Part shown: in pieces, positions 1 through 61,162 of the stretch | How positions within the stretch are numbered: the first letter of the stretch is position 1 | Layout: the number at the start of each line of letters is the position of its first letter | Virus record (IMG/VR): IMGVR_UViG_3300017648_000001 | Span: 1 to 61,162 of that record | DNA length: 61,162 nt | Source: a virus | Lineage: Duplodnaviria > Caudoviricetes | Strand: one strand, 5' to 3' | Notes under the pieces: generated by a model | What the model was told of the DNA's origin: nothing | Databases searched by the model: none | The model's input: only the letters and a program-made list of their open reading frames with translations | Translations under genes and position numbers: made by a program

Positions 1-123
1 CGGAGTCCGATCGAACGGTTAATAGTGGCGGGCGATAACGATAAGGCAGGGCGTAGATTTAACGAACAAGTTATCGGAAAATTGCGAGGATATGTTGCGT
101 TAGAAGTCGTGACGGCGTATCCG
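1..123 (+). repeat. Terminal overlap, identical to 61040-61162 (circular contig)
   Basis: CGGAGTCCGATCG...GACGGCGTATCCG occurs at both ends, and the primase frame continues across the junction. Confidence 0.97.
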
Positions 124-222
124 GAAGGCGTAAAGGATGCGAACGAGGCGAGAGTCAACGGGAAATTTATGGGTATTAAGTCGGGAAATGTCGAAATATT
201 TCGGAACATTATGCGGAAATAA
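1..222 (+). CDS. C-terminal part of the DNA primase (continues from 60293)
   Basis: In frame with 60293 across the circular junction; TOPRIM DxD motif (AGDNDKAG) and KDANE motif. Confidence 0.9.
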   Translation, partial: RSPIERLIVAGDNDKAGRRFNEQVIGKLRGYVALEVVTAYPEGVKDANEARVNGKFMGIKSGNVEIFRNIMRK

Positions 223-328
223 AGATGTATAATAAATGCATGTAATACTACCGTAACATTTACGTAATAATCGTAATGCCTTACGTACGTGAAAACTCGT
301 ACTCACGGTCGGCGGAGGGGCGAAATTA

Positions 329-553
329 CTACTCCTCCTCGTCTGTGTGACGAATCCATTCGTAAAGGTCTTCGATAGTGCATCCGAGTATGGTGGCGAC
401 ATTCTTGGCGGTTTCAACATTCGGCTTGTATCGAAGGCTAACCCAGTCTGTGATTTGTTGTTTCGACTTTCCGACCATATACGATAGCTGCGTTTGGGTT
501 ATACCTTTACGTTCGCATAATTCCGGGATTCGGCACCGGCCGACCTTATACGT
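329..553 (-). CDS. XRE-family HTH repressor (AimC-like lysogeny repressor candidate)
   Basis: HTH ITQTQLSYMVGKSKQQITDW...ILGCTIEDLY; the GTG at 562 overlaps the GGAGG RBS, so an ACG start at 553 is preferred. Confidence 0.8.
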   Translation of the reverse strand, partial: TYKVGRCRIPELCERKGITQTQLSYMVGKSKQQITDWVSLRYKPNVETAKNVATILGCTIEDLYEWIRHTDEEE

Positions 554-622
554 ATTGAACACCTCCTAATTGAGTGTCCAATTAACTATTTTAATACAAT
601 GAAGAAATATTTTCCACTATGA

Positions 623-835
623 TTATTCTTTCGTTATTTTAACAACTTTTTCTATCGGAACATCGAGGTATATACAGATATTTTCTATGGTAGATAGGTA
701 TATTTTTAAACCTGTTGTTTTGTGGCCTTTTTTGATGTTTGTTAATGTAGCTGGACTCGCAACTACTCCACGTAAGTCACTCATATTCATACCTTTATCA
801 TCTAAGGTTTCAAATAGTGGAGAGAAGTCTATCAT
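623..835 (-). CDS. Cro/C1-type HTH regulator
   Basis: MIDFSPLFETL...STIENICIYLDVPIEKVV; RBS AAAGGAGG upstream of ATG 835. Confidence 0.8.
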   Translation of the reverse strand: MIDFSPLFETLDDKGMNMSDLRGVVASPATLTNIKKGHKTTGLKIYLSTIENICIYLDVPIEKVVKITKE

Positions 836-856
836 ACTAATTCCTCCTTTAAAAAA

Positions 857-910
857 TGTACACACATATGAACATTTTATGTTTACACGTCTGAACATTT
901 TTGGTACAAT
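857..910 (+). promoter_or_regulatory. aimR sigmaA promoter overlapped by tandem 18-bp operators
   Basis: TTTACA (882-887), 17 bp, TACAAT (905-910) with TG extension; operators TGTACACACATATGAACA (857-874) and TGTTTACACGTCTGAACA (880-897). Confidence 0.65.
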
Positions 911-968
911 CATATTATAACCGATATAAAACAAAAAAGATAGAGATAAATTGGAAGGAGTGGTAAAT

Positions 969-2192
969 TTGGACTATGTACGACGAGAGATATTTGACAC
1001 AATTGAAGATAAAGACCTTGATTTCAAAAAGATAGCCCGTTTAATAGGTTTAACCCCTAGATCCTTTGAGTATTTTCGAAACGGAGAACGCAATCTCGGA
1101 TTTAGGTATATGATCAAATTGTCGTACGTAGTTAGTCCAAAAGAACCCCATAAAAAGTTATCAGAATGGTGTTTAAGCTTTGATAGTTCTGAGTTAATAA
1201 AAAATTCCTTTGAATACGCAGCGATCACCCGAAACGTTGATCTATTAGGTAAGTTGCTTGAACTACATAAAAATTCGACAGGAACAATTAAAGAGTGTAC
1301 ACAAATTTACGGTTTTATATACCAAGGAATGAATAATCGATTAAATTACTCAGATATCATTAAAAAAATAATGGAACTTAAAAGCATTAAAGATAGCGCT
1401 CTACAAATATTAGTTGAAATAAATAAATGTATTGGCTATTTTCATCAAAGAAGGTTTTTAACATTACCGAACGATATATACGAAATTGAGTGTAAGATTA
1501 ACAAAATGAGTGATAAAAGAGAATTATTTTTAAAAGAATGCTTTTTACATCGATTATCTGAGATAGCATGCCACTCGTATCTTCACTTAAATAATCTAAA
1601 TCTTGCACGTCACTACGCAAGAATCTTAATCAACGCAAATATGAACTTAAAAGTTAAATCCGAGGCATATTACGTTTTAGGAATGTCGTACTTAAATGAA
1701 GATGTCGACAGATGTATAAAGTACTTAGAAAAAAGTCTTTCAATCATGAAGTTGACTGGAATTGATTTTCTTGTTGAGTTTTCAGAATATAATTTAAATT
1801 GCGCTAAACTTTACTCAGATATTAAACTGCCTGATAATGCAGATCCTTCTTTACTTATGTTCGAGAGTTATAAGAATAATAAAGTTGAAAAGAAATTTGC
1901 GCTAAAAGTAATTAAAGAGAGTGGAGATCCTGATTTAATTTCTTTGTTTGAAGGAATATGTGAAGAAGGGAATAGTGAGCTTCATAATAAGTTTCATGAT
2001 TTTTTTTCTGATGCTAACTTTTACTTCGCGGCCATTGTCGTGAAGGAGCTGATGAATAGAGGAGAGAATTCAGCGTTCATTAAATCTTTAACAAAACTAA
2101 CTATTTTTAAAAAGGGAGATGTTTTATTTGAAGAAAACTTTATTAACTGTTTTAACAATCGTGACATTATTAACGGTAGCAATTGCGCTTAA
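969..2192 (+). CDS. aimR: Arbitrium-type peptide receptor (RRNPP family, HTH plus TPR)
   Basis: ~407 aa; N-terminal HTH, FEYAA motif, TPR-like AYYVLGMSYL; overlaps a downstream propeptide gene; TTG 969 follows AAGGAG. Confidence 0.85.
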   Translation: MDYVRREIFDTIEDKDLDFKKIARLIGLTPRSFEYFRNGERNLGFRYMIKLSYVVSPKEPHKKLSEWCLSFDSSELIKNSFEYAAITRNVDLLGKLLELHKNSTGTIKECTQIYGFIYQGMNNRLNYSDIIKKIMELKSIKDSALQILVEINKCIGYFHQRRFLTLPNDIYEIECKINKMSDKRELFLKECFLHRLSEIACHSYLHLNNLNLARHYARILINANMNLKVKSEAYYVLGMSYLNEDVDRCIKYLEKSLSIMKLTGIDFLVEFSEYNLNCAKLYSDIKLPDNADPSLLMFESYKNNKVEKKFALKVIKESGDPDLISLFEGICEEGNSELHNKFHDFFSDANFYFAAIVVKELMNRGENSAFIKSLTKLTIFKKGDVLFEENFINCFNNRDIINGSNCA

Positions 2193-2277
2193 TCCTACTG
2201 ACAAAAATGAGAGTGCAAGCTTAGATACTCCTGATGGCTACGTCGATTCTGCTGGTAAAGTAACTCCTGGAATGTAA
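2128..2277 (+). CDS. aimP: Arbitrium propeptide, 49 aa: MKKTLLTVLTIVTLLTVAIALNPTDKNESASLDTPDGYVDSAGKVTPGM
   Basis: Translated by hand: RBS AAAGGGAG, TTG start, Sec signal peptide, short C-terminal pro-region, overlap with the aimR 3' end, downstream terminator. Confidence 0.85.
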   Translation: MKKTLLTVLTIVTLLTVAIALNPTDKNESASLDTPDGYVDSAGKVTPGM

Positions 2278-2303
2278 GGAAAAATAAAATAAATTATTCA
2301 ATC

Positions 2304-2333
2304 GAGCGCCCAATCAAAAGGGTGCTCTTTTTT
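2304..2333 (+). terminator. Intrinsic terminator after aimP
   Basis: GAGCGCCC-loop-GGGTGCTC followed by T6. Confidence 0.8.
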
Positions 2334-2339
2334 ATATAA

Positions 2340-2357
2340 TGTTCATACGTCTGAACA
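2340..2357. promoter_or_regulatory. 18-bp operator TGTTCA-N6-TGAACA
   Basis: Perfect 6-bp arms; matches the sites at 857 and 880. Confidence 0.65.
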
Positions 2358-2472
2358 AAAATGTTTTTTGGAGACTTTGTTCGTTTTTGGCAAGAATGTC
2401 CATAAATGGTTGTATTATAAGGTCAAGCAAGAAAAATAAAAACAAAATTTTAAAAAAAGTTTTAGAAATGAT

Positions 2473-2497
2473 GTCCGAAACTAAAAGGTCGTGCGTC
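2473..2497 (+). promoter_or_regulatory. Putative phage-sigma promoter GTCCGAAA-N11-TGCGTC (copy 1)
   Basis: Same motif and spacing at 16431, 54300 and 54573, all intergenic upstream of + strand genes. Confidence 0.7.
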
Positions 2498-2525
2498 AGA
2501 GTATATGTAAGGAGGAGATAATAAA

Positions 2526-3167
2526 ATGAACGAACAACAAAAACTTCATATTAATAGTCTAGTAGGTGGTTATTTAGAGACAAAATCGGAGGTAGCCTTC
2601 GCAAGCATATACGAAGCTCTTTCGAAAGTGTACGAAAATAAACTAACGTACTGGGAGGCGACTACATCGCTAGTAGAATCGCACGACACACGGCAAATGT
2701 TCGACGATGTACTACTAAGCGTATTACGAAGCATCGAAACAAACGGAGGCGACTTCGTAAAGTTATTCGCAAGGTCGATAAACAATCGATTCAAGTCGCT
2801 ACTCCGGAAAGTACGCACTAGACGAAATTATGAAACACTCGAATCAACGTTAAACAATGACGAAGAGGATGCGGCAACATTCGAAATCGTCGACGAATTT
2901 AATCTCGAAGAAGAAGTTATCGAAGGAATTACGCGGAAAAAGAAAAACGACCAGCGGCAACTGATCGAATTTCTAGTCCGTGGGGAGAACGAAAGAACGA
3001 CGGCAATCGTTCAAACGTATCTCTCAACCGATTTGAAAACACCGACGGCAATCGGTAAGCATCTCGGTCTTGACCACAAACAAGTATCACGCATTTTGAA
3101 TCGCCTGGCGGGCAAATTCAGTACTAAACAGTTCGGAAATTATCATGACTACTTAGTAGCGCTTTAA
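2526..3167 (+). CDS. Phage sigma-70-like factor
   Basis: Region-2-like segment (FVKLFARSINNRFKSLLRK) and C-terminal HTH (TAIGKHLGLDHKQVSRILNRL). Confidence 0.7.
   Translation: MNEQQKLHINSLVGGYLETKSEVAFASIYEALSKVYENKLTYWEATTSLVESHDTRQMFDDVLLSVLRSIETNGGDFVKLFARSINNRFKSLLRKVRTRRNYETLESTLNNDEEDAATFEIVDEFNLEEEVIEGITRKKKNDQRQLIEFLVRGENERTTAIVQTYLSTDLKTPTAIGKHLGLDHKQVSRILNRLAGKFSTKQFGNYHDYLVAL
2867..3056 (+). repeat. Four RNA hairpins with an identical CGGCAA loop (boxB-like) inside the sigma gene
   Basis: GGATG/CATTC (2867), CGACCAG/CTGATCG (2948), GAACGA/TCGTTC (2995), ACCGA/TCGGT (3041). Confidence 0.7.
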
Positions 3168-3173
3168 TTTATA

Positions 3174-3219
3174 TAGGACGGATATGGCGATTAGGCATGT
3201 CGTCATATCACGGTTCCTA
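3174..3219 (+). other. Long hairpin after the sigma gene (terminator or attenuator candidate)
   Basis: TAGGA-CG-GATATGGCGA pairs with TCGTCATATC-A-CG-GT-TCCTA. Confidence 0.5.
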
Positions 3220-3314
3220 TTGCTATTATACGTTTATTCGTATAAAACGGCTATCAAAAGTGTACGACAAATGATAGTAAATTTCAACTACAAAAATATT
3301 ACGAGGTGATTACA

Positions 3315-3473
3315 ATGAAACGTAATGACGTTTACAGTCTTATTATACACGAAAATAAGTCGTCTTATTCGATAGATGACGAAAATATATACGCAATCTA
3401 TAACGGAAGCTACGCGAAGGATGAAGATCCGGCAGATTACATTCGTCCGATCAAGGCGGTGCGAGTCGGATGA
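3315..3473 (+). CDS. Small hypothetical protein (52 aa)
   Basis: RBS GAGGTG, ATG start, ATGA overlap with the next gene. Confidence 0.6.
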   Translation: MKRNDVYSLIIHENKSSYSIDDENIYAIYNGSYAKDEDPADYIRPIKAVRVG

Positions 3474-4036
3474 AAAGATATAACGTTACAGATCACGCAA
3501 TAAAACGATGTGTAGAACGGTTAAATAAAACAGCCGGAAACGCAAAGGCGCATCTGAACGATTTAATGCAAACGGCATATTTTAACGGAAATGTTCCGCA
3601 CCCTAGCGGTAAAATTCACAAAGTTTACGATCATGTAAAATCTCGAACTCGTCTTATCGTTAGCGAGGACGATTTCATTATTACCGTTTATAAATTTCCG
3701 AAGCTGCCCGAAGTTGAGTCGCCAAAGCCGATATTATCCGAAGTACCAACGTTCCTTCGCGATAAAGTTACTCAAGTAGTCCAACGAGAACTTGCTCGCT
3801 TCGAATCAAAAGAGCGAAAGGTTGAGCGTCGTAATTCGCTATCGAAAGCGGAACTAGAAATCGAAGTGGCCGAATTGAAACTACGGTTATTACGCGCTAG
3901 ATCCGAATCGAAAAAGATGGCGTTGCAAGCTCGACTTGAAGCCGTTCAGATACGAATAGACGAACTTGACAACGAAATTAACGAAGTTAAACGCGAGAAA
4001 ACAGCGGTAGCGAAAGGAGTTGCAGCGTACTTATGA
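3470..4036 (+). CDS. Hypothetical protein: N-terminal HAxxR (RelE/DUF4258-like) domain plus coiled coil
   Basis: VTDHAIKRCVERL motif; C-terminal heptad repeats. Confidence 0.6.
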   Translation: MKRYNVTDHAIKRCVERLNKTAGNAKAHLNDLMQTAYFNGNVPHPSGKIHKVYDHVKSRTRLIVSEDDFIITVYKFPKLPEVESPKPILSEVPTFLRDKVTQVVQRELARFESKERKVERRNSLSKAELEIEVAELKLRLLRARSESKKMALQARLEAVQIRIDELDNEINEVKREKTAVAKGVAAYL

Positions 4037-4140
4037 CCACGCAAGATTGGGCGTTTCTAATATTCGGAGTCGGTACGGTATTCCTGGCGCTACTAATGAT
4101 GTGGTGTATAACGAAAGAAGCACGAAAAAGAACGGAATAA
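4033..4140 (+). CDS. Small membrane protein (35 aa)
   Basis: MTTQDWAFLIFGVGTVFLALLMMWCITKEARKRTE; ATGA overlap. Confidence 0.5.
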   Translation: MTTQDWAFLIFGVGTVFLALLMMWCITKEARKRTE

Positions 4141-4148
4141 GCGGAATA

Positions 4149-4274
4149 AACGCGAAGCTTCTTGCTTCCGTTGGAAGATACGATGGCGATCCGTTAAGAA
4201 TGAGCGCGGCGGCTAACGCTGTTCGGACGTAATATACTCGTATCTCGCAACGGGCGCGGGAATTATCCGGCGTT
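4149..4274 (+). ncRNA. Structured RNA leader upstream of the SSB-like gene
   Basis: Nested stems: TTCTTGCTTCCGTTG/CAACGGGCGCGGGAA, AGATACGA/TCGTATCT, TCCG/CGGA, AGCG/CGCT. Confidence 0.55.
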
Positions 4275-4306
4275 CGACAAAAAACAAAACGAAGGGAAGC
4301 GGTTAA

Positions 4307-5122
4307 ATGAGTCAATTCAAACGAGGCGCAGCTGCATTAGGAGCGTTATCACAAAGCGGAGGAGAAAGCGCACCGAAAGCGGAAATAACGAAATTTAAAT
4401 CCGGTACTACGTTAAAAGTTCGCGTAAAAGGTCCGTATGATCTAGTCCAGTATTTCGCGTATGGTATCTTCGGAAAGGTTAATACGTTCATCGCGAAGAA
4501 CCCTCCAGAAAGAAATGCGAGAGGCTTCGTCACTGCGAATCATACGCCATGGGATCGCGCAAGCCAATACTACTACGATTTAGCAGCGAAAGATGGCGCC
4601 AATGCTGACGAATATAAGAACCTCGGCTATCAATTTAAAGGTAAGGAGCGCTTCTTGATGGGATTCGCTAACATCGAAACTGGCGAAGACATTATCGTTG
4701 ACCTTACGAAAGCACAGGCGCAAGGCATCTACGAAACAATTCTCGAATATTGCGAAAAGGATGCGGACGGCAACGTAATCGATGGAGGCGAACACGAATT
4801 TAAAGACATGGCGTTCAAGCTATCGAAAAAGGGAACGTCGACATCAACTTCGGTAACACTCGCGCCAATTATCAACCTTGCGAAAGGCTTGACGGACGAG
4901 GAGCGTAAGAATTTCGAAGCGACTGCTGATTCCGAATTTGACGCCAGCCTATTCGATTCCGTGCTTTACGAATCTGACGAAGAAGAAATGATTAAGGCGC
5001 TAGTGAAAGCGGACTTTGACATTAGTTTACTCGGACTAAGTATCGGAGGAAATAGCGCGCCAGCCGACGAAGATGTTACGCCAATCGGTGACGAAACTAA
5101 TGCGGAAGACTACGACTTCTAG
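4307..5122 (+). CDS. Single-stranded DNA-binding protein (gp32-like)
   Basis: Position in the replication module, OB-like KLSKKGTSTSTSVTLAP, acidic tail ending EDYDF. Confidence 0.6.
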   Translation: MSQFKRGAAALGALSQSGGESAPKAEITKFKSGTTLKVRVKGPYDLVQYFAYGIFGKVNTFIAKNPPERNARGFVTANHTPWDRASQYYYDLAAKDGANADEYKNLGYQFKGKERFLMGFANIETGEDIIVDLTKAQAQGIYETILEYCEKDADGNVIDGGEHEFKDMAFKLSKKGTSTSTSVTLAPIINLAKGLTDEERKNFEATADSEFDASLFDSVLYESDEEEMIKALVKADFDISLLGLSIGGNSAPADEDVTPIGDETNAEDYDF

Positions 5123-5170
5123 GCGGTCGAGTCTTTCCGTAATGACTAAATAACGAAAGGGAGCGATAGT

Positions 5171-5467
5171 ATGGGCGTAGATTGGTATCCTTGCGAAAGT
5201 TGTGGCGATACATTTCCTGACGCAGGCTATTACGTTTATTGCGAAGGGTGTGGGCGTCAATGGTGTTCGGACGGTTGCGCTAGTTCTGACGGTTACGAAT
5301 GTCCGGTAGACGAAGAAGGCGAAGAAATAATCGAGGAAAGTACTTGCGGTTATTGTCGCGGTGAACAATTTGACGATGACGAAATATTAGCGGAAGCACT
5401 TAACTTACTCGGAAAGTCTCGAGAAGACATTATCGGAATTTTAAAAGCGAAGAAGGAGGCGAAGTAA
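5171..5467 (+). CDS. Cys-rich zinc-finger hypothetical protein
   Basis: Several CxxC motifs; RBS present. Confidence 0.7.
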   Translation: MGVDWYPCESCGDTFPDAGYYVYCEGCGRQWCSDGCASSDGYECPVDEEGEEIIEESTCGYCRGEQFDDDEILAEALNLLGKSREDIIGILKAKKEAK

Positions 5468-5468
5468 T

Positions 5469-5888
5469 TTGGCACACGAAACGCAAATTCTCGGAAAAGT
5501 ATCGGAAATCACCGCAGCACTGGCGCTAATCGCTAACGGATGGGAAGTGGCGGAGCCAGTCATGGCGGAAGAATACGATTTAGTAGCGAAAGACCCTATC
5601 GATAAGAAGTGGCGGACGTTCCAAGTCAAGTCGCTCCGCCGACGTTCCGACCGCAATAACGAAATGGTTATCGTAGGACGAAAGAATAACGGAGGCACGT
5701 ATCAACCGTCAGAAGTCGATTACATGCTCGGAGTAGACACCGTTAATGACGTAGTCTACATGGTTGAGTGCTCCGGATTATCCGAATATTGGGCGAGCGA
5801 ATCTACGGCTGCGAAACGTTGGGTCGAATTGTCTGCGAAGGAAGTCGTCGAAGCGATTACGGAAAATAACGAAGTGGAGGCGGTATGA
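5469..5888 (+). CDS. PD-(D/E)xK nuclease-family protein
   Basis: GKVSE...YDLVA...FQVKS motif. Confidence 0.7.
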   Translation: MAHETQILGKVSEITAALALIANGWEVAEPVMAEEYDLVAKDPIDKKWRTFQVKSLRRRSDRNNEMVIVGRKNNGGTYQPSEVDYMLGVDTVNDVVYMVECSGLSEYWASESTAAKRWVELSAKEVVEAITENNEVEAV

Positions 5889-6058
5889 TGAAAACGACTA
5901 AATCACGCAAGGAGCGCCGAGCAGAAGCGCGTAAGAATAAAACGGAATTTGTGCCGGTATATAACGGGAATGCTCCGAAAACTTACGAAGAAATGTACGG
6001 TGTCGGCTACGAACGTTTCAATAATAAATTCGATACTATTTCGAAGGGGGCTAATTAA
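5888..6058 (+). CDS. Small arginine-rich-motif protein (56 aa), N-like antiterminator candidate
   Basis: Translated by hand: MKTTKSRKERRAEARKNKTEFVPVYNGNAPKTYEEMYGVGYERFNNKFDTISKGAN; GGAGG RBS; fills the gap between neighbours. Confidence 0.7.
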   Translation: MKTTKSRKERRAEARKNKTEFVPVYNGNAPKTYEEMYGVGYERFNNKFDTISKGAN

Positions 6059-6059
6059 T

Positions 6060-6869
6060 ATGGCGAAAATTACGTTAGAAAACGGAGCAACATTCGAAGG
6101 TACAGTCGAAGAAATACAGGCGTTAGTGGAAGCGTTTGGCGTAGAGAAAGAGGCGGAAGTCGCGGAACTTACCGAATCTGAATATCGCAAAATTACTAGA
6201 TACGGCATCGGCGATTTCGTAAAGTTTACGGATACTGGCGACTTACCTTCGTATATTAAGCCCGACAAGTATTACGAAATCGTCGAAATTGACGGCGGGG
6301 ATGCGGTAATAAATGACGAAGATGGCGATTCGTTTGATACGTGCGGATATGACGTTGAGTATTTCGAAAAGGATGGCGGAGAGGAAGTCGTGGCCGAGAC
6401 GTTGAAAGTCGGAGATTATGCGAAGGTTGTACGCCGAGTGAATGAATTCGAAAAAGGAAATATCGTTAAGATAGTCGGGGAGAAAGCGGATGGTAGCGTC
6501 AGTGGTTTCGATTTTAAAGTAAATTTCGTTAATGTTACCGGAGCAAGTAAAATTGAAGGCCAAACTTACGGTTATATCGATGCTAAGAATATCGTAAAAG
6601 CGACGGAATCCGAAATCGCAGAAGCTAAAGCGGAAGCCGAACGCCAAGCAGCGAATGCTAAGTGGGCGAAGATTGGTCGGAAGCCTAACGAATATAAGGA
6701 AGGCGATGTCGTTCACGACGGTTCTGATAGACCGATTTTCACCGTCCTAAGTTGCTACGAAATTGCCGAACGAAACGTACAGTTTTACGGAGATGACGGT
6801 AGCTTTACCGTAGATATCGAAAACATCGAACTTATCACGCCAGTCGAAGCGAGATTTGACCGTGCCTAA
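6060..6869 (+). CDS. Hypothetical protein with repeated SH3-like (GDxV) domains
   Basis: Repeats IGDFVK, VGDYAK, EGDVV; start after a GGGGG RBS. Confidence 0.7.
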   Translation: MAKITLENGATFEGTVEEIQALVEAFGVEKEAEVAELTESEYRKITRYGIGDFVKFTDTGDLPSYIKPDKYYEIVEIDGGDAVINDEDGDSFDTCGYDVEYFEKDGGEEVVAETLKVGDYAKVVRRVNEFEKGNIVKIVGEKADGSVSGFDFKVNFVNVTGASKIEGQTYGYIDAKNIVKATESEIAEAKAEAERQAANAKWAKIGRKPNEYKEGDVVHDGSDRPIFTVLSCYEIAERNVQFYGDDGSFTVDIENIELITPVEARFDRA

Positions 6870-7050
6870 CGCGTCAGCTAACGCGTCAGCTAAATGCGCC
6901 AACTGTCCGCAAGTCCTCAACGAAGGTCAGTCCGCAGTATATGACGAACTAGCCGACGCTTACTTTTGTGACCGCGCTTGTCATGCGGAATGGCTGACGG
7001 AACATGTGGCGGAGTATCAACGGAAGAATGTAGTAAGCGTTGATTTGTGA
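6856..7050 (+). CDS. Zinc-finger hypothetical protein
   Basis: CANC...FCDRAC. Confidence 0.55.
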   Translation: MTVPNASANASAKCANCPQVLNEGQSAVYDELADAYFCDRACHAEWLTEHVAEYQRKNVVSVDL

Positions 7051-7082
7051 CGGCGATACCACGAAGTTAGGAGGTCGATATA

Positions 7083-9257
7083 GTGGCGCCTAGATTACGA
7101 GTTAACTTAACGGAGACCACCGAAAACAACGAAGCGGTCGAGCGTATTAAAGCGGCTGGAGAACGGAAGAAGGCGGCAACCGAGACGATGGATGAAGCGT
7201 GGCAACGGATTCTATCGATGAAAAACAGCGACGCCGACCAAGCGAAGTTATTCGAAGTAAAGCGGGCGATGGCGGAAGGTACGATAGGCAGGTTGCCTTC
7301 CGATTCGTCCAAGCGTTTTAGTAAAGCGGAGGCGCTTCGGCTTCATAAACAGTTAGCGGAGAGCCAACGTGAGCAGAAAATAGCGGAGTTAGTTGCGAAG
7401 ACTCCGGATAATTACCATCTCGTTACTGACGGCAATCAGTTGCGAGGCATGATCGAAGACATTAAGAGTTCGGATTTAATAGCGGTCGACTGCGAAACGT
7501 TCGGCGAGAACGACGGCGCACTTGACCCGTGGCGAGGTGAGATGGCGGGATTCTCCGTCTCCACTCGTCAGAATCATTATTATGTACCGTTAAAGCATAG
7601 CGTTCAGTACCGACATGATTATAAAGGAATACCGCATGACTTTGTAATGTTTAAGGTTAAAGAAACGTTAGAATCGGCATCTATCGTAATGCACAACGCA
7701 CCTTTCGATTGTAAATGGTTCGCGGTTAAATACGGAATTAACTTGACGGACGCCTTACACGCTGACACTCGTATCATGGCGATGGCACTCGACGAAAACC
7801 GTTCGCATCGATTAAAAGACTTGCTTACGGATTGGCTTAAAGAGCCGAGCGATAATTTCGACCAACTGTTCGGTAAGACTCCGTTCAATGAGTTCGATTT
7901 AGACGTAGCTTTACCTTATGCTGCCGGAGATACCGAGAAGACGTTAAAACTCTACGATTGGATAATGCGACATCTTAACATGGATAAGTTAGCGGATATC
8001 AAGCGTTTAATCTTCGAAATAGAGATGCCGGTCGCTCGTCAGTTTATCAAGTCGGATATTCGCGGAATTAAGTTCGACGTAGAACGAGCGCTTAAACTTG
8101 ACGAAAAGTTAGCGAAGGAAGAAGCGGAACTACAAGCGGAAATCTTTGACCTTATCGGAAAAGAAATCAACATTAATTCGCCGATCCAATTAAAGCGCGT
8201 CTTATTCGAAGAGTTACGCCTAAACGATTACGAGAAAGGATCTACGGGAGTTCGAGCGTTAAAGAAAATAAAGAACGAGCATCCAGTGGTTACGAAGCTT
8301 CTTGAATATCGTGAGGTCGGTAAACTACGCCAGGCATTTACACAAAAACTTCCGAACGAGGTTAAGTCGGACGGTAAGATTCATCCGTGGCATAATTCGT
8401 GGGGAGCTGCGACTGGACGATTCACTTGTTCGAATCCTAATACGCAACAAATTCCGGCTAAACGTCCGGAGATCCGTCATCTATTTAAAGCGAGCGGTCC
8501 AGACCGTATTCTCGTATCGATCGACTATTCGCAGATTGAGCTCCGAGTATTGGCGCATCTAGCGAACGAGCCAGCGTTAATTGAAGCGTTCGAACAAGGT
8601 CGCGACATTCACTCGACGACTGCAGCGATGATATCTAACGGTAAATATACGTACGAAGACGTCGAAGCAAACAAAGATACCGACGGTCACGAATGTCAGA
8701 AATTACGTAAGCAAGCGAAGGTTGTTAACTTCGGCATAGTTTACGGAATGGGAGCGAATAAGCTCGGTGATACGTTAGGGATTACGAAGGACGAAGCGCA
8801 AACGATTATCGATAACTATTTCAAAGGTTATTCGGGGATCAAGCGTTATATGGACGAACAGCATGCGAAAGTTAAGAAGCAAGGATTTATAACGGACATC
8901 TTCGGAAGAAAGCGCAGATTACACTCGGAAGTAAAAGCGCGTGAGAAGTGGAAATTGTTTTCAGCGTTAAGGATGGCGGGGAATTTCCCGATTCAAGCTA
9001 GCGCAGGCTCGATACTGAAGAAAGCGGTCGTTGATATGCAGACGTTATTACCGAAACTTGATTCGTATATATTGCTACAGGTTCACGATGAGCTTGTATT
9101 TGATTGTCCGAGGAATATTTCGCGAGATTCACTGTACGAGATTGCTAGAACGATGGAACGTGCGGTTAAGATGGTCGTTCCGGTCCGGTGTGACGTAGAG
9201 ATAAATCCGGAAAGATGGCTCGAAAAAATAAACGAAACGGAGTGGTTCGATGAATAA
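7083..9257 (+). CDS. polA: Family A DNA polymerase with 3'-5' exonuclease domain
   Basis: AVDCET, HNAPFD, DYSQIELRVLAH, RKQAKVVNFGIVYG and QVHDEL motifs. Confidence 0.97.
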   Translation: MAPRLRVNLTETTENNEAVERIKAAGERKKAATETMDEAWQRILSMKNSDADQAKLFEVKRAMAEGTIGRLPSDSSKRFSKAEALRLHKQLAESQREQKIAELVAKTPDNYHLVTDGNQLRGMIEDIKSSDLIAVDCETFGENDGALDPWRGEMAGFSVSTRQNHYYVPLKHSVQYRHDYKGIPHDFVMFKVKETLESASIVMHNAPFDCKWFAVKYGINLTDALHADTRIMAMALDENRSHRLKDLLTDWLKEPSDNFDQLFGKTPFNEFDLDVALPYAAGDTEKTLKLYDWIMRHLNMDKLADIKRLIFEIEMPVARQFIKSDIRGIKFDVERALKLDEKLAKEEAELQAEIFDLIGKEININSPIQLKRVLFEELRLNDYEKGSTGVRALKKIKNEHPVVTKLLEYREVGKLRQAFTQKLPNEVKSDGKIHPWHNSWGAATGRFTCSNPNTQQIPAKRPEIRHLFKASGPDRILVSIDYSQIELRVLAHLANEPALIEAFEQGRDIHSTTAAMISNGKYTYEDVEANKDTDGHECQKLRKQAKVVNFGIVYGMGANKLGDTLGITKDEAQTIIDNYFKGYSGIKRYMDEQHAKVKKQGFITDIFGRKRRLHSEVKAREKWKLFSALRMAGNFPIQASAGSILKKAVVDMQTLLPKLDSYILLQVHDELVFDCPRNISRDSLYEIARTMERAVKMVVPVRCDVEINPERWLEKINETEWFDE

Positions 9258-9945
9258 AACTTACGTTGTACTGGATTTAGAAACAACGGGGCTTGATTAT
9301 AAAACGGAGCAAATTACGGAAATTGGCGCTATCAAAATCGACGAAAACTTCAACGAGATCGACCGATTCCATACGTTAGTAGCGCTTGAAGAAGGTCGCG
9401 AACTACCGGAATTTATTACGAAATTAACCGGAATTACAACCGAAGATTTAATCGGCCAGCCTTCGGAAGAGCGAGCGCTTGAGGAACTCGCTAATTTTAT
9501 CGGAGACTCAATCGTAGTAGCGCAGAATGCTCCGTTTGATTTATCGTTCATTAGTCGCGGAGGAATACAGCCGAAAGAGTTTATATGTACTCGCGCACTG
9601 GTTCGATATGTTGAGCCGGAATTATCAGCCAGTCTGAAAGACGTTACCAAACGTAATGGTATTTCGTTAGAAGGGCACCACCGCGCGTTGAATGATGTCG
9701 AAGCAACTATCGAAGTATTAAAGACTTATCTTGCTAGAAATAACGAAGAAATCTACGATCCTACTAACGTTGTACTCGACGAGCCGAGCCGTCCGTTAAA
9801 ATTTGTTCCGAGATATGCTGCGGTAAGAAAAGTCGCTTATGTAGCGCTAGACCTTTACGAGTTAAGTCAAATCGAAGAACACCGGATAAATGATTCGTTA
9901 CGAAAAAGGATTGCGGAAGTTTCCGTAAGAATGGAGGAGTTTTAA
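9250..9945 (+). CDS. DEDDh 3'-5' exonuclease (DnaQ-like)
   Basis: VLDLETTG, QNAPFD and HRALND motifs. Confidence 0.92.
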   Translation: MNKTYVVLDLETTGLDYKTEQITEIGAIKIDENFNEIDRFHTLVALEEGRELPEFITKLTGITTEDLIGQPSEERALEELANFIGDSIVVAQNAPFDLSFISRGGIQPKEFICTRALVRYVEPELSASLKDVTKRNGISLEGHHRALNDVEATIEVLKTYLARNNEEIYDPTNVVLDEPSRPLKFVPRYAAVRKVAYVALDLYELSQIEEHRINDSLRKRIAEVSVRMEEF

Positions 9946-10226
9946 TGATTACGATTGAAAAATACGAAGCACCTAGCTGCAAATACTGCAAAATGGTCGA
10001 CGCCTACTTACGATCGGAATCCGAATTCATCGCCGAACAAAATTTAACGATAGAGACTATCGACGTCATCAACGATCTAACCGAATCCGAACGCCAAACA
10101 CTTCCGTATTCGAGCGTTCCGTTCATGCTATTTTACCGCAACGGCGTACTAATGGCGAAGTCGCACGGCATGGCTATTCCGGACGAATTCCGAGATTGCG
10201 TACAGATTGCGAAGGAAAGTAAGTAA
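9945..10226 (+). CDS. Thioredoxin/NrdH-like redoxin
   Basis: CKYC active site and SVP motif; upstream of nrdIEF. Confidence 0.8.
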   Translation: MITIEKYEAPSCKYCKMVDAYLRSESEFIAEQNLTIETIDVINDLTESERQTLPYSSVPFMLFYRNGVLMAKSHGMAIPDEFRDCVQIAKESK

Positions 10227-10303
10227 TGGATGCGCTGAGAGGATTCGTAATTAGTTGTGTAATCCTGGCGTTGATAATTATCGGATGGGAGGCGTTTTTA
10301 TGA
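10226..10303 (+). CDS. Tiny membrane peptide (25 aa)
   Basis: MDALRGFVISCVILALIIIGWEAFL; overlaps both neighbours. Confidence 0.4.
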   Translation: MDALRGFVISCVILALIIIGWEAFL

Positions 10304-10482
10304 ATCAAGGCATTAAGGCGGAATTATACGATCGCGTCATTAAGTTTATGGATGATAACGGAATAACTTGCGAAGAAACAATACATCAATGCGATTGGGT
10401 AATCGAAAATGCTTACGAATTTATCGAAGATTTATTCCGGATAGTTGAACCGGATTTGGAAATCGAAAAGGAGGCCGAATAA
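10300..10482 (+). CDS. Hypothetical protein
   Basis: GGGAGG RBS before ATG 10300. Confidence 0.65.
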   Translation: MNQGIKAELYDRVIKFMDDNGITCEETIHQCDWVIENAYEFIEDLFRIVEPDLEIEKEAE

Positions 10483-10484
10483 TT

Positions 10485-10748
10485 ATGGCGGATAAATTAA
10501 CGACAGTAAGTACTGGCGGCGATGATAGCGTTGGTTACTACGTTAACGGAAAACTTTTCGCGGAGATTCATTGCAACGATTTCGACTCCGAGATTGAGCC
10601 AGTATATCGCGGAATTATGCGCGAGTTTAACGTTAAGGAATTCGAGAACTTGTATATGACGGACAGTGACTATGAAAAGTACTCCGATAACGGTTGGGAA
10701 CATTTCGAAGATTTATCGGAATATGAGTTACAGAAGGAGGACGAATAA
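10485..10748 (+). CDS. Hypothetical protein
   Basis: RBS and operon packing. Confidence 0.65.
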   Translation: MADKLTTVSTGGDDSVGYYVNGKLFAEIHCNDFDSEIEPVYRGIMREFNVKEFENLYMTDSDYEKYSDNGWEHFEDLSEYELQKEDE

Positions 10749-11858
10749 TTGACGAAAACTAACGGAACTACAGCAGCGGCGGCTTTACGCGCAGGACTAT
10801 CGGAATTTCAAGGATCAAAAGGCGACCGAATCGTCCGCGAATTCCTCGAACAAATTGACGCTTACTACGCGTCACCTTCGACCGGCTTCTACGATAACCG
10901 AATCGAACGGCGATATCTCGAACAGAAACTACGCCATCTAGCGTGGAAACCGTATCCGAACGACGGTTTGGTAACGTTCGGGGCTTCCGGAACTAATCTT
11001 TGCGATAGGCAGGCAGTGTTTAAATTCGGAGGAACAAAACCGGAAAAGTCGGACGATATTCCGTTTAGAGGACGCCAACGTCGCGTCGGTAATGCGGTCG
11101 TCGATTACTTCCAGCTCGATCTCGTTCATATGCAGAAGCGTCTCGGCAAAGGCGCGAAGTTTACGATGGCTGAAGCGTGGAACGAATACGAAAATAGTGA
11201 CGGATCAACTTATCGCGTTAAAGAATGGCGTATGGAAGATGCAGCGCAAGTCCGTAAGGTCTTCGAATATGACGGAGTTAAATTCGCTATCACTGCAAAG
11301 CCCGATGGAATATTCGATTATGAAGGCGGCAACCTTTTATTCGAATATAAAACGAAGGCTAGCGGATTGGTCGCGATGAACGGCAAACTCGACTTTAAAG
11401 GCGCTCAGGACGATCACTTGCGCCAGGTTACGGCTGAATCGCTTGTATTCGGAATTAACGAAGGATTACTCGTTTATGAATCTACGGAAAAGCCGGCGTG
11501 GTTCTCGGACGAAGATAACAAAAACGTTCCGAAAACGCGTAAGACTTGGCGCGATGGTAAGCCGGTTAGCGATATCCGACCGTTCTATTTCGAAATAACA
11601 GAAGCGCAACAAGAGGCGTTATTGCGAGACTTGGCGGCTCAGGCGAAACTAATCTACGCTAAGGAAGTTCCGGAGATGGTCGTTGATATGACGAGTAAAT
11701 GCGGTTTCTGTCCATTCTCGAAGCATTGTAAAGCGTCATTAACTGACGAAGAAAGATCGTCGCTAGTCGAAGCTGAACAACGTTACGCGAAGTCTCGTGA
11801 AGCCGGTAAGTATGCGCATCGTAATCTAATAAATTATCTCGACGGAGTATCGTCATGA
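10749..11858 (+). CDS. PD-(D/E)xK Cas4-like exonuclease
   Basis: KPDG...FEYKT motif; C-terminal CGFCPFSKHC. Confidence 0.8.
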   Translation: MTKTNGTTAAAALRAGLSEFQGSKGDRIVREFLEQIDAYYASPSTGFYDNRIERRYLEQKLRHLAWKPYPNDGLVTFGASGTNLCDRQAVFKFGGTKPEKSDDIPFRGRQRRVGNAVVDYFQLDLVHMQKRLGKGAKFTMAEAWNEYENSDGSTYRVKEWRMEDAAQVRKVFEYDGVKFAITAKPDGIFDYEGGNLLFEYKTKASGLVAMNGKLDFKGAQDDHLRQVTAESLVFGINEGLLVYESTEKPAWFSDEDNKNVPKTRKTWRDGKPVSDIRPFYFEITEAQQEALLRDLAAQAKLIYAKEVPEMVVDMTSKCGFCPFSKHCKASLTDEERSSLVEAEQRYAKSREAGKYAHRNLINYLDGVSS

Positions 11859-12352
11859 GAGTTCTCGCGTTCGACACTTCGCTCGGACTTCCGGGTGTAG
11901 CAGTCGTCGAAGTCGTCCGAGGCAAGCCGAAAATAGTCGCAGTCGGCTCCGTCAAAACGAATTCTAACGATACTTACGCAGCTCGCACGAAACATATCGA
12001 AGCTTATATGCATTTATTTATTCGCAATAACATCGGAAAACACGGATTCGACGCGGTTGTTCGCGAGGCTTATGCGGGAAAGATGCCGAATGTTAACTAC
12101 GCAATATTCTCGGCTTGGAACGCTTGTGACCGCGCCCTTGCCGACTTTAACCTAGCCGTAACAGAAAAGCCGATAGGGCAGGCGACAGTCAAGCGCCTGG
12201 TCTTCGGTAAAGGTAAGGCGGAAAAGGAAGAGTTGGCGGAGGCGGTTCGTAAGTGGACCGGATATACTGGCGAATTTAAGACAGCGGACGAGAGTGACGC
12301 GGTTGCTATCGCCTTAGCGTATTTAATTGACGAAGGAGTGATTACGAAATGA
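11855..12352 (+). CDS. ruvC: RuvC-like Holliday junction resolvase
   Basis: VLAFDTS, VVRE, GKGKAEKEE and DESDAVAIA motifs. Confidence 0.88.
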   Translation: MRVLAFDTSLGLPGVAVVEVVRGKPKIVAVGSVKTNSNDTYAARTKHIEAYMHLFIRNNIGKHGFDAVVREAYAGKMPNVNYAIFSAWNACDRALADFNLAVTEKPIGQATVKRLVFGKGKAEKEELAEAVRKWTGYTGEFKTADESDAVAIALAYLIDEGVITK

Positions 12353-12537
12353 GCGAAGGAATACCGCCATCCAACCTCGCGGCCTTACTTAACGGACAGC
12401 AACAACGCCAAGCTGACGCCGAATTCGAAATAGCGCGACTAGAACGGAAGCTTATCGAACAGCGCCTCGAATATGAATCGGCGACAGAGGCGGTAAGGGC
12501 TATCGAAAGTTTAATCGAAAAGGAGAGGAAACGATGA
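12349..12537 (+). CDS. Hypothetical coiled-coil protein
   Basis: Operon packing and RBS. Confidence 0.6.
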   Translation: MSEGIPPSNLAALLNGQQQRQADAEFEIARLERKLIEQRLEYESATEAVRAIESLIEKERKR

Positions 12538-12731
12538 AACTGATTACGACTATCGAAGTAGAAAAGAAGTATAGCGAGGAAGAGATTGTGGATATCAAGT
12601 CACTATCGGACGAACAAGTGTCGGAATACTTCGTAAGTTGGGAGAATTGTGTCATCGAAATGATTAACGAAAACTTTGAAGGCGATGTTTCCATTAAAGT
12701 AGCGTTCGAATTAAAGGAGGAAGCGAAATGA
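12534..12731 (+). CDS. Hypothetical protein
   Basis: Operon packing and RBS. Confidence 0.6.
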   Translation: MKLITTIEVEKKYSEEEIVDIKSLSDEQVSEYFVSWENCVIEMINENFEGDVSIKVAFELKEEAK

Positions 12732-12907
12732 CGACGATATTTTCAATCGCAGCGCTAGTATGCCTCGGATTCTTGGCGCTATGTTATTTAATCGCAGATA
12801 CGGACGGAAAACCTGGTGCAATTATCGGAAAGGTGGTCGGATTGGCTTGCGTAGCGATTCCGGCTGGCGTGATAATTGGCGGCCTTATCGGTAGACTGTT
12901 CGGATGA
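12728..12907 (+). CDS. Small two-TM membrane protein (59 aa)
   Basis: Translated by hand; AAGGAGG RBS; ATGA overlaps at both ends. Confidence 0.6.
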   Translation: MTTIFSIAALVCLGFLALCYLIADTDGKPGAIIGKVVGLACVAIPAGVIIGGLIGRLFG

Positions 12908-13278
12908 TTATCGCATACCATTCGCTAACAGGAAACGTTAAAAGGTTCCTCGATAGGTGCGAATTCGCTTTCGTAAATATTGCGGATGTCAGCACGCTAG
13001 ATGAGCCGTTTATTATCGTTACAAATACGATTGGCTTCGGTCAAGTTCCGGGGCCAGTCAGCGATTTTTTAAACCGGAACAGAGAGCGATTGGTCGGCGT
13101 AGCTGCGAGCGGTAACCGTAATTGGGGCGCTAACTTTGCGAAGGCTGCTGACTTAATTTCGTTACAATACGGCGTGCCGATCGTTCATAAGTTCGAACTA
13201 TCTGGAACGGAAGAAGACGTAAAAATATTCACGGAGAGGGTGTACGCTATTGACGAATTTAACACACATCGAAATTAA
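12904..13278 (+). CDS. nrdI: Class Ib RNR flavodoxin
   Basis: SLTGNV...SGNRNWG...FELSGT. Confidence 0.95.
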   Translation: MIIAYHSLTGNVKRFLDRCEFAFVNIADVSTLDEPFIIVTNTIGFGQVPGPVSDFLNRNRERLVGVAASGNRNWGANFAKAADLISLQYGVPIVHKFELSGTEEDVKIFTERVYAIDEFNTHRN

Positions 13279-15364
13279 TAACGAGGTAGGGCGCTTCAAA
13301 GACGACATTGCAATCGGAGAATTTGACGCAGCGTTCAAGCGCCTCAAAAAAGATAAAGACGCTGTTATCGAATTTATGCGAGAGGTTGACGACAAGCTCG
13401 TTAAGTTCGGAAGCGTCACCGAGAGAATGCGTTATTTAATAGATAACGATTTCTACTACGATGTTTACGAACAATATACGGAGGATCAAGTAACGTTCTT
13501 ACACGACTTAGCTTACGCATACGGATTCGAATTTCAATCGTATATGGCAGCGTCTAAGTTTTATAAGGATTATGCGCTAAAGACGGACGATAAGCGCCAG
13601 TACCTCGAAAACTACGAAGATCATGTCGTTATCGTGGCGTTATACCTCGGTCAAGGTAATTACGATTTAGCCGTTCGTTTAACGCGTTCGATGATGGAGC
13701 AACGTTACCAACCGGCAACTCCGACGTTCTTAAACGCAGGAAGGTCGAGACGTGGCGAAATGGTATCGTGCTTCTTATTAGAGGCGGATGATTCGCTTAA
13801 TTCAATTAACTACGTAGATAGTACGGCGAAACAGTTATCGAAGATAGGCGGAGGCGTTGCAATTAACCTTTCGAAGGTACGCGAACGTGGCGGTCCGATT
13901 AAAGGAATACAGAATGCGACGAAGGGCGTTGTGCCTGTCGCTAAGATGCTCGAACATAGCTTCGACTATGCGGATCAAGCCGGACAAAGACCGGGAGCCG
14001 GCGCCGTTTACTTAAATATCTTCCATATCGACGTACCTGAATTCTTAGATACGAAAAAGATTAACGCTGATGAAAGTATTCGCCTTGCAACGATATCGAC
14101 CGGGTTAATCGTTCCTAGCAAATTCTTTGAACTAGCCGAAAAAGGCGAGTCGTTCAGTATGTTCGCGCCACATTCCGTCTATAAAGAATACGATCAGCAC
14201 CTCGATGATATGGATATGAACGAAATGTATGACGAATTAGTCGCGAATCCTAACGTTAAAAAGAAACCGATGGATGCTCGCGAAATGTTAAATAAGATCG
14301 CTCAGACGCAATTACAGTCCGGGTATCCGTATCTATTCTTTAAAGATAACGCTAACGATGTCCATGCGGTAGGTAATCTCGGCAATATTAAACAAACTAA
14401 TCTCTGCACAGAAATTTTTAACGTACAACAAACGTCAATCATCAACGACTACGGAACCGACGACGAAATCAAATACGACATCTCTTGCAATCTCGGATCT
14501 CTTAACATCGTAAACGTAATGGAATCCGGTAAGCTACGCGAGTCCGTTCACGAAGGTATCGAAGCCTTAACGATAGTGTCCGACATAACGAAAATACCAA
14601 ACGCACCAGGCGTCCGTAAAGCGAACGAAGAGTTACATTCGGTAGGGCTCGGCGCTATGAACTTACACGGATTCTTAGCGAAAAATAAGATCGGATACGA
14701 ATCGAAGGAAGCGCGCGATTTCGTCCGTACATTCTTCGCGGTCATCAACTACTACTCGATCGAAAAGTCTATGTTAATTGCTAAGGAGCGCGGTGAAACG
14801 TTTAAAGGATTCGAAGGTTCCGAATATGCTAACGGTAATTACTTCCGAAAATACACATCGGAAAACTTTGCGCCTGAGACTCCGAAAGTAAAAGCGCTAT
14901 TTAACGGAATCTATATTCCATCCGAATCCGACTGGTATAACCTACGATTCCAAGTCGCAGAGTACGGTTTATATAACGCATATAGACTAGCGATCGCACC
15001 TACGCAATCAATCTCATACGTTCAAAACTCAACGTCTAGCGTAATGCCTATCGTAGATCCTATTGAGCGTAGAAGTTACGGAAACTCCGAGACGTTTTAT
15101 CCGATGCCGTTCTTATCTGCGGATACTTACTGGTACTACAAGTCGGCGTTTAACACGAATCAATATCGTCTGATCGACTTAATCGCAGAGGCGCAACAAC
15201 ATATCGATCAAGGGATTTCGACAATACTTTACGTTAATAGCGATATCAGTACGCGAGAACTAGCGAGGCTTTACGTATATGCACATAAGAAAGGTCTTAA
15301 GTCGCTTTATTATACGAGAAATCGTATGTTGAAAGTCGAAGATTGTACGTCATGCTCGGTTTAA
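13250..15364 (+). CDS. nrdE: Class Ib ribonucleotide reductase alpha subunit
   Basis: PATPTFLNAG, SCFL, TNLCTE, APTQSIS and C-terminal CTSC; uninterrupted. Confidence 0.97.
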   Translation: MTNLTHIEINNEVGRFKDDIAIGEFDAAFKRLKKDKDAVIEFMREVDDKLVKFGSVTERMRYLIDNDFYYDVYEQYTEDQVTFLHDLAYAYGFEFQSYMAASKFYKDYALKTDDKRQYLENYEDHVVIVALYLGQGNYDLAVRLTRSMMEQRYQPATPTFLNAGRSRRGEMVSCFLLEADDSLNSINYVDSTAKQLSKIGGGVAINLSKVRERGGPIKGIQNATKGVVPVAKMLEHSFDYADQAGQRPGAGAVYLNIFHIDVPEFLDTKKINADESIRLATISTGLIVPSKFFELAEKGESFSMFAPHSVYKEYDQHLDDMDMNEMYDELVANPNVKKKPMDAREMLNKIAQTQLQSGYPYLFFKDNANDVHAVGNLGNIKQTNLCTEIFNVQQTSIINDYGTDDEIKYDISCNLGSLNIVNVMESGKLRESVHEGIEALTIVSDITKIPNAPGVRKANEELHSVGLGAMNLHGFLAKNKIGYESKEARDFVRTFFAVINYYSIEKSMLIAKERGETFKGFEGSEYANGNYFRKYTSENFAPETPKVKALFNGIYIPSESDWYNLRFQVAEYGLYNAYRLAIAPTQSISYVQNSTSSVMPIVDPIERRSYGNSETFYPMPFLSADTYWYYKSAFNTNQYRLIDLIAEAQQHIDQGISTILYVNSDISTRELARLYVYAHKKGLKSLYYTRNRMLKVEDCTSCSV

Positions 15365-15385
15365 TACCTATTAGGAGGCGGATAT

Positions 15386-16366
15386 ATGAAAGCAGTTAAC
15401 TGGAATGTAAAAGAGGATTTAGCGAATACGTTTTGGAATCAGAATGTAGCGCAGATGTGGACGGCCGAAGAATTTAAGGTAGCGAAAGACTTGTCGGCGT
15501 GGGACGGACTCACGACCGCCGAGAAAGACGTTTATAAGAAGGTACTCGCTGGCCTTACCGGACTCGACACACATCAAGCAGACGATGGTATGCCGTTAAT
15601 TATGTTGCACACGAAGGATATGCGCTCAAAGGCGGTATTCTCGTTTATGGCGATGATGGAACAGATACACGCGAAGTCATATTCGCACATTTTTACGACG
15701 TTGCTTCCGTCATCTGAAACGGATTATCTACTTAACGAATGGGTCGAACAACAACCGCAGCTATCGTTTAAATCCGAAACATTATTATCGTATTACCACG
15801 CGTTATTTCAACCGAAAGTTCCGAAGATGGACGTTTACCTGGCGCACGTAGCTTCGGTATTTGCCGAATCGTTCTTATTTTATAGCGGATTCTATTATCC
15901 GATGTATCTTGCGGGGCAAGGGCGTATGACAACGTCAGGCGAAGTAATCCGTAAGATTGTAATGGACGAATCAATTCACGGAGTATTTACCGGATACAAA
16001 GCGCAAGAGCTACGTAATCAGTTAACGGAAGATGAACGTAACTATGTGGACGGCGAAATGTATAGACTACTCGAAGAATTATACGAAAATGAAGTCGCCT
16101 ACACTCACGAAATTTACGGTCAGATTGGTATCGCCGACGACGTAATTAACTACGTAAGGTATAACGCAAATAAGGCGCTGCAAAATCTAGGATTTGATCC
16201 GTATTTCGAACATGAACCGATTAATCCGATCGTACTTAACGGCATCGATACAGATACGAAGAATCACGACTTCTTCTCGACTAAAGGCGACGGTTACGTA
16301 ATGTCGTTGAATATCGAATCTTTAACCGATGATGACTTCGATTTTAGCGACGTAGGAACTAGATAA
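15386..16366 (+). CDS. nrdF: Class Ib ribonucleotide reductase beta subunit
   Basis: MEQIHAKSYS, DESIHG and HDFFS motifs. Confidence 0.97.
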   Translation: MKAVNWNVKEDLANTFWNQNVAQMWTAEEFKVAKDLSAWDGLTTAEKDVYKKVLAGLTGLDTHQADDGMPLIMLHTKDMRSKAVFSFMAMMEQIHAKSYSHIFTTLLPSSETDYLLNEWVEQQPQLSFKSETLLSYYHALFQPKVPKMDVYLAHVASVFAESFLFYSGFYYPMYLAGQGRMTTSGEVIRKIVMDESIHGVFTGYKAQELRNQLTEDERNYVDGEMYRLLEELYENEVAYTHEIYGQIGIADDVINYVRYNANKALQNLGFDPYFEHEPINPIVLNGIDTDTKNHDFFSTKGDGYVMSLNIESLTDDDFDFSDVGTR

Positions 16367-16376
16367 CGCAAGCACT

Positions 16377-16409
16377 AGCGCTCGACTTCGCCGTCGGGCG
16401 TTATTTTTT
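16377..16409 (+). terminator. Intrinsic terminator after nrdF
   Basis: AGCGCTCGAC/GTCGGGCGTT stem plus T run. Confidence 0.7.
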
Positions 16410-16430
16410 CGAAAAAGTTAGCGGTAAAGC

Positions 16431-16455
16431 GTCCGAAATTCCGACCACGTGCGTC
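16431..16455 (+). promoter_or_regulatory. Phage-sigma promoter motif (copy 2)
   Basis: GTCCGAAA-N11-TGCGTC immediately after a terminator. Confidence 0.7.
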
Positions 16456-16507
16456 AATATAAGTAAGACGGAGGATATCACCGTCAGGCAGGAAGGAGGT
16501 CGGAAGC

Positions 16508-16684
16508 ATGTCGGAAATTCTACGCAAGGCAAAACAAGCGCTAAACGCTATCGCAATGGGCGCCGTCGCCTCAATCGTACTCTACGCAATCTATACGCAA
16601 GTTGGACTATACGCGTCGATTGCGTTAGTGGGAGCGCTAGTCGTGACGTATTTAACGTATGAATTTAAGGAGGAGGCGGAATAA
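16508..16684 (+). CDS. Small membrane protein (58 aa)
   Basis: AAGGAGG RBS; two hydrophobic segments. Confidence 0.6.
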   Translation: MSEILRKAKQALNAIAMGAVASIVLYAIYTQVGLYASIALVGALVVTYLTYEFKEEAE

Positions 16685-17394
16685 TGCCGTTACCAGCGAA
16701 TAATTTACTTTTCGGATTTGAGCCGAAGTTAACGAAAGAGCAGCGAATTTATGTCGATAGCATTTTCGACAATCAACTTACGATAGTAAACGCTAGGTCA
16801 GGAACCGGTAAGACAACGTTAGCAGTAGCTTGCGCCAAGATAATCGGCAAGCCGTTAGTATACGTATTCTCTCCGGTTGAAGAAAAGAAGATGGGATTCC
16901 GTCCTGGTACGCAAGCCGAAAAGGAAAGTGAGTACTTAACACCGTTAAAGGATGCGTTACTAGAGATCGGAGAGGTTCCGGAGAAAGTCGTCTATAACGA
17001 AGAGAATGCGGAAGCGTTAAAGGCCGGTCACGTTTGGGTATACCCGATGAGCCATATATTCGCTCGTGGTATCAACTTGAAAGATAAAACGGTCATCCTT
17101 GCGGAAAGTCAGAATTATACGCGCGGTGACATGAAGAAAATCCTAACTAGAATCCACAATAATTGCACCGTTATTATCGAAGGTCACACGGGGCAATGCG
17201 ATTTACCAGACGAAAGTAAAAGCGGCCTAGCTCCATATATAGAACATTTTAGGAATGAACCGTATTGCGAAGTTATTGAACTAACCAAAAATTTCCGTGG
17301 AAGGCTTGCACAAATCGCTCGTGATTATAACGTATGCAAGGACACGATATATCAAATTAGACGAGGGGATACTTATTCCGATATTTCGATATAG
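16684..17394 (+). CDS. phoH: PhoH-family ATPase with an atypical C-terminal extension
   Basis: ARSGTGKT, MGFRPG, ARG, ESQN and GHTGQCD motifs. Confidence 0.9.
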   Translation: MPLPANNLLFGFEPKLTKEQRIYVDSIFDNQLTIVNARSGTGKTTLAVACAKIIGKPLVYVFSPVEEKKMGFRPGTQAEKESEYLTPLKDALLEIGEVPEKVVYNEENAEALKAGHVWVYPMSHIFARGINLKDKTVILAESQNYTRGDMKKILTRIHNNCTVIIEGHTGQCDLPDESKSGLAPYIEHFRNEPYCEVIELTKNFRGRLAQIARDYNVCKDTIYQIRRGDTYSDISI

Positions 17395-17421
17395 ATGGAA
17401 ATTGCGAAGGAGTGAAAAGGT

Positions 17422-17730
17422 ATGAGAAATCAGTTTTATTACGAATTTAAAGAACAGGATTATTACGCTCTAATTGCAGTGAATGTTGAGAAATACGATT
17501 TAAAAACAAAACCTCACAAAAAAGCTACTGAATTATACGTCGGGGTTGTAGCTGGTGAAAGTGTGGAAGAAGTGCTAGAAGAAGGCGATCCAATCCAAGT
17601 AACAAAAGAATATGCATTTATGAAGTTTATATACGCTCATGAGTATGAATCCCAAACTGTTAAGGAGTTAATAAAGCAATTTGAGGAATCCGAAAATGAA
17701 GTTTTACTTATAGATAGCGCATTGATTTAA
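17422..17730 (+). CDS. Hypothetical protein (AT-rich cassette A)
   Basis: CG-poor sequence flanked by the conserved 24-bp sites. Confidence 0.7.
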   Translation: MRNQFYYEFKEQDYYALIAVNVEKYDLKTKPHKKATELYVGVVAGESVEEVLEEGDPIQVTKEYAFMKFIYAHEYESQTVKELIKQFEESENEVLLIDSALI

Positions 17731-17780
17731 TTCGAAATTCAAGTAAATAGCGCAACACCGACGAAAGGAGGACGCCACCC

Positions 17781-18398
17781 ATGCGCCATAAAACGAAGCT
17801 TATCGCCCTATCCGGCATTACCGCCGTATCCCTATTCGCTTACGTCGGCGGAGGCTATCACGAATCAAACGCGCCAAAAACGGAGTCACTAACGCCAGCC
17901 ATCGCCGAATCAGCGCACTACATCGACCATGCCGCGCTAATCACCGCCTTAACCGAAACGGAGGAGCTCGTCGGCTTAACCGGTACAGCAGCGAAAACGG
18001 TCGGTTATAATGACGCAAAATGGTACGGCGACAAAGCGTACGAACTAACCGTAAAGGGAACGTTTAAGATCGGCGTGGCAACCGATGACTTAGACGTCAG
18101 CATTAACGGCAATACGATAACCGTCCGATTTCCTCAGCCGAAGCTTTTAACGACAGATTTTCCGTTTGACATCGCTGACATACGCAAGGACGTCGGGCTG
18201 TTACGCGATGACTTGACCGAGGCGGAGTTACAAGCGTTATACGGCGAAGCGAGGACGGGAGCTATCGAAGACATCAAGCGCAATAGGCAAGCGTTTGAGC
18301 AGGCGGGCTCTTCCGTGGAGCGAAGTATTACTAAGATAATCGGAATGGTTACGGACGGCAATACGATAAAGGTTAAATTCGAGGAGGTAACGGAATGA
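17781..18398 (+). CDS. DUF4230-like membrane-anchored protein
   Basis: N-terminal TM helix; GTFKIGV...ITVRFPQPKLL pattern. Confidence 0.6.
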   Translation: MRHKTKLIALSGITAVSLFAYVGGGYHESNAPKTESLTPAIAESAHYIDHAALITALTETEELVGLTGTAAKTVGYNDAKWYGDKAYELTVKGTFKIGVATDDLDVSINGNTITVRFPQPKLLTTDFPFDIADIRKDVGLLRDDLTEAELQALYGEARTGAIEDIKRNRQAFEQAGSSVERSITKIIGMVTDGNTIKVKFEEVTE

Positions 18399-18598
18399 AA
18401 CGTAAATTTACGCTAGAGTTTGACGAAGCACCTCCGTTAGTATTCGTACAGAATCGCGTAGGGAATGACTTCGTATTGTATCAAGACGGAAAGGAAGTTC
18501 GCGGTATCCGTTCGCTACTTATTCGCGCAGGTTATGACGATGCTACTACGCATGAGGTCGAATATTTAACAGGGAAAACGAAGGAGGAAAACGAATGA
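18395..18598 (+). CDS. Hypothetical protein
   Basis: RBS and overlaps. Confidence 0.6.
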   Translation: MKRKFTLEFDEAPPLVFVQNRVGNDFVLYQDGKEVRGIRSLLIRAGYDDATTHEVEYLTGKTKEENE

Positions 18599-19209
18599 GA
18601 GTAAACGTTAAAATTAAACGCTTGAACGAAAACGCAGTAATTCCGAAATATGTACACGAATATGACAGCGGATTTGATCTCGTAGCATGCGACGATATTA
18701 TCATCGAACCGGGTGAGACGAAGCTGATTCCGACAGGGTTGGCGTTTGAATTACCGCCAGGATACGAGATCCAAATCCGACCTCGTTCGGGCATTACGTT
18801 AAAGACGAAACTACGCGTTCAGTTTGGCACTATCGATAGCCAGTATCGCGGAGAAGTCGGAGTTATTTGCGATAATATTTCGCCTATTGAATACGACATT
18901 GAACGTATTGAAAAACGTCACAATCTATTTATTCCGTATGATTATCGAATTCTAACGATAGGTGAAGATATTTACGAAGCTGACGGAAGTTACCCTCTAA
19001 ACACGTACATCATCCGCAAAGGAGATCGAATTGGCCAGGCAGTAATTAAGCCGGTTGAACAAGCGTTCTTTGTTGAGGTTGACGAACTTAGCGAAACGAC
19101 GCGCGGTCGAGGCGGATTCGGATCTAGCGGAGTTAAATCGGTACCTCAACTCGACTTAGATATCGACTCGGACGAAATTGTCGAAGCAATCCGGAAGTCT
19201 TACGAGTAA
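18595..19209 (+). CDS. dut: Trimeric dUTPase
   Basis: SGFDL, RPRSG, GTIDSQYRGE, GDRIGQ and RGRGGFGSSG motifs. Confidence 0.95.
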   Translation: MRVNVKIKRLNENAVIPKYVHEYDSGFDLVACDDIIIEPGETKLIPTGLAFELPPGYEIQIRPRSGITLKTKLRVQFGTIDSQYRGEVGVICDNISPIEYDIERIEKRHNLFIPYDYRILTIGEDIYEADGSYPLNTYIIRKGDRIGQAVIKPVEQAFFVEVDELSETTRGRGGFGSSGVKSVPQLDLDIDSDEIVEAIRKSYE

Positions 19210-19211
19210 TT

Positions 19212-19340
19212 ATGGACGCAGCAAAGGCGGCAATCACCGAAATCATCAAACGGCTGCGCGAAGATGGCGTAAGCAAGACGGTCATCGAGATCGACTTAAC
19301 GCATCATATTAAACGGGAGTTATCGAAGGAGGACGAATGA
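19212..19340 (+). CDS. Small hypothetical protein (42 aa)
   Basis: Fills the dut-thyX gap; weak RBS. Confidence 0.35.
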   Translation: MDAAKAAITEIIKRLREDGVSKTVIEIDLTHHIKRELSKEDE

Positions 19341-20141
19341 ATGGCAGAAACGAAAATGAGCGTCAAATTACTGGCGCATACGCAATTAAGCGAGGATTAC
19401 TGTTCGATGCTATCGGACGATAACGAGGAAGTTTACGACAGAATTGCTGACGGTACAATTGCGGACGGTCAAGCGGTAGCCCTTTCGGCAATCCGTACAT
19501 GCTATTCCGCAAACAAGCCGTCAGAAATAGTTGCAAAAGAAGGCGCTAAGTATTTCGGAAACAAAGCGACTGACGGCGGAACAGGTTCGGAAGCCGACCG
19601 ATTATTCCGTCATATCGTAGGATCTGGTCATACGTCAACTTTGGAGCATATATCGTTCACATTCGCAATCGAAGGCGTAAGTCGTGCGTTACTCGCACAA
19701 TTAACTCGCCATCGCGTCGGTTTCTCTTTCAGCGTACAGTCGCAACGCTATGTCAGACTTGGATCGAACGATCGCTCAGGCGGAATGGATTACGTTGTTC
19801 CTCATACGGTAACTGACGATAAGTCGAGAGAATTCGGCCCTTTCGGTTATGAGACGTCTGACGAAGTATTTGAGGCGGCGATGAATTATGCGCAAGATTG
19901 TTACGACCGTCTACGTGAATGTGGCGTTCCAGCCGAAGATGCACGCGCTGTCCTTCCGAATGCTGCGGCTACTAATCTCGTAATGACTGCGAATCTAACC
20001 GCGTTATTATCGTTCTACTCGAAACGTCGACCTGGCAACGGAGCGCAGAAGGAGATTACCGATTTGGCGGTCGCTTTGAAAGACGCGGTAATTAACGTTG
20101 AGCCGTGGACGAAACCATATTTCGAAATGGAGGCGAAGTAA
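19341..20141 (+). CDS. thyX: FAD-dependent thymidylate synthase
   Basis: GHTSTLEH, QLTRHR...VQSQRY and EDARAVLP motifs. Confidence 0.96.
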   Translation: MAETKMSVKLLAHTQLSEDYCSMLSDDNEEVYDRIADGTIADGQAVALSAIRTCYSANKPSEIVAKEGAKYFGNKATDGGTGSEADRLFRHIVGSGHTSTLEHISFTFAIEGVSRALLAQLTRHRVGFSFSVQSQRYVRLGSNDRSGGMDYVVPHTVTDDKSREFGPFGYETSDEVFEAAMNYAQDCYDRLRECGVPAEDARAVLPNAAATNLVMTANLTALLSFYSKRRPGNGAQKEITDLAVALKDAVINVEPWTKPYFEMEAK

Positions 20142-20142
20142 T

Positions 20143-20946
20143 ATGACGAAAGAAACTCGCACGCACTTAATCGCAGACCCAACGCTAGGAGGATTACAGC
20201 GCGAATACGTTGAGACTGACCGGAAGGCTGACGTGGGGGATTACGTTGTCGTTCAGTCATGTCGAGAAATACCGGAAATTAACGGACGTATCGGTAAATG
20301 TACTAATAATGGCGAATTTTCCGACGGTTCCATCGATGTTGATATTCCTAGCGAACAATACGGAGAGTTTTCGTTTTTAGACGGAGTTTACGACGTATCT
20401 ATAACGCTAGACCCGACTGACATCGTCCGCGTAGAAGGCGCGCGCTATAAACTCGTCGACCGTAAAGCGGAAGTTGGCGAGAAGGTTGTTATTACGAAAG
20501 CTTATACGGCGTTTGAAGGTAACGGCGAATATCGGAGTGGTGGAGTATATACGGTAACTGAAGCGGGGGATGATGCCGTATACACAAACGGAAAGTTCCT
20601 CGATGGTTCACAAATTAACTTATTCCGAAGCACAAACGAATATCACGTACTCGAGCCGGTAGATGCCGACGATCCAACCGTAGAAGTCAACGCGTCCCAA
20701 GCCTCGCCGGAAGTCATCGAAATGCTCGGAAACTTGGCGCTAAGGATTACCGAATTAGAGCGGACGAACAAGCGCCTCCTTGACGAAAAGCTAGCGCGAA
20801 TAGAAGATGAGCTCGACACGCTACACGCGAATCAGAAGCGCATGGCGGAGGAGCTAGAGAATACGAAAGCACAAGCGGATAATGACACAGTCGTCGCTGA
20901 ACTTGCGAGATTACTAGCGCGTGAGTCGCGGAAGGTGGGGCGCTAA
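20143..20946 (+). CDS. Hypothetical protein with repeated RKAxVG domains and a coiled coil
   Basis: DRKADVGDY and DRKAEVGEK repeats; GGAGG RBS. Confidence 0.7.
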   Translation: MTKETRTHLIADPTLGGLQREYVETDRKADVGDYVVVQSCREIPEINGRIGKCTNNGEFSDGSIDVDIPSEQYGEFSFLDGVYDVSITLDPTDIVRVEGARYKLVDRKAEVGEKVVITKAYTAFEGNGEYRSGGVYTVTEAGDDAVYTNGKFLDGSQINLFRSTNEYHVLEPVDADDPTVEVNASQASPEVIEMLGNLALRITELERTNKRLLDEKLARIEDELDTLHANQKRMAEELENTKAQADNDTVVAELARLLARESRKVGR

Positions 20947-21500
20947 TGACGGAAATTAAAATCGGTCTAACCGGCCGTCTTAGAAGCGGAAAGGATTCCG
21001 TCGCAGCCTACGCAAGCACCTTCTACGATTTCGCAACATATGCGTTCGGTGACGAATTGAAACGCGACTATCACGCGAAGAATCCGGATGTACCTCGTAC
21101 GCCGAAACCGAGAAAAGCGTATCAGGAACACGGACAGGCGGAGCGCTCCCGACGAGGCGACGACGTTTGGGTTGACGAGGTGTTCCGTACGATCGAATCA
21201 CACCGTTGGCCCGAGCGGATTATGATTACCGACGTAAGGCAGTCGAATGAGGTTGCGAGATTAAAGTCGGAGGGTTTCGTACTCATACGGATTACGGCTC
21301 CGGATCATGTCCGAATAGAAAGGGCGAAAGCTGCCGGAGATGCGTTTTCGGCGGAGGATTTGACGCATAGTACGGAGCTTGCCGTTGATGATTTCGAAGT
21401 AGATTTCGAGATTCATAACGATGGATCGCTCGTTGAGTTGTACGAAAAGTTTGATGCGGTGATGGCGGAATTGAATATTTCGAAGGAGGACGATATATGA
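20946..21500 (+). CDS. Deoxynucleoside monophosphate kinase
   Basis: GRLRSGKD P-loop; ITDVRQSNE and HSTE motifs. Confidence 0.85.
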   Translation: MTEIKIGLTGRLRSGKDSVAAYASTFYDFATYAFGDELKRDYHAKNPDVPRTPKPRKAYQEHGQAERSRRGDDVWVDEVFRTIESHRWPERIMITDVRQSNEVARLKSEGFVLIRITAPDHVRIERAKAAGDAFSAEDLTHSTELAVDDFEVDFEIHNDGSLVELYEKFDAVMAELNISKEDDI

Positions 21501-23356
21501 GCAACTTTAAATTCGTAGAATTATTCGCAGGCATCGGAGGGTTCCGTCAAGGACTCGACCAACTCGGAGGAGAATGCGTATTAGCTTCGGAGTGGGATAA
21601 ATTCGCTAAACAATCGTACACTATTCTTTACGGTGACGAACATCTTAACGATGACGTAACGAAAATTAACGAAAAAGACGTTCCTGACCACGACGTATTA
21701 GTATTCGGCATGCCTTGTCAAGCATTCTCGGTCGCAGGCAAGCGTTTAGGGTTCGAAGATATGCGCGGTACTTTATATTTCGAAGCTATGCGAATTGCTC
21801 GCGAAAAGAAACCGAAAGTATTGTGGATGGAAAACGTTAAGGGACTCGTAGGGCATGATTCCGGTAGGACGCTTAACGTAATGGCGCAAGCGATGTGCGA
21901 TATCGGCTACACGATAGATTTCGAAGTCCTAAATTCTAAATACTTCGGAGTTCCTCAGAATCGCGAGCGTATCTTCATGATTGGTATCCGTGACGATTTA
22001 ATCGAGCAGCAACCGTGGAAGATCGAAGGTACTAACGTAGTAGCGAAAGGTAAGCGTAGGATCTCCGAATTAGAGGGCGTTAAGACGTTTAACTTTGACT
22101 GGCCTGAACAAACGGAAGTAACGACGAGGTTGCGAGATATTTTAGAAACAAACGTAGACGAACGATATTACCTTAGCGAAGAGAAAACAGCGAAACTGGT
22201 GGCGCAGTTAGATCGCGAAAAGTACGATAAGGAAATTCCGGTGGTTATCGATCCTTCGCAACAGAAACGGGAGGGCAGAGCGAGAGTATACGTCGATGAA
22301 TCTCCGACAATTACGGCGAGGGATTACAAAGAACCGCGTATGATCGGCCACATCGATCTAAAAGGTCATGACGCAATCAAGCGCGTATATGATCCGTCCG
22401 CAATTTCGCCAACACTTACGACAATGGGCGGAGGACATCGTGAACCGAAGATAGCGGTACAAATGAATCGTAATGAAATCGGTAAGCAAACGGAAATCTC
22501 GCACTGCTTAATGGCGCGTGACTATAAAGGATTCGGCAATCAAGATATGACGGGGATAATCGAAGAAGTCCGACCAGTTTTAACGCCAGACCGTATCGAA
22601 AAGAGACAAAACGGACGTAGATTTAAAGAAGACGGAGAAGAATCGTTCACACTTACGGCACAGGATCGACATGGCGTGGCAGTCGGCACTAAGGAGGTTT
22701 TGTATGACGAGGAAAAGGAAAGAAACACCGTTGAAGTATTGCGAAAGCTGCGGGAAGAAGTTGGAGAGGAAGAGGTTGCCGAATGGAGATTTAGAGTACT
22801 TGATACACTTCAATCGTCGGAAGTATTGCAACAGAAACTGCATGTCGGAGTCATTCAAGGGCAGAGAATTGACGGACGATCCAAGTTGGTACACAGCCCA
22901 CAAACGAGCGAGATCAATAAAGAAAGCGGAAATGTGCGAGAAGTGTGGGTCGACAGAGAATGTGGATGTACACCACAAGGACGAGGACTGGAAGAACAAT
23001 TCGCTAGAGAATTTACAGTCATTATGCCGGAGTTGTCATATGAAAGAGCACAGACCGAAAAAGAGTTGCAAGATTTGTGGGAATCGACACAAGGGTCTGG
23101 GTTATTGCGAGAAGCATTATATAAGATTCAAGAAATATGGCGATCCGAATTACCTAAAACGAGGTACAGAATCAGAAAGTTAACGCCTAAAGAAACATTT
23201 AGACTCCAGGGCTTTCCCGATAGTGAGTTCGATAAGTTGGTCGAGGGTGGCATCTCGAATTCCCAACTTTATAAGCAAGCCGGTAACGCGGTAACGGTGA
23301 ATGTAATAAATGCGTTAGGCAGGCGTTTATTACCGTATTTAGGAGGCGATCAGTAA
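21497..23356 (+). CDS. C5-cytosine DNA methyltransferase with a large multi-TRD variable region
   Basis: LFAGIGG, PCQ, ENV, PQNRER, motif IX (RKLTPKETFRLQGF) and motif X (AGNAV). Confidence 0.95.
   Translation: MSNFKFVELFAGIGGFRQGLDQLGGECVLASEWDKFAKQSYTILYGDEHLNDDVTKINEKDVPDHDVLVFGMPCQAFSVAGKRLGFEDMRGTLYFEAMRIAREKKPKVLWMENVKGLVGHDSGRTLNVMAQAMCDIGYTIDFEVLNSKYFGVPQNRERIFMIGIRDDLIEQQPWKIEGTNVVAKGKRRISELEGVKTFNFDWPEQTEVTTRLRDILETNVDERYYLSEEKTAKLVAQLDREKYDKEIPVVIDPSQQKREGRARVYVDESPTITARDYKEPRMIGHIDLKGHDAIKRVYDPSAISPTLTTMGGGHREPKIAVQMNRNEIGKQTEISHCLMARDYKGFGNQDMTGIIEEVRPVLTPDRIEKRQNGRRFKEDGEESFTLTAQDRHGVAVGTKEVLYDEEKERNTVEVLRKLREEVGEEEVAEWRFRVLDTLQSSEVLQQKLHVGVIQGQRIDGRSKLVHSPQTSEINKESGNVREVWVDRECGCTPQGRGLEEQFAREFTVIMPELSYERAQTEKELQDLWESTQGSGLLREALYKIQEIWRSELPKTRYRIRKLTPKETFRLQGFPDSEFDKLVEGGISNSQLYKQAGNAVTVNVINALGRRLLPYLGGDQ
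22704..23183 (+). CDS. HNH/zinc-finger endonuclease nested in the +1 frame of the methyltransferase
   Basis: AAGGAGG (22691-22697) 6 nt before ATG; CEKC...DVHHKDEDWKNNSLENLQSLCRSCH HNH motif; additional CxxC motifs. Confidence 0.85.
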   Translation: MTRKRKETPLKYCESCGKKLERKRLPNGDLEYLIHFNRRKYCNRNCMSESFKGRELTDDPSWYTAHKRARSIKKAEMCEKCGSTENVDVHHKDEDWKNNSLENLQSLCRSCHMKEHRPKKSCKICGNRHKGLGYCEKHYIRFKKYGDPNYLKRGTESES

Positions 23357-23605
23357 ATGAATCATTACGAAGACGCCAACGAAAATACGCGTTGTAAAAT
23401 GTGTGGAACTAAAGTCGAGGGCGGTTATTGTAGTTGTGTAATCCAAGCGATAGAAGAATCTCCGAAACTACAAATTCGCGGCAAGGTAATAGTCAACGAA
23501 GATACGGGCGTTGTTGATGTAACGAATGAACGTACTGATTTATCGGAGGTATTAGTGGAGTATAAAGATAGAAACGTTATTGTAACAATAGATTTCGGCA
23601 TCTAA
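23357..23605 (+). CDS. Hypothetical protein with a zinc-ribbon motif
   Basis: RBS; CKMC...CSC. Confidence 0.6.
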   Translation: MNHYEDANENTRCKMCGTKVEGGYCSCVIQAIEESPKLQIRGKVIVNEDTGVVDVTNERTDLSEVLVEYKDRNVIVTIDFGI

Positions 23606-23637
23606 CGAAGAAAAGCGCTAGCTTGCCGACTAGCGCC

Positions 23638-24042
23638 TTAATCTTCAATTTCGAAACAGTACGATCCTTCGGGGTACTCTCCGTACTCCTTACCGACGTA
23701 CTCATAGCGCAACGGCAACTTCGACTCACTAACGCCAATCTCACGTATAAACACACGGGCGCTGCTATACGAACGCTTATCGAAATTGAACGGCTTTACG
23801 TCAGTAGCGCGAACCACTTCTGGCTTGGCGACGACCAGGCGCTTGTTTACCGCATCATATCCGATGATTAGTTTCGTTGGCATCTGAGCGCCCAACTTCA
23901 AAATATCACGCGTACCTGACGACAGATACAAGCGCAACTGCTTATCGATGGTTATATAGGCGCCTCCGGTCGATTCGTTAGATATCCAGCGGAATCCTTC
24001 GGGCGCTTTGTTATCGGGGGCATTTGATTTACTCGACGGCAT
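23638..24042 (-). CDS. Hypothetical protein (possibly AbrB-like fold), lone reverse-strand gene
   Basis: GAGGTG RBS 9 nt before ATG 24042; ITIDKQLRLYL pattern; hairpin at 23613-23638. Confidence 0.65.
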   Translation of the reverse strand: MPSSKSNAPDNKAPEGFRWISNESTGGAYITIDKQLRLYLSSGTRDILKLGAQMPTKLIIGYDAVNKRLVVAKPEVVRATDVKPFNFDKRSYSSARVFIREIGVSESKLPLRYEYVGKEYGEYPEGSYCFEIED

Positions 24043-24123
24043 TTTACGACACACCTCGCAATCTTAACGATTTTAGCTTTATTATACGCGAAAACTTAAC
24101 GAAAAGAAAGGGCGGAGATTATT

Positions 24124-25344
24124 ATCGGAAAAGCAGACCGTAAACGATGGGAAGGTAATGTAAGATCGATGGAAATTATCGCGAAGGATAGCGACAAAAT
24201 AACGGCGGAGGACATCGAATTCCTTCGCCAAAACTATACGTCAGCAGGCGGTCTATTACCGAACGCATTTAGTGGCGGAGCGTTCTTTACGCCTACACAT
24301 GTTGCGAAATTTATTTGGGACGTATTAGCGCCAAAATTACCGGATAAGCCGAAGATACTCGAACCGTCGGTCGGGTCCGGAGTATTCCTCGAACATGCTC
24401 CGGAAGATGCGGAAGTAACGGCGCTAGAGCTCGACAAGACTTCGGCAAAGGTTACGTCGTTACTATACCCTAACGCTGAGATTATCGAAGGCGATGCGTT
24501 GGTTCATTCACGCCGAGACTACTACGATTTAGTGATCGGAAATCCTCCGTACGGCGTTTCGGTTAACTTCGAAAGTGATGACGAATGGTTATTAACGAAA
24601 AAGAAAGGCGCTTATAGCGGTAAGTCGGAAGTAGCGTTTATCGAACTAGCTATCAAAGCGGTAAAACCCGGTGGTTATATAGCGTTCGTATTACCGAAAG
24701 GTATCTCTTACGCTAATTACGCAGCTAAGTTGCGCCAATACATGTACGAAACATGCTGGCAAGTGGCAACGATATTCTTACCAGGCGAAACGTTCCAACA
24801 CGTAGGTACGACGATAGAAACGCAGATTATTATTCTTCGTAAAGTAACGCCAAACGCGAGATTAATAGACGTTGCCACGAAGAAGTGGGGATCGAATTTT
24901 AAGCGTTCAGATTACGGTGATATTACCGAATTTAACGCCAAGTTTTACGAGGGACAGACGCCAGCCTATTTCGCTAAGGTTACGGATATCGGTTGGGACG
25001 CGAAAGGCAAAATGACGGATAAGTGGGGCGATGGATTAACGCAGCTAGACGAGTTAGTAGACGATTTTACCGATTCACTAGTTCGCGAGAATCTATATCC
25101 GCATATACCGAGTTGGCACGGTTTAAAGGAAATAACGTCGTTCTTCTTTTCGAACGGCAACGATACTTGCGACGGACATCGCGAAGCTGCAGCGTGCTAT
25201 AAATACGGGCCTTACCGATGGAATGAATTAACGCTAGGCGCCGGTGAGGAGGTCGTTTGGAATGGCGAAGAACGATCGACGTTTGATTTCGATTGGCAAG
25301 ACGACATAGTGCGGAAATATTACGAAGAATTGGAGGCGAAATAA
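24124..25344 (+). CDS. N6-adenine DNA methyltransferase (probable non-AUG start near 24121-24124)
   Basis: FFTP, ILEPSVGSG and GNPPY motifs. Confidence 0.9.
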   Translation: MGKADRKRWEGNVRSMEIIAKDSDKITAEDIEFLRQNYTSAGGLLPNAFSGGAFFTPTHVAKFIWDVLAPKLPDKPKILEPSVGSGVFLEHAPEDAEVTALELDKTSAKVTSLLYPNAEIIEGDALVHSRRDYYDLVIGNPPYGVSVNFESDDEWLLTKKKGAYSGKSEVAFIELAIKAVKPGGYIAFVLPKGISYANYAAKLRQYMYETCWQVATIFLPGETFQHVGTTIETQIIILRKVTPNARLIDVATKKWGSNFKRSDYGDITEFNAKFYEGQTPAYFAKVTDIGWDAKGKMTDKWGDGLTQLDELVDDFTDSLVRENLYPHIPSWHGLKEITSFFFSNGNDTCDGHREAAACYKYGPYRWNELTLGAGEEVVWNGEERSTFDFDWQDDIVRKYYEELEAK

Positions 25345-25520
25345 TGGAAGGAGATAAATACTTCGATATCAATAAAATAAAAACGTATGATTGGCCGGAC
25401 CTAAACGGTAAAAAATTAAAAATAGTAACTGCTGAGGACAGTGGATTTTCTTGTATATCCGGTGTGGATGAAGATACCGGCATTATATGCGTAATCGCAA
25501 CGAAACAGGAGGTGCTTTAA
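25344..25520 (+). CDS. Hypothetical protein
   Basis: GGAGG RBS; TAATG overlap. Confidence 0.6.
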   Translation: MEGDKYFDINKIKTYDWPDLNGKKLKIVTAEDSGFSCISGVDEDTGIICVIATKQEVL

Positions 25521-25937
25521 TTGGGCGCAGTTAAGACGGACCTACACGCAAAAGAACGAACACTCGACGCGACCTATCCAGCGCTCAACTCTCCGACTGG
25601 CCTCCGGATTCTCCTCAGCGATTACCACGCTTTGATCGGACGGCAATACTCCGGTGACTATGACGCGATTGTTCTGCTGACGGATCTTCGGAAGGCGATC
25701 GAACTAGCGCGTTTAACGGATAGGCAGCGTCAGGCGCTTACGTTAGTCTATTTCGAGGATTTGACGCAAGAGGAAGCTGGTAGGCGGATGGGATTGGCGC
25801 GAGAATCCGTAAAGACTTACGTAGAGAACGCGTTAGATAAGATATCGGAGATTTATCGATATTGGTCCGATCATGGCGAAGGATACACATACGAAACGGA
25901 GGCGGATTTATATGTCGACATACAAGACGAAGTTTAA
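25521..25937 (+). CDS. Sigma-70 region-4 HTH protein (late activator candidate)
   Basis: LTDRQRQALTLVYFEDLTQEEAGRRMGL. Confidence 0.8.
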   Translation: MGAVKTDLHAKERTLDATYPALNSPTGLRILLSDYHALIGRQYSGDYDAIVLLTDLRKAIELARLTDRQRQALTLVYFEDLTQEEAGRRMGLARESVKTYVENALDKISEIYRYWSDHGEGYTYETEADLYVDIQDEV

Positions 25938-26382
25938 CGAAGCAATTGACGAAATGTACGCAAAAACTAAGCGTGGTGAACTACCGCGTGAGTTGCGTAT
26001 GGTAGAAATCGAAGCACTTACGGACTGGTACGTCAAAAATACCGGAAAGAGGCCGGACATCAAAGCTTTGGAGCGACTTTCCGATTTAATATTATACGAA
26101 GAGTTAACGGACCCACATCCGGATAAAGTTACTCGGAGTGAATACCCGTTCCTCAGCGAAACCCAATTCGAGGAGCGCCACAAAGGCGAGGCTTCGTTTA
26201 AATTAGCGGAAGAGCATGGCGTAGATGGGCGTAATCATAAGCCGCCGACGAGACGAGAGCGCACTGGTTACGAAAATAGACTGATAGATCGGAAGGCGAG
26301 AGCGCGTAATAAAGAGAGACAGCGCCGATATAACGAGTTTACGAGAGTGCAGCCGGTTGTTACTACAAAAATAAGTCTTTAG
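25912..26382 (+). CDS. Hypothetical protein coupled to the sigma region-4 gene
   Basis: GGAGG RBS before ATG 25912; overlap with the upstream gene. Confidence 0.7.
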   Translation: MSTYKTKFNEAIDEMYAKTKRGELPRELRMVEIEALTDWYVKNTGKRPDIKALERLSDLILYEELTDPHPDKVTRSEYPFLSETQFEERHKGEASFKLAEEHGVDGRNHKPPTRRERTGYENRLIDRKARARNKERQRRYNEFTRVQPVVTTKISL

Positions 26383-26613
26383 CCCTACCATACTTTTACA
26401 CGTTTAGTTGGCTATACGTATAGAGAGCGTATATTTTCCTCGGTTGTACGGTCTATATAGTGGTGCCCCATGAAATTAACGATTTCGTATCTATGTATAC
26501 TATGAGCCCGTATAAAAACACCGTTTAGTTATCTATATATGTGAGGGAAGTTTTCGCTTCTCTTGCTACGTTTTTGATGAAAATTGCGACATAAACAAAA
26601 GGAGGAATTTGAA

Positions 26614-26988
26614 GTGAAAGAAGGACAATGGACACATAGTTATTATGATGAAATATTCCAAAGTGGTGCTTATTTTGAAACTAAAGAACAAGCTGTTGAA
26701 GATGGGAAGAAGGAGTATGGAGAAGATTACAAACATTTTTATGTTGGTCAAATAAAAGATGTTTCTTTTGCTTTAACACCTAATGTTGATAGTGTTTTAG
26801 AGGGTATAGCACAAAATGTTTATGATGAAGTTGGAGAAGTTTCGGAGGATTATTTGAATCATATTGAAAAGGAACATTATGAAGCACTTGAAGATGAATT
26901 AAATAAAGTTATTTCAGTTTGGATGGATAAATACGGATATAAACCAGAGTTTTTCAAAGTTGTAAATGTCGAAAAAGTTACTGCATAG
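26614..26988 (+). CDS. Hypothetical protein (AT-rich cassette B)
   Basis: AAAGGAGG RBS; GTG start; flanked by the 24-bp sites. Confidence 0.7.
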   Translation: MKEGQWTHSYYDEIFQSGAYFETKEQAVEDGKKEYGEDYKHFYVGQIKDVSFALTPNVDSVLEGIAQNVYDEVGEVSEDYLNHIEKEHYEALEDELNKVISVWMDKYGYKPEFFKVVNVEKVTA

Positions 26989-27073
26989 TTCAAGGAAATA
27001 ACGAAATAAACCGCGCTGAGAAATCGGCGTTTTTTTAATTTGTTAAAACATTTTCGAAAAAGGGGACGATAAA

Positions 27074-27940
27074 ATGACCAAGTACCAAAATCGAACAGAA
27101 GAGGCGCAATATTTTTCCGGAGTAGAAACGTACGCAGACGAAAATGGAGAACTTCGCGTGTCAGCGCCAGCACTAACGCATAAAGTCGTTAATATTAAGC
27201 AAGCGGAGGCATATAAAGCCGAAAAAACTAACGAAAAATGGCGCAATGGACGTAATCGAGACTTTACTGCGTCCAATATGCGAAATTTACACGAAGTATA
27301 TTCCGTACTAACTACGGCGCAATGCGGCTATCTCATGTTGCTTCAGTGTTACGTCGGATGGAAAGACGGTATTCTCGTTAATAGCGATGACTCTCCGATG
27401 TCCAAAAGCGATATGAAAACGGTCCTGCAGCTCGATAAAAAGCCGCGGACCTTTTACGACTTCTATAACGCTTGCGTAGCTAACGATATAATTAACGAAA
27501 ATAACGACGGTACTTATGCGGTAAATGAGCGTTATCACTTCCGAGGAGCCTTCGATGATCAATTCGTTATTAAATCGTATACGACAAAGGTTAAGCGTGT
27601 TTACCGCGAAGTCAAAGCGGCAGATATAGGCCTGATCTATCGTATGCTTCCGTATGTGCATATGGAAACGAACGCCCTGTGCGCCAACCCTTACGAACAG
27701 AACCCGAAGGCTATTTCGTGGTTTAATCGAAAAGAACTGGCAGAAGCGATCGGCGTTAATCCGGATACATTAGGGCGCAGATTACCAAAGATGACGTTTG
27801 ATGGCGAGTATGTTTGCGCCAGGATAAAAGTCGGAAGCGAGCCGGAGAGGTATACGTTCAATCCTAGCGTGGTGTATCGACAGAATAAGAAACCGGATGA
27901 TACGCTGCAGTCGATGTTTAACGTAAAAAAGCGAAAATAA
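27074..27940 (+). CDS. RepL-like double winged-helix DNA-binding protein
   Basis: Two wHTH-like units ending YAVNERYHFRG and YTFNPSVVYR. Confidence 0.55.
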   Translation: MTKYQNRTEEAQYFSGVETYADENGELRVSAPALTHKVVNIKQAEAYKAEKTNEKWRNGRNRDFTASNMRNLHEVYSVLTTAQCGYLMLLQCYVGWKDGILVNSDDSPMSKSDMKTVLQLDKKPRTFYDFYNACVANDIINENNDGTYAVNERYHFRGAFDDQFVIKSYTTKVKRVYREVKAADIGLIYRMLPYVHMETNALCANPYEQNPKAISWFNRKELAEAIGVNPDTLGRRLPKMTFDGEYVCARIKVGSEPERYTFNPSVVYRQNKKPDDTLQSMFNVKKRK

Positions 27941-27954
27941 CGTAGGACTTTCGT

Positions 27955-27984
27955 TTGACTTCCGTTAGATAATCGTTATATACT
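27955..27984 (+). promoter_or_regulatory. sigmaA promoter of the SinI-like gene
   Basis: TTGACT, 18 bp, TATACT. Confidence 0.55.
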
Positions 27985-28020
27985 TATTTTACCAAGACGA
28001 AATAATAACGGAGGTTAACG

Positions 28021-28140
28021 ATGTTAGACGAAGAGTGGGTAGCGTTAATAGTCGAAGCGTTGGCGATGGGGATTACGGAAGAAGAGATACAGGAATTTTT
28101 TGAAGGGTATGGCGAGAATAACGAAGAGGCGTCCGATTGA
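28021..28140 (+). CDS. SinI-like antirepressor (39 aa)
   Basis: MLDEEWVALIVEALAMGITEEEIQEFF matches the SinI/SinR dimerisation-helix pattern; GGAGG RBS; own promoter and terminator. Confidence 0.8.
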   Translation: MLDEEWVALIVEALAMGITEEEIQEFFEGYGENNEEASD

Positions 28141-28155
28141 TGGGCGTCTTTTTTT
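28126..28155 (+). terminator. Intrinsic terminator
   Basis: GAGGCGTCC/GGGCGTCTT stem plus T run. Confidence 0.75.
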
Positions 28156-28179
28156 GTAATTGAGAATCGACTGATAATG

Positions 28180-28230
28180 AGTACGACCTTATTCGCACAA
28201 ATACGCCAAAAGTACGACTTTATTCGCACA
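28180..28230 (+). repeat. 20-bp direct repeat AGTACGAC(C/T)TTATTCGCACA, two copies
   Basis: 28180-28199 and 28211-28230; 31-bp period. Confidence 0.8.
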
Positions 28231-28548
28231 CCTAAAAAGTGCCTTCCGCCTTAGAGCGCCAACGGATACAGCCGTTTCGGGTGCGGAATTATATCTTAAT
28301 CTTTGTAGTGATTGCGACTAGCGTCGCCGTGACGATTAAGGTAATAAGCAAAAACGCCGAAAAGTAATTAATAGATAGCGTTCAACTGAGGAACGAAGTT
28401 GGGCGCAATGTTTTTATAAGTAATTACGGTAACTATACGCCAATTTATAACGTTAGTTGTCTATACGTAATGTAAGGCGGAAGTAATCGGAACAATAGCG
28501 AAAAGGTGCGCTATGCACCGTTAATTATACGAAAGGAGGCCGTAAACA

Positions 28549-28941
28549 ATGGCGAAGAAACTAAGCGAAAAACAATACGCTGCTATCCATTATCTAGCGT
28601 TACCTAAACGCGGAGGATTAACGTATGAACAAGTCGCTAAGGAAGTCGGTATATCCGATAGACAGATGCGTGACTGGCGTAAGGATGACGATTTTAACGA
28701 AGAGCTGAAACGTCAGATTATGCGCAATACATTAGATCGTCTACCCGAAGTAATGGCGTCTATACCCGACCATATTATTAAAGACGGTAACGCAGCAATG
28801 TTTAGAACGTTATTACAATCGCATGGAATGTTAACGGAGAAGGTCGATGTTAATACGACGAATAACGGATCAACCGATGTAGATTCGATGAAAGCTGAGA
28901 TCGAACGTATGAGAAAAGCGAGACATGACGAAGAGAAGTAG
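28549..28941 (+). CDS. Terminase small subunit (HTH type)
   Basis: HTH YEQVAKEVGISDRQMRDWRK; upstream of TerL. Confidence 0.75.
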   Translation: MAKKLSEKQYAAIHYLALPKRGGLTYEQVAKEVGISDRQMRDWRKDDDFNEELKRQIMRNTLDRLPEVMASIPDHIIKDGNAAMFRTLLQSHGMLTEKVDVNTTNNGSTDVDSMKAEIERMRKARHDEEK

Positions 28942-29478
28942 CGTTGAAGGTCGGAAGTTCGGTGCGTTTATATAGAAGAAACTCGGTGAGGTAGCGATAA
29001 AGGGATTCCGTTAGGTTCCGTTTAGGTTACGATAGATGCCGCCATTTATCAGCCACGTGCCTCTGACGCGTGACCCTCCGAACACTTTCGGCAAGACAGA
29101 CGCTAGCTTTATGCATTAATTACGGGAAATAATCGTAAGCAATTACGTATACATGCCGTTATATCAACGATGCATAAAGCGATGTATATCGTTATTATTT
29201 ACGTAACGATTAAACCGCGTCATATAAACGTTTGTTATCGAGATTAATACGTCAAAACTATATTTTACGTAATAATGTGCGTATGTTTATGCGGGGATAT
29301 GCAACCGTAAGTAGGGGCGTCATAGGGGGCGGGGTAGTCTTTTCCGGATTCCCGTCGCCAAGCGGATTTAACTCGCGGATATCAAAAAATCACTTTGACT
29401 TTACGAAGCCTACCGAATGCCTAACGGTGGGCTTTTCGTAATTACATAACGATAACTCAACGAAAGGAGGACGACAAT

Positions 29479-31230
29479 TTGGCGTGGGTAGACGGACGTT
29501 GGATTAGCGCAGCCGAACGTAAGGAACTAATCGATGTTTATACCGAATATCTCGACGTTATTGACGCCAAATACGGCGCAGACTTACCGGCTGACATTAT
29601 CGGAGACTACTTCGAACGAGCAACCGAACTAGAACGCCTCAAACGGATACATCGTTGCGACGGAAATCTCCTCGAATTCTCTATCGAATACTTTTCGGAT
29701 GCTAGAAATCCGGAGAATGACGGTAACTGGGACGGATTTGACGTCACGAAAGTCGAAGAAGCGCCGACATTCCACCGTGAGATAACCGACATTATGAACG
29801 TAGTATCAACGGAGCAAGTCAACGCTAAGATCGCTGCTGCAGCGCCCAGATCTCACGCCAAGTCGACCTACCTTTCGAAGGCATTTCCGGTTCATGAGAT
29901 CGTTTATCGCAAACGTAAATATACGATTATCATTTCGGAGACGCCGGCCGTATCGAAGGCGAATATGGAGTGGATTCGTAATCAGTTGAAGTATAACCGT
30001 AAGCTGCGCGCTGACTTCGGACCATTACTATCGCCGAAAGATCAGTCGAATATAACCGATAACTCCGAAGCGTTCATCGCATGGCATCCTGACGGTGATT
30101 CGCGTAAACAAATCGCATTAGTCGAAGCCGCATCGACAGGGCAAGCCCTTCGCGGACGAAACTGGAACGGAACACGTCCGGACTTAATCGTTTGCGATGA
30201 CCTCGAAGACGCTAGGCCAGGCGGTAATGCGTCAACGCCAGAACAACGTCAGAAACTTCGAGATTGGTTCTCTCAGACGGTAATGCCGTTAGGAGATCCG
30301 AAAGGGTTACGGACTGCTTTCGTATATATGGGCACCACCGTCCATTTCGAAGCCTTACTAATACAAGTTCTATATAATCGGTCGGACTTTACGTCGAAAG
30401 TTTACCGAGCGATAATCGATCAGCCGGAGCGCCAAGACTTATGGGAGCGATGCCGGCTTATTTACGTTGATCGCGAAAATCCGAACCGTCTGGCGGACGC
30501 ACGAAAGTTCTACGAAGATAACGAAGCGGAAATGCTCCGTGGATCTCGCGTATTGTGGCCCGAAGTTCAGCCATTATGGAAGCTAATGACGTGGAAATGG
30601 GATAACGGAAGCAAAGCGTTCAATACCGAGTATATGAATAATCCGGTCGATGAAGAGTCGATGATATTTAATCCGGAGTCCTTCACGTACTATGAAGGCG
30701 AAGATTTCGATCAACAAACGTACACAATTACGATGGGTGTCGACTTCGCGCTAGGAAAAGAGCGCGGGGACTATTCGGCGCTTACTGTGGTCGCTAAGCA
30801 CAAGCAGACTGGCGCTATGTACGTTGTCGACTCGTATTTAGAACGAATAAAACCCGATAAATACATCGATATCATTGTCGATAAAGTTTTAAAGTGGCAA
30901 CCAGACGTTATCGCAGCGGAATCACAGGCGGCGCAAGAGTTCTTCGTTGATACGCTAATGAACCGATTATCGCTCGAAGGGTATCCGTCATTTACTCGCG
31001 TTAAGAAAATAACGCATCGTTCTCGTAAGGAATTGCGTATAGAGGCGATGTTACCAGAAATAGAAAACGGAACAATTCGATTCAATAAGAAACATTCGCT
31101 ACTACTTGAACAATTTGAACGGTACGGACAAGGCGCACATGATGACGGACCTGACTCGCTAGAAATGGCGGTATCAGCTTCGAAAAGTGGTCAAGTAACC
31201 GTACGTTCACTATCGAAACGCTCACGATAA
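29479..31230 (+). CDS. terL: Terminase large subunit
   Basis: APRSHAKST Walker A, LIVCDD Walker B, MGVDFA nuclease motif, HDDGPD. Confidence 0.95.
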   Translation: MAWVDGRWISAAERKELIDVYTEYLDVIDAKYGADLPADIIGDYFERATELERLKRIHRCDGNLLEFSIEYFSDARNPENDGNWDGFDVTKVEEAPTFHREITDIMNVVSTEQVNAKIAAAAPRSHAKSTYLSKAFPVHEIVYRKRKYTIIISETPAVSKANMEWIRNQLKYNRKLRADFGPLLSPKDQSNITDNSEAFIAWHPDGDSRKQIALVEAASTGQALRGRNWNGTRPDLIVCDDLEDARPGGNASTPEQRQKLRDWFSQTVMPLGDPKGLRTAFVYMGTTVHFEALLIQVLYNRSDFTSKVYRAIIDQPERQDLWERCRLIYVDRENPNRLADARKFYEDNEAEMLRGSRVLWPEVQPLWKLMTWKWDNGSKAFNTEYMNNPVDEESMIFNPESFTYYEGEDFDQQTYTITMGVDFALGKERGDYSALTVVAKHKQTGAMYVVDSYLERIKPDKYIDIIVDKVLKWQPDVIAAESQAAQEFFVDTLMNRLSLEGYPSFTRVKKITHRSRKELRIEAMLPEIENGTIRFNKKHSLLLEQFERYGQGAHDDGPDSLEMAVSASKSGQVTVRSLSKRSR

Positions 31231-31252
31231 AATCACGAAAGGAGGCGCTTAT

Positions 31253-32821
31253 ATGCCGTTTAACGTTTTAGTCGATTATAACTTAATGTCGGCGCCCGAT
31301 ATGGACGCGATGCTTTTCTCTCCGTATCATCAAGCGCTAGGACACGAAACATTCGCGCGGATTCAGCAACAACTACGAAACTACGAATATTACGACGGTA
31401 AGCAACACGTCGACCCTAAAACGGGGCAACTCGTTAAGGCTAGCGATCTTTCACGTCCGCCAGGGCTCGATTACGATCCGACTCGTTATGCGACGAACTA
31501 TTTTAAATCGTTTATCAAGCGTAAGGCACGTTGGCAAATGGGCGGTCAACACGGCCTATCAGTCGCGCCGAAACAGATCGATAGCATTATAGAGGCGGTA
31601 AAGCCCGATTATAAACCGTCGACAGCGCAAGAAGCCGAGAATAAACGCGCTGAGAATTACGAGCGCCTATTATATCGATTATGGCGCGAAAATAAGATGC
31701 GCGAGAAGTTATTGCAGGCGGCAAGAGATCGTTTAATCGCCGGTAGAGTCGGCTGTAAGATTATGTTTAATCCGAATACCGGTAAAATCAAATGGGTATT
31801 CCGTCCTGATACGGAAATCATTCCGATATACTCGGACGATGACTTCGAAGATTTAATCGCATGCCATTTCGTTACATTTAAAACGATTGAGGAAGTCGAA
31901 TATATTCAGAAGCAAACGTTCAGCCTCGAAAATGGCGTCTGTTACCTCGAAGAAGGCATCTACGATTTAGACTTGAAGCTTCATCGCACGATTACGCCTA
32001 AGCAGTCGATGGAGATCGATTTTATTCCGGTTGTACTATTCCCGGTTTCCGACCTTAGCGGAGAGGCTAGCGACAGTACGGAAATCGACGATATGAAAGA
32101 GCAAACGGACATTCTTAACAAGATGAACGAGGACGCAATTGATTCGCTTAAATTCGAAATGTTCTCGATGACTGCGTTCTTGAATGTACCGGAGGGAACT
32201 ATCGATAAGGTTCGAATTGAGCCAGGCGGAGCAGTCGAAGCGAAAGGCGCTATGGACGGAGCGCAGCCTGATATTAAGAAAATCGAAGGTGGATTCCGTT
32301 GGAAAGAAGCGTTTAAGGATCAATATTCGCGCGTAAAGGCTGCGTTACATGAGATTACGTCATTACCGAAAATAGTTCCGCAAGAACTTAACTTTGGTGG
32401 ACTTAACGCGGACGCATTACACGTTCTCTTCCAAGATATCATTCAAGAAACGGAAGAGCATTGGCTATCGTGGGGTCCACGCTTGGAGGAATTACACGAA
32501 AAAACGATTCGCTACTTACAAGCGCGTGCTGATCGTCCTACATTCGGTTACGACCGAGAAGTCGTGAAGGCTATCGGTACAGACTACGACAATGAAATTA
32601 AGTTCGTATTACCGTTACCGGATAACCGAAAGGAACTCGTGGAATTATTAACGCTTGAAATGGGCGCAGGACTAGAATCGCAAGCTGGCGCTATGAATCG
32701 ACTTGGCGTAGAAAATACGAACGCTAAGAAGCAGGAAATAGAAAACGAGCGAGTGTTGTTAAGACAGGCGCAAGACCCATATAACGAAAATACTACGACC
32801 GGAGACGATACGTCGCTATAA
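31253..32821 (+). CDS. Portal protein (SPP1 gp6-like)
   Basis: Position, size, YYDGKQH motif. Confidence 0.88.
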   Translation: MPFNVLVDYNLMSAPDMDAMLFSPYHQALGHETFARIQQQLRNYEYYDGKQHVDPKTGQLVKASDLSRPPGLDYDPTRYATNYFKSFIKRKARWQMGGQHGLSVAPKQIDSIIEAVKPDYKPSTAQEAENKRAENYERLLYRLWRENKMREKLLQAARDRLIAGRVGCKIMFNPNTGKIKWVFRPDTEIIPIYSDDDFEDLIACHFVTFKTIEEVEYIQKQTFSLENGVCYLEEGIYDLDLKLHRTITPKQSMEIDFIPVVLFPVSDLSGEASDSTEIDDMKEQTDILNKMNEDAIDSLKFEMFSMTAFLNVPEGTIDKVRIEPGGAVEAKGAMDGAQPDIKKIEGGFRWKEAFKDQYSRVKAALHEITSLPKIVPQELNFGGLNADALHVLFQDIIQETEEHWLSWGPRLEELHEKTIRYLQARADRPTFGYDREVVKAIGTDYDNEIKFVLPLPDNRKELVELLTLEMGAGLESQAGAMNRLGVENTNAKKQEIENERVLLRQAQDPYNENTTTGDDTSL

Positions 32822-32867
32822 ACTGACGTCAAATTCTCGTCCAAGTGACGTTAAGCGGAGGTATACT

Positions 32868-33440
32868 ATGAAACAATTAAAATTACTACCGTTAAATTTA
32901 CAATTCTTTGCTGAGGAAAACGAACAAGTCGACGAAAAGCCTGCGGAGGCGCAAAAAACCGATACCAACGAAGTCGACAATAAGATACCGTACGATCGCT
33001 TTAAGCAGAAAGTTGACGAAGCTAACGAACTTAAACGTAAGTTAGCGGAATTAGAGTCTGCGAAACAAGAAGCTGAACGTAAGAAACTTGAGGAGCAAAA
33101 CGAATTTAAATCTCTTTACGAACAAACGAAAGATGAGCTAGATAGAATCCGAAAAGAAGCGGAAACTACAAAACTCGAATCATTAAAAACTAATTTGCTC
33201 GTTAATGCCGGCTACACTGGCGAGCAATTAGAACGCGTACGCAAATATATTGTTGGCGCCGACGAGGATGCATTAAAAGCGTCACTCGAAGAATTAAAAC
33301 AAGATATACCGCCGAAGTCCGGAGGCGTTGACCCAAGCGTAGGAAATACGCCGAAGCAACAACCTCAATCGAAAGACTTAGCGGATGAAGGCCGTTCCAT
33401 TTATGAGCGTTTAAAAGCGGCGGGTAAAATTCGTCGTTAA
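32868..33440 (+). CDS. Capsid scaffolding protein
   Basis: LNLQFFAE leader; IPYDRF; coiled coil. Confidence 0.85.
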   Translation: MKQLKLLPLNLQFFAEENEQVDEKPAEAQKTDTNEVDNKIPYDRFKQKVDEANELKRKLAELESAKQEAERKKLEEQNEFKSLYEQTKDELDRIRKEAETTKLESLKTNLLVNAGYTGEQLERVRKYIVGADEDALKASLEELKQDIPPKSGGVDPSVGNTPKQQPQSKDLADEGRSIYERLKAAGKIRR

Positions 33441-33465
33441 TTTAATTTATTAGGAGGAAAACGAA

Positions 33466-33825
33466 ATGGCATACAATTTACAAACTTCTCAAACTGCTTT
33501 CAAGGGCGGTAAAAACATCCTTGCTTCTGAACACGTACAATTCGTTGAAGCTGGAGTAACTGTAAAAGGTGGCGAAGGAAGCCTCGAATGTGGTCAAGCG
33601 ATTGCTCGCGTAGCTGCAGACGGTAAATGGGTAAAATTCGTAGATCTTGACGTTGCTAACTACGATGATTTCGGAATTCTTAACGTAGACGTTGACGCAA
33701 CTACTTACGACGCTATCGTTGGCGAAGTTATCGTTCGCGGATCAGTTTATGACGCTAAGTTAATCGGAGCCACAGACGCATTTAAAGCAGAAGTTCCTAT
33801 GATTCGCTTTGTAAAACATATCTAA
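33466..33825 (+). CDS. Head decoration protein
   Basis: Size and position between scaffold and major capsid genes. Confidence 0.7.
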   Translation: MAYNLQTSQTAFKGGKNILASEHVQFVEAGVTVKGGEGSLECGQAIARVAADGKWVKFVDLDVANYDDFGILNVDVDATTYDAIVGEVIVRGSVYDAKLIGATDAFKAEVPMIRFVKHI

Positions 33826-33898
33826 TTCGGCGCTTTCGGATGAAGGCGTCTTTTTTATTGTCAAAAATTAAAAACGTTAATATAGGAGGAATATTACA

Positions 33899-34915
33899 AT
33901 GGCAGGAATTACACACTTAAAAGAATTTCAAAAACCGGCACTTCGCGGTCTAGTTGACGCATCCGTACAAGACGCAGTACCAACACTAGGGGATCGTTTC
34001 TTACCGAACGCTAACATCTATTCAAATACTTTTGCTTACGACATCATCAAAACGAATAAATACATCGGCGCTATGATCGGTTACGGTTCAGAGCCACCGG
34101 TTGTTGACCGTGACGCAGTTGCTAGCAAAATGGGCGAAATCGCTAAGATGGGTCTAAAATACATCGCTACCGAAGAAGAATTACTTGCGTTACACCAAGC
34201 GCGTAATGATGGCGAAAAGTCAGCGATGGTTGACAGATTAACGCTTAAAGGTGTCGACCTAGTTAACGCAATCAATCGTCGTATCGGCGTAATTAAAATG
34301 GAAGCACTAACGAAAGGTACATTCGCTTATAACAAAAACGGCGTTAAAGTTTCTGTAGACTTCGGTGTTCCTGCGGAGAATAAAGTCGCATTGACGTCTC
34401 CTAACGATTGGAGCGATGTTAACCGCGACGTAATCGCTGATTTATTGGGATGGGTAGCATCATACGAAACAACTAACGGTCAGTCTCCGTCTGTAATCTT
34501 AATGAGCCGTGAAGCACAAGCGAAATTACTCGTTAATCGTGTAATTGTAACTGAGGCGGGTCGTCCTGACGGATCTACTCGCGTAAGCCAAGCGGAACTA
34601 AACGAAGTTTTAGGCGGATTCGGATTACCGCCAATCCAAGTAGTTACTGACCGTAAAGTAACGGTAAAAGACATTTATTCTGGAAACGACGAAGTTATCG
34701 AATTCATGCCATCTAATCGTATCGTAATGCTAAGCGAAGGAATCGGTGAATTCTTACTTGGTCCGACTGTAGAGAACGACTTCCAACCTGGAATCGTATT
34801 AGAAGCGAAAGATAAAGACGAGCCAATCGAATCTATCTTACGTGCGGTTGCTGCCGGATTCCCAGCGTTAGAGAAACCGTCATTAATCTTCCACGCTGAC
34901 GTATTTACTGCTTAA
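33899..34915 (+). CDS. Major capsid protein (lambda E-like)
   Basis: 338 aa; VDFGVP motif; strong RBS; downstream terminator. Confidence 0.9.
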   Translation: MAGITHLKEFQKPALRGLVDASVQDAVPTLGDRFLPNANIYSNTFAYDIIKTNKYIGAMIGYGSEPPVVDRDAVASKMGEIAKMGLKYIATEEELLALHQARNDGEKSAMVDRLTLKGVDLVNAINRRIGVIKMEALTKGTFAYNKNGVKVSVDFGVPAENKVALTSPNDWSDVNRDVIADLLGWVASYETTNGQSPSVILMSREAQAKLLVNRVIVTEAGRPDGSTRVSQAELNEVLGGFGLPPIQVVTDRKVTVKDIYSGNDEVIEFMPSNRIVMLSEGIGEFLLGPTVENDFQPGIVLEAKDKDEPIESILRAVAAGFPALEKPSLIFHADVFTA

Positions 34916-34940
34916 GCTAGCGTAGGAGGCTAACTAAAAC

Positions 34941-34963
34941 GGGAGTCCTTCGGGGCTCCTTTT
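34941..34963 (+). terminator. Terminator after the major capsid gene
   Basis: GGGAGTCC-TTCG-GGGCTCC followed by TTTT. Confidence 0.8.
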
Positions 34964-35000
34964 AATTTACGTAAACTAGAGAACGGAGGTGTTCGCAACA

Positions 35001-35189
35001 TTGGCGAAGACTAAAATCGAAGTCCTTGACGCTGTTATCGACGGCCATGTTAAGGGCGAACAACTCGAAGTCGATGCGAAATCGGCGGAACATTTAATTA
35101 AAATCGGTTATGCGAAAGAGGTAGTCGTAACGAAGGCGGAAGTAAAGCCGGCTACTACGAAAACTCGCGCTAAAACTAAGACGGAATAG
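35001..35189 (+). CDS. Small head-associated protein
   Basis: Position after the capsid gene; RBS. Confidence 0.65.
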   Translation: MAKTKIEVLDAVIDGHVKGEQLEVDAKSAEHLIKIGYAKEVVVTKAEVKPATTKTRAKTKTE

Positions 35190-35200
35190 GAGGCGGTCAG

Positions 35201-35569
35201 ATGGCGACGATAACCGAATTGTCACAGCGTTTGTTAAAACGTTTCAAAGGCGTACCAAATATTACAATCGATGACGCTACGGACTGGACGGAAGAGGCGA
35301 TGCTTGAACACGGTTATACGTCGAGTCAAACCGTTCCTTCCGATAAAGAATCGTTAATCCTCTTATACGCTCAGACCGAAGGCGCACGCCAAATCTCGAT
35401 CTCCACGGCTCATTATTTCTCGTATTCTGATAGCGAAGAACAAGTCGATAAGTCGATGGTGTCGGAGCAGTATCGTAAACTTTCGTTGGACTTGAAGGCG
35501 GAGTATGACGGCAAGAAGTCGTCCGTTAGCGGATCTAAATTTCGCGGATTAATTAGGGGCGACCGATGA
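35201..35569 (+). CDS. Head-tail connector
   Basis: Position and size. Confidence 0.65.
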   Translation: MATITELSQRLLKRFKGVPNITIDDATDWTEEAMLEHGYTSSQTVPSDKESLILLYAQTEGARQISISTAHYFSYSDSEEQVDKSMVSEQYRKLSLDLKAEYDGKKSSVSGSKFRGLIRGDR

Positions 35570-36378
35570 GTACGCAAGAACAACTCGATAAACAACTCGC
35601 CAAGATAGCGACCGACTGCCGTAAACTCAACGCCAAGCAGCAGGCATTCGCAATCAAAGAAATCGGACGTGTACGCTTGGAAATCGTCGACTTACTCGCG
35701 GAGTACGCAGATAGCGAAGGCATAATCGCAAAGAGGCGCTTAAACTCGTTGCTGCGAGATTTAGAGGCGATAGAGCGAAGCGTACGTCAAACCGGAATGA
35801 TCGCGCTAGAATCGATAGTCTCGGAAACTTCGGCAACAACTACGGCAACGGTTAGCGGTGCAATGACGGAAATAGTAGGCGCGACAGCTTTAACCGGTGT
35901 AGCGTTTGACCGAATTGACGAGCGCGTATTGAAATACGTAATTAATCGATTTGGCGAAGATGGCCTAACGTTATCCGATCGCGTATGGAACTTGGCGGGG
36001 GATCAGAGAGACGCGCTTAGTCGGACGCTACGAAGCGGAATTATACGAGGCGACTCCGTTAATACAATGACGGCTGCGATTCGGAGAGTTTACGAGAATG
36101 AAACGTGGAAGATTAGACGGCTAGTCGTAACGGAAGGCGCTACGGCGCAGAGGGTTAGCGAGGCTTATTACGCGCAAGAGAGTCCGGTTGTAAAGGCGCT
36201 TAAACTACACCACGGACGCGCTAATCGTCCGGAACATAGATGTACGATACTTTCGCGTGAAGATAGATACGGATGGGGAAGTGGAGTGTTTAAACCGACT
36301 GACTCCGAAATTTTCAATCCACACGTAAATTGTACATCGTATTACACTTACGTATTAGTAGACGAGGAGGTACGGTAA
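35566..36378 (+). CDS. Minor head protein (SPP1 gp7/MuF-like)
   Basis: LSDRVW, RLVVTE and PHVNC motifs. Confidence 0.75.
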   Translation: MSTQEQLDKQLAKIATDCRKLNAKQQAFAIKEIGRVRLEIVDLLAEYADSEGIIAKRRLNSLLRDLEAIERSVRQTGMIALESIVSETSATTTATVSGAMTEIVGATALTGVAFDRIDERVLKYVINRFGEDGLTLSDRVWNLAGDQRDALSRTLRSGIIRGDSVNTMTAAIRRVYENETWKIRRLVVTEGATAQRVSEAYYAQESPVVKALKLHHGRANRPEHRCTILSREDRYGWGSGVFKPTDSEIFNPHVNCTSYYTYVLVDEEVR

Positions 36379-36758
36379 TGTTAACGGAAAACGACATCGC
36401 ATTTATTAAATCGAATCGGACGGAGATTACTCAAAACCGTACCGAATCAATCGAAATTATTCACGTAGCAGAAGGCGAAAAAGATCCGTATACTGGCGAA
36501 TCAACTACGACTGAAACGTCCGAAACAGTTAGCGTAGTTTGGAAGGAATATTCAACGGTTGCTAACGGTGATAGATCAATAGTTGCGGGTGTTGAGATAC
36601 GACAGGATGACGTTAAGGTTACGTTTGATAGTTCGGTAGATTTATCGGACGTTGAACGCGTTGTTCGTGGCGGTTTACCATTCGAGCTTATCGCAATCGA
36701 CGAAAAGGGAATCGGTGAGACTAACCGGTATGAGTGCGTTGCTAGGCGGGTGATTTAG
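36378..36758 (+). CDS. Head closure/adaptor protein
   Basis: DPYTGE motif; position. Confidence 0.65.
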   Translation: MLTENDIAFIKSNRTEITQNRTESIEIIHVAEGEKDPYTGESTTTETSETVSVVWKEYSTVANGDRSIVAGVEIRQDDVKVTFDSSVDLSDVERVVRGGLPFELIAIDEKGIGETNRYECVARRVI

Positions 36759-37115
36759 GTGGCGAACTTTAAAGTAAAGGCGACCGGAGTCGAAGCGGTA
36801 TTGCGTAAGTTAGGCGCTGAGGGAGCGAAGAGACTTGCGGATGACCTAGATATTATCGTCGAGAAACAAGCGTTATTGACCGTTAACGATGCGAAGGAAA
36901 ACGCGCCATATAAAGACGGGATGCTTAAGCGATCGATAAAACTTTACGGTAAGCCCGTTAGGCTCGAAAGAACAATCGGATCTAATGTGCCGTATGCACA
37001 ACGTCAGGAATACGAGCATGCTACGAATAAAGGTTATTTCCGTAAGGCGTTATGGAAGCGGAGAGAGCCGTTTAGAAAAGCGATTGAATCCGAAATCAAG
37101 AAATTAGACGGATAG
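36759..37115 (+). CDS. HK97 gp10-like tail completion protein
   Basis: APYKDGMLKRSI, YAQRQEY and YFRKA motifs. Confidence 0.8.
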   Translation: MANFKVKATGVEAVLRKLGAEGAKRLADDLDIIVEKQALLTVNDAKENAPYKDGMLKRSIKLYGKPVRLERTIGSNVPYAQRQEYEHATNKGYFRKALWKRREPFRKAIESEIKKLDG

Positions 37116-37130
37116 GCGGGAGGTGTACGA

Positions 37131-37589
37131 ATGCTCCACGCTTTACAATACTCAATTATACGACACTTGGACGATACGGTTCCGGAGTTAACGGAAGTCG
37201 TATGGCTTTATGATGGCGTTACATTAACCGGAAAAACTAAGCCTTTCGCAGTCGTTGAACAGATGCAGGATGATACGACGATACTTGCGAAGGAACGCGC
37301 TTATTACGAAACGATCTACCGTTTTCAAATTGGCATGATGGCGCGTAGTTCTTCCGAGCGAGCGAAGTTACAAGAGAAGATACGAAAAGCGTTACTACAA
37401 CCAAATATACCGTTATTCAATACTGATGGTCCGACTCCTACGAGTTCGGGCTTTTTTTATTGCGATGTAACGGCGGTTACTCCGATGCCAGTCGAAAACA
37501 TGGCGGACGAGACGAATAAACACAAAGTTTATTTCGACGTTGAAGTTCCGGTTCAGCTTCGGAATGGAAGCGACCAGTTTGAACAATAA
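37131..37589 (+). CDS. Tail terminator-like protein
   Basis: Position before the major tail gene. Confidence 0.65.
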   Translation: MLHALQYSIIRHLDDTVPELTEVVWLYDGVTLTGKTKPFAVVEQMQDDTTILAKERAYYETIYRFQIGMMARSSSERAKLQEKIRKALLQPNIPLFNTDGPTPTSSGFFYCDVTAVTPMPVENMADETNKHKVYFDVEVPVQLRNGSDQFEQ

Positions 37590-37603
37590 AAGGGGGAAAT
37601 ACA

Positions 37604-38014
37604 ATGGCTCGTGGAGTTAACTTTTTATTATACGTAAATACAGGAACAGAAGCAACGCCAACGTGGACGAAAGTAGCCGGTCAGCGCGGCGGAACATTAA
37701 CAAGAGAATACGACACAATTGATATCACTAGCAAGGATAATATGGGCTGGTCCGACGAAGAGTACGGCAACGCTTCTTGGTCAATCGAAGCTGACGGACT
37801 TTTAGTCGAAGATGATGCGGGATTCGCTGCGTTAGAGGCGGCGTTTGAGGGCGCTGAATATGTGTTGGCTCGTTTCGAAACACAGGCGGGTAACCAATAC
37901 GAAGGATCAGCGATTATTAGCGACTTCAGTATCGAAGCTCCATACGATGATACTGCGACATACTCACTGACTTTAAACGGTAAAGGTGCTTATACGAAAG
38001 TACCAGCGGTTTAA
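37604..38014 (+). CDS. Major tail protein (TP901-1 type)
   Basis: IDITSKD...WSIEADG...APYDDTATYSLTLNGKG. Confidence 0.9.
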   Translation: MARGVNFLLYVNTGTEATPTWTKVAGQRGGTLTREYDTIDITSKDNMGWSDEEYGNASWSIEADGLLVEDDAGFAALEAAFEGAEYVLARFETQAGNQYEGSAIISDFSIEAPYDDTATYSLTLNGKGAYTKVPAV

Positions 38015-38072
38015 TAACGAAATAACAGCGGGCTCCGGCTCGCTCTTTTATTTATGACGAGGAGGAATCGGA

Positions 38073-38405
38073 ATGCCCGAAATTACATTAGGCGGAAAGA
38101 ATCGCGAAATGCGTTTTTCATATAAATCGATGCGAACGTTAGAGGCGCACTTTAAACAGCCGATCAACAAGATCATGAAGCAAACGGAAAAGCTCGAATC
38201 GCTCGAAGCATTATCGGCGTTCTATTACGCATGTTTGAAGCCGAAAGACAAGTCGATAACTTTCGATAAGGTCGAAGATTTAATCGACGATGCGTTAGAT
38301 AGCGAAGAAATCACAATTACGGAACTATCCGAAAAGTTAAAAGAAACAATCGAAAACGCAACGATTATCAAGTCGATGAAGGCGGAGGAAGACGCAAAAA
38401 ACTAA
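38073..38405 (+). CDS. Tail assembly chaperone G
   Basis: Position; ends in the slippery sequence A AAA AAC TAA. Confidence 0.8.
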   Translation: MPEITLGGKNREMRFSYKSMRTLEAHFKQPINKIMKQTEKLESLEALSAFYYACLKPKDKSITFDKVEDLIDDALDSEEITITELSEKLKETIENATIIKSMKAEEDAKN

Positions 38406-38749
38406 CGGAAGCCTCTGACGAAGCCACTTACGATTGGGACGAATTAGAGGCGCAAGCTTTCGCTTATCTCGATTTATTACCGGAACAACTTTACGAATTA
38501 GAGCCGAGAGAGTATTCGAACCTGTTTCGTGGATACGAAATGAAGCGAGAGGCGAAACGTTATGAGAACGCTGATTTAATCATGATGTACATGCGTTCGC
38601 AAGGTCCGAAGAAACAGAAGTCTATCGATGACATACTCGGCAAGGAACGGAAAGGTACGAAAAAGGGCGGACGTAAAGTTACGCTCGATGAAAAACGAAA
38701 AGAACTCGATTACCTATCGGAAACACTAGGAGAGGCGGTGAATAGGTGA
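38396..38749 (+). CDS. Tail chaperone GT extension via a -1 frameshift
   Basis: The -1 frame is open from 38402 to 38749 (KLTEASDEATYDW...LEPREY...). Confidence 0.8.
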   Translation, partial: KKLTEASDEATYDWDELEAQAFAYLDLLPEQLYELEPREYSNLFRGYEMKREAKRYENADLIMMYMRSQGPKKQKSIDDILGKERKGTKKGGRKVTLDEKRKELDYLSETLGEAVNR

Positions 38750-41025
38750 GCGGATTAAATATATCGTTTAAGATTAGCGCAATCGACGACTTCTCGAAAA
38801 CTATGTCGAAGCTTAATACCGATACGAAGAAAGCGTTCGATACAGTCGGAACAATTGGCGCAGGCATGACGGTAGCTGGCGCAGGGATAGCGGCCGGACT
38901 AGGCGTTGCGGTTAAGACTGCGGCTGACTTCGAAAGTGCAATGAGTCGAGTCGGAGCATTAAGCGGGGCAACCGATAAGGATCTATCGTCACTAACGCAG
39001 ACAGCGAAAGATCTCGGAGCGGCTACGTCGTTTAGCGCAAGCGAGGCAGCCGAAGGGATGTCGTATTTGGCGATGGCTGGATACAAAACGAACGACATAA
39101 TCGCAGCTATGCCCGGGCTTCTTAACGCGGCGGCGGCCGGACAAACGGATTTGGCGACTACTGCCGACATTACATCGAATATACTTTCGGGATTCGGATT
39201 AGAAGCGGCAGAGACAGCGAGAGTTGCCGACATACTAACGAAAACATTTACGTCAAGTAACGTTGATTTGCAGATGTTGGGCGAAAGTATGAAGTATGTT
39301 TCTCCGACAGCAAAAGCGATGGGATTGTCTATCGAAGAGGTATCTGCTGCGGTAGGACTTTTAGGTAATGCCGGTATACAAGGAAGCATGGCGGGTACGA
39401 GTTTATCGATGTCACTAACTCGATTAGCCTCGCCAACAAAAGAAGCTGCGGATCTAATGAAAGATCTCGGGTTTAACGCTTTCGACGCCGAAGGGCAAAT
39501 GCTTCCGTTAAATAAAATCATCGAAAATTTACAGAAGTCGACTGCAGACTTAACGGACGAACAGAAGATGCATGCGATTAGTACGATATTCGGTGCGGAG
39601 TCAATGAAATCGATGCTTACGTTAATGGAAGCCGGTCCCGAAGCATTATCCGCATTTACGAAGGAACTTGAAAATTCCGGAGGAACAGCGGAAGAAATTG
39701 CGAACAAACAACTTGACAATTTAAACGGGCAACTAACGATATTAAAGTCCGGACTAGAAGCGGCAGCAATATCGATAGGTACGGCATTATTACCGGTTAT
39801 TAAATTCCTAGCGGCGGGCATTCAAAGTCTAGTCGATTGGTTCAACGGACTAAGCGAACCGGTAAAAACGTCAATCGCTATCGTAGCTGCGTTAACTGCC
39901 GGATTTCTATTGCTAATGGGTCCGATACTAATACTCGTCGCTATTTTACCGTCAATTGTCGCCGGCTTTAGTTTTATCGCAGGGGCTGTCGGTCTAGCGT
40001 CATCGGCGTTACTTAGCATTATCGGAATAGTCGTGGCGGTAGTTGCAGCGCTAGTATTAATCGGAGTCGGACTCGTAGCTGCGTACAACAAAGTCGGATG
40101 GTTTCGCGATATGGTGAATTCGGCGTGGGCTTCAATAAAGTCAGCGTGGAATACGGCTCTAGTATTTATTAGCGGATTAGTGAAGACGATTATGACGGAA
40201 GTGTCGTCGTTCTTTGGCGCGCAGTTGGCGAAGATTCAAGCGTTCTGGAACGAAAATGGAGCGCTAATCATGAAATTCGTTAAATCGTTTATGAATACGG
40301 TAAAGACGGATATACAGGCGGGTATGCAGTTTATTAAAGGTATATTTCAAGTCGTATGGCCGATAATCTCCGGACTAGTTAAAATCGCTTGGGGTATCAT
40401 CAAAGCGGCAATCAATCACGGGTTAACCGTCGTACTAGGACTCGTCGAAGTTGCGATGAAAGTACTCGAAGGAGATTGGTCGGGCGCATGGGAATCGATA
40501 CAACAAATCGGAAAAGATATCTGGCATAACATCGAAGACTTCTTCCGTAATATCGACCTCGTTCAAATCGGCAAGGATATCATACAAGGCTTAATTAACG
40601 GTATCGGCTCGATGGCAGGCGCAATCACATCAAAAGTTAAATCGTTAGCATCGTTAGTTCCTGACGGCCTTAAAGATTTCCTTAATATACATTCGCCGTC
40701 GCGTTTAATTCGCGATCAAGTCGGACGCTTTATTCCGATGGGTCTAGCGGAAGGTATCGACGGAAGCCTCAACGTAGTTAAGAAGGCGGTAAGCGGAATG
40801 GCAGCGATGGCGGTTCCGGATGTGCCGAATCAATCTTACGCTAGTCAATCGATTGGTAACGGTCAGGCGCAATCGTCCGTTACGTATCACGAAAACACAC
40901 CGATAACGATTAACTATTACGGTAATGGATCGGAAGAAGATGCGCTAGGATTAGTCGATATTATTGACGGTGAATTGGCGAAACGTAAGCGACACGCGGC
41001 GCGTATAAGCGGGGTGAAAATTTAA
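38746..41025 (+). CDS. Tape measure protein
   Basis: TP901-family core FSASEAAEGMSYLAMAG; IHSPSR motif. Confidence 0.95.
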   Translation: MSGLNISFKISAIDDFSKTMSKLNTDTKKAFDTVGTIGAGMTVAGAGIAAGLGVAVKTAADFESAMSRVGALSGATDKDLSSLTQTAKDLGAATSFSASEAAEGMSYLAMAGYKTNDIIAAMPGLLNAAAAGQTDLATTADITSNILSGFGLEAAETARVADILTKTFTSSNVDLQMLGESMKYVSPTAKAMGLSIEEVSAAVGLLGNAGIQGSMAGTSLSMSLTRLASPTKEAADLMKDLGFNAFDAEGQMLPLNKIIENLQKSTADLTDEQKMHAISTIFGAESMKSMLTLMEAGPEALSAFTKELENSGGTAEEIANKQLDNLNGQLTILKSGLEAAAISIGTALLPVIKFLAAGIQSLVDWFNGLSEPVKTSIAIVAALTAGFLLLMGPILILVAILPSIVAGFSFIAGAVGLASSALLSIIGIVVAVVAALVLIGVGLVAAYNKVGWFRDMVNSAWASIKSAWNTALVFISGLVKTIMTEVSSFFGAQLAKIQAFWNENGALIMKFVKSFMNTVKTDIQAGMQFIKGIFQVVWPIISGLVKIAWGIIKAAINHGLTVVLGLVEVAMKVLEGDWSGAWESIQQIGKDIWHNIEDFFRNIDLVQIGKDIIQGLINGIGSMAGAITSKVKSLASLVPDGLKDFLNIHSPSRLIRDQVGRFIPMGLAEGIDGSLNVVKKAVSGMAAMAVPDVPNQSYASQSIGNGQAQSSVTYHENTPITINYYGNGSEEDALGLVDIIDGELAKRKRHAARISGVKI

Positions 41026-41843
41026 TGGACGTAACAATACAGCGCCTAAATGGCGCCTCTTTTATTTTCTCGGATTACGATATTAAAACGCTCGACCTCG
41101 TCGTTGATTCGCCCGAACCACGAACAGAAACGGAGACAATCGAAGGAGCGGACGGATACGAGGATCTCGGTACAACTTACGGAGGTAGAACGTTACGAGG
41201 CGAGTTCATGCTTAAAGCGGCAGATACTGCGGATTATCCGTTGCTCCGTAACGAAGTCTTTCGCATACTTGATTCGCGCGAGGCGTTTTATTTAATCGAC
41301 AGTCGCGAGCCTGGCAAACGTTGGCTTGTTAAAGTTGCGTCGAAATACTCACACGAACAAATTCGGATATTCGGTCGGTTCGAAGTCGAATTTCAGTCGG
41401 CTAGCGCTTATTCCGAATCGATTAATACGACGATGACTCCGTTCGAACTAACGGATTATCCGTGGCAAATCGGTCAAGGACTTATCGACGCGGACGATCT
41501 CGTTTATAAACATTCGACGACAACGTTTCGGATATATAACGCCGGCGACGTGGCGGTAAATCCTCGGCGATATCCATTAACGATTAAATATACGGGCGCG
41601 TCTACGAATCTACAAATTAAAAACCTTACGACGTTAGATACGTGGAGCTACACCGGAGCGACGACGGCTAGCGATTCGTTAGAGCTCCGACGGACGCGTT
41701 CGTTAAAGAATGGCGTTGTAAATATCTTCGGCGATACCAATCGGAAACTGATAACGTTGGCGCCCGGATGGAATGACTTCGAATTGGTCGGCGTGAGTGG
41801 GACGTATGAGGTATCGTTTGATTTTCGATTCTATTACTTATAA
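41025..41843 (+). CDS. Distal tail protein (Dit)
   Basis: Follows the tape measure gene; LAPGWN and FRFYYL motifs. Confidence 0.85.
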   Translation: MDVTIQRLNGASFIFSDYDIKTLDLVVDSPEPRTETETIEGADGYEDLGTTYGGRTLRGEFMLKAADTADYPLLRNEVFRILDSREAFYLIDSREPGKRWLVKVASKYSHEQIRIFGRFEVEFQSASAYSESINTTMTPFELTDYPWQIGQGLIDADDLVYKHSTTTFRIYNAGDVAVNPRRYPLTIKYTGASTNLQIKNLTTLDTWSYTGATTASDSLELRRTRSLKNGVVNIFGDTNRKLITLAPGWNDFELVGVSGTYEVSFDFRFYYL

Positions 41844-41860
41844 CGACAGGAGGCGATTGA

Positions 41861-43951
41861 ATGGCGGATTATAAACCGGTAGGCGTACCGTTTGACCGTA
41901 CGTTTAGAAATACAATTAACGAAAACTTCGGAATATTAGACAATGCAGTAAATACGCAAAAGACGAGGGTTGACGATTTGATTGCGGGAACGGAACAACC
42001 GTCCGAAGTCGTGGATGCTCGTGGAGGGGCGCCAGTTTTACGTGATCGATTAGACGGCGTTGATGCGCAGTTGGCAGAAAAAGCGCCAAAGGAAAAAACT
42101 GAAAGTATCATAACTCCCGAAGAATTCGGGGCAAAAGGTGATGCTGTAACAGATGATACACAGGCATTTAAAGAATTAGCTTCCTATCTCCTGACAAATA
42201 ATACTGAAGTCCATTGGAAACCTACTGCAAAGTATGTATTAACAGAACCACTTTATTTTAAAAGTGGACTTCGCATGTATGGGCATGGTGCAGAAATTAT
42301 ATGGAGAGGTACACCGACTTTTGATAATTCAAGTCGATCAGTAGGTATCTTCAATGTAAATGGGGATGTTGAACAATCCAATAAATATGACGTAACCGCC
42401 ATTAATTTACAAGGAAATTTGGTGAACAACGAGTCTCACACTCTTCCGTATTATGGTTCAATAACTGTCCCTAACCATCCATATCAAGTTGGTGACTACA
42501 TTGTTATGGAGCTAGATACAGGCACACAAAATTCATTAGAACTAAAACCAAGAGATCATAAATTAGTAAAGATTGTTCGTGTTGAAGGTGACATTCTCTA
42601 TGTCGATTACACTAGTCCATACACTTTGAATATTAGTCAAATGACAAGCCCTAAAGTTTATAAGGCAACCCCTGCCGAAAACATCGTTTTAGATAATATC
42701 TTTATCAATGATGAAAGAGTTATCACAGAACCCAAAGATTGGATAAATTCCCACCCTAATGTAAGTGAGTTTATGAGTGGGGTTGTTTTAAGGTATTGCC
42801 GAAATGTAACAATCAACAAAGTTAAAGGTTATAATACTAAATTTCCCGTCTTTTATGTTATGTTGTGTTCACATTTACGATTCCAGGATGGGTATTTAGA
42901 TAAACCAGCAATTGTCGGACCCGGTGAAGGGTATTATACGCAGTTTAATAATTCACGTGATATTATCGTTGAAAATATTCAAGGTGAAAATACTAGACAT
43001 ATCGTTGATTTTACTGCTTCATCGAATGCTATTATTAAGAAATCCAAAGGTAATAAAAGTTACGGGATTGATTTTCAATCTCATGGTAACTATGAACACA
43101 ATATTGTATATGAAGATTGTATAGGTACTTGGAACTTTGCAAGTGGTGAATCTTTTGGAAATGCTGTTCGTGATTATAGTCTTATTAGATGTAAGGGTAT
43201 GTTGTTAGGTAAATACTCAAAAAATATCACTATTAAAGATTCTGAGTTTACTCTGAATAATCCTCTAACTAGCTTAAAAGCTGAAAACAGTTTAATTCAT
43301 TGGTATCTATCTTCCGGAACATATGAGGCTGATCCTAGAAGTGTGAAAAATGATCGTGTTATTCATTTCAAAAACTGTAACGTTAAAGTGTATAGTTCAA
43401 CATTCGCTAGCGCTATTATCAGTTACCATGACATTACGATTGAAGGCGGTCAACTAATTGATCTAAAGAAAGAAACTGAGAATTATAGAGGTGGATTTCT
43501 AATCGATCTTAGAGATGTTGATAAGTTCACAGTCATTAATTGCTCATTAGTTGATAATATTAGATTTAGGATTAATACATCCTCGGTCGATATTGATTTT
43601 GCGTTCGATAAAAATCACATGATATGTCATGGAGAATACTATCACTTTACAGCAAAGACAACATCAAACATGGCGATAAGAGCGAAAATAACAAATAATA
43701 CATTTATAAATGGTAAAACTGATGGAACGAGAATGCAATTACACAGATTACCTTCTAATGATGATCAAACGAACACGCAATCCATTGTATTGTTTAAAGA
43801 TAATATTGTTAAACAAGGAACGATTTTAGCACAAGTAACGAGTACAAAAGATGTTTACATTTCTCGTGACAATACGTTAATTGATTGTTCAGTTACTGTT
43901 GATTCGGGTATTTCTAAAATTGTTAACACTGATATCATTGTACCTGCATAA
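41861..43951 (+). CDS. Receptor-binding tailspike with a beta-helix (pectate-lyase-like) domain
   Basis: EVVDARG N-terminal anchor; FGAKGDAVTDDTQAF motif; AT-rich C-terminal cassette. Confidence 0.85.
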   Translation: MADYKPVGVPFDRTFRNTINENFGILDNAVNTQKTRVDDLIAGTEQPSEVVDARGGAPVLRDRLDGVDAQLAEKAPKEKTESIITPEEFGAKGDAVTDDTQAFKELASYLLTNNTEVHWKPTAKYVLTEPLYFKSGLRMYGHGAEIIWRGTPTFDNSSRSVGIFNVNGDVEQSNKYDVTAINLQGNLVNNESHTLPYYGSITVPNHPYQVGDYIVMELDTGTQNSLELKPRDHKLVKIVRVEGDILYVDYTSPYTLNISQMTSPKVYKATPAENIVLDNIFINDERVITEPKDWINSHPNVSEFMSGVVLRYCRNVTINKVKGYNTKFPVFYVMLCSHLRFQDGYLDKPAIVGPGEGYYTQFNNSRDIIVENIQGENTRHIVDFTASSNAIIKKSKGNKSYGIDFQSHGNYEHNIVYEDCIGTWNFASGESFGNAVRDYSLIRCKGMLLGKYSKNITIKDSEFTLNNPLTSLKAENSLIHWYLSSGTYEADPRSVKNDRVIHFKNCNVKVYSSTFASAIISYHDITIEGGQLIDLKKETENYRGGFLIDLRDVDKFTVINCSLVDNIRFRINTSSVDIDFAFDKNHMICHGEYYHFTAKTTSNMAIRAKITNNTFINGKTDGTRMQLHRLPSNDDQTNTQSIVLFKDNIVKQGTILAQVTSTKDVYISRDNTLIDCSVTVDSGISKIVNTDIIVPA

Positions 43952-44063
43952 AGTTGTATTTTGTAACTACTCATACTGTACAATTGGAGAAAATTCCGAA
44001 GTAACTAACGGAGCCCCTCGCGGCTCTTTTTTCGCATACAATTCTCGAAAGGAGGCGGTCACT

Positions 44064-45944
44064 ATCGCTGACCTAACGATAACAAATCTCGTAGGCGAAT
44101 CGGAGCTACTCGTCGGCTACGCGAAAGATAGTCTCGCCATTAAATCGGCAGTGAACGGTGATCGTTCGCTGTCTTTTTTATTGCCGAAAAGTGGCGTCAA
44201 CGAGCATGCTTTCGATTTAGTCGAAGAGGAATCCGTCATCGAATACGACGGTCATTCCTATCGCATTAAAAACGTAACCGAACGCGTCGTCCGATCAACG
44301 CCAGTCAAGGCGGTAACGGCACCGCACGTATTCTTCGATATCGTTGACGATTTCCGTTACGACACGCTAACGACCGGATTCAAGTCAATCGCGCAAGTCT
44401 TATCGTTCATATTCAACGGAACCGATTGGAGCTTTTCTGTAATTGATTCGTTTGACACGGTAGAATTCGAAAACTTCGGCAACGCGAACTGTCTCGACTT
44501 ATTTTCGAAGGTTCTCGAACGGTACGGCGCAGAATTCGACCTTAGCGGAAATAACGTTATCATACGCAATAAAATCGGCTCGCTCATCGACTTACAATTT
44601 CGCTATAATCACAACGTTAAAACGTTGAATCGTACGGTCGACACTTCGAATCTTTCAACGTATATAAAAGGAACGGGTAAGCAGCGCGAGGACGGAAGCT
44701 ATTACGTCGAGGCGGAATATACGTCGCCGAACGCATCCATTTTCGGAATCAAGCATGCGCCACCATACTCTAACGAATCGATTACGCATCTTGCGACATT
44801 GGAACGAAATCTACAACGCGCCATCCAAGATACACCAGAAGTATCGATCGAACTAGAATTCGTCGTATTAAAGGACGCAGGCTATACGAAACCGAAGCCG
44901 TCACTTGGCGACGTGGTGCCGACGATATATGAACCGTTGAAGGATCTCGACCTCGACCTTCGCGTAATGGAAATCGAAGAATATCCGGAAAGCAATAAAG
45001 CGCCAAAAGTCGTTCTAGCTACGTCGAAGTTAACGTTGGCGGACGCGGACTTTTCGTACCAGAAAGCGTTACTCGATAAGATATACGATGCTAATAGCGG
45101 GCGATTACGATATAACGTTTACGATGAAGCCGTGAAACGAGCGACCGAGGCGTTAAATAATTCGTTAACGGAACTCGAATATCCAGTCGGAATGGGAATT
45201 ATCGCAAGAGATCCGAACGACCCTAACCGATTCGTAGCGTTGCGGTCGAGCGGACTCGGCATCACAACTAACGGAGGGCTAACGTTTGATGAAGCTATAA
45301 CGGTTCTCGGCGTAAATACTTCGTTACTGACTGCCGGACAAATTAAAACGAACAACATTCAGATTATCGGAAACGATGATCTTTTTTATTGGGACGGAAA
45401 TTATCTCATCGCTATTAACGCAGCCGATCCGAATAAATTCGTTCGTCTAAACAGCGACGGGCTATATGTCGCAAAGGGAGCGCTCACTGTTGAACGCCCT
45501 GACGGATTTAAAACGATCATCGACGGTTATTCGAACTTTAACGTAAATGTAGAATCGGCTGACCCTCCGTTTCGAAGTAATAACTTAACGCAAGTCGGAC
45601 GTTTCTGCGCTACGACAAGCACCGTTAAGGAAGATTTCAATCTTTACTCATTCCGTCATGAGGCGCGTTATTTAAAACTCGACTTAGCGCATTACGTAGA
45701 TACAAATGATTTCGGAGCATATGGAGAAATAATCGTCGACTTATTGGACGCAGGAAATACGAATCTATTTACGGCTTCTTTTATTAACGGAATTGGCGGA
45801 GAGCAAGCATCGTTAGGTCGCGTGTATACCGTTGATCTAGGCGTTCCGACAGGTAACGCGATGAGTATATACTTGCGCTTGCGCTCTAGCTCGGATCTAA
45901 AAAACGTATATCTCCGTAAGAGACGTATTTGGTTGGAGGGATGA
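44064..45944 (+). CDS. Tail endopeptidase/Tal-like baseplate protein (probable ATC start)
   Basis: FRYNHNVK and TYIKGTGK motifs; AAAGGAGG 8 nt before in-frame ATC; upstream terminator at 44010-44032. Confidence 0.8.
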   Translation: MADLTITNLVGESELLVGYAKDSLAIKSAVNGDRSLSFLLPKSGVNEHAFDLVEEESVIEYDGHSYRIKNVTERVVRSTPVKAVTAPHVFFDIVDDFRYDTLTTGFKSIAQVLSFIFNGTDWSFSVIDSFDTVEFENFGNANCLDLFSKVLERYGAEFDLSGNNVIIRNKIGSLIDLQFRYNHNVKTLNRTVDTSNLSTYIKGTGKQREDGSYYVEAEYTSPNASIFGIKHAPPYSNESITHLATLERNLQRAIQDTPEVSIELEFVVLKDAGYTKPKPSLGDVVPTIYEPLKDLDLDLRVMEIEEYPESNKAPKVVLATSKLTLADADFSYQKALLDKIYDANSGRLRYNVYDEAVKRATEALNNSLTELEYPVGMGIIARDPNDPNRFVALRSSGLGITTNGGLTFDEAITVLGVNTSLLTAGQIKTNNIQIIGNDDLFYWDGNYLIAINAADPNKFVRLNSDGLYVAKGALTVERPDGFKTIIDGYSNFNVNVESADPPFRSNNLTQVGRFCATTSTVKEDFNLYSFRHEARYLKLDLAHYVDTNDFGAYGEIIVDLLDAGNTNLFTASFINGIGGEQASLGRVYTVDLGVPTGNAMSIYLRLRSSSDLKNVYLRKRRIWLEG

Positions 45945-45947
45945 CGA

Positions 45948-46148
45948 ATGTTTAATGATACGCACCTATTAATTTACGTAGATGTCGACGATTTAGGCAA
46001 TATAACGGAATTCTTCGCAGGCTCTCGGATTATCCCCGACCGTCAATACGATTATTTCTTTTACAAGGCGAAGGATGATGTTGAGATCGAGGGGTTGCAG
46101 CAAAAATACGACGTGATTAACGGAGAACTCGTACGGAAGGAGGCGTAA
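45948..46148 (+). CDS. Small tail-associated hypothetical protein
   Basis: RBS and position. Confidence 0.6.
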   Translation: MFNDTHLLIYVDVDDLGNITEFFAGSRIIPDRQYDYFFYKAKDDVEIEGLQQKYDVINGELVRKEA

Positions 46149-46151
46149 GAT

Positions 46152-46418
46152 GTGACGGAGCCAAGCGGACATGAGCTTAACGAAAAAATTGCGGACATTC
46201 GCGAATGGTTAGTTCGAATTGATACGAAAGTCGACTTCTTAAACGAAGTTAAACGTACGGCAGAGGAAGCGGAATCTAAAGCGGATGAGGCGCTTGCAAT
46301 ATCGAAGGAGAATCGCGAAGACATACGCGAAATGAAGGCGAATACGAAATGGGTTTGGGGAACGATTCTAACGGCAATTGCGATAATTGTTTCGATAGGT
46401 ATCGCAGTTTTTACGTAA
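46152..46418 (+). CDS. XhlA-like holin/hemolysin
   Basis: Coiled coil plus C-terminal TM helix (KWVWGTIL); upstream of the endolysin. Confidence 0.8.
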   Translation: MTEPSGHELNEKIADIREWLVRIDTKVDFLNEVKRTAEEAESKADEALAISKENREDIREMKANTKWVWGTILTAIAIIVSIGIAVFT

Positions 46419-46509
46419 GGCAGTCGGTCGCCGCGACTGTTCGTTGGCTACGTTACAAAACGCGGCGCCGACCTTAACTAAATTATAAACGGAAGGAAGC
46501 GATTACGCA

Positions 46510-47499
46510 ATGGCGAAGATTCAAGACATTCGCAAGCAAACGGCAGGAGGCGCAAGCAGACGAGCGCTTAGTCGTATCGAGAATATTGCACGCCACCATT
46601 CGGCAACAAATAGCGGAGACTATTTCGCATTCTGGAACAGTCGATGGAGTAAACTCGGATGGAAGACCGGCGGCTATCACGAAATTATCTTACGCGACGG
46701 AACCGTTCAACTTTGCTACGATGCGACTGTCATTACGAATGGTATCGGCGGACATAATACGGGAACATATCATATCTGCGTTGTTGGTAACGGATCATTC
46801 ACCGAAGCGCAAGAGACTGCGTTCGAGGAACGTTGTAAGGCGGCGATGGATCGTTTCGGATTGTCCGTTTCGAAAGTACTCGGTCATAAAGAATTCAGCG
46901 GAACGTCAACGGCGTGTCCTGGTATCGATATGAACATCGTAAGGAAACGATTATCTACCGGAAAAGTAACGGTTTCAGCGCCTAAAACGGAAGTGAAGAC
47001 CGAAGTTGTTACGAAGCCGTCAACTTCTTACGACTCAGTCCTCGGTAAAGGACGTAATAACCGTAAATCCGATATCGTATCGCTACAAAAGGACTTAATC
47101 GCGAAAGGATTCTCGCTTCCTAAATACGGAGCCGACGGAGATTTCGGGACTGAGACGGAAGAGGCGGTCAAAGCATTCCAACGTAAAGTCGGTATTACGG
47201 TCGACGGCTTGGTAGGACCGGTAACTCTGGCGAAATTAAATGCGTATGTGCCAGCGAAAGCGAAGGCGACTTATCCGTTACCGAACGGAGTATTTCGTAA
47301 AGGGTCGAAAGGAGAATCCGTTAAACAAATTCAGCGCGCATTAAAGGCGGCTAACTTCGATTGCGGTGCGGTTGACGGAATTTACGGCTCGGCTACGGAA
47401 GACGCGGTTAGACGATTCCAATCGATGTATGCGGACTTAGCGGGCGATGGTGTTTACGGACCTAAGACGAAAAATAAACTAGCGGAGGTGTTACGATGA
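46510..47499 (+). CDS. Endolysin: N-acetylmuramoyl-L-alanine amidase with two PG-binding domains
   Basis: HHSAT, GYH, GHKE and TACPG motifs; repeated DGxxGxxT. Confidence 0.93.
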   Translation: MAKIQDIRKQTAGGASRRALSRIENIARHHSATNSGDYFAFWNSRWSKLGWKTGGYHEIILRDGTVQLCYDATVITNGIGGHNTGTYHICVVGNGSFTEAQETAFEERCKAAMDRFGLSVSKVLGHKEFSGTSTACPGIDMNIVRKRLSTGKVTVSAPKTEVKTEVVTKPSTSYDSVLGKGRNNRKSDIVSLQKDLIAKGFSLPKYGADGDFGTETEEAVKAFQRKVGITVDGLVGPVTLAKLNAYVPAKAKATYPLPNGVFRKGSKGESVKQIQRALKAANFDCGAVDGIYGSATEDAVRRFQSMYADLAGDGVYGPKTKNKLAEVLR

Positions 47500-47693
47500 A
47501 AATTCCAAATAGATTCCGAAGCTATCCGTTATGGGTCGCAGTTGCCGCATTAATCGGAATGATACTAAACGATGCTAGCGTTGTGGGGCCGGAGAAGTTC
47601 AACGAGTATGTCGATTATATTTTCGCAGTATTGATCGCAGCGGGCGTTATTAATAATCCGTCACAAGGTAGCGGATTTAAAGACGAAAAATAA
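47496..47693 (+). CDS. Holin
   Basis: NRFRSYPLWVA...GVINNPS; two TM helices. Confidence 0.85.
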   Translation: MKIPNRFRSYPLWVAVAALIGMILNDASVVGPEKFNEYVDYIFAVLIAAGVINNPSQGSGFKDEK

Positions 47694-47694
47694 A

Positions 47695-47720
47695 CGAAAC
47701 CTTTTCGAAGTTCTTACGTA
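47695..47720 (+). promoter_or_regulatory. ECF (SigW-like) promoter upstream of the lipoprotein gene
   Basis: CGAAAC, 16 bp (CTTTT...), CGTA. Confidence 0.55.
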
Positions 47721-47825
47721 TTATTGCGTAAGGCTTCGCATACATATTTTAACGTAGGCGTTGCGGTAAAGTTTGGTAGTGTTGTAAGATTATAGTTGGA
47801 CATAATTGATAGGAGGTTTTTACTA

Positions 47826-48452
47826 ATGAAAAAGTTTTTAAGTTTTTTAGTGGTTGGATTACTTTCGATGATGATGATGGCGGCATGTGCAACGGATTCA
47901 GCGACGGATGAACTCGAAAAGAACGATGATAATAAAGCGGAAGCTAAGACGGGCGATGAATCGACACCAACGGAAGAAGAGAGCGCCGAGTCCGAGAAGG
48001 AAGAAGAAGCGAAAGCCGAAGACGTTTGGACGTATTATGAAAACGCTAAGTGGTCAGATGATTACAACGGATTAAAAATGGAAATCCAAAAGGCGGTCGT
48101 TACCGATAAGGCTCCGACAGTTGAGGATGAAAACGCAAACGCTTCGGCGGTTGGCGTAAAGTTTAGAATGGAAAATACGACTGACGGTAAGTTTACGTTT
48201 TATCCGGACCAAGCGGTACTTGTAACGTCAACTGGCGAACAAATCGATATGCCTGACATGTTTGTTTCGGATAATCTCGGTGGCGAGATCGATAAAGGCG
48301 TAATTAAAGAAGGTAATATTATCTGGTATCTCGAACGCGGTGAAGCGGAATCTATCGAATGGATTAAGCTATCATTTAGCGGACATCAAGGACCGGAAGA
48401 TGATTTCGAATCCGAAATTAAAGAATACGAGATCGAATTACAATTGAAATAG
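47826..48452 (+). CDS. Lipoprotein (DUF4352-like)
   Basis: MKKFL signal with a MAAC lipobox; acidic linker; Ig-like domain. Confidence 0.8.
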   Translation: MKKFLSFLVVGLLSMMMMAACATDSATDELEKNDDNKAEAKTGDESTPTEEESAESEKEEEAKAEDVWTYYENAKWSDDYNGLKMEIQKAVVTDKAPTVEDENANASAVGVKFRMENTTDGKFTFYPDQAVLVTSTGEQIDMPDMFVSDNLGGEIDKGVIKEGNIIWYLERGEAESIEWIKLSFSGHQGPEDDFESEIKEYEIELQLK

Positions 48453-48460
48453 TGAAAACG

Positions 48461-48496
48461 GGGCGCTCTGACTTTAACGGTCGGGCGCCATTTTTT
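48461..48496. terminator. Terminator between convergent genes
   Basis: GGCGCTC-T-GAC/GTCGGGCGCC stem plus T run. Confidence 0.65.
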
Positions 48497-48500
48497 GCGT

Positions 48501-48737
48501 TTATATATTGAAAAAATCATCGTAGTCTACATTCTTCTTCGTCAAATCCCTTAATGCTTTAACGATCTTTCGGGCATTCTTCATCGTTGGCGACACGTTA
48601 TCTATCTGACACAAACGACTGATCGTTGATTTACTAACTCCACTTTTCTTCGATAATTCCTGCTGAGATACTTCGTTTTCATCTAAAAACTTCGCTAATT
48701 TCGAACGATTCCTTTTACCTAAATTAATCCAATTCAA
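48501..48737 (-). CDS. XRE HTH regulator divergent from the ParM operon
   Basis: VSQQELSKKSGVSKSTISRLC. Confidence 0.85.
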   Translation of the reverse strand: MNWINLGKRNRSKLAKFLDENEVSQQELSKKSGVSKSTISRLCQIDNVSPTMKNARKIVKALRDLTKKNVDYDDFFNI

Positions 48738-48862
48738 CGATTTTCCTCTCCTTATATCTCTATTTATCCTCTAGCTTGGTCAATATTCCAAATTTTTAAA
48801 CTAAAAATAAATTCGAAAAATAGGAAACATAGACAAACGGTCACCCATATGATGTATCACAA

Positions 48863-48925
48863 CCGTTAAACAACGGCTAAACGAAAGGCCTAAACGTTAA
48901 ACGGTCGTTAAACGAATGTAAAACG
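48863..48925 (+). repeat. TAAAC(G) direct repeats (parC-like or operator)
   Basis: Copies at 48867, 48878, 48891, 48898, 48909 and a variant at 48920. Confidence 0.55.
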
Positions 48926-48936
48926 AGGTGGTACGT

Positions 48937-49755
48937 ATGGCACGAAAAATACTCGGCATTGACGCCGGCAACTATGAAACGAAAGTAGCGGTCGAAGGTT
49001 CCGTCTATAAGTTTCGAAGTTTGCTCGGTGAATGGCGCGAAAGGAATTTGAAGTCAACGTTCGGTGACGATATGGAGTACGTTTACGAGGGAAGGCGCGG
49101 TCTAGCCGGCGATATCGTTCAGTATGAATGCGACTTTATCCGTCAGAGATTCGGTGACACTAAAGCGCACGAGGACGCTAAGATTCGGATCTTGCTCGCG
49201 GTACACAAATACGGAAGCGACGTGAATGACATCGTCGTAGGACAGCCGATTAAATCTCATACGCCAGCGCAGAAAGAAGTGATTAAGACGATGCTACAAG
49301 GCGCTCATACGCTTACGGTGAACGACGTAGAGAAGACGTTTACTATTCGGAATATCGAAGTAGCTGCGGAGGGTGCCGTCGCTTATTGGGCGTATGAAGG
49401 GCTTGAGCAAGCGTTGCGTTTTATCGATATCGGCAGCGGAACGATTAACTTCGCATCCGTTCATAAAGGGCGCTTCGTCGACCGTGATTCCTTTACGGTA
49501 AGCTACGGAGTAGAGAGCGCAAGGACACGCGATTATACCGGTTTAGCGAGCGCCATTATCGCCGAATCATCTAAACGTTGGAAGGCGGACGATGTCGTCA
49601 GAGTATGCGGAGGAGTGGCCGAAGAACTAACGATTAGGCTAGCCGAATATTACGAAAATGTCGAAGTAATAAAGCCGTGGGATTTGGCGCCAGTTTATAC
49701 GAATGCTATCGGCTGTTACGAGTTAGCGAGGGTTTTATATGAGTCGCGTAAGTAA
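48937..49755 (+). CDS. ParM/StbA actin-like ATPase
   Basis: GIDAGNYETK, AEG, IDIGSGTIN, CGG and NAIG actin-fold motifs. Confidence 0.9.
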   Translation: MARKILGIDAGNYETKVAVEGSVYKFRSLLGEWRERNLKSTFGDDMEYVYEGRRGLAGDIVQYECDFIRQRFGDTKAHEDAKIRILLAVHKYGSDVNDIVVGQPIKSHTPAQKEVIKTMLQGAHTLTVNDVEKTFTIRNIEVAAEGAVAYWAYEGLEQALRFIDIGSGTINFASVHKGRFVDRDSFTVSYGVESARTRDYTGLASAIIAESSKRWKADDVVRVCGGVAEELTIRLAEYYENVEVIKPWDLAPVYTNAIGCYELARVLYESRK

Positions 49756-49948
49756 AGGCGTAAGTTTTAACGTTTCCGACGCATATGAGGCGAGACTATT
49801 CGAATACGCAATGACGCAAGGGGCGTTCAGTAAGTTAGTCAAGCGATTGATTGCGAAGGAGATGGAAGGCGGACAGGTGGCGGTTAAGCGTCCGGTTGTT
49901 GAGGATAGCGTGGCGCGTCCGATGGATGACGTAAGCAGCTTCGTTTGA
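49739..49948 (+). CDS. ParR-like ribbon-helix-helix adaptor
   Basis: VSFN...FSKLVKRLI; coupled to ParM. Confidence 0.65.
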   Translation: MSRVSKGVSFNVSDAYEARLFEYAMTQGAFSKLVKRLIAKEMEGGQVAVKRPVVEDSVARPMDDVSSFV

Positions 49949-50098
49949 ATTTGCTTTCTCATTCCGTTCCATTCCATTCTTTCGCTCTAAATAAAACCTT
50001 AGTCGCTTTCTTATTCGTATTGTCCACGCTGAATTACTTTAGTTACGGATACTTTAGTTTTTATTTTAGTTACTACTAACGTTAAGGAGACGATATTT

Positions 50099-50326
50099 AT
50101 GTTTAATTTACCGCCAGTTAGCCTGTTCGATTTATCACCGTCAATGACGATCGGATACGTTTTAGTCGCCGGAGTTGGAATCGTATGTATCAGCGCTAGT
50201 TTCTTAGAGCGCAAGCTGTTCGGAGGATCTCACGCTTACATCTTCGAATGGATTGACCGCCTACTTAAAATCGGATTGCCTGTCGCATATATCACGATCG
50301 TATGGCGTCTATTTAGCGGTCTGTGA
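50099..50326 (+). CDS. Small two-TM membrane protein
   Basis: Hydrophobic segments; AAGGAG RBS. Confidence 0.7.
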   Translation: MFNLPPVSLFDLSPSMTIGYVLVAGVGIVCISASFLERKLFGGSHAYIFEWIDRLLKIGLPVAYITIVWRLFSGL

Positions 50327-50335
50327 GGCGTTGAA

Positions 50336-51529
50336 ATGCTAACGGGTATAAAACGATTACTAACGAAATCGAACGCTCGTACGACGCTAATAAGCGCCTT
50401 TAATGCAGGCGGAATCTATCTATCGATGAAGAATAGCGGAGGCAAGGAAATACGACGATATCCGAAGATACATTCGGTTGAGCCTGGCGAAGAGTCTACG
50501 CGCTTTGTGTTTACGTTGCCGAACGGATTTGATCCGAAAGAGGTAGCGAAAAGGGAGTACGCCTTTAAGCAAGTGTTCGGTCGGTTTATCGAATTGAAAG
50601 GCGACTTGAAGCGTTACGTGCTGACGGTTTATAAGTCCGGAATGCCGACCGAATTTAAGTATCGTTACGACGAAATTAAGGAGGCGATAAGTCAGTCGAA
50701 GTTGCCGATCGTCTGCGGTAAAGATAGAAACGGTCAGCTCGTCGTTTATGACATGCGAGATATTCCGCATTTATTAATCGGAGGGGCGACCGGCTCGGGT
50801 AAATCGACTCAGTTGCGCCAACTATTAACGACGTTGATAATCGCTTTACCTCCGAAAAAACTCGAACTATATTTAGCGGATTTAAAGAAAGCGGAGTTTC
50901 ATATATTCCGTAATGTTGAGCACGTAAAGTCTAACGTAACTCTTACACGCCACGTCGAATCTATGCTCGATTATATTAGCGAAGAAATGGATCGACGAAG
51001 CGACCTTCTCGACGTATTTGGCGTAGCTCATATCGACGACTTGCCGACAGAACAACGTAAACCTTACATCGTTTGCTGTATCGATGAGTTCGTAATGTTA
51101 CGGAAGAATCAAGCGGTCATGGCGAAATTAATCGAACTCACTGCGCTAGGTCGTGCGCTTGGAATATTCGTAATATTATCGATGCAGCGACCGGTTAAAG
51201 ACGTTCTCGATACGACGATTCGTTCGAATCTTAATGTCGCAATGGGATTCCGCGTAAGGGACGCTATCGAGTCGCGCGTACTTAATACGCCAGGCTCCGA
51301 GAAGATTGACGTTCCTGGCCGATTCTATATGGATACGAACGGAATCATGTCGGAGGTACAGTCGCCGTTACTTAGCGTTGAGGAAGCGAAAAGGCTACTC
51401 GAACCGTTTAGAGTTGCGCCAACCGAGGCGAAAGATATTACGGAGATTACGAAAGGACCGGAATTAATAGAAGAAACGCCAATCTTCGGTCAATGGGAAA
51501 CGGAGGACGATAATAATGAAGAAACGTGA
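50336..51529 (+). CDS. FtsK/SpoIIIE-family ATPase
   Basis: PHLLIGGATGSGKS, CIDEF, GRALG and MQRP motifs. Confidence 0.93.
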   Translation: MLTGIKRLLTKSNARTTLISAFNAGGIYLSMKNSGGKEIRRYPKIHSVEPGEESTRFVFTLPNGFDPKEVAKREYAFKQVFGRFIELKGDLKRYVLTVYKSGMPTEFKYRYDEIKEAISQSKLPIVCGKDRNGQLVVYDMRDIPHLLIGGATGSGKSTQLRQLLTTLIIALPPKKLELYLADLKKAEFHIFRNVEHVKSNVTLTRHVESMLDYISEEMDRRSDLLDVFGVAHIDDLPTEQRKPYIVCCIDEFVMLRKNQAVMAKLIELTALGRALGIFVILSMQRPVKDVLDTTIRSNLNVAMGFRVRDAIESRVLNTPGSEKIDVPGRFYMDTNGIMSEVQSPLLSVEEAKRLLEPFRVAPTEAKDITEITKGPELIEETPIFGQWETEDDNNEET

Positions 51530-52130
51530 TCGAGCGATTATCGAAACGCTAGAATTATTTCGTGCGATGTCACGCGATCAGATAGCGGAATTATTTTACG
51601 GAAATTTAAAGAGTCCGACAACGAACGCCAACTTTGCGCTTAAACGTTTAAGGGACCGAGGTTATATAGAAGCGAATACCGAACGCCAACCTTACGTATA
51701 CTTTCCGAAGCCTGCTCGCATAAAGCAAGACGGACAGAAGGTCGACCACTTTCTAAAGATAGCGGACTTCTATCTGCAGCTTAAACGGGCAGGTGGCGCC
51801 ATTAAGTTTATCCACGTCGAACCGCAGTATATTGACGGAAAGATTCGGCCCGACATCTGCGTCATGTGGCAAGGCTCCGTATTCTTCGTCGAAATACAAA
51901 ACTCGCATTATACGCATAAAGTTATGGCGGAAAAGTTTCGGAGGTATCAGGCGTTCTATGATTCGGGCGAGTGGCGGGGGTTGCCGTTTCAAACAAAAAG
52001 CGCTCCGTTCCCTTTCGTATGGGTTGTCGCCGACCATAAGTATAAGATCGACGTAAAAGGATTCCGAGTGTTTCAATCGAAGGATGTGGCGGATTTATTA
52101 CGTCAGGTAGGAGCGAAAACTGGCGCTTGA
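51516..52130 (+). CDS. Replication-relaxation family protein
   Basis: wHTH followed by DHFL...RPD...FFVEIQ; canonical FtsK neighbour. Confidence 0.8.
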   Translation: MKKRDRAIIETLELFRAMSRDQIAELFYGNLKSPTTNANFALKRLRDRGYIEANTERQPYVYFPKPARIKQDGQKVDHFLKIADFYLQLKRAGGAIKFIHVEPQYIDGKIRPDICVMWQGSVFFVEIQNSHYTHKVMAEKFRRYQAFYDSGEWRGLPFQTKSAPFPFVWVVADHKYKIDVKGFRVFQSKDVADLLRQVGAKTGA

Positions 52131-52156
52131 ATATCGAACGTATATTCGTATATAAT
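52127..52156 (+). promoter_or_regulatory. SOS promoter with a LexA box
   Basis: TTGAAT, 18 bp, TATAAT, enclosing CGAACGTATATTCG (one mismatch to GAAC-N4-GTTC). Confidence 0.65.
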
Positions 52157-52178
52157 AATCGTAAAAGATTCGAAAGGA

Positions 52179-52511
52179 TTGACGGAAATGATTAAAGACC
52201 GTGGCGCTAAGAAATGGACGGCGATGATGCTACCGGAGCATGTCGGGCTAGTCCGTAAATATTTCGCTGAGGATGGACGGATAGATCAACCGATACTTGA
52301 CGAATATGAGATCGAAGAAATAGAGTCGCGGATTCATTTCGCGATGGAAACGGGCGATGCGTTGGAGTTTAGATATTGGCGAGATGGATTCGTAGATAGC
52401 GTGGTCGGGCGCGTACATTACGTGGATGCGATTACGAAGGAGCTTCGGATAGTTGAGGATGGCGGAAGTGTGGTGCGGTTAAAGTTTAGCGAGTTGACCG
52501 GAGTTAAGTAG
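52179..52511 (+). CDS. YolD-like protein
   Basis: DRGAKKWTAMMLPEH signature. Confidence 0.88.
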   Translation: MTEMIKDRGAKKWTAMMLPEHVGLVRKYFAEDGRIDQPILDEYEIEEIESRIHFAMETGDALEFRYWRDGFVDSVVGRVHYVDAITKELRIVEDGGSVVRLKFSELTGVK

Positions 52512-52512
52512 T

Positions 52513-52560
52513 GTGTATAGGGTGTGTGGTTTAATCAATATAATCGCAGACCATCTACAC
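52513..52560. other. Candidate attP
   Basis: Imperfect 19-bp inverted arms GTGTATAGGGTGTGTGGTT / AATCGCAGACCATCTACAC centred on CA 52536-52537, next to the integrase 3' end. Confidence 0.6.
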
Positions 52561-52689
52561 TATTTTCAACGATTAGAAATATAAACGACGACAAGTTTCG
52601 ATATTACATTTTGACTCATAAGTCTGAAATTTTTCAAGCGCTTAGAACGTTTTTTCCGAAATAAAAAGAAGGCTGATTTCCTGGCCTTC

Positions 52690-54237
52690 TTAAATTCTCG
52701 GATACAGTTGTATGACAAACTGGTCGCGTTTGGTCCATTCTTTTCGTCTGAGATATGTCGCCTTATCTAATACAGCTTTCAACAATCGATTCTTACTTTC
52801 GATATCTGCGAGATCATATTCGCTAATAACCGTTTGCAATTGAGGCAGTAATTCATTAACGCTATTTTGGCGAATCTCTTCTTTTTGAATCTCACTTGAA
52901 ATATTTTTAATTTCATCTTTTAATCCGTTGATGCGGTTTGTTAAATTCTGCTGGCGTTCTAAAAACGTATCTACATCGTAAACTCCTCGTTCAAGCAAAT
53001 CATGTAAATTGCTTTTCTGTTCTTCTAATTTTTCTACCTCTTCTTCCTTATTTTCAATTACCTTTTTCTTATATTGCGAATCGTCCCCGTTATTTAATAC
53101 TGGAGCTTCCGTCATAATTTCGAGTTCTGCAGCAAACTGCTTTAGTCCGTCGATAACACGCTGTTCAACTAAATTCAAAGCTGACCCTTTTTGCACGCCT
53201 TTACATCCTGGATTGTTACAGCGAATGACGTCGTTAGGACGATCTGGTCGAGGTTGATAAAGCATAGAATAACCGCATACTTCACACTTCAAGACACCGG
53301 CTAGCGGATTCGATAACGTTTTATCAGTGACGGTAGAATGGCGCCATCGCCCGGAGTGCGCTCGATTTGCGGCATCGAATAGTTCGCGTGACACAATCGG
53401 ATCGTGTGCGCCTTCTTTTATCGTCCATTTGTCGCGTGGCATTTTCTTTTTGGTATACTTCCCGTCTCTTTTCGAATAACGGACTTGTCCCCAAATGATG
53501 TTACCGATATAAACTTCGTTTTTAATAATTGACGTAATACTGCTCGGTGCCCAATTTTTACGTTTATTATTAGGAGGTTTTACGCCTAGACGGTCGAGTT
53601 CATTTGCGACGGCTTGTCTTCCGTGTCCGTCTCGCATCATTTCGAACATTTTCTTTACGACCCACGCGGTTTCTGGATCGGGGTATAGCCGTAAGTTTTC
53701 ATCACGTAAATATCCGTATGGCGGTTTTTTACTTATCGACTTACCTTCGCCTGCAGATGCGGCCCGACCTCGTTGCATACGGCGAGTTATTGCCTTTAAT
53801 TCTTCGCGTGCAACTAACGACTTAATTCCGAAGACCAACTCCCACGTTTCTGATTCCGGATCATATACTTCGGTAGGAGTTAGTATTTTTGCGCCTGAGT
53901 ACCGGAAAGCGCGATCGAGGAGTCCTTGATCGAGCATATCGCCACGTCCGAGACGATCGAGGTCCATTACAAGCACACCGTCTACGTTATTAACTTCTAT
54001 ATCTCGGAGCATCGCTTGTATTTCCGGACGTTCCGATATAGACTCTCCGGACACAACCTCTTCGTATATGTTTGCGATATTATGATTCTCTTTTTTAGCT
54101 ACCGCGAAAAGTGTGCGACGATGGCGATCGAGTGTGTCGTAAGTTTCTCCGTTTTCGCTCGCTTTCTTTTCTTCTTCAAGGTCTTTTCGACTTTTACGTA
54201 AATATATATTAATAGTAAGACCGTTAGGACGGCTCAT
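52690..54237 (-). CDS. Large serine recombinase (integrase)
   Basis: YLRKS catalytic Ser, DRLGR, PPYGY, zinc ribbon CEVC...CKG, coiled coil. Confidence 0.96.
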   Translation of the reverse strand: MSRPNGLTINIYLRKSRKDLEEEKKASENGETYDTLDRHRRTLFAVAKKENHNIANIYEEVVSGESISERPEIQAMLRDIEVNNVDGVLVMDLDRLGRGDMLDQGLLDRAFRYSGAKILTPTEVYDPESETWELVFGIKSLVAREELKAITRRMQRGRAASAGEGKSISKKPPYGYLRDENLRLYPDPETAWVVKKMFEMMRDGHGRQAVANELDRLGVKPPNNKRKNWAPSSITSIIKNEVYIGNIIWGQVRYSKRDGKYTKKKMPRDKWTIKEGAHDPIVSRELFDAANRAHSGRWRHSTVTDKTLSNPLAGVLKCEVCGYSMLYQPRPDRPNDVIRCNNPGCKGVQKGSALNLVEQRVIDGLKQFAAELEIMTEAPVLNNGDDSQYKKKVIENKEEEVEKLEEQKSNLHDLLERGVYDVDTFLERQQNLTNRINGLKDEIKNISSEIQKEEIRQNSVNELLPQLQTVISEYDLADIESKNRLLKAVLDKATYLRRKEWTKRDQFVIQLYPRI

Positions 54238-54299
54238 GTACAATCACCTCTACACGAATTATAACCGACTATACACAAAAATGTAAATTCGTTATTCTT

Positions 54300-54324
54300 G
54301 TCCGAAAATACAAGTCCTTGCGTC
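54300..54324 (+). promoter_or_regulatory. Phage-sigma promoter motif (copy 3)
   Basis: GTCCGAAA-N11-TGCGTC. Confidence 0.7.
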
Positions 54325-54347
54325 AATCTAAGTGAGGAGTGATTAAC

Positions 54348-54530
54348 GTGAAAGAGTTTACATTCGGAAATACGACGGTGGTTATTCATTCTCCGTTAGC
54401 AAGCATGACATCCGATGAGAGGCGTGAATGGTACCGTACCGAGCAGACGAAAGGGAACGCCGTATTAAAAGAAATTTCGCAAGCGGTAAACGACAGCTAC
54501 ATAAAGCGGATGACAAACGTTGCGAAATAG
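54348..54530 (+). CDS. Probable recombination directionality factor
   Basis: 60-aa gene divergent from the integrase with its own phage promoter; function inferred from position. Confidence 0.5.
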   Translation: MKEFTFGNTTVVIHSPLASMTSDERREWYRTEQTKGNAVLKEISQAVNDSYIKRMTNVAK

Positions 54531-54572
54531 GCGACGTTATTTTTTTTTTTGCGAAAAAGTTCTTACGAAAGT

Positions 54573-54597
54573 GTCCGAAATTACGAAGTGATGCGTC
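54573..54597 (+). promoter_or_regulatory. Phage-sigma promoter motif (copy 4)
   Basis: GTCCGAAA-N11-TGCGTC. Confidence 0.7.
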
Positions 54598-54642
54598 CTA
54601 ATAAGTGTAAGGCGAAAATCACTCGGAAAGGAGCGTAATAGA

Positions 54643-55035
54643 TTGACTGAAAATAAACTAATCTCCATCGAAGCCCAACACGAATATAACGTAACATCCG
54701 GCAAGTCCGAATCGCGCATCTTCGTTAAGATGTACGTTGACGCCGTAAAGTCCGGACTCATCGCAGACCTCGGACCCGAACGATGGCAAACGTTATGCGT
54801 GCTAGCGTCGTTTATGGACGCAAATGGCGAATGTTATCCGACTCAGGACCGAATAGCAGCAGCGCTAAAAATACGGCGAGAAACGGCTAATAGACGCGTC
54901 AAATCGCTATGTGATTATCGGTGGGAAGGGCGTCCGTTAGTCGTAAAGAAGCAGTCGAGGGACTTCGAAAGTCAGACGTTTAATAACGTAAGGTATACGA
55001 TCATGCCGATAAGTCAGCTGGCGATATTCGACTAG
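54643..55035 (+). CDS. wHTH replication initiator-like protein
   Basis: GECYPTQDRIAAALKIRRETANRRV HTH; iterons directly downstream. Confidence 0.75.
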   Translation: MTENKLISIEAQHEYNVTSGKSESRIFVKMYVDAVKSGLIADLGPERWQTLCVLASFMDANGECYPTQDRIAAALKIRRETANRRVKSLCDYRWEGRPLVVKKQSRDFESQTFNNVRYTIMPISQLAIFD

Positions 55036-55037
55036 GT

Positions 55038-55140
55038 GTGACGCGGACATCACTAGGTATGTGACGCTGACGTCAATTAGTGAGTGACGCGTACGTAACA
55101 CAAACTAGAACCAAGAACTAGAACCAATAAACAAGATTAA
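55038..55140. repeat. Probable replication origin: three 16-bp iterons plus 13-bp-period AT-rich repeats
   Basis: GTGACGC-type units at 55038, 55061 and 55084 (23-bp period); AACTAGAACCAA at 55103 and 55116. Confidence 0.7.
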
Positions 55141-55291
55141 AACATTACGCCTAAATAAAATACATTTAGTCGTTGTGGTTATTATCGTTAAGTAATTTAT
55201 CGGTAAAAACATAGTCGATTATACGTAAGTATAAGAGACAAAGTTTTTAATAAATAACTAAAGAAATTTACGAAGTAAGGGGGACATAGAA

Positions 55292-55498
55292 ATGGAACGG
55301 ATAACACAATTACAAAACTTAAACGACAAACTTTATAGAGTGGTTGAAATCCTTAAAAGAAAACAAAAAGACAAAGAATTATTAACAATTCAAGCTTATA
55401 TAGTTGAAGAAATTGCTGATGAAATGAGAAACCTCTTGAGTAATTCCGACAACGGTATAAGTCATATACACGATTATTCTGAATCTGATATGGATTAG
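55292..55498 (+). CDS. Hypothetical protein (AT-rich cassette C)
   Basis: RBS; composition; left flanking site. Confidence 0.6.
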   Translation: MERITQLQNLNDKLYRVVEILKRKQKDKELLTIQAYIVEEIADEMRNLLSNSDNGISHIHDYSESDMD

Positions 55499-55655
55499 TT
55501 AACTTTTTGCTTACCAACAAGCAGCGGAGCGAGCACGTAGTAATCTTAAACGCTAACGTCGATTCTGAGCCGAGTTTTAACGAAAATAGTCTACGTATAT
55601 CAAACGGAAATTATTAACGAATGTATTTATACCTAAACGAAAGGAGCACGATAGT

Positions 55656-56072
55656 ATGACGAGTAAAACGAAAGCTAGCGACTGGCGCAACCGTCCGATC
55701 GACGAATGGAATGTCGCCACCTTTACCGCCTATCTAACCGAACGCCACCTCGAAGTCTACGGAACGGAATATCTTCCGCCTGGACGAAACTGGCGCATGG
55801 AGCAAGGACTTATCGGCAACCTCATCGGCACTCGCGGAAAAACCCCTAAGCCGCGTAAATACGAGCCGGCGGTGGTCAAGGCGTTTATCGACGAATGTTT
55901 TCGAATCCATCGCACGAGTCCGCAGTATCCTACCGTAAATTTTACGTGGCTGTACAAATGGAAGACGGACGTGTGGGCGAGAGTTGTGGCGGAGGAACAA
56001 GCGAAGGCGAGGCGGTCAGAAGCCGTCGAATCGGTCGGTATGTCAGCGGAAGAGTTGAGCGATTGGTTATAG
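55656..56072 (+). CDS. Hypothetical replication-associated protein
   Basis: AAAGGAG RBS; lies between origin and loader. Confidence 0.7.
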   Translation: MTSKTKASDWRNRPIDEWNVATFTAYLTERHLEVYGTEYLPPGRNWRMEQGLIGNLIGTRGKTPKPRKYEPAVVKAFIDECFRIHRTSPQYPTVNFTWLYKWKTDVWARVVAEEQAKARRSEAVESVGMSAEELSDWL

Positions 56073-56113
56073 ACGTGGTAGACAAAAAAGCGAAGTAAAG
56101 GAGATGTGTAAAA

Positions 56114-56428
56114 ATGGACGATAAAAAACGTTTGAAAGAGATTAAAGAGTCATATTCAAATTGTATTGATATGGCTTTATCAGATGGTGAAACTTTACCA
56201 AGCTACGACATAGAGGTTGCTGATTTGAATTACCTTATTCAACAAGCAGAAAAACTAGAACAGCTAAAGGAAGTTATAGCTAGAAATTTAACTGCTTGGG
56301 ATACATCTAAAGATAAATCACAAGGGTTACTTCCAGAAGTATATTACGCAAATAAAATCTGGTACAAACGTTTAACTGGCGAGGCTTATGTTTTCGGTAA
56401 AGCAGTTAAAAAGTTCAATATAGAATAA
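56114..56428 (+). CDS. Hypothetical protein (AT-rich cassette D)
   Basis: RBS; composition; flanking sites. Confidence 0.65.
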   Translation: MDDKKRLKEIKESYSNCIDMALSDGETLPSYDIEVADLNYLIQQAEKLEQLKEVIARNLTAWDTSKDKSQGLLPEVYYANKIWYKRLTGEAYVFGKAVKKFNIE

Positions 56429-56475
56429 TTCGCTTTTCGCTAATATAACGAAATAAAACCGAAAGGAGTTTTCGA

Positions 56476-57300
56476 ATGAACAATCACGAAAGTAAATGCG
56501 TACTTGCCTCGCGATGCAAAGTGGCGGGAAGCGTACGATGCAACGCTCAATGTCCGTCATTCATCGCCATGCACGGCGCAAGTGGAATCGGAGGAAGATC
56601 GGCGGCAACTGGTCTACCGAAAGAGTATCGGCTTGTAACGCTCGAGAATTCGCCTGTAGAGACGGAACAACCGAAGATATACGAAACACTTGCGAAGTAT
56701 ATAACGACGTTTGAACGCCAATTTGAGGACGTCAGCGACCGTGTATATACGGAGTTAATTACGAAAGGTAATAGCGAAAAGGAAGCGCAAGATGGCGCGA
56801 GGGTCAAGTCGTTCTATTTCTTTTCCGAATCACCGGGAACAGGAAAAACGACTACGGCATCGGCATTAATTAACGAATATGTAATGGCGCATTATATCGG
56901 ATCATTAAAGCGAGGTAAGCAAGCGTTAGGCAGGCCGGCTTACTTCTTGGATTGTAACGATTGGCAGTCGTATTACAACGGATTCAACCGCAGCAACATT
57001 CCGAGAGATATCGCCGAAGTTAATAGTCGCGAATTCTATACGCAACTCGAACGATCGAAGAAGGCGCCATTTTTAGTTATCGACGATATTGCTGTCCGAG
57101 AGGTAACGCCAGGATTTCGCGGTGATTTACATTCGCTTATTAACTATCGTGTTACGGAGCAGTTGCCGACGATTTATACGTCCAATGTTCCGATGAAGGA
57201 TCTACCGCAAGTATTCGGAGAGTTCCGTTTATACGATAGAATGCGAGATCAATGCGCGGAATTAACATTTGGAGGGATATCGAAAAGGGGGCGACGTTGA
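56476..57300 (+). CDS. DnaC/IstB-like helicase loader ATPase
   Basis: PGTGKT, LVIDDI, TIYTSN and RLYDRM motifs. Confidence 0.9.
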   Translation: MNNHESKCVLASRCKVAGSVRCNAQCPSFIAMHGASGIGGRSAATGLPKEYRLVTLENSPVETEQPKIYETLAKYITTFERQFEDVSDRVYTELITKGNSEKEAQDGARVKSFYFFSESPGTGKTTTASALINEYVMAHYIGSLKRGKQALGRPAYFLDCNDWQSYYNGFNRSNIPRDIAEVNSREFYTQLERSKKAPFLVIDDIAVREVTPGFRGDLHSLINYRVTEQLPTIYTSNVPMKDLPQVFGEFRLYDRMRDQCAELTFGGISKRGRR

Positions 57301-57683
57301 TGACGTGGGATTTAAGTATTTATATAGAACCGAAATTATCGAAAGGTAGTTACGACGTTATAGTAGACGTTGTTGACTTAGAAGATATGGATACGCTAGA
57401 AAGTTTCAATTTTAATTTTATCGGTTGTGATAGAGAGCGGGCTTGTTACGCTGCATTCGAAGTTGTTAAAGAAAGGGTTAGTTGGTTGGGAGATATTAAA
57501 ATCAGCGTAGTATGTCCGACAATTGACCGAATACAAGCTATGTTGGAGGAAAAAGAGAAGTTGAAATACGAGGATTGGCGCGACTATTCTTTCTACTTAG
57601 ATGATATATCAAGCATTCTCATTGATAACGGTTATTTTTTAGATGGAGCGAGGTTATCAAGAGCCGCGGAGGTGTCCGAATGA
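57300..57683 (+). CDS. Hypothetical protein
   Basis: TGATG overlap; RBS. Confidence 0.6.
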   Translation: MTWDLSIYIEPKLSKGSYDVIVDVVDLEDMDTLESFNFNFIGCDRERACYAAFEVVKERVSWLGDIKISVVCPTIDRIQAMLEEKEKLKYEDWRDYSFYLDDISSILIDNGYFLDGARLSRAAEVSE

Positions 57684-58315
57684 CTAATAACAACGAAAAC
57701 GAAGACGAACGCATCATCGACGAAATTATCGAAGTCGACTTGCCTGCCACATTTGGCGACATCTGCGAAGTCGAAGGTTATGGCGTTAGAGTATTCCGCG
57801 TCTTCGGCTATCGTATCGAAAATTGTTTTACGGAGGAGCGCGCATGGGTCGACGTAGTTTACGAACTGATCGACGCGGTGAATGGCGAGTGGCTTGAAGC
57901 GGACGCAGATGACGTTGAACTATTGGCGGACGCTGAAGATGCCGACGTTTATATGCAGACGATAGATTACGATAATTATCCGAAGTCGTTTATGGAGACG
58001 GTGGGCTGGGGAACGGCTATAAATAACGAAGGGGAGGCGTTAGGAATGGCGAAAAAGGGCGAGGGCGAACGTAAACCAACAGCGAGGGAGTTAAGCGCGA
58101 AGTTGGCGGAGGAGCGGAAGAAGGCGAGGAAGGAGCGGAAAGAAAAGATAGATAACGAGTTGGACCGTTATAACTTCTTTAAGCGACAGTTTGATAGAAC
58201 GCAAGACAGACGTGATAAGGAAGCGATGGATACGGTAATGGCGGAGATTAAAAAATTGCGTAACGATGTAACCTATTCGGAGAGTAACGATAAAGATAGC
58301 GATGATAATAAATAA
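57680..58315 (+). CDS. Hypothetical protein
   Basis: GGAGG RBS; long ORF. Confidence 0.7.
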   Translation: MTNNNENEDERIIDEIIEVDLPATFGDICEVEGYGVRVFRVFGYRIENCFTEERAWVDVVYELIDAVNGEWLEADADDVELLADAEDADVYMQTIDYDNYPKSFMETVGWGTAINNEGEALGMAKKGEGERKPTARELSAKLAEERKKARKERKEKIDNELDRYNFFKRQFDRTQDRRDKEAMDTVMAEIKKLRNDVTYSESNDKDSDDNK

Positions 58316-58345
58316 TTGATACAAATAGCGACATAAAAGGAGAGG

Positions 58346-58777
58346 TTGAACTTGGAATATAACGAGGTTTATAAAGACTTATTTACAGTCGATAAAGAGT
58401 ATTTCCTTGCACATTGTATTAGTGCAGATGCAAAGATGGGTGCAGGGATAGCAGTTGAATTTAGAAAGAGATTTAAACTAGGTCAATTTCAAAAAGAGGT
58501 TGAGAAAACAGGGTTGATAGTTGGTAGTTGTGCAATGGTTGGAAGAGTGCTAAACCTTGTAACTAAAAGGGTTTATTGGGGTAAACCTACTTACGAAACA
58601 TTCACTAAAGCAGTCGAGGATATGAAAAGATTAGCTGTTAAACACGATATAAAAAAGATTGCTATGCCACAAATAGGTGCAGGGTTGGATAAATTAAGTT
58701 GGGCGAAAAATCGAGAAATCATTAAAGAAATTTTTTCAGATACAGATATAGAAATTCTTGTTTGTAGATTTAAGTAA
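58346..58777 (+). CDS. Macrodomain protein, TARG1/DarG-like ADP-ribosyl hydrolase (cassette E)
   Basis: LAHCISADAKMGAGIA, NLVTK and MPQIGAGLD motifs. Confidence 0.88.
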   Translation: MNLEYNEVYKDLFTVDKEYFLAHCISADAKMGAGIAVEFRKRFKLGQFQKEVEKTGLIVGSCAMVGRVLNLVTKRVYWGKPTYETFTKAVEDMKRLAVKHDIKKIAMPQIGAGLDKLSWAKNREIIKEIFSDTDIEILVCRFK

Positions 58778-58825
58778 CTGTGTCGCAGTTCGCATAAATT
58801 ACGAAATTAAAAGGAGGTTGAACGC

Positions 58826-60163
58826 GTGAACTATTTCAGTTTATTACTATCGAAGGCTATCGAGAACAACGATCCAGCCGCGCTTACCCGATTCGGCATC
58901 ACGGAATCTGACGCACCGACGAAGGGCGAGCGCGAAGCCTTCCGTTTTATCACCGACTATGCGGAAAAGAATCGCAACCAGGCGCCGACCGCCGAAATGG
59001 TTGTCGCAGAGTGTTCGGAGTTCGTTCCGGAGTTCGGTATCGACATGGCTTACGAATACTTGCGCGATAAAATAAAGTCGCATTCGGCGAAACTGGCTAT
59101 CGTTGATTTGGTCGAAAATAAACTGTCGTCTAAATTCGAAAGTGAGGACGGCAATATTTTAGTAGACGGCTTGATTTCGGATCTCGAAAGTATTAAAATA
59201 AGAACAAGCGTTCGGTCTAAAGTAGGAACGAATATCAAAACGGACACTGATTCGTTTCTTTCGGAGTACCGTAAACGTAAGGCTGGCGACTCATTCAAGA
59301 TATGGAAGTCGAAGTTTCCTACGGTTAATGAATCAATTGGCGGATATTTCAGCGGCAATATGTACACATTTTACGGCCGATCAGGTCGAGGAAAATCCGT
59401 CATTACTATGGAAGAGGCGTTAGAAATGGCGTTTCAAGGCGCGACAGTATTAGTTTGGGCGATGGAGATGTCAAAGTTCGAATGGATGGCGCGTGCGTAT
59501 TCGTCGATATCAGCTCGCGAAGGTTTAATTTCGGCAACAATCGAAGGAGTAGATTACGAGGTTGGCTTCGAGAACAAGGCGTTACTAATGGGGCGATTAG
59601 ACGATGAGTTCGAGGCGGCTTTCGAAATATTCCTGGCGACCATTAACGAAAAGATTCCCGGTAATATTATCGTAAGGGCAGCGGATGACGAAGATTTTTA
59701 TCAGCGCGGAATCAAACAATTAGAGGCCGATATTCAACAAGTTAAAGCGGATGTGGTCGTACTTGACGCATTTTATCATATGGACTACGAACGAAATACG
59801 TCGAGGACATCCGGTGGAGATGCGGCAAATACTTCGATGAAACTTAAAAAATTAGCGGGCTATACTCAGACGGTTATATTCGCGGTTACACAAGCGGAAG
59901 AAGTCAGTAATGATAAAGACGAAAATGGGAATCGCGAATTAAAATTACCAGAGAGATCCGAAGTCAAGAAAACATCCGCAGTATTGGAGGATGCGACCAA
60001 CTTAATCGCGATTGATTCATTAGACGGTCGAGCATTAATCGGATTAAATAAAGGACGTAACGGGGGAGAAGGAACCACAGTCGAACTAATATATCTTCCT
60101 AACTTCGGGATCGTAAGAGAACCTGAGACCGGAGAAGCAGCGGCAAGCCAATTCGATTTCTAG
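58826..60163 (+). CDS. DnaB-like replicative helicase
   Basis: GRSGRGKS, AMEM, VVLD, VTQ and KGRNG motifs. Confidence 0.92.
   Translation: MNYFSLLLSKAIENNDPAALTRFGITESDAPTKGEREAFRFITDYAEKNRNQAPTAEMVVAECSEFVPEFGIDMAYEYLRDKIKSHSAKLAIVDLVENKLSSKFESEDGNILVDGLISDLESIKIRTSVRSKVGTNIKTDTDSFLSEYRKRKAGDSFKIWKSKFPTVNESIGGYFSGNMYTFYGRSGRGKSVITMEEALEMAFQGATVLVWAMEMSKFEWMARAYSSISAREGLISATIEGVDYEVGFENKALLMGRLDDEFEAAFEIFLATINEKIPGNIIVRAADDEDFYQRGIKQLEADIQQVKADVVVLDAFYHMDYERNTSRTSGGDAANTSMKLKKLAGYTQTVIFAVTQAEEVSNDKDENGNRELKLPERSEVKKTSAVLEDATNLIAIDSLDGRALIGLNKGRNGGEGTTVELIYLPNFGIVREPETGEAAASQFDF
59171..59214 (+). promoter_or_regulatory. Intragenic LexA-repressed sigmaA promoter
   Basis: TTGATT, 17 bp, TAAAAT, followed by AGAACAAGCGTTCG (perfect GAAC-N4-GTTC). 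Confidence 0.7.
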
Positions 60164-60292
60164 CACTTTAGTCGCGTATTAACGTTAGGTAAATTTAACC
60201 AATCGCCTAAACCGTCAACTTTCGACAAATTACACCCCTTTTCTCGGTAAAAAAGTAACGGTAAGATTATATTACGAAAGGAGTATGTTGCT

Positions 60293-61162
60293 ATGTCAAC
60301 GATAAGAATTCGTAACATTCCCGTCGAAGTCGACATACGCGCTGAACTTGAAACGTTCGACTGGATACGACCTCGTTGGACAAACGATAAGCTAATCGCA
60401 GCAAGCCCTTTCCGGTATGATAAAACGCCTAGTTTCTTCGTCACACTCGAAGGCGAATACGCTGGCGCATGGGCCGATAGCGGTTTCTATGACGAAGAGT
60501 GGAAGTCGGGCGGATTCGTAAAGTTGCTATCGTTCTTGCGGAATGAAACGTACGAAGAAACCGAAGAGTACTTACTCGAATCGTATGCGACCGAATATAA
60601 TACGGACGAGATTACGTTGACTGTTCCGAAGTTGTGCGTTATGTCACAGACGCGCCACTTAGACGAAGCTATACTCGAAAAATATCGGTATCGACATCCG
60701 TATTTGGAACGTAGAAAGATCCCCGAAAATATTCAGCGACTATATAACGTAGGATATGACCGCGATAGGCAGGCGGTTGTCCTTCCGTGGTATGATGCGC
60801 GAAACCGACTAGCGAACGTGAAGTATCGTAAGACACGCGGCAAGGTGTTCTTCTACGAAAAGGGCGGCAAACCTATTCGCGAGCTAGTTTACGGGCTTTC
60901 GATCGCGCATAAACGGAATATTAAAGTCGCTGCATTGGCGGAAGCGGAAGTCGATGCTATGACGTGGGCTAGCGAAGGAGTATTCGGAATAGCGACTGGC
61001 GGCGCTAACTTTACGGATGCTCAGGCGGAGCAAATCAAGCGGAGTCCGATCGAACGGTTAATAGTGGCGGGCGATAACGATAAGGCAGGGCGTAGATTTA
61101 ACGAACAAGTTATCGGAAAATTGCGAGGATATGTTGCGTTAGAAGTCGTGACGGCGTATCCG
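60293..61162 (+). CDS. DNA primase (continues to position 222; 322 aa in total)
   Basis: Missing from the ORF track because it has no stop inside the window; MSTIRIRNIPV...SPFRYDKTPSF...AEAEVDAM TOPRIM; AAAGGAG RBS. Confidence 0.9.
   Translation, partial: MSTIRIRNIPVEVDIRAELETFDWIRPRWTNDKLIAASPFRYDKTPSFFVTLEGEYAGAWADSGFYDEEWKSGGFVKLLSFLRNETYEETEEYLLESYATEYNTDEITLTVPKLCVMSQTRHLDEAILEKYRYRHPYLERRKIPENIQRLYNVGYDRDRQAVVLPWYDARNRLANVKYRKTRGKVFFYEKGGKPIRELVYGLSIAHKRNIKVAALAEAEVDAMTWASEGVFGIATGGANFTDAQAEQIKRSPIERLIVAGDNDKAGRRFNEQVIGKLRGYVALEVVTAYP
61040..61162 (+). repeat. Terminal overlap, identical to 1-123
   Basis: Direct comparison of the two ends. Confidence 0.97.

Follow-up and report, generated by a model that had tools for sequence, protein, structure and literature searches.

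Same-Loop Hairpins Within a Phage Sigma Factor Gene and a Predicted Antisense RNA That May Read Them

Locus and gene content

The sequence analyzed here (the window) is the whole 61,162-nucleotide (nt) record IMGVR_UViG_3300017648_000001 of IMG/VR, the record of a temperate phage, complete at 61 kb, that has direct terminal repeats and carries integrase, terminase, and replication genes. An aimR arbitrium receptor gene (951 to 2192, plus strand; Pfam AimR, E value 3e-26) lies upstream of a predicted sigma-70-family (ECF-like) sigma factor gene (2526 to 3167, plus strand; 213 amino acids [aa]), which hosts the hairpin array described below. Between them is a putative aimP with its terminator (2119 to 2327, plus strand; terminator at 2304 to 2327), whose 52-aa, signal-peptide-like product has no Pfam match and is named from its position. 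The sigma protein matches TIGR02937 with an E value of 3e-8, under the curated cutoff (42 of 52 family members match), its homologues carry sigma annotation, and its predicted structure is all-helical with two domains; the best Foldseek matches of the model in the PDB are sigma factors, none reaching an E value of ≤0.001. The annotated gene order (aimR, aimP, sigma) is identical in the Bacillus phages 268TH002 and phi18-2; in Mgbh1, the sigma gene is present and aimR is absent. Directly past the aimP terminator, the inverted repeat TGTTCA-N6-TGAACA (2341 to 2358) is a candidate AimR site. No LexA boxes were found near the sigma locus in the window.

The sigma gene is preceded by a putative phage-sigma promoter with the motif TGTCCGAA-N-GCGTC (2472 to 2498, plus strand). 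Intergenic copies of this motif (2472, 16430, 54299, and 54572) together outline an early regulon, and from their positions we infer that the sigma factor activates its own promoter and drives the early operons. A comparable −35 box stands upstream of the sigma homologues, and the −10 motifs vary between homologues. Most homologues have an open reading frame (ORF) of 35 to 60 aa after sigma (3306 to 3473 in the window), the end of which, encoding a C-terminal KAV(R/K)(L/V)G, overlaps the ribosome-binding site (RBS) of the next gene.

Hairpin array in the sigma gene

A first-pass annotation, made from the letters of the window, had described four CGGCAA-loop hairpins with four different stems inside the sigma coding sequence, and all four were confirmed, with loops at 2872, 2955, 3001, and 3046. 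Hairpin 1 (2867 to 2882, plus strand; loop 2872 to 2877) has three Watson-Crick (WC) pairs and two more that include G-U, and it is a sense-only element outside the predicted antisense RNA. Hairpin 2 (2938 to 2967, minus strand; loop 2955 to 2960) has three WC pairs, a mismatch, and three further pairs, and is the predicted intrinsic terminator of the antisense RNA, with a U tract at 2947 to 2938. Hairpins 3 (2995 to 3012; loop 3001 to 3006) and 4 (3041 to 3056; loop 3046 to 3051) form on both strands with six and five WC pairs, respectively. Loop spacing is 83, 46, and 45 nt, so that the last three are 45 to 46 nt apart, and the loops encode AA, RQ, TA, and TA in two reading phases, both as first described. 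The long hairpin reported after the gene (3174 to 3219) is also present; it lies past the stop codon, is the predicted 5′ hairpin of the antisense RNA, and has a sense loop TTAGGCA (antisense AUGCCUAA) that is kept widely among homologues. A fifth CGGCAA in the sigma gene (2691) is without a stem.

Codon-preserving shuffles of the sigma gene gave four same-loop hairpins in 0 of 10,000 cases and three in 7. In a window-wide ranking of hexamers, CGGCAA came first for stems of at least 3 bp (6/47; P = 1e-4), a value that fails correction for 4,096 hexamers, and the strength of the hairpin signal therefore comes from the homologues rather than from single-window hexamer statistics. CGGCAA occurs 62 times in this genome (28.6 expected). 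The statement that protein constraint does not explain the hairpins held in part: at sites 3 and 4, the peptides T-T-A-I-V and P-T-A-I-G leave no freedom at three of the four innermost pairs, whereas the free synonymous pair is WC in 36/36 cases at site 3 (with three pair types) and in 34/34 at site 4. Rfam gave no matches at the gathering score in the window (best E value within 2200 to 3400, 2.2).

Homologues, covariation, and loop dialects

A set of 82 homologous loci was reduced to 68 distinct coding sequences (14 duplicates removed) and then to 65 (three fragments removed); a subset of 53 genes, from which 12 near-identical relatives were also removed, was used for dialects, the site-1 zone, and cross-pairing. 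A single-sequence viral scan gave no loci. Same-loop arrays are conserved in the homologous sigma genes, with three or more same-loop hairpins in 47 of 65 (0.01 expected) and in 0 of 243 neighboring control genes. When repeated hexaloops of any sequence were sought without bias, 61/65 sigma genes had one, and one of these genes (L011) has two.

Across sites 2 to 4, in an alignment of 34 of the 65, 92% of cells are paired and double changes occur at 10 of 20 pairs, a result matched in 0/500 shuffles by a control that ignores relatedness. Hairpin 3 has 94.9% of cells paired and double changes at four of six pairs; in hairpin 4, pair 15-28 is GC in 17 and CG in 13, and this G-C/C-G swap tracks PTAIG versus ATAIA. 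At site 1, where loops were picked by sequence alone, 33/38 have at least three WC pairs, drawn from 11 different 3-bp stems, and the compensatory stem changes are non-synonymous, altering amino acids. Pair 4 of this site is G-U on the plus strand in 11/33 and on the minus strand in 0/33. Further upstream and outside the antisense RNA, 12 of 29 loops have stems. The four CGGCAA hairpins are genuine and under selection.

Ten loop dialects occur among the 53 genes, CGGCAA being the commonest listed (33/53); the others are CGCCAA, CTGCAA, TTGGCG, AGGCAA, CGACAA, CTGCCA, CGCTAA, CTCCAA, and CTGGCA. Near-identical stems at three sites are shared by L002/L004 and L127/L128, and between these two sets an identical G-to-T change separates every one of the three loops. 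Loop dialects are specific to each phage, and a switch of dialect affects the sites in concert.

Nine loci lack aimR, and seven of them retain the repeated loop; a 188-aa downstream gene is present in 33 of 57. Loci recorded with the sigma module and without aimR (L003, L035 to L039, L042, L043, L060, and L126) mostly have CGCCAA or CTCCAA loops, and two come from Paenibacillus records.

Predicted antisense RNA

A cis-antisense RNA of ~282 nt is predicted on the minus strand (2937 to 3218), covering hairpins 2 to 4 and carrying the loops AUGCCUAA and, three times, UUGCCG. Its predicted leftward sigma-A promoter, directly beyond the long 3′ hairpin, has a TATAAT −10 element (3225 to 3230, minus strand) and a weak −35 element (3253 to 3248; 3/6 match). 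Among the 61 homologues with enough flank, an exact TATAAT lies within 130 nt past the stop codon on the minus strand in 39 and on the plus strand in 9 (shuffled expectation, 5.8), and 22 of the best-scoring leftward promoter sites have an extended TG.

Read on the minus strand, hairpin 2 has the form of an intrinsic terminator, with a stem of 7 to 9 bp followed by a U tract (at least 7 U in 10 nt in 54/65 homologues; absent in L015 and L073), and a terminator scan counts it among six on that strand genome-wide. At its pairs 4 and 8, G-U pairing is confined to the minus strand (23/35 and 24/35), and its apparent C-A mismatches are G-U pairs when read there; the G-U pairs of site 2 are partly dictated by the protein, and the U tract is the reverse complement of conserved Lys codons. 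From promoter to terminator, the segment measures 232 to 318 nt (median, 276) in the homologues, and the first paired base falls at the predicted +1 or +2 in 49/62. The antisense strand folds more stably in 62/62 homologues, compared with 32/62 for an adjacent upstream control segment. The antisense fold z score is −4.39 for the window, and by dinucleotide shuffling, z is lower for the antisense strand in 26 of the 28 tested (of 62), with medians of −5.4 versus −2.4. Three held-out loci fetched later all have the repeated loop and the minus-strand terminator. Four raw RNA runs contained no reads on the corresponding stretch of a homologous locus (L024:9700 to 11200). Judged by pairing and folding, hairpin 2 and the whole 3′ segment appear optimized for the opposite strand, and an antisense RNA of ~280 nt (3218 to ~2937) very probably exists. 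No conserved ORF was found on the antisense strand, where an RBS-led ORF of at least 25 aa is absent in 52/62 homologues; an antisense peptide was rejected, as such ORFs occur in 10/62 only, scattered over three frames.

A GTGT-N4-ACAC palindrome, a possible operator, lies ~75 to 140 nt past the sigma stop codon in 10/62 homologues (L006, L008, L063, L066, L068, L069, and others), mostly beside the −35 of the predicted antisense promoter. Another group (L002, L010, L022 to L027, L041, L055, L127, and L128) has a different, larger 3′ structure with CTAG arms and two GCGAACA-like repeats beside the antisense −35. Elsewhere in the window (23612 to 24086), a second leftward TATAAT (~24081 to 24086) precedes a 138-aa ORF (23638 to 24054, minus strand; no Pfam match), which ends at a minus-strand terminator with a CGGCAA loop; this arrangement may be chance or a lysogen-expressed sponge.

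Same-loop hairpins outside the sigma gene

The first-pass annotation had also listed isolated hairpins with the same loop. Under a strict test (at least four pairs, at least three of them WC), those at 7430 and 11327 pass, whereas those at 11144 and 56603 depend on G-U pairs and fail. The two that pass are candidate sites for kissing in trans and lie in a DNA polymerase gene (7421 to 7444, plus strand; codon ~115) and a Cas4-like nuclease gene (11322 to 11337, plus strand). In several homologues, PolA hairpins with differing stems occur at codons ~93 to 175, and outside hairpins turn up repeatedly in genes for polymerase, primase, helicase, loader, and nuclease.

Across 42 non-redundant loci with long flanks, 34 of 413 own-loop sites form hairpins on the mRNA strand (background, 0.65%) and 0 of 214 on the opposite strand; other-dialect loops outside sigma do so in 30/2,001. 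In 11 whole genomes, hairpins form at 23/291 early and middle sites versus 1/259 late sites (Fisher P = 7e-6, with the early/late boundary picked after the data were seen and the second loop hand-supplied for five of the 11), and at 4/354 opposite-strand sites. From one to four outside sites per genome pass the strict test. The recently switched lineages L002, L053, and L007 still have CGGCAA in their outside loops. Given this distribution, the isolated hairpins first listed belong in part to a real class. The same-loop hairpins beyond the overlap, at site 1 and in early genes, suggest kissing in trans.

What reads the loops

Kissing in register requires no loop identity; identical loops hence imply one reader for all sites. 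In the site-1 zone of the 53 genes, the best hairpin matches a downstream loop in 30, by wobble in 1, and with 5/6 pairs in 1; the best hairpin of 15 genes does not match, 6 genes have none, and a few of these 21 show a weaker match. Two CTGCAA lineages (L002 and L053) have an outside CGGCAA hairpin that is a 5-of-6 match. L007 has CGGCAA at site 1 and CGACAA at sites 2 to 4, and G-U pairs bridge the two in the direction that is needed but not in the other (−4.9 versus −0.4 kcal/mol). Dissimilar loops coexisting in one gene (Hamming distance of at least 3; 36 ordered pairs, which are not independent) surpass matched random loops in cross-pairing (P = 1.4e-4), whereas coexisting loops at Hamming distance 2 have no such advantage over random ones (mean, −1.6 versus −2.4). 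A flexible protein reader would be served equally well by a shifted GGC core.

The TTGGCG and CGCCAA dialects are exact reverse complements of each other. The CopA/CopT RNAs of plasmid R1 use the CGCCAA/UUGGCG loop pair. The two dialects equal the IncI-type loop pair (UUGGCG in the title of Asano 1998, CGCCAA in IncK primers), and GCC in the RNAI loop is critical for kissing (PMC10724649). The YUNR motif is found, in the sense or the antisense loop, in the CGCCAA, CTCCAA, CGCTAA, TTGGCG, and CTGGCA dialects and in the 3′ hairpin loop (UUAG); in its strict form, it is missing from the dominant CGGCAA (UUGCCG) and from CTGCAA, CGACAA, AGGCAA, and CTGCCA. Seven of the ten dialects read UUNNNG on one strand. 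As the reader of the loops, an antisense RNA is more probable than a protein.

Some other candidates were considered and rejected. Neither AimR, missing in nine loci, nor the 188-aa gene product (gene in 33/57 loci) is universal enough to be the reader. The loop does not mimic the sigma −10 element, which varies in homologues without tracking the loop (by eye). The 3′ hairpin loop stays AGGCA-like whatever the dialect and is not a dialect-specific partner; a search for a separate trans-encoded, sense-strand partner hairpin gave one candidate in 11 genomes; and recombinase-type spacer homology does not fit hairpin arms that are not conserved in sequence.

Proposed mechanism

We put the probability of the following model as a whole at about 0.65: matched loops would kiss the predicted ~280-nt antisense RNA, silencing the sigma mRNA and setting a threshold. 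From promoter, terminator, and loop anatomy, we infer that the antisense unit is transcribed and acts in these steps. Host sigma-A would transcribe the antisense RNA, starting just past the sigma gene and ending at hairpin 2. Antisense UUGCCG loops would kiss CGGCAA loops in register at sites 2 to 4 and at the 3′ hairpin; site 1, transcribed first, would be kissed out of register and capture the antisense RNA early, which would require all loops to match. A full duplex would form next and likely be cut by RNase III, and the sigma mRNA would decay. The antisense RNA would set a threshold because sigma appears to drive its own promoter, and arbitrium-controlled transcription would have to exceed this threshold to start lysis; by holding sigma off, the antisense RNA would keep the phage dormant (a lysis-lysogeny threshold).

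Such steps have precedents. Antitoxin RNAs with 3′ overlap start by loop-loop contact (PMC6562991), RNase III can cut a loop-loop contact inside a coding region (PMC2837412), and antisense transcription sets a threshold for SigN of pBS32 (PMC10601692). The lone hairpins with this loop that lie in genes for the loader, helicase, primase, nuclease, and polymerase would likely be secondary targets for kissing in trans, or decoys. In RNAIII-coa, a loop-loop contact needs the help of a second duplex (PMC2837412), and an isolated outside loop might thus not be strong enough by itself. An extension of the model, an RNA-only repressor or immunity code in which one antisense RNA encoded within the sigma gene would use its 6-nt loop as an address for silencing sigma in cis and the tagged replication mRNAs of the regulon in trans, is tentative and somewhat doubtful.

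Alternative explanations

The first-pass annotation took the array for binding sites of an antiterminator or translational regulator at the head of an early operon. It was right to see RNA elements under selection here, which have a common loop and stems that covary and lie in a sigma gene heading an early operon; its boxB/nut reading is disfavored by the lack of a plus-strand intrinsic terminator between 2327 and 16403, by a 3′ part that favors the opposite strand, and by the absence of AimR and the 188-aa gene from many array-bearing loci. One scan found no such terminator in that interval and a second listed weak candidates only; a terminator at 16403 is directly followed by a fresh sigma-type promoter motif. 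Lambdoid N/boxB nut sites similarly combine a short stem with a loop specific to the phage and lie close to the start of early operons; here, unlike there, no intrinsic terminator has to be bypassed before 16403, multiple copies lie within a coding sequence, and the opposite strand is optimized. No N-like reader protein was found here.

In its general form, this alternative has a protein (sigma, the product of the small downstream ORF, or a host factor) bind the sense hairpins for boxB/nut-like antitermination or translational control, with the antisense unit separate or merely masking the hairpins. We consider it unlikely. The sense-strand restriction of the outside hairpins (34/413 versus 0/214) and their confinement to early operons, as for nut sites, speak for it, as do the position of the array at the head of a long operon and the ~35- to 60-aa ORF after sigma in most loci. 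The TTGGCG trio shares sigma residues R74 and L81, outside the hairpins, where random distant triples share at least two residues in 24/1,676 cases, but two of the three are related and three CTGCAA lineages have no residue in common. Besides the absent terminator, seven of the nine loci lacking AimR have the repeated loop, and 33/57 loci have the 188-aa gene; one gene (L011) contains a pair of very dissimilar loops, both of which have a partner upstream; and the reverse-complement dialects are hard for a protein reader to account for.

A second alternative keeps silencing of sigma by the antisense RNA through sites 2 to 4 and makes the sense-only hairpins decoys that soak up antisense RNA, either the phage's own or that of a resident prophage, thereby sharpening the lysis switch. 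This appears improbable to us, since site 1 is conserved in position, 71 to 89 nt upstream of the overlap in most genes, as fits capture, and only one to four outside sites per genome meet the strict test; in its favor, the outside hairpins share the loop only, with varying frame and position, they also occur in the post-16-kb operon, which has no sigma gene, and a lone 6-bp kiss fits titration better than silencing.

That the hairpins are single-stranded DNA signals (origin or priming sites) within the gene would suit the mostly WC stems and the replication genes flanking the locus, but is highly improbable, given a wobble-pair strand preference that differs by site, the promoter and terminator anatomy, and the rarity of such hairpins in the late half of the genome (1/259). 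A by-product of protein sequence and codon usage, to which the T-T-A-I-V and P-T-A-I-G peptides that fix most inner pairs (sites 3 and 4) and the frequency of CGGCAA (62 versus 28.6) would point, is refuted by the shuffles (0/10,000), the homologues (47/65 versus 0.01 expected; controls, 0/243), the non-synonymous compensatory stems of site 1, and the covariation at sites 2 to 4.

Comparison with known systems

Kissing by a cis-antisense RNA, the reading we prefer, has partial counterparts elsewhere. For SigN of the Bacillus subtilis plasmid-prophage pBS32, PasiN antisense transcripts come from promoters downstream of the gene (PMC10601692), and the likeness would consist of a mobile-element sigma factor, positive feedback, and convergent antisense transcription that keeps it below threshold. 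Homology to SigN was rejected (hhalign probability, 0.4%; tblastn against pBS32, no match at an E value of ≤1), and the pBS32 sigma gene, unlike the one here, has neither repeated-loop hairpins nor a minus-strand terminator in its coding sequence. The B. subtilis type I pairs RatA/txpA, SR4/bsrG, SR5/bsrE, and SR6/yonT have a 3′-overlapping antisense RNA like the one predicted here, and their initiation by terminator-loop kissing and duplex cleavage by RNase III also appear in our model (PMC6562991); here, the target is instead a sigma factor, and the loops lie in the coding sequence, are mutually identical, and recur beyond the overlap. The I-complex plasmids (Inc RNA/SLI, RNAI) share complementary hexaloops, the pair CGCCAA/UUGGCG, and a GCC core, and their loop changes alter compatibility (PMC10724649). 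In the I-complex and R1 systems, one leader loop blocks rep translation, whereas the sigma genes have three to five matched loops within the coding sequence, in ten natural dialects. With rot and coa, Staphylococcus aureus RNAIII uses similar loops to kiss several mRNAs, coding regions included, with cleavage by RNase III (PMC2837412), but RNAIII is trans-encoded and chromosomal, and the RNA predicted here would be encoded in cis on the opposite strand of its target.

Among arbitrium systems, the upstream arrangement of aimR, aimP, and terminator resembles that of SPbeta/phi3T aimX (PMC10769878) and aimX-aimC-aimL (10.1101/2025.11.23.689978). The post-aimP gene is here a sigma factor, not AimX, AimC, AimL, or an sro operon; the predicted antisense RNA would favor lysogeny; and AimR is missing beside the module of a related lineage. 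The word "sigma" is absent from the main text of the bioRxiv article 10.1101/2025.11.23.689978. No description of these hairpins or of the antisense RNA was found in the accessible parts of a mostly non-subscription literature that included PMC10769878, 10.1101/2021.09.20.460909, PMC3753616, PMC9977716, PMC5135824, PMC10724649, PMC6562991, PMC2837412, PMC10601692, and 10.1101/2025.11.23.689978. Relative to known cis-antisense kissing control, the matched loops in a coding sequence, the natural dialects, and the tagged regulon mRNAs would be new.

Implications and related observations

The model offers a testable answer to the lysis-lysogeny question for a sizeable group of temperate Bacillus and Paenibacillus phages (phi18-2/268TH002/Mgbh1-like) with sigma behind aimRP, an arrangement that belongs to neither of the two arbitrium outputs described so far. 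B. subtilis phages of this family are in culture, and direct tests are therefore possible. An RNA regulatory code would here lie inside protein-coding sequence and be strong enough to alter amino acids. Several of the ten natural dialects are predicted to be orthogonal to one another; the dialects could bring to light an arms race over superinfection immunity that is fought with RNA, and they could supply orthogonal antisense parts for Gram-positive synthetic biology. If the immunity code were true, dialects would define phage heteroimmunity groups, like plasmid incompatibility groups, and a concerted switch from CGGCAA to CGACAA would let a phage escape the RNA of a resident while its own RNA still kissed the old loop.

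In the window, genes for a partition protein and an FtsK/SpoIIIE-like protein (48928 to 51529) adjoin the integrase gene, and relatives were found in a plasmid collection as circular records. At one homologous locus (L024:10610), contigs from four runs share the downstream region and diverge at the sigma stop codon; this divergence is a mosaic breakpoint, at which the sigma module has been swapped as a unit.

Follow-up and report, generated by a model that had tools for sequence, protein, structure and literature searches.

The window, meaning the whole stretch of 61,162 nt analysed here, is the complete genome of a temperate Bacillales siphophage (Bacillus-type). A 30-bp site recurs beside several small accessory genes and at two points of the tailspike locus. 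Positions 10-12, with which the 6-bp centre of the site starts, are given as its address. The features are as follows:

17382..17411, + strand: accessory-left site, 30 bp, address GAT, overlapping the PhoH stop codon, with a ribosome-binding site (RBS) downstream
17422..17730, + strand: cassette A cargo, a 102-aa protein (phrog_3930), GC 33%
17728..17757, + strand: accessory-right site, 30 bp, address CAA; bases 1-3 are the stop codon of cargo A
26564..26593, + strand: accessory-left site, 30 bp, address GAT
26614..26988, + strand: cassette B cargo, a 124-aa protein (phrog_1672), GC 31%
26979..27008, + strand: accessory-right site, 30 bp, address CAA, with the stop codon of cargo B inside
41861..43951, + strand: tailspike gene, with a conserved anchor of about aa 1-67 that joins an AT-rich domain at the site
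42061..42090, + strand: in-frame site in the tailspike gene, 30 bp, read as D-A-Q-L-A-E-K-A, address GGC
43974..44003, + strand: site downstream of the tailspike gene, 30 bp, address GGA
55248..55277, + strand: weak site-like sequence (score 8.7) ahead of ORF C (55292-55498), which is CG-poor; unpartnered and unconfirmed
56068..56097, + strand: left site of slot D, degenerate, 1 nt short of full length and with a centre that starts GAC
56114..56428, + strand: cassette D cargo, a 104-aa protein, GC 32%
56426..56455, + strand: accessory-right site of slot D, 30 bp, address CGC
58306..58335, + strand: accessory-left site of the macrodomain slot, 30 bp, address GAT
58346..58777, + strand: macrodomain cargo (Pfam Macro; PADLOC DarG model, E 1e-15), GC 34%
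58779..58808, + strand: accessory-right site of the macrodomain slot, 30 bp, address CGC, with the DnaB RBS downstream

The initial annotation had listed eleven copies of a site of about 24 bp with inverted arms and a 6-bp spacer. Each of its 24-mers was found where it had been placed, and nine of the eleven are strong copies, whereas those at 55251 and 56072 are weak. The dyad and its 6-bp centre stood, but the true length is 30 bp: T occurs at position -3 in 41 of 45 sites and A at +3 in 36 of 45, giving a 12-6-12 profile. With a 30-bp matrix built from 45 sites, the nine strong window sites among them, these nine score 21.9-34.4, against 11.8 for the next unrelated match, 8.7 for 55251 and 0.8 for 56071. 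Leave-one-out ranks among 122,032 positions were 3-28 for ten sites and 967 for 56071/2. A matrix trained independently, on 18 tail-gene sites from other genomes with the centre masked, placed the window sites at ranks 1, 2, 3, 4, 7, 20, 50, 88, and 153 of 122,032, with 56071 at rank 560 and 55251 at rank 1425. The 30-bp sites are real. All nine strong ones score best on the + strand with the 30-bp matrix and thus stand in direct orientation, as had been claimed. The sites show dyad symmetry, with complementary bases in 5.1 of 9 arm pairs against 2.2 at random, and have the core-site layout of tyrosine recombinases, namely inverted arms of 11-13 bp around an overlap of 6-8 bp.

The sites mark changes in composition. 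None of the nine strong sites is more than 90 bp from the edge of a CG-poor segment (12 segments; background 6.8%), which bears out the proposed enrichment at cassette edges. The switch between CG-rich and CG-poor DNA also holds in held-out genomes: with a matrix made from the window only, 7/7 matches scoring at least 18 in four relatives lie at a CG switch (background 3.1%), and 12/20 do so at a score of at least 12 (same background). Six of the 12 CG-poor segments in the window are without a site: two in the AimR region, a methyltransferase insert, and three short ones. A structured RNA element was considered and rejected, with 0 Rfam matches in the window and no covarying stem.

Accessory cargo consists of promoterless single genes in one orientation, with the sites set close around each, from stop codon to RBS. 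Comparison is with three close relatives, all of them fragments and possibly from related samples, whose coverage does not extend to slot B (26564..27008). Different cargo between the same sites was found in two slots. At PhoH, where the address GAT is also found in G002, the 102-aa protein gives way to an unrelated ORF of 39 codons in that relative. In the macrodomain slot the left address is GAT in 4/4 genomes, and the cargo is replaced in G001, G002, and L064 by one, two or three other genes. Here the right address is CGC in the window and CAA in the three relatives, so addresses are not absolute. Tandem cassettes were seen in relatives only, with a middle site in the macrodomain slot of G001 and in Mgbh1, a cultured phage bearing the sites. 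G1143, an unrelated phage of 35% GC, carries a GAT site ahead of a 48%-identical cassette-A homologue, plus both tail sites. Paired sites are absent from the closest cultured relatives, 268TH007, phi18-2, and KLEB27-1.

The remaining two cassettes fared differently. Cassette C had been described as having a left copy; bracketing was not confirmed, and the relatives diverge at 55254, the start of the weak element and not its centre. Cassette D has a strong right copy, whereas its left copy is weak. In relatives this slot holds CG-rich genes without sites; since no sites are present there, the block came or went with breakpoints outside sites, an observation that counts against exchange at the sites.

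The closest pair, G002 and L064, is 90-97% identical around the macrodomain slot. Their left sites are the same through position 12 and unlike from there on, while their right sites have unlike left arms and match at every position from 10 on. Breakpoints thus fall inside the motif, and together with the changed cargo this supports the suggestion that the sites are points of exchange. Agreement at positions 10-12, in this one close pair and in the class statistics given below, would fit a crossover in the overlap; positions 13-14 do not show it, and slot D and the macrodomain right site are exceptions. Between the window and the relatives of 80-85% identity, similarity fades 40-70 bp upstream of the accessory left sites. 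No excised forms were seen in contigs of two runs, although contigs cannot show rare forms.

The address follows the slot. Positions 10-12 read GGC in tail-left sites, GGA in tail-right sites, GAT, GAA or GAC in accessory-left sites, and CAA, CGC or CGA in accessory-right sites; window accessory sites carry GAT on the left (GAC at the degenerate left of slot D) and CAA or CGC on the right. Positions 13-14 vary, unlike positions 10-12. Slot class has an AMI of 0.88 with positions 10-12 and 0.14 with positions 13-14, in a sample where some accessory sites had been found with the centre included. At position 13 the pairwise identity of tail-right sites is 0.23, and their positions 13-15 take nine forms. 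Left and right centres are unlike in 5/5 bracketed slots.

This last result bears on the integron- or pdif-like system that had been proposed, in which single genes would excise as circles via two flanking sites, insert elsewhere, and build tandem arrays. Such gain and loss would suit the stop-codon-to-RBS bracketing, the middle sites of the tandem cassettes, and the varying gene number of the macrodomain slot, and the presence of CGC in one genome and CAA in others ahead of DnaB implies an event across addresses. However, it does not account for the unlike centres, and no single empty site was seen in the three close relatives. Excision of the tail cassette would moreover strand an anchor without its receptor-binding domain. 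No IntI integrase gene accompanies the sites: the complete genome has no PF00589 match, in agreement with the claim that no tyrosine recombinase is encoded. A folded attC signal is likewise lacking. In an attC-type folding test of 28 sites, paired cells came to 59.2% against 59.2 after shuffling and covariation to 0.127 against 0.124, and fold energies of 14 sites were 0 to -2.6 kcal/mol. Membership of the integrons was thus rejected, and we regard gain and loss of circles as improbable. Replacement between matched addresses fits the pattern better.

The tailspike shows the same site inside a coding sequence. Beyond it the protein has a weak pectate-lyase-like match from aa 88, and 3' of the downstream site lies a terminator-like hairpin (44010-44027). 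In homologous tail genes of unrelated phages the in-frame site is kept at the DNA level while the domain beyond it changes. Across 19 tail genes, which are not independent, its codons are Leu TTG in 18/18, Ala GCG in 17/17, and Gln CAG in 13/13; the same codons in the anchors gave 21/72, 38/108, and 35/64. In a peptide-level scan of viral contigs, TTG was used in 4/4 tail-type matches against 1/15 other Leu matches. The 60 aa ahead of the site are common to 35/66 tailspike pairs, and anything beyond it to 2/66. One of these two pairs, G001/G1140, has 35% identity over 433 aa and represents one domain family on unrelated anchors. In 10 of 12 long loci, the best match of a centre-masked accessory matrix 3' of the tailspike has a centre starting with GGA; in the remaining two a GGA-starting site is the second-best match. 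The in-frame motif is absent from 5/20 distinct anchor homologues. The GGC address of tail-left sites is also under Leu-Ala coding constraint.

Might the dyads instead be operators of a dimeric DNA-binding regulator, their location at module edges being secondary? Palindromic arms and a free centre beside RBSs do resemble operators, and an SPbeta repressor of the tyrosine-recombinase type reportedly acts at repeated elements (PMC10516654). Yet one copy lies in frame 200 bp into a late structural gene, single genes have copies on both sides, composition and homology switch at the site, and the slot-specific triplet would have no regulatory use. Moreover, 268TH007 has AimR yet is without paired sites. 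An operator function is therefore very improbable.

A further explanation is that these are short boundary sequences for homology or annealing recombination by host RecA or a phage annealing protein, without a dedicated recombinase, kept because recombinants there are viable. In the available text of PMC10408124, conserved 20-95 nt motifs flanking receptor-binding domains of E. coli phages are homologous-recombination hotspots. Exact runs common to tail-left sites reach 20 bp (median 8.5), adjoining stop codons and RBSs lengthen the shared sequence, and no recombinase was found. Runs of up to 20 bp would suffice for some annealing pathways, which tells against site-specific exchange. However, tail-right pairs match exactly through the centre over a median of only 5 bp, and shared homology leaves unexplained the dyad symmetry, the recurrence of one arm consensus in unrelated slots both between and within genes, and the variable position 13 within an otherwise kept element. 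We consider this explanation unlikely.

The window encodes a large serine integrase (52690-54243), and this enzyme or a resolvase could in principle use the sites, whose spacing of two CG dinucleotides may resemble that of resolvase crossover sites. Serine recombinases require matching central two bases, though, and the central dinucleotide here (positions 12-13) is not matched, as position 13 varies. Relatives with the same sites have tyrosine integrases in place of the serine one, and use by a serine recombinase is hardly credible. A tyrosine-type recombinase acting in trans is the best inference. Site-bearing phages have no protein in common beyond the tail and common modules. Four site-bearing phages with complete or nearly complete genomes lack the tyrosine recombinases of about 180 aa that lie near terminase genes, and site-poor phages have them; next to 34 such genes the sites show no enrichment (3 against 2 in the control). 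The host enzymes CodV/RipX are unlikely candidates because the arms are hardly closer to Bacillales dif than random DNA is: three dif-like Bacillales sequences have arm-matrix scores of -3 to -23, against 19-27.5 for the sites, and have 7-12 of 22 identities with them (random 7.5 +/- 1.8).

Several known systems offer parallels. In Gin/Cin tail-fibre inversion and the R64 shufflon, a recombination site in frame within an adhesin gene switches its C-terminal part, and segments are inverted within one genome by a linked recombinase. An invertible segment or shufflon was rejected here: the sites are direct, each genome has one tip, and no invertase or Rci-type gene lies beside the tail. In the Z/fun lysogenic-conversion region of P2-like coliphages, inverted repeats reportedly bound an accessory slot that is refilled by what is said to be site-specific recombination; it is one slot in one phage family, and we know of no address code or in-frame tail use there. 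Integrons, in the portion of PMC4792948 available, share promoterless single-gene units, tandem arrays, and short microhomology at the crossover; the present sites differ in lacking IntI and folded attC, in arms conserved in sequence, in differing addresses, and in several separate slots. The pdif/Xer modules of Acinetobacter plasmids, as far as covered in PMC7399989, likewise have cargo between two-armed sites with a 6-bp centre and an enzyme in trans. Membership was rejected, the arms being unlike dif and the orientation direct and not mostly opposite; a slot-specific 3-base address, a site in coding frame, and location in phage genomes also set the present sites apart. Recombinase-mediated cassette exchange with heterospecific lox-type sites (PMC10250229, in part) combines the same arms with different centres to obtain replacement and not excision, but is a laboratory method with a known enzyme and a full 8-bp matched spacer, whereas the present case is natural with a 3-base address. 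Tailspike motifs of E. coli and Klebsiella phages also lie at the border of anchor and receptor domain and after the gene, across phage genera; these are 20-95 nt homology hotspots and not the same element as at accessory genes, and the available text mentions no dyad, address or recombinase, with 0 matches for 'palindrom' and 'recombinase' in the preprint (PMC10408124; bioRxiv 10.64898/2026.05.12.724579). In CTX and VGJ integration, one-sided homology beside the cleavage point sets specificity (PMC4246890, in part). Homology on one side of a 6-bp centre suffices there as it would here; unlike the present internal modules, a whole genome integrates at dif via XerC, and the present site is not dif-like (PMC4246890, PMC5357621, available parts).

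Taken together, the 30-bp dyads are points where modules differ between phages, and they are likely the core sites of a trans-acting tyrosine-type recombinase that would swap modules between phages. The recombinase would be supplied by the host or another element, and each arm would bind one subunit. A cut at the left edge of the centre would free positions 10-12, which would act as an address because the freed bases must pair with the partner. The second strand exchange would probably be skipped or homology-tolerant, since positions 13-14 need not match, and by analogy with the CTX/VGJ and integron reactions the junction would be resolved by replication or a resolvase. In this way the DNA between left and right site would pass from one phage genome to another by a slot-wise double crossover. 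With unlike addresses at its left and right ends, a slot would undergo replacement more readily than excision; its cargo would stay in the direction of transcription, together with the RBS, and the reading frame across the tailspike fusion would be preserved.

New here are the in-frame tailspike joint and the 3-base address common to several phage families; the published literature searched held no description of this site system. More tentatively, many Bacillota phages of unrelated families may share one site-specific, address-coded exchange network, with a single 30-bp site type, a common recombinase present in the host cell, and a three-base code by which tailspike tips go to tail slots, and small genes with accessory or counter-defence roles go to accessory slots. 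Receptor-binding domains and genes would then move between phages without other homology, and the Q-L-A-E/D linker would be a translated recombination site. Phages of different families trade receptor-binding domains and accessory genes despite lacking long homology, a problem for which illegitimate or homologous recombination is the usual answer. With a defined 30-bp site and its three-base address, the problem becomes directly testable, the borders of modules in genomes of Bacillota phages can be predicted exactly, and the recurring tailspike linker is accounted for. Should the enzyme be found, it would represent a cassette-exchange recombinase from nature that works with short, orthogonal addresses.

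All eleven 24-mers that the initial annotation had proposed as flanking sites of AT-rich cassettes are present in the window where it had placed them. In leave-one-out scoring of 122,032 positions, ten of these sites rank 3 to 28 and the one at 56071 ranks 967. Since the sites had been picked by likeness, two outside tests were applied. A matrix built on the window only was run on four relatives (G001, G002, L064, and L020), in which 7 of 7 matches scoring at least 18 and 12 of 20 scoring at least 12 lie at a switch between CG-rich and CG-poor DNA, against a background of 3.1% of qualifying positions. A centre-masked matrix derived from 18 sites in the tail genes of other genomes, two of them first detected with the window matrix and the others through protein homology and by eye, ranks the window sites 1, 2, 3, 4, 7, 20, 50, 88, and 153, with 56071 at 560 and 55251 at 1425.

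A profile of 45 sites reaches three bases further on each side (T at -3 in 41/45, A at +3 in 36/45), and the consensus is approximately TRA-TGCGCARTT-(6)-AAWWGCGAA-NNA, a 30-bp dyad with a 12-6-12 layout. This matrix, whose training set included them, gives nine window sites scores of 21.9-34.4, compared with 11.8 for the next unrelated match. Every one of the nine strong sites is no more than 90 bp from the edge of a CG-poor segment (background 6.8%), which bears out the proposed placement of copies at switches in CG content. The bracketing of cassette C by sites was not confirmed, and that of cassette D holds in part, its left site being degenerate. Arm complementarity reaches 5.1 of 9 positions versus 2.2 at random, and an arm fits the opposite arm of its own site no more closely than one assigned by shuffling, a pattern expected of two protein-bound half-sites rather than of a hairpin. 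A promoter or terminator reading was rejected, as counts of these elements in 41800-61039 are at chance level.

The window represents a complete phage genome, circular and 61,039 bp in length, with a 123-bp terminal repeat (direct terminal repeats in the virus record). It contains a siphovirus head and tail module and codes for AimR, a family A DNA polymerase, ribonucleotide reductase, two methyltransferases, and an integrase:

52690-54243, large serine integrase

The host is probably a Bacillales bacterium, judging from the large terminase, which is 78% identical to those of Bacillus subtilis phages 268TH007, 268TH002, and phi18-2. CG dinucleotides average 91 per kb and 12 segments are CG-poor, six of which are without any site. 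The AimR (arbitrium) region (541-2610) is CG-poor like the cargo and has no site, and therefore arrived by another route. The C5 methyltransferase (21497-23356) is long, at 619 aa, and has a CG-poorer insert (22991-23150) without a site; the enzyme possibly has several specificities, with a target-recognition domain acquired by exchange. At the integrase position, the close relatives G001, G002, and L064 carry a tyrosine integrase (L036 3244-4212) instead of the serine enzyme, and no swap site flanks the window gene. In G002 the tape-measure gene (L058, about 5900-7300) is split by a CG-poor insert with an endonuclease-like ORF, probably a self-splicing intron, whose ends carry no swap site. 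Moreover, the motif GTCCGAAA-N11-TGCGTC occurs four times upstream of genes on the plus strand (2473-2497, 16431-16455, 54300-54324, and 54573-54597), with 0.01 copies expected by chance, and is likely a phage promoter or operator separate from the swap sites.

At 42064 the site lies in frame within the tailspike gene, at the end of the conserved N-terminal anchor, and is translated as D-A-Q-L-A-E-K-A. Protein searches found anchor homologues at 9 viral loci (7 distinct) and at 13 loci in 12 of 401 genomes. An A-x-L-A-type motif follows the anchor at 5 of 7 viral and 10 of 13 genome loci; it is missing in L112, L115, L174, L179, and L180, and the weak anchor homologues PG1 and PK5.1 have no tail site. 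In 19 tail genes (15 motif-bearing homologues plus those of the window, G001, G002, and the prophage in G084), the site codons are TTG for Leu in 18/18, GCG for the preceding Ala in 17/17, and CAG for Gln in 13/13, versus 21/72, 38/108, and 35/64 in the upstream anchor, counts which are not independent draws because the genes are related. Third positions vary freely in the conserved E-V-V-D-A-R stretch of the anchor. When viral contigs were searched for every possible coding of D-A-Q-(L/F)-A-(E/D)-K-A, 53 loci emerged, 34 of them with Phe, and TTG was used in 4/4 tail-type genes versus 1/15 other Leu matches. Among 12 tailspikes compared pairwise, the 60 residues before the site are common to 35 of 66 pairs, and any sharing after it was found in 2 of 66. 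The tips that follow include beta-helix, pectate-lyase-like, and GDSL domains, and GC or CG content usually falls at the site.

The first three bases of the centre (positions 10-12) depend on the slot and would act as its address. They read GGC in 12/12 tail-left and GGA in 12/12 tail-right sites, GAT in 8/9 accessory-left sites, and CAA, CGC, or CGA in 11/11 accessory-right sites. Slot class is associated with positions 10-12 at 0.88 and with 13-14 at 0.14 (0.81 and 0.12 with tail-left sites excluded). Because the centre had contributed to the detection of some accessory sites, the cleanest test is that of tail-right sites, which used accessory-site arms only and took the best match within 1.5 kb after the tailspike stop. 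The 20 loci comprised 12 of sufficient length, 3 short ones without a convincing match, and 5 with no stop within the locus. The centre starts with GGA in 10 of the 12 and a GGA site is second best in the other 2; several sites begin at the stop codon itself, and positions 13-15 take nine forms among the 12. Exact identity through the centre has a median of 5 bp in tail-right pairs and 8.5 bp in tail-left pairs. Motifs flanking receptor-binding domains in E. coli and Klebsiella phages are homology hotspots, according to the accessible portions of PMC10408124 and bioRxiv 10.64898/2026.05.12.724579; that the present sites are likewise boundary sequences for homology-driven exchange is judged unlikely.

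The accessory slots of relatives carry different cargo, as had been anticipated. At the PhoH slot, G002 keeps both sites with the addresses of the window (GAT left, CAA right) around a different ORF of 39 codons. The slot ahead of DnaB is filled by a macrodomain gene in the window, a single different gene in G002, two cassettes separated by a third site in G001, and three small genes in L064. G002 and L064, whose sequences surrounding this slot are 90-97% identical, have left sites that agree up to position 12 and are unlike beyond, and right sites with differing left arms that agree from position 10 on. Both breakpoints therefore bracket positions 10-12, within the motif as predicted. Several observations count against a simple picture: the right site before DnaB is CGC in the window versus CAA in three relatives, slot D holds CG-rich genes without sites in relatives, and similarity between the window and 80-85% relatives fades 40-70 bp ahead of the left sites. 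All three close relatives are represented by fragments, possibly from related samples. No related viral loci emerged when the 27074 protein and cassette B were used as queries, and in the regions checked in Goe8, phage G, and TP21T, as possible cargo donors, the homologous genes have no sites beside them. The macrodomain cargo (58346-58777) matches the PADLOC DarG model (E 1e-15) and is possibly a counter-defence against DNA ADP-ribosylating toxins. An unannotated 143-aa protein at 57252-57683, where relatives carry a different gene, weakly resembles an RNase H fold in structure (TM 0.55-0.59, from a model of low confidence).

The sites are very probably exchange points, and a tyrosine-type site-specific mechanism seems the better guess as to how they work. 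Tyrosine recombinases swap three bases at the left edge of the centre, and the freed strand end must pair with its partner beside the cut. With 12-bp inverted arms and a 6-bp centre, the sites could be read as core sites of such enzymes, in which the three-base swap would agree with an address confined to 10-12 and with variation at 13-14. As the left and right addresses differ, two crossovers with a donor phage would exchange the content of a slot instead of excising it. Inverted arms around a short centre are the layout of tyrosine-recombinase core sites in the sections available of PMC5357621 and PMC10250229. In CTX and VGJ integration, one-sided homology sets specificity and the junction is resolved by replication or repair (PMC4246890, in part). 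Integrons likewise combine 3-base microhomology with replicative resolution (PMC4792948, in part); movement of cargo here as integron-like circles is very unlikely. Contigs from two runs of one sample, possibly the source of the window, contained no excised or empty forms at the sites, although rare forms would escape such contigs.

Sequence searches for the enzyme found none. As the initial annotation had stated, the window encodes no tyrosine recombinase. Many relatives (268TH007, KLEB27-1, G149, G110, G360, G084, and G1153) encode a ~180-aa tyrosine recombinase ahead of the large terminase and on the other strand; it is missing at window 28941-29479, from Mgbh1, and from G1140 (96% complete) and G1142 (90%). 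Flanks of 34 such genes contained 3 sites versus 2 control matches; single cases of a nearby site in G084 and L227 were not counted as support. Absent from several site-bearing phages and without cis linkage, it was rejected as a cis-encoded enzyme. Since 242 of 381 Bacillales genomes encode relatives of this enzyme, it could be supplied in trans. The serine integrase of the window is an improbable candidate, given the variation at position 13 and the use of tyrosine integrases by relatives. Site-bearing phages share no protein beyond the tail and common modules, and Atlas look-ups showed no recombinase for the products of 47796-48449 (a DUF4352-type lipoprotein) or 57252-57680 (the weak RNase H-like fold). 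Dif-like sequences of Bacillales genomes score -3 to -23 on the site arm matrix, and the XerD-arm motif has 43 matches in the window versus 49 expected, none exact.

The proposed integron- or pdif-like identity was not supported: the system works in a similar way to pdif modules and fails membership of pdif/Xer, integrons, serine sites, and invertible tail systems on the features tested. It can be placed among forms of module exchange that are bounded by sites. In the laboratory, cassette exchange with heterospecific sites likewise replaces DNA between differing left and right sites (PMC10250229, in part). Literature full texts, including few subscription papers and no supplements, did not describe the site or natural addressed exchange in phages, and the available parts of PMC3091744 and PMC8138268 contain nothing on sites of this kind. 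Phage TP21T (L184 36900-41150) has an AAAA-N6-TTT-type dyad, recognized by eye, repeated between small accessory genes, which is a different site family.

Sites with the same addresses are present in phages that otherwise share little. In G1143 (35% GC), both tail sites occur and a GAT site precedes a homologue of cassette A with 48% identity; tail sites were also found in G1140, G1142, G1146, G1149, G1150, L224, and prophages in G084 and G149. The cultured phage Mgbh1 has three accessory sites, Lietuvens two with one small gene between them, and three viral contigs of 28-30% GC single strong copies at gene junctions. A strict pattern found 7 loci in viral contigs, 4 in the expected context (L224, L227, L228, and L229) and 3 judged to be chance. 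In L228, a small phage contig of 28% GC, a strong GAT site (6093-6116, minus strand) directly follows the stop codon of a GDSL-domain tail-like gene, and no in-frame partner was found. No paired sites were found in the closest cultured relatives by terminase (268TH007, phi18-2, and KLEB27-1) or in prophage regions of G390, G113, G333, G360, G382, G183, G223, and G110. The strict pattern gave no host chromosomal consensus site in 301 genomes, an insensitive test because it also misses true tail sites in G149. A second phage contig from the same runs as the window matches 41995-42051 and then runs into a GGC tail site; site-bearing phages therefore co-occur. Together, the sites may, tentatively and at slightly less than even odds, belong to one exchange network shared across Bacillota phage families.

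Follow-up and report, generated by a model that had tools for sequence, protein, structure and literature searches.

An HNH endonuclease gene nested out of frame within an open phage C5 methyltransferase gene: a likely homing element with a predicted target in motif IX

The window analysed here is an entire virus record of 61,162 bases. Pfam matches among 30 scanned proteins include an AimR regulator, a serine recombinase, DNA polymerase A, ribonucleotide reductase, and portal, capsid and tail proteins, and given these matches we infer a temperate phage of Bacillus-like hosts. The AimR (arbitrium) regulator (951-2192) and the large serine recombinase (52690-54243) are temperate-phage markers. 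The gene of interest (21497-23356, + strand) encodes a C5-cytosine DNA methyltransferase of 619 aa (PF00145, 300.7 bits against a cut-off of 22), whose closest named relatives are the enzymes of the Bacillus phages rho11s, H2, SPR and SPbeta; these we take to be multispecific, with a modular, insertion-tolerant variable region. Its sequence contains the catalytic-core motifs FAGIGG (21524-21541), MPCQAFS (21710-21730), ENVKG (21830-21844) and QNRERI (21956-21973), all on the + strand, and we assume the labels I, IV, VI, VIII, IX and X for the motifs of this enzyme. The catalytic core in an AlphaFold2 model matches the fold of M.HhaI. Motif IX, RKLTPKETFRLQG (23174-23212, +), constitutes the predicted target region discussed below; motif X, QLYKQAGNAV (23264-23293, +), is intact and reachable only by reading through an insert in the methyltransferase frame. 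The second gene downstream (24169-25344) encodes an N6-adenine-type methyltransferase (PF02384), and across the whole window the most under-represented palindromic 4-mers are GGCC (0.42 of expected), CGCG (0.59) and GATC (0.65).

Nested within the C5 methyltransferase gene is an HNH endonuclease gene (22704-23183, +) of 159 aa from its ATG (PF01844, 26.4 bits; cut-off 21.4), the start of which is offset by 1207 nt from that of the methyltransferase ORF and which is hence in the +1 frame. Its product displays the HNH core residues D88, H90, H91, N99, N103 and H112 with Cys/His zinc-binding motifs on either side, matches many PHROG HNH families, and is modeled by AlphaFold2 (121 sequences) with a mean pLDDT of 91; no solved structural relatives were recovered at E 0.001 by fold or by profile. 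Five nucleotides before the ATG is the Shine-Dalgarno sequence TAAGGAGGT (22690-22698, +), which marks the 5' edge of the insert and has an anti-Shine-Dalgarno duplex energy of -11.8 kcal/mol. The preliminary description of this locus, which had proposed a 159-aa HNH/zinc-finger ORF in the +1 frame with a strong ribosome-binding site, is thus borne out. Other candidate signals were discarded: an antisense ORF (22580-22999) has no Pfam match, and stops interrupt the antisense frames of almost every relative; ORFs that begin at a third-frame ATG (HNH codons 27-28) span 3-134 codons and share no typical length; and a weak + strand match to a sigma-70-like promoter (22533-22560) is no evidence, because such matches number 5 against 4.1 expected.

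Below, the methyltransferase frame is termed the host frame, insert-free methyltransferases are termed empty alleles, and those with the nested HNH are invaded alleles or carriers. Empty alleles read HGVA(I/V)G-xxP-(K/R)YRIRKLTP, and the window has 158 residues where three stand, so that by protein alignment the inserted segment (about 22688-23161, +) comprises 158 host-frame codons at the distal end of the variable (target-recognition) region. This comparison with insertion-free homologs agrees with the earlier placement of the insertion in the variable region, and the span then given (22691-23183) holds for the end of the HNH ORF but not for the insert, which the ORF overruns by 22 nt, crossing the conserved methyltransferase codons R-Y-R-I-R-K-L. 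At the DNA level, similarity to empty alleles is lost at 22686-22690, exactly at the Shine-Dalgarno sequence, and similarity to the empty allele L205 returns only from 23204. The stop codon of the HNH gene, TAA (23181-23183, +), is made of the methyltransferase Leu-Thr codons TTA ACG in motif IX. This Leu-x junction ends the HNH ORF in 49 of 79 copies (hand count), and in 38 of 76 empty alleles (from the best 80 of 589 matches) it already provides a stop in the +1 frame; the element is therefore able to use a pre-existing stop.

The host frame contains no stop across the HNH gene and continues into motifs IX and X, as the preliminary description had stated. A stop arises wherever an HNH codon ending in T directly precedes AA, AG or GA, and T is found at none of the 40 HNH third positions where this would happen, as against 29 of 56 elsewhere. 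Permutation of synonymous codons within the gene gave a mean of 9.1 host-frame stops with none of 20,000 shuffles stop-free, and resampling from the codon usage of the phage (20,000 times) gave a mean of 14.3 and a minimum of 4, again with none open. Thus, the openness of the host frame is not due to chance, and there is selection against stops. Among the matches listed, 83 clusters form a core (at least 45% identity over at least 135 aa); in these, which were retrieved by HNH-frame patterns only, the host frame is stop-free in 79, has one stop in one and 7-18 stops in three. These last three are non-nested copies, with T at 42 of 108 risk positions.

In an alternative explanation, the insert would be removed or skipped at the RNA, translation or protein level, through an unrecognised intron, bypass or intein-like mechanism. 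Exact skipping has a precedent in T4 gene 60, and stop-containing extra pieces in motif IX of some relatives (see below) hint at recoding nearby; however, a spliced or bypassed RNA would leave no need for the strict selection against host-frame stops. Furthermore, an Rfam scan of 21400-23500 returned two chance matches only, RNAalifold on 78 copies in ten windows found no consensus structure stronger than -1.3 kcal/mol, and the insert varies in length and at its ends and has an HNH ORF overlapping conserved methyltransferase codons, all of which led us to reject a group I or group II intron. An intein was likewise rejected, as the Hint splicing domain and the intein termini (Cys/Ser at the start, His-Asn before Cys/Ser/Thr at the end) are absent: the insert starts with Thr and ends with Thr preceding Arg. 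Skipping of any kind hence appears exceedingly improbable, and the earlier statement that neither intron nor intein is present withstands the Rfam, RNAalifold, Pfam-domain and terminus checks.

Several features indicate that the HNH ORF is a genuine gene throughout the family. Of 69 copies aligned at the first codon, 68 start with ATG and one with GTG, and 19 checked catalytic and zinc-binding (metal-binding) residues are retained in 76-78 of 78 copies, among loci that were found by HNH patterns, a procedure favouring intact copies. A duplex of -6.5 kcal/mol or stronger precedes 36 of 78 HNH copies, compared with 75 of 955 ATGs taken as controls from these methyltransferase genes (p ~1e-13). 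Between the window and L117, substitutions at HNH codon positions 1, 2 and 3 number 24, 16 and 56, which is the distribution indicative of selection on the HNH protein. One copy (L003:2962-3366), nested in a 603-codon methyltransferase ORF, is devoid of the N-terminal zinc finger and might be a decay intermediate; apart from it, no decayed HNH within an intact methyltransferase was recovered in searches that favoured intact copies. A search for decayed copies via the host frame recovered only 3 loci, all with the HNH intact, a sample too small for a conclusion.

HNH-frame searches yielded 175 proteins and loci from three collections, with the viral and metagenome scans each represented by their best 80. 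At least 125 sequences, including the window, match over at least 100 aa, and they fall into at least 109 clusters at 90% DNA identity. In species genomes, all 19 core loci are nested and carry labels from ten phyla, although many of these genomes are metagenome bins whose host labels may be wrong. Most invaded genes match C5 methyltransferase profiles, with L022 and L043 lacking any Pfam match. A pattern-based sort of 96 nested clusters places 68 before motif IX, two between motifs IX and X, and 16 before motif X with IX unmatched (three of which are mis-sorted IX cases), leaving ten unsorted. A host-frame profile recovered 127 additional proteins among 8,000 scored candidates, nearly all of them PF00145. 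The nested gene is uncalled in annotated records (e.g. CUB-EPI_14), making the family invisible to annotation. No plasmid match was found.

The same HNH family also occurs in other placements: 1) in frame, as a shortened HNH fused within a C5 methyltransferase at the same place (L042:1897-3522), with an out-of-frame nested sister, L193, on the HNH tree; 2) directly after an intact methyltransferase gene (L167:1008-1583), with an HNH whose C-terminus ends in a duplicate of the methyltransferase's motif X, as though insertion had taken place there and the end of the gene had been rebuilt; 3) in the +1 frame inside the intein of a terminase-like gene with its host frame open, as a distant relative (26%; L063:1040-3592); 4) between motifs IX and X, or ahead of motif X in C5 methyltransferases of another class (L002, L195; L004, L020-L025, L040-L047, L055); and 5) without a nearby methylase (L119, L139). 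The host frame is open at all of the alternative insertion points except in the in-frame fusion L042. The in-frame, downstream and intein-nested placements show that it is the nuclease gene itself that moves. Together, the nested, in-frame, downstream and intein-borne forms of a single nuclease could furnish a natural series for the origin of overlapping genes.

The element is rare. Only one of ten genomes with a related allele (out of 246 genomes) has the HNH, and that one is the seed genome; it occurs in one of 401 genomes of the order and in one of 80 viral alleles (best 80 of 589 matches). In a tree of the insert-free methyltransferase segments (17 invaded and 16 empty alleles, leaving out L204 and the too-short L233), the state changes eight times, with at least four changes forced by well-supported branches, and a single invaded clade is rejected (AU p = 0.00013). 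A tree of the N-terminal region (29 invaded, 50 empty), which is a quick tree with long-branch warnings, has 13 changes, at least five of them forced. Invaded and empty alleles therefore interleave, and the invaded alleles are not one clade. In both trees the invaded alleles are nevertheless more clustered than shuffled labels, and HNH identity tracks methyltransferase identity over 29 loci (Spearman 0.73), implying that much inheritance is vertical or that homing is local; over 10 Bacillus-type alleles the correlation is 0.15 (p 0.33). No near-identical element in divergent hosts was found among the 29 loci. Given that the labels are clustered and the genes recombine internally, patchiness could also stem from module shuffling or repeated loss. 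One empty allele, L243, has a carrier-like motif IX (ECEALQ) and lies near the invaded L136 and L183; it possibly lost the element after invasion.

This distribution also bears on the proposal that the nuclease and the methyltransferase form a functional pair, restriction-modification-like or directed against competitors, in which the HNH would attack unmethylated or foreign DNA and, through nesting, stay linked to the protecting methylase. Consistent with such a pair, the HNH family is almost always found within C5 methyltransferase genes, its catalytic residues are nearly invariant, and PF01844 includes restriction-type HNH proteins as well. However, nine of ten genomes' related alleles and 79 of 80 viral alleles (best 80 of 589) have no HNH, copies without a nearby methylase exist, similar HNHs (81% identical in the window and L117) reside in methyltransferases with differing variable regions, and the pair does not predict the change in the methyltransferase's own motif IX described below. 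Judged from variable-region sequence and distribution, the nuclease is not always matched to a specificity region as in a restriction-modification pair. We accordingly consider a co-encoded pair, the alternative raised in the preliminary description, to be improbable and a poorer fit, most close methyltransferase alleles being without an HNH.

In the host frame the insert encodes an acidic peptide (net -8). In an AlphaFold2 model built from 11 sequences, the catalytic core and motifs IX-X are well modeled and the variable region poorly, and the insert forms helices (pLDDT 50-76) flanking a disordered middle; no structural match to this peptide exceeded a TM of 0.33. A null that fixes the HNH residues and bans stops, evaluated on 1,402 of 3,003 pairs, accounts for most of the host-frame identity, leaving an excess of 0.01-0.06 that is greatest at HNH codons 16-32 and 117-150 and that shared ancestry could produce. 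This excess, the AlphaFold2 helices in those same regions, the under-use of proline in the peptide (55 of 412 against 160 of 558) and the correlated divergence of HNH and methyltransferase would fit a formerly mobile module of the variable region that is now domesticated or passively shuffled, with a structural peptide and with patchiness generated by ordinary recombination. Yet in the 29 loci whose catalytic region is complete, identity at four-fold sites of the HNH is 0.35-0.39 (expected 0.26-0.28), no higher than at those of the non-overlapping catalytic region (0.43-0.45; expected 0.26), the peptide matches no fold, and the HNH family has in-frame, downstream and intein-nested placements. 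Domestication hence appears very improbable. The insert peptide is apparently little more than a spacer, for which an open frame is required and the sequence is largely free, and this is the pattern expected of a translated, tolerated and unspliced insert.

Examination of motif IX reveals a difference between the two types of alleles. Downstream of the insertion site, empty alleles read R-R/K-L-T-P-x-E-C-x-R-L-Q-G, and the window has a Thr codon, ACA (23195-23197), where 17 of 17 related empty alleles have Cys. The stretch E-C-x-R-L-Q is intact in 87 of 92 empty alleles (partly from the best 80 of 589) compared with 6 of 78 invaded ones, a count that leaves out 26 of the 96 nested clusters, in which no ungapped motif follows the insert, and adds 8 invaded proteins without DNA. 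The contrast is found both in a broad set (70 of 75 empty alleles, best 80 of 589, against 3 of 61 invaded) and in a Bacillota-type set (17 of 17 against 3 of 17). Carriers have altered the motif by several routes, with C changed to A, T or V, R to F, A or others, and Q to M. Among 92 further invaded proteins (120 host-frame matches, minus 25 duplicates of known loci and 3 without the motif), none keeps E, C, R and Q all together, although 66 of them read ECEFLQ and are mostly one clade and non-independent. The search for empty alleles was not biased towards the empty state, since it was seeded by the C-termini of invaded alleles and accepted Ala and Phe. At motif X too, however, the empty set (best 80 of 589) is more uniform, with differences of 0-0.26 as against 0.38 for the Cys and 0.58 for the Arg. 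The simplest reading is that the nuclease recognizes the conserved motif IX stretch and that carriers are immune, in the manner of intronless homing in T4 (PMC2988022). The difference could instead reflect hitch-hiking of an old flank rather than immunity, which would itself point to co-conversion. The motif IX signature, which is new here, predicts both a nick site and self-immunity and offers an exact substrate pair for a nicking or homing assay, rendering the homing of hidden nucleases directly testable.

In light of the above observations, we propose that the nested gene probably encodes a homing endonuclease, which is predicted to act by nicking motif IX of empty alleles and to copy itself by recombination, with no splicing involved. 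A single mRNA would give rise to two proteins, the HNH and a methyltransferase that carries 155 extra residues as a mostly passive, acidic and partly helical passenger between the recognition region and motif IX, and that presumably functions despite it. During mixed infection, or against a resident prophage, the HNH would nick E-C-x-R-L-Q alleles close to the Glu-Cys codons, some 35 nt away from the insert; superinfection of prophages would supply such targets. Repair from the carrier would then copy the insert together with the altered motif IX, and by virtue of this carriers would be immune. Dual coding without splicing, as originally suggested, draws support from the selection against stops, the conserved start and active site of the HNH, the patchy distribution, the lack of conserved RNA structure and the variable ends.

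In some relatives motif IX contains short extra pieces before the Glu-Cys codons (L038, L143, L166, L176, L184-L186, L190, L191, L322-L332). Viral stretches that keep motif IX and have 6 extra bases before it encode an HNH within 1.5 kb in 8 of 11 cases, compared with 1 of 80 ordinary viral alleles (best 80 of 589). The extras lie immediately ahead of the Glu-Cys codons, and most are built as two identical or similar codons with three bases between them. In 7 of the 11 viral stretches these three bases spell a stop codon (TAG, TGA or TAA). Among the loci listed, stop-bearing forms include CTT TAG CTT, GTT TAG GTT and CTC TAA CTT, and others have a sense codon between CGA/CGG; extras of 5 and 7 bases shift the frame. 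Two such loci, L322 and L326, both read CTT TAG CTT, with HNH genes 80% identical in DNA and both flanks open. The window has no such extra piece in motif IX. This matched-codon form is that of the synthetic stop-hop, of which no natural case was known as of 2016 (PMC5009743). Matched codons that flank a stop at the predicted site are candidates for a natural stop-hop. Alternatively, the extras may be assembly artefacts, or scars left by repair or at the nick site, by which the gene is split or inactivated. That some carriers have a stop or frameshift in motif IX fits poorly with a simple need for full-length methyltransferase. It is conceivable, if rather unlikely, that dual coding constitutes a third widespread form of lodging for homing nucleases beside introns and inteins, with motif IX targeted across phyla, escape by point changes or a short insertion, and stop-hopping completing the stop-bearing methyltransferases.

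Parts of this strategy have precedents. T4 seg/mob free-standing endonucleases, which include the HNH nickases MobA and MobE, home without introns, cut away from their insertion sites and co-convert the flanks (PMC2988022). They resemble the present element in being homing nuclease genes without intron or intein, with the cleavage site (here predicted) apart from the insertion site; they differ in sitting between genes or splitting them, whereas the HNH here is contained entirely in a gene that remains a single ORF, with a predicted target that, unlike theirs, is only ~35 nt from the insert. Inteins, too, can have homing endonucleases encoded out of frame or antisense while the host frame is open (bioRxiv 10.1101/2025.01.02.630785); these share the placement of the endonuclease in another frame but splice the passenger peptide out, whereas no splicing domain is present here. 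M.EcoHK31I is a C5 methyltransferase whose gene likewise encodes a second protein wholly in another frame (PMC2836561); there the nested ORF is a beta subunit that supplies motif IX, whereas here it is a nuclease and motif IX lies in the main frame.

The closest parallel is the ShiLan domain, for which the same dual-coding strategy was described, without experiments, in mycobacteriophage methylases (Arsenault, Gosselin, Gogarten 2025; PMC11855218); that case comprises about ten mycobacteriophage sequences with the target unnamed, and near-identical elements occur in divergent hosts (PMC11855218). Hidden out-of-frame HNHs are found in ShiLan, Pacc40 gp60 and Applejack gp54/gp55 (PMC11855218, PMC9957025, PMC12613952). 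The present family is like the ShiLan type in hiding a zinc-finger HNH in an alternative sense frame while the methylase frame remains open. However, the hosts differ: ShiLan gp65 (PF01555) and Pacc40 (annotated N-4) are N4/N6-type methylases, as is Applejack gp54, which has a DPPY motif and no match to C5 profiles, and the host here is a C5 enzyme. ShiLan and Pacc40 use the +2 frame, as against +1 here, and ShiLan starts with GTG without a ribosome site, as against ATG with a strong Shine-Dalgarno sequence. HNH similarity is 28% over 122 aa to ShiLan and 34% over 82 aa to Applejack gp55, with none to Pacc40. Given the N4/N6 hosts and HNHs at best 28-34% alike over partial length, this is not a ShiLan element but one that works in a ShiLan-like way; the ShiLan domain proper, at the same site in an N4/N6 methylase, in the +2 frame, with GTG and no ribosome site, is not what is found here.

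Our literature search, which covered mainly open-access papers and the main text of PMC11855218, revealed no description of a comparable element in C5 methyltransferases and none of its target. The strategy itself is already published, and what is described here is a separate, wider family in C5 enzymes with a testable target; compared with the ShiLan type, it is far wider and has a host-borrowed stop, a candidate target and an immunity signature. This suggests that dual coding without splicing has had an independent origin in a further class of methylases, where it is widespread yet invisible to annotation. Applejack gp55 (L220:4237-4863), which lies in the +1 frame of its N4/N6-type host with AGAGGA before the ATG, represents a further independent element.

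Follow-up and report, generated by a model that had tools for sequence, protein, structure and literature searches.

In a temperate Bacillaceae siphophage from soil, direct copies of a single degenerate 30-bp dyad flank the passenger part of a tailspike gene and at least three accessory genes. On balance, a tyrosine-type recombinase, which the host or some other mobile element would provide, probably acts on these sites and likely exchanges the DNA that they enclose between phage genomes. Our verdict is that the site-flanked tailspike cassette is a variation on known site-specific cassette systems.

The window, which is the whole stretch of 61,162 nucleotides that was analysed, is one complete phage genome (classed as complete, with a 123-nt terminal repeat), encoding AimR, a serine integrase, a DNA polymerase, a ribonucleotide reductase and a siphophage tail module. 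CpG is unusually frequent across the backbone, so foreign stretches are conspicuous. An arbitrium-type module (951-2280), consisting of an AimR-family receptor followed by a short peptide ORF, is CpG-poor and has no cassette sites. An HNH endonuclease ORF (22671-23183) lies in another frame inside the open frame of a C5 DNA methyltransferase (21497-23356), and a partition-like protein, an FtsK/SpoIIIE ATPase and a replication-relaxation protein are encoded consecutively between the lysis genes and the integrase (48928-52130), the latter two being found also in phage phi18-2. A second repeated intergenic motif (families D7 and D11; 16401-16467, 54300-54336 and 54543-54609) is probably a phage promoter or operator; one copy of this type, at 54573, scores on the first site matrix.

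The tail locus and its paired sites

The tail gene is located between the genes of the distal tail protein and a Tal-like protein, and comprises the following features:

41025-41843, plus strand: distal tail protein (Dit; PHROG 33, PF05709), conserved upstream flank
41861-43951, plus strand: tail side-fibre/tailspike-like gene, 696 aa, anchor plus in-frame passenger
41861-42072, plus strand: anchor, approximately residues 1-71, CpG-rich like the backbone, similar to the 191-aa chain of 9J1L
42061-42090, plus strand: left site, in frame, with 12-bp arms and a spacer (42073-42078) of the GGC-start class
42079-43951, plus strand: passenger, CpG-poor, predicted right-handed beta-helix tailspike-like domain (PF12708 below cut-off; structure models)
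43974-44003, plus strand: right site, non-coding, with a spacer (43986-43991) of the GGA-start class
44010-44032, plus strand: hairpin and T run resembling a terminator, immediately beyond the right site (read from the sequence; alignment)
44064-45944, plus strand: Tal-like tail endopeptidase gene (PHROG 326, PF06605), conserved downstream flank

The anchor matches the 191-aa chain of a monocin side-fibre structure (PDB 9J1L, E 1.3e-6), which includes a coiled-coil rod bound to the distal tail protein (PMC11830787). The passenger is a predicted beta-helix, Atlas models resembling phage-tail beta-helix clusters (TM 0.79), and weak matches to PF12708 and to PDB tailspikes fall near residues 80-180; the passenger would presumably have receptor-binding and depolymerase activity. 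Both closest relatives retain the terminator-like hairpin. At the start of the Tal gene (44051-44066), ATC comes after a strong ribosome-binding site, as in the relatives L018 and G342; more distant relatives have TTG at this position, and ATC is likely a non-canonical start codon.

The first-pass annotation had proposed that the receptor-binding domain is a cassette bounded by two motifs, one at 42064, where the gene switches from CG-rich to AT-rich DNA, and one at 43977, after the stop codon. Both motifs are present there: 42065-42085 encodes AQLAEKA (residues 69-75 of the ORF 41861-43951), and the second motif starts 23-26 nt past the stop codon of the tail gene. The change in composition is borne out by maximum likelihood, which places CpG change-points at 42066 and 43996, inside the motifs. 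The Dit gene and anchor have a GC content of 0.48 and 122 CpG/kb, the DNA between the motifs 0.34 and 25 CpG/kb, and the gene after the right motif 0.46 and 114 CpG/kb.

The left and right copies are identical at 15 of 30 positions, and a mismatch search for the pair gave two matches in 8 of 100 shuffles, which is not convincing alone; exact repeat finding did not place the site family among the 20 largest repeat families. Because the motif pair was weak by itself, the flanks of other CpG-poor genes were read, and an arms-only matrix was built from eight accessory-gene flanks, hand-picked from CpG-poor genes and aligned by eye. With the resulting symmetric model, the held-out left site came 7th among 61,139 positions, outscoring all others that had not been used for training, and the held-out right site came 19th, in agreement with the earlier claim that both motifs match the motif flanking other cassettes. 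In leave-one-out analysis seven of the eight training sites survived (ranks 4-15); the site at 56080 failed (rank >1100) and was excluded from later matrices.

Across 42 sites from the window and its relatives, the motif is a degenerate 30-bp dyad of 12-bp arms around a 6-bp spacer, with a single best axis among 17 offsets for 24 non-coding sites, for the 12 right sites alone and for the 18 left sites alone. The arms match about equally in either orientation; the spacers match at 3.3 of 6 positions in direct and 1.5 of 6 in inverted orientation. Spacers fall into classes by position: GGC within tail genes and GGA after them, GAT before accessory genes and C after them. The spacers indicate that the upstream and downstream sites are in direct orientation, and the two sites differ in spacer class. 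The first three spacer bases are common to like-position sites, bases 4-5 vary within a class (identity 0.24-0.6), and left sites of different phages are only about 17/30 identical. An attC-like hairpin model was rejected after a fold test on seven single strands, none of which folded beyond shuffles (z -1.1 to +1.1); the sites are thus putative double-stranded protein-binding sites rather than attC.

Accessory cassettes and the range of the site

Four accessory loci of the window carry the dyad:

17382-17757, plus strand: cassette after phoH, with spacers 17394-17399 and 17740-17745 and a 102-aa gene (17422-17730)
26564-27008, plus strand: cassette with a CpG-poor gene ending at 26988 and spacers 26576-26581 and 26991-26996
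56068-56455, plus strand: accessory gene (56114-56428), its right site strong (spacer 56438-56443) and its left site poor (spacer 56080-56085)
58306-58808, plus strand: cassette before the helicase gene, with spacers 58318-58323 and 58791-58796 and a Macro-domain gene (58346-58777)

After phoH, matching sites in the closest relative (L098) enclose a different gene; before the helicase gene, the closest relative (L096) carries other genes in a three-site array, and homology resumes at 58796. At the 56.1-kb locus, the closest relative has ordinary CpG-rich genes and no sites. L098 also has an insertion of approximately 870 bp, possibly an intron, in the gene of the ribonucleotide reductase large subunit (L098:497-1368, compared with 14401-14408 of the window).

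The site extends to other contexts. In G083, sites occur at gene ends in an unrelated low-GC region (five matches versus 0.1 in shuffled sequence, two of the five having guided the choice of region), including a three-site array of small genes like that of L096; gene ends in G230 carry sites as well. A further 340 kb of regions, chosen for holding a site match or a small recombinase, gave 14 matches versus 0.1, two of them probably coding. Lone sites are present at gene ends in L136 and L139. In L033 (7450-8345), two GGA-class sites enclose an opposite-strand 197-aa gene directly behind the tail cassette, and in L185 (1501-1530; G002) a regulator gene and a dehydrogenase-like gene are separated by a lone strong site, in a region where phage genes are not evident. 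None of the nine tail loci mapped has an empty tail site or tandem spare passengers.

The site is not universal among related phages. The first matrix gave 18 matches versus 12 in shuffled sequence over 1.78 Mb of helicase and ThyX relatives, and the second gave 16 distinct held-out matches over 2.45 Mb. Scans with a strict pattern found one locus in one set, none in 201 genomes and a site in 1 of 251 genomes; the same approach in viral sequences returned nine loci, of which two were known relatives and seven apparently chance. The anchor search gave matches in 3 of 91 genomes, a DNA search of isolated phages found zero relatives of the tail locus, and the first 50 kb of phi18-2 contains no site.

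Breakpoints and constraint in relatives

Among 56 anchor-sharing proteins, the named ones being from Neobacillus, Bacillus, Metabacillus and Priestia, L/M/V71 and A/S72 are kept in 50, and identity collapses past residues 72-75. The 57 passengers fall into 50 clusters, including beta-helix, SGNH, deacetylase and BNR families. At the DNA level, the matches of four distinct relatives to the window stop at 42080-42091, and the homology of the closest relative (L018) begins again at 43984. The viral contigs L018 and G342, which have the same dataset number in their names, are identical over 123 nt, which are contig ends, through spacer base 4, and then continue into unrelated passengers; both close with a GGA-class right site, share only a 45-nt right flank, differ at spacer base 5 on both sides, and are only 76-78% alike in the genes further down. 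Outside the sites, L012 and L013 have 94-96% identity; between the sites they do not align. In one pair the left break follows spacer base 4; in another it is in the right arm, two bases in. The bracketed unit can also take in further genes behind the tail gene (L018, L010). The closest homolog of the passenger (P0058, 57%) has a similar anchor end joined without the motif. Contigs of two runs containing the same DNA showed no alternative join, and 2464 breakpoints among related phages, most of them without the site, showed no enrichment at sites (3.9% versus 3.3%).

The proposal that domains are swapped onto a constant anchor of about 70 residues is supported as to the defined site of joining but not as to the anchor: anchors of approximately 20 to 250 residues and of several unrelated types (about 20 in L024, 195 in G230 and 250 in L004) end at this site in one codon phase, and the site is absent from 10 of 31 loci with the anchor type of the window.

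These 31 loci are the 41 anchor loci less 10 duplicates (the window's own record included); the peptide motif is present in 21 of them, three probably false matches being retained. The site leucine is encoded by TTG at 16 of 20 loci, compared with 12 of 44 other anchor leucine codons (P 1.1e-4), and the third base four codons on is G in 16 of 21 versus 118 of 508 codons, whatever the residue (P 8.5e-7), although these P values and the one below overstate independence because the loci are related. Downstream of the gene, a matrix trained on accessory sites and blind to the spacer and to tail genes was used to scan the 19 motif loci with a complete gene. The top match within 1.5 kb after the stop codon has a GGA spacer at 11 of the 19, in five cases at exactly stop+1, versus none of 10 motif-less loci (10 of 18 versus 0 of 10 without the window, P 0.004); a clear right site is lacking at 8 of the 19. 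The expectation that identity ends within the motif and that its synonymous positions are conserved is thus upheld: breakpoints cluster there, synonymous positions are constrained and a non-coding downstream copy is conserved, so neither scattered breakpoints nor conservation at the amino-acid level only describes the locus.

A model of cassette exchange, its alternatives and known systems

The layout of a tyrosine-recombinase core site, with arms in imperfect dyad around a 6-bp centre, is present. In the model that we favour, two recombinase subunits would bind the arms and strand exchange would occur within the spacer, the first bases of which would have to match. If so, the left site of one phage would pair with the left site of another and right with right, and such pairing of like with like would lead to replacement through a double crossover. 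Self-deletion of a cassette would be limited by the difference between its two spacers. Because the left site is in a fixed codon phase at the predicted end of the fibre rod, incoming passengers would be fused in frame. The outcome would be a new tip binding or degrading surface polymers, and so presumably an altered host range. The variation of spacer bases 4-5 exceeds what strict overlap homology would allow.

The enzyme would be encoded elsewhere. The only site-specific recombinase detected in the phage is the following, which is probably not the enzyme for the dyad sites:

52690-54243, minus strand: large serine integrase

No tyrosine recombinase was found in the complete phage genome, and a scan of 39 tyrosine-recombinase loci (score at least 14) revealed no adjoining site that would mark a cognate enzyme; the only matches there were a tail-cassette site near a prophage integrase and a weak in-gene match. 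Small tyrosine-recombinase genes (183-194 aa) occur in several Bacillaceae phages (L097:985-1536, L178, L182 and L183), and phi18-2 (within its first 50 kb) and G339 have a small one besides a full-length one. As candidates for the enzyme, the recombinases of approximately 185 aa are unsupported: in G339, G343, G346 and phi18-2 they have no adjacent site, and they were not found in the window, G337, G338, G340 or G341, several of which are partial.

Relaxed homologous recombination by phage annealing proteins or RecA, with the motifs as conserved linkers and no site-specific enzyme, is an unlikely explanation. It would be in keeping with the failure to find a cognate recombinase, with the first three spacer bases shared by like-position sites, and with the precedent of coliphage tailspike motifs (PMC10408124), but the low identity of left sites from different phages suits it poorly; homology has no need of a dyad, a fixed 6-bp spacing or reuse of the motif at unrelated loci, and breakpoints fall in the spacer despite longer homology in the flanking genes. 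The same sites and type of enzyme might instead operate in the manner of an integron, a cassette circle being excised and inserted at a single resident site, with replacement as insertion plus loss. The three-site arrays, the lone gene-end sites and the additional gene enclosed behind the tail cassette of L033 fit such a scheme, which is nevertheless unlikely given the systematic difference between left and right spacers within cassettes, the lack of empty tail sites or spare passengers in the nine mapped tail loci, and the base-5 differences on both sides of the L018/G342 pair, which a single fixed crossover leaves unexplained.

Two further readings were weighed. A palindromic and degenerate sequence that often follows a stop codon and precedes a ribosome-binding site could be the operator of a dimeric regulator of acquired genes, its position at boundaries being a by-product; this is very unlikely, for the motif is also found within tail genes, 200 nt from their start, where it is in frame and keeps to a single codon phase, its spacer class follows position and homology breaks inside the spacer. 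That constraint on the protein where a coiled-coil rod ends, combined with chance, produced the motif while swaps were selected at a domain boundary seems highly improbable: the resemblance of the anchor to the side-fibre chain, the bases fixed by Leu-Ala and the motif-less junction of P0058 speak for it, but it is largely refuted by the synonymous bias, the residue-independent third-base bias and the conserved non-coding partners, and the same motif is present at the non-coding flanks of accessory genes.

The cassette-exchange model has counterparts among described systems. The Rin shufflon of Bifidobacterium prophages has a predicted tyrosine recombinase, and a second locus has no adjacent recombinase (PMC6109161). 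Like the phage tail gene, it combines a constant N-terminus with one site inside a receptor-binding gene and a directly oriented one just after the 3' end; as described, its sites are identical, asymmetric and 11 bp long, it carries inverted spare tips and a neighbouring invertase, and it acts by inversion within one genome (PMC6109161). Here, in contrast, the sites are degenerate 30-bp dyads with unlike spacers, there is no recombinase, passengers have approximately 400-800 residues and the site is also found at accessory genes. The tail locus has a site inside the gene and one right after it, but neither spare inverted tips (the next gene is Tal) nor an adjacent invertase, and the best minus-strand score is 11.5, versus 21-35 for the nine plus-strand sites.

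The coliphage tailspike motifs of Pas et al. 2023 (44/95 nt and 20 nt, the 20-nt one being predicted to act as a terminator) are separate motifs of lytic Gram-negative phages, read there as homology hotspots, whereas both ends here belong to one dyad family with the geometry of a recombinase site (PMC10408124). Tail fibres of Bacillus subtilis V4 phages follow the same pattern of a conserved start (the first ~50 residues) and a remainder replaced by unrelated domains, in an account that describes no DNA site and does not use the word motif (PMC10674732). The T-rich/6 bp/A-rich polarity of the dyads is shared with Tn916-type targets, which is a lead only (PMC12084037). The dyad sites would work like those of a shufflon or an integron, yet belong to neither.

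Plasmid pdif modules are an analogue. The dif sites consist of 11-bp half-sites around a 6-bp exchange region, likewise an imperfect dyad around a 6-bp centre (PMC5357621), and there are precedents for mobile elements that exploit the host Xer enzyme and for exchange with partial homology of the centre (PMC5357621, PMC3599477). The bases flanking the centre are T before and A after in the dyad sites, opposite to the two Ureaplasma dif-like sequences compared (PMC3599477). Unlike dif, the dyad is present at many sites per genome, one class of which is inside a reading frame. Small genes arranged in a row, each with a site directly behind its stop codon, recall integrons and phage attC clusters (PMC9892861), and arrays of small cassettes separated by sites are present in L096 and G083; unlike integrons, these sites have neither hairpin folding nor an integron integrase, no IntI being found in the phage. 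The phage integron/attC paper mentions neither Bacillus nor Firmicutes (PMC9892861). No account of this site family was found in the largely open-access literature covered.

It is possible, if short of probable, that Bacillaceae phages share an undescribed cassette-exchange network with one site family, a recombinase acting in trans and a spacer code that directs each module to its slot, either an in-frame tail tip or a free-standing accessory gene; if this is true, phages that are not related to one another can join dozens of enzyme domains in frame to any fibre anchor. The usual account of phage mosaicism and of tailspike swapping is illegitimate or short-homology recombination followed by selection. 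A defined 30-bp site with recombinase geometry would explain both how receptor-binding domains are exchanged in frame and where accessory genes are placed in phages of Gram-positive bacteria. If confirmed, it would supply a mechanism for the old question of phage mosaicism, a sequence tag with which genomes could be mined for modules of both kinds, receptor-binding and accessory, and perhaps a new recombinase that is unusually tolerant of site degeneracy.
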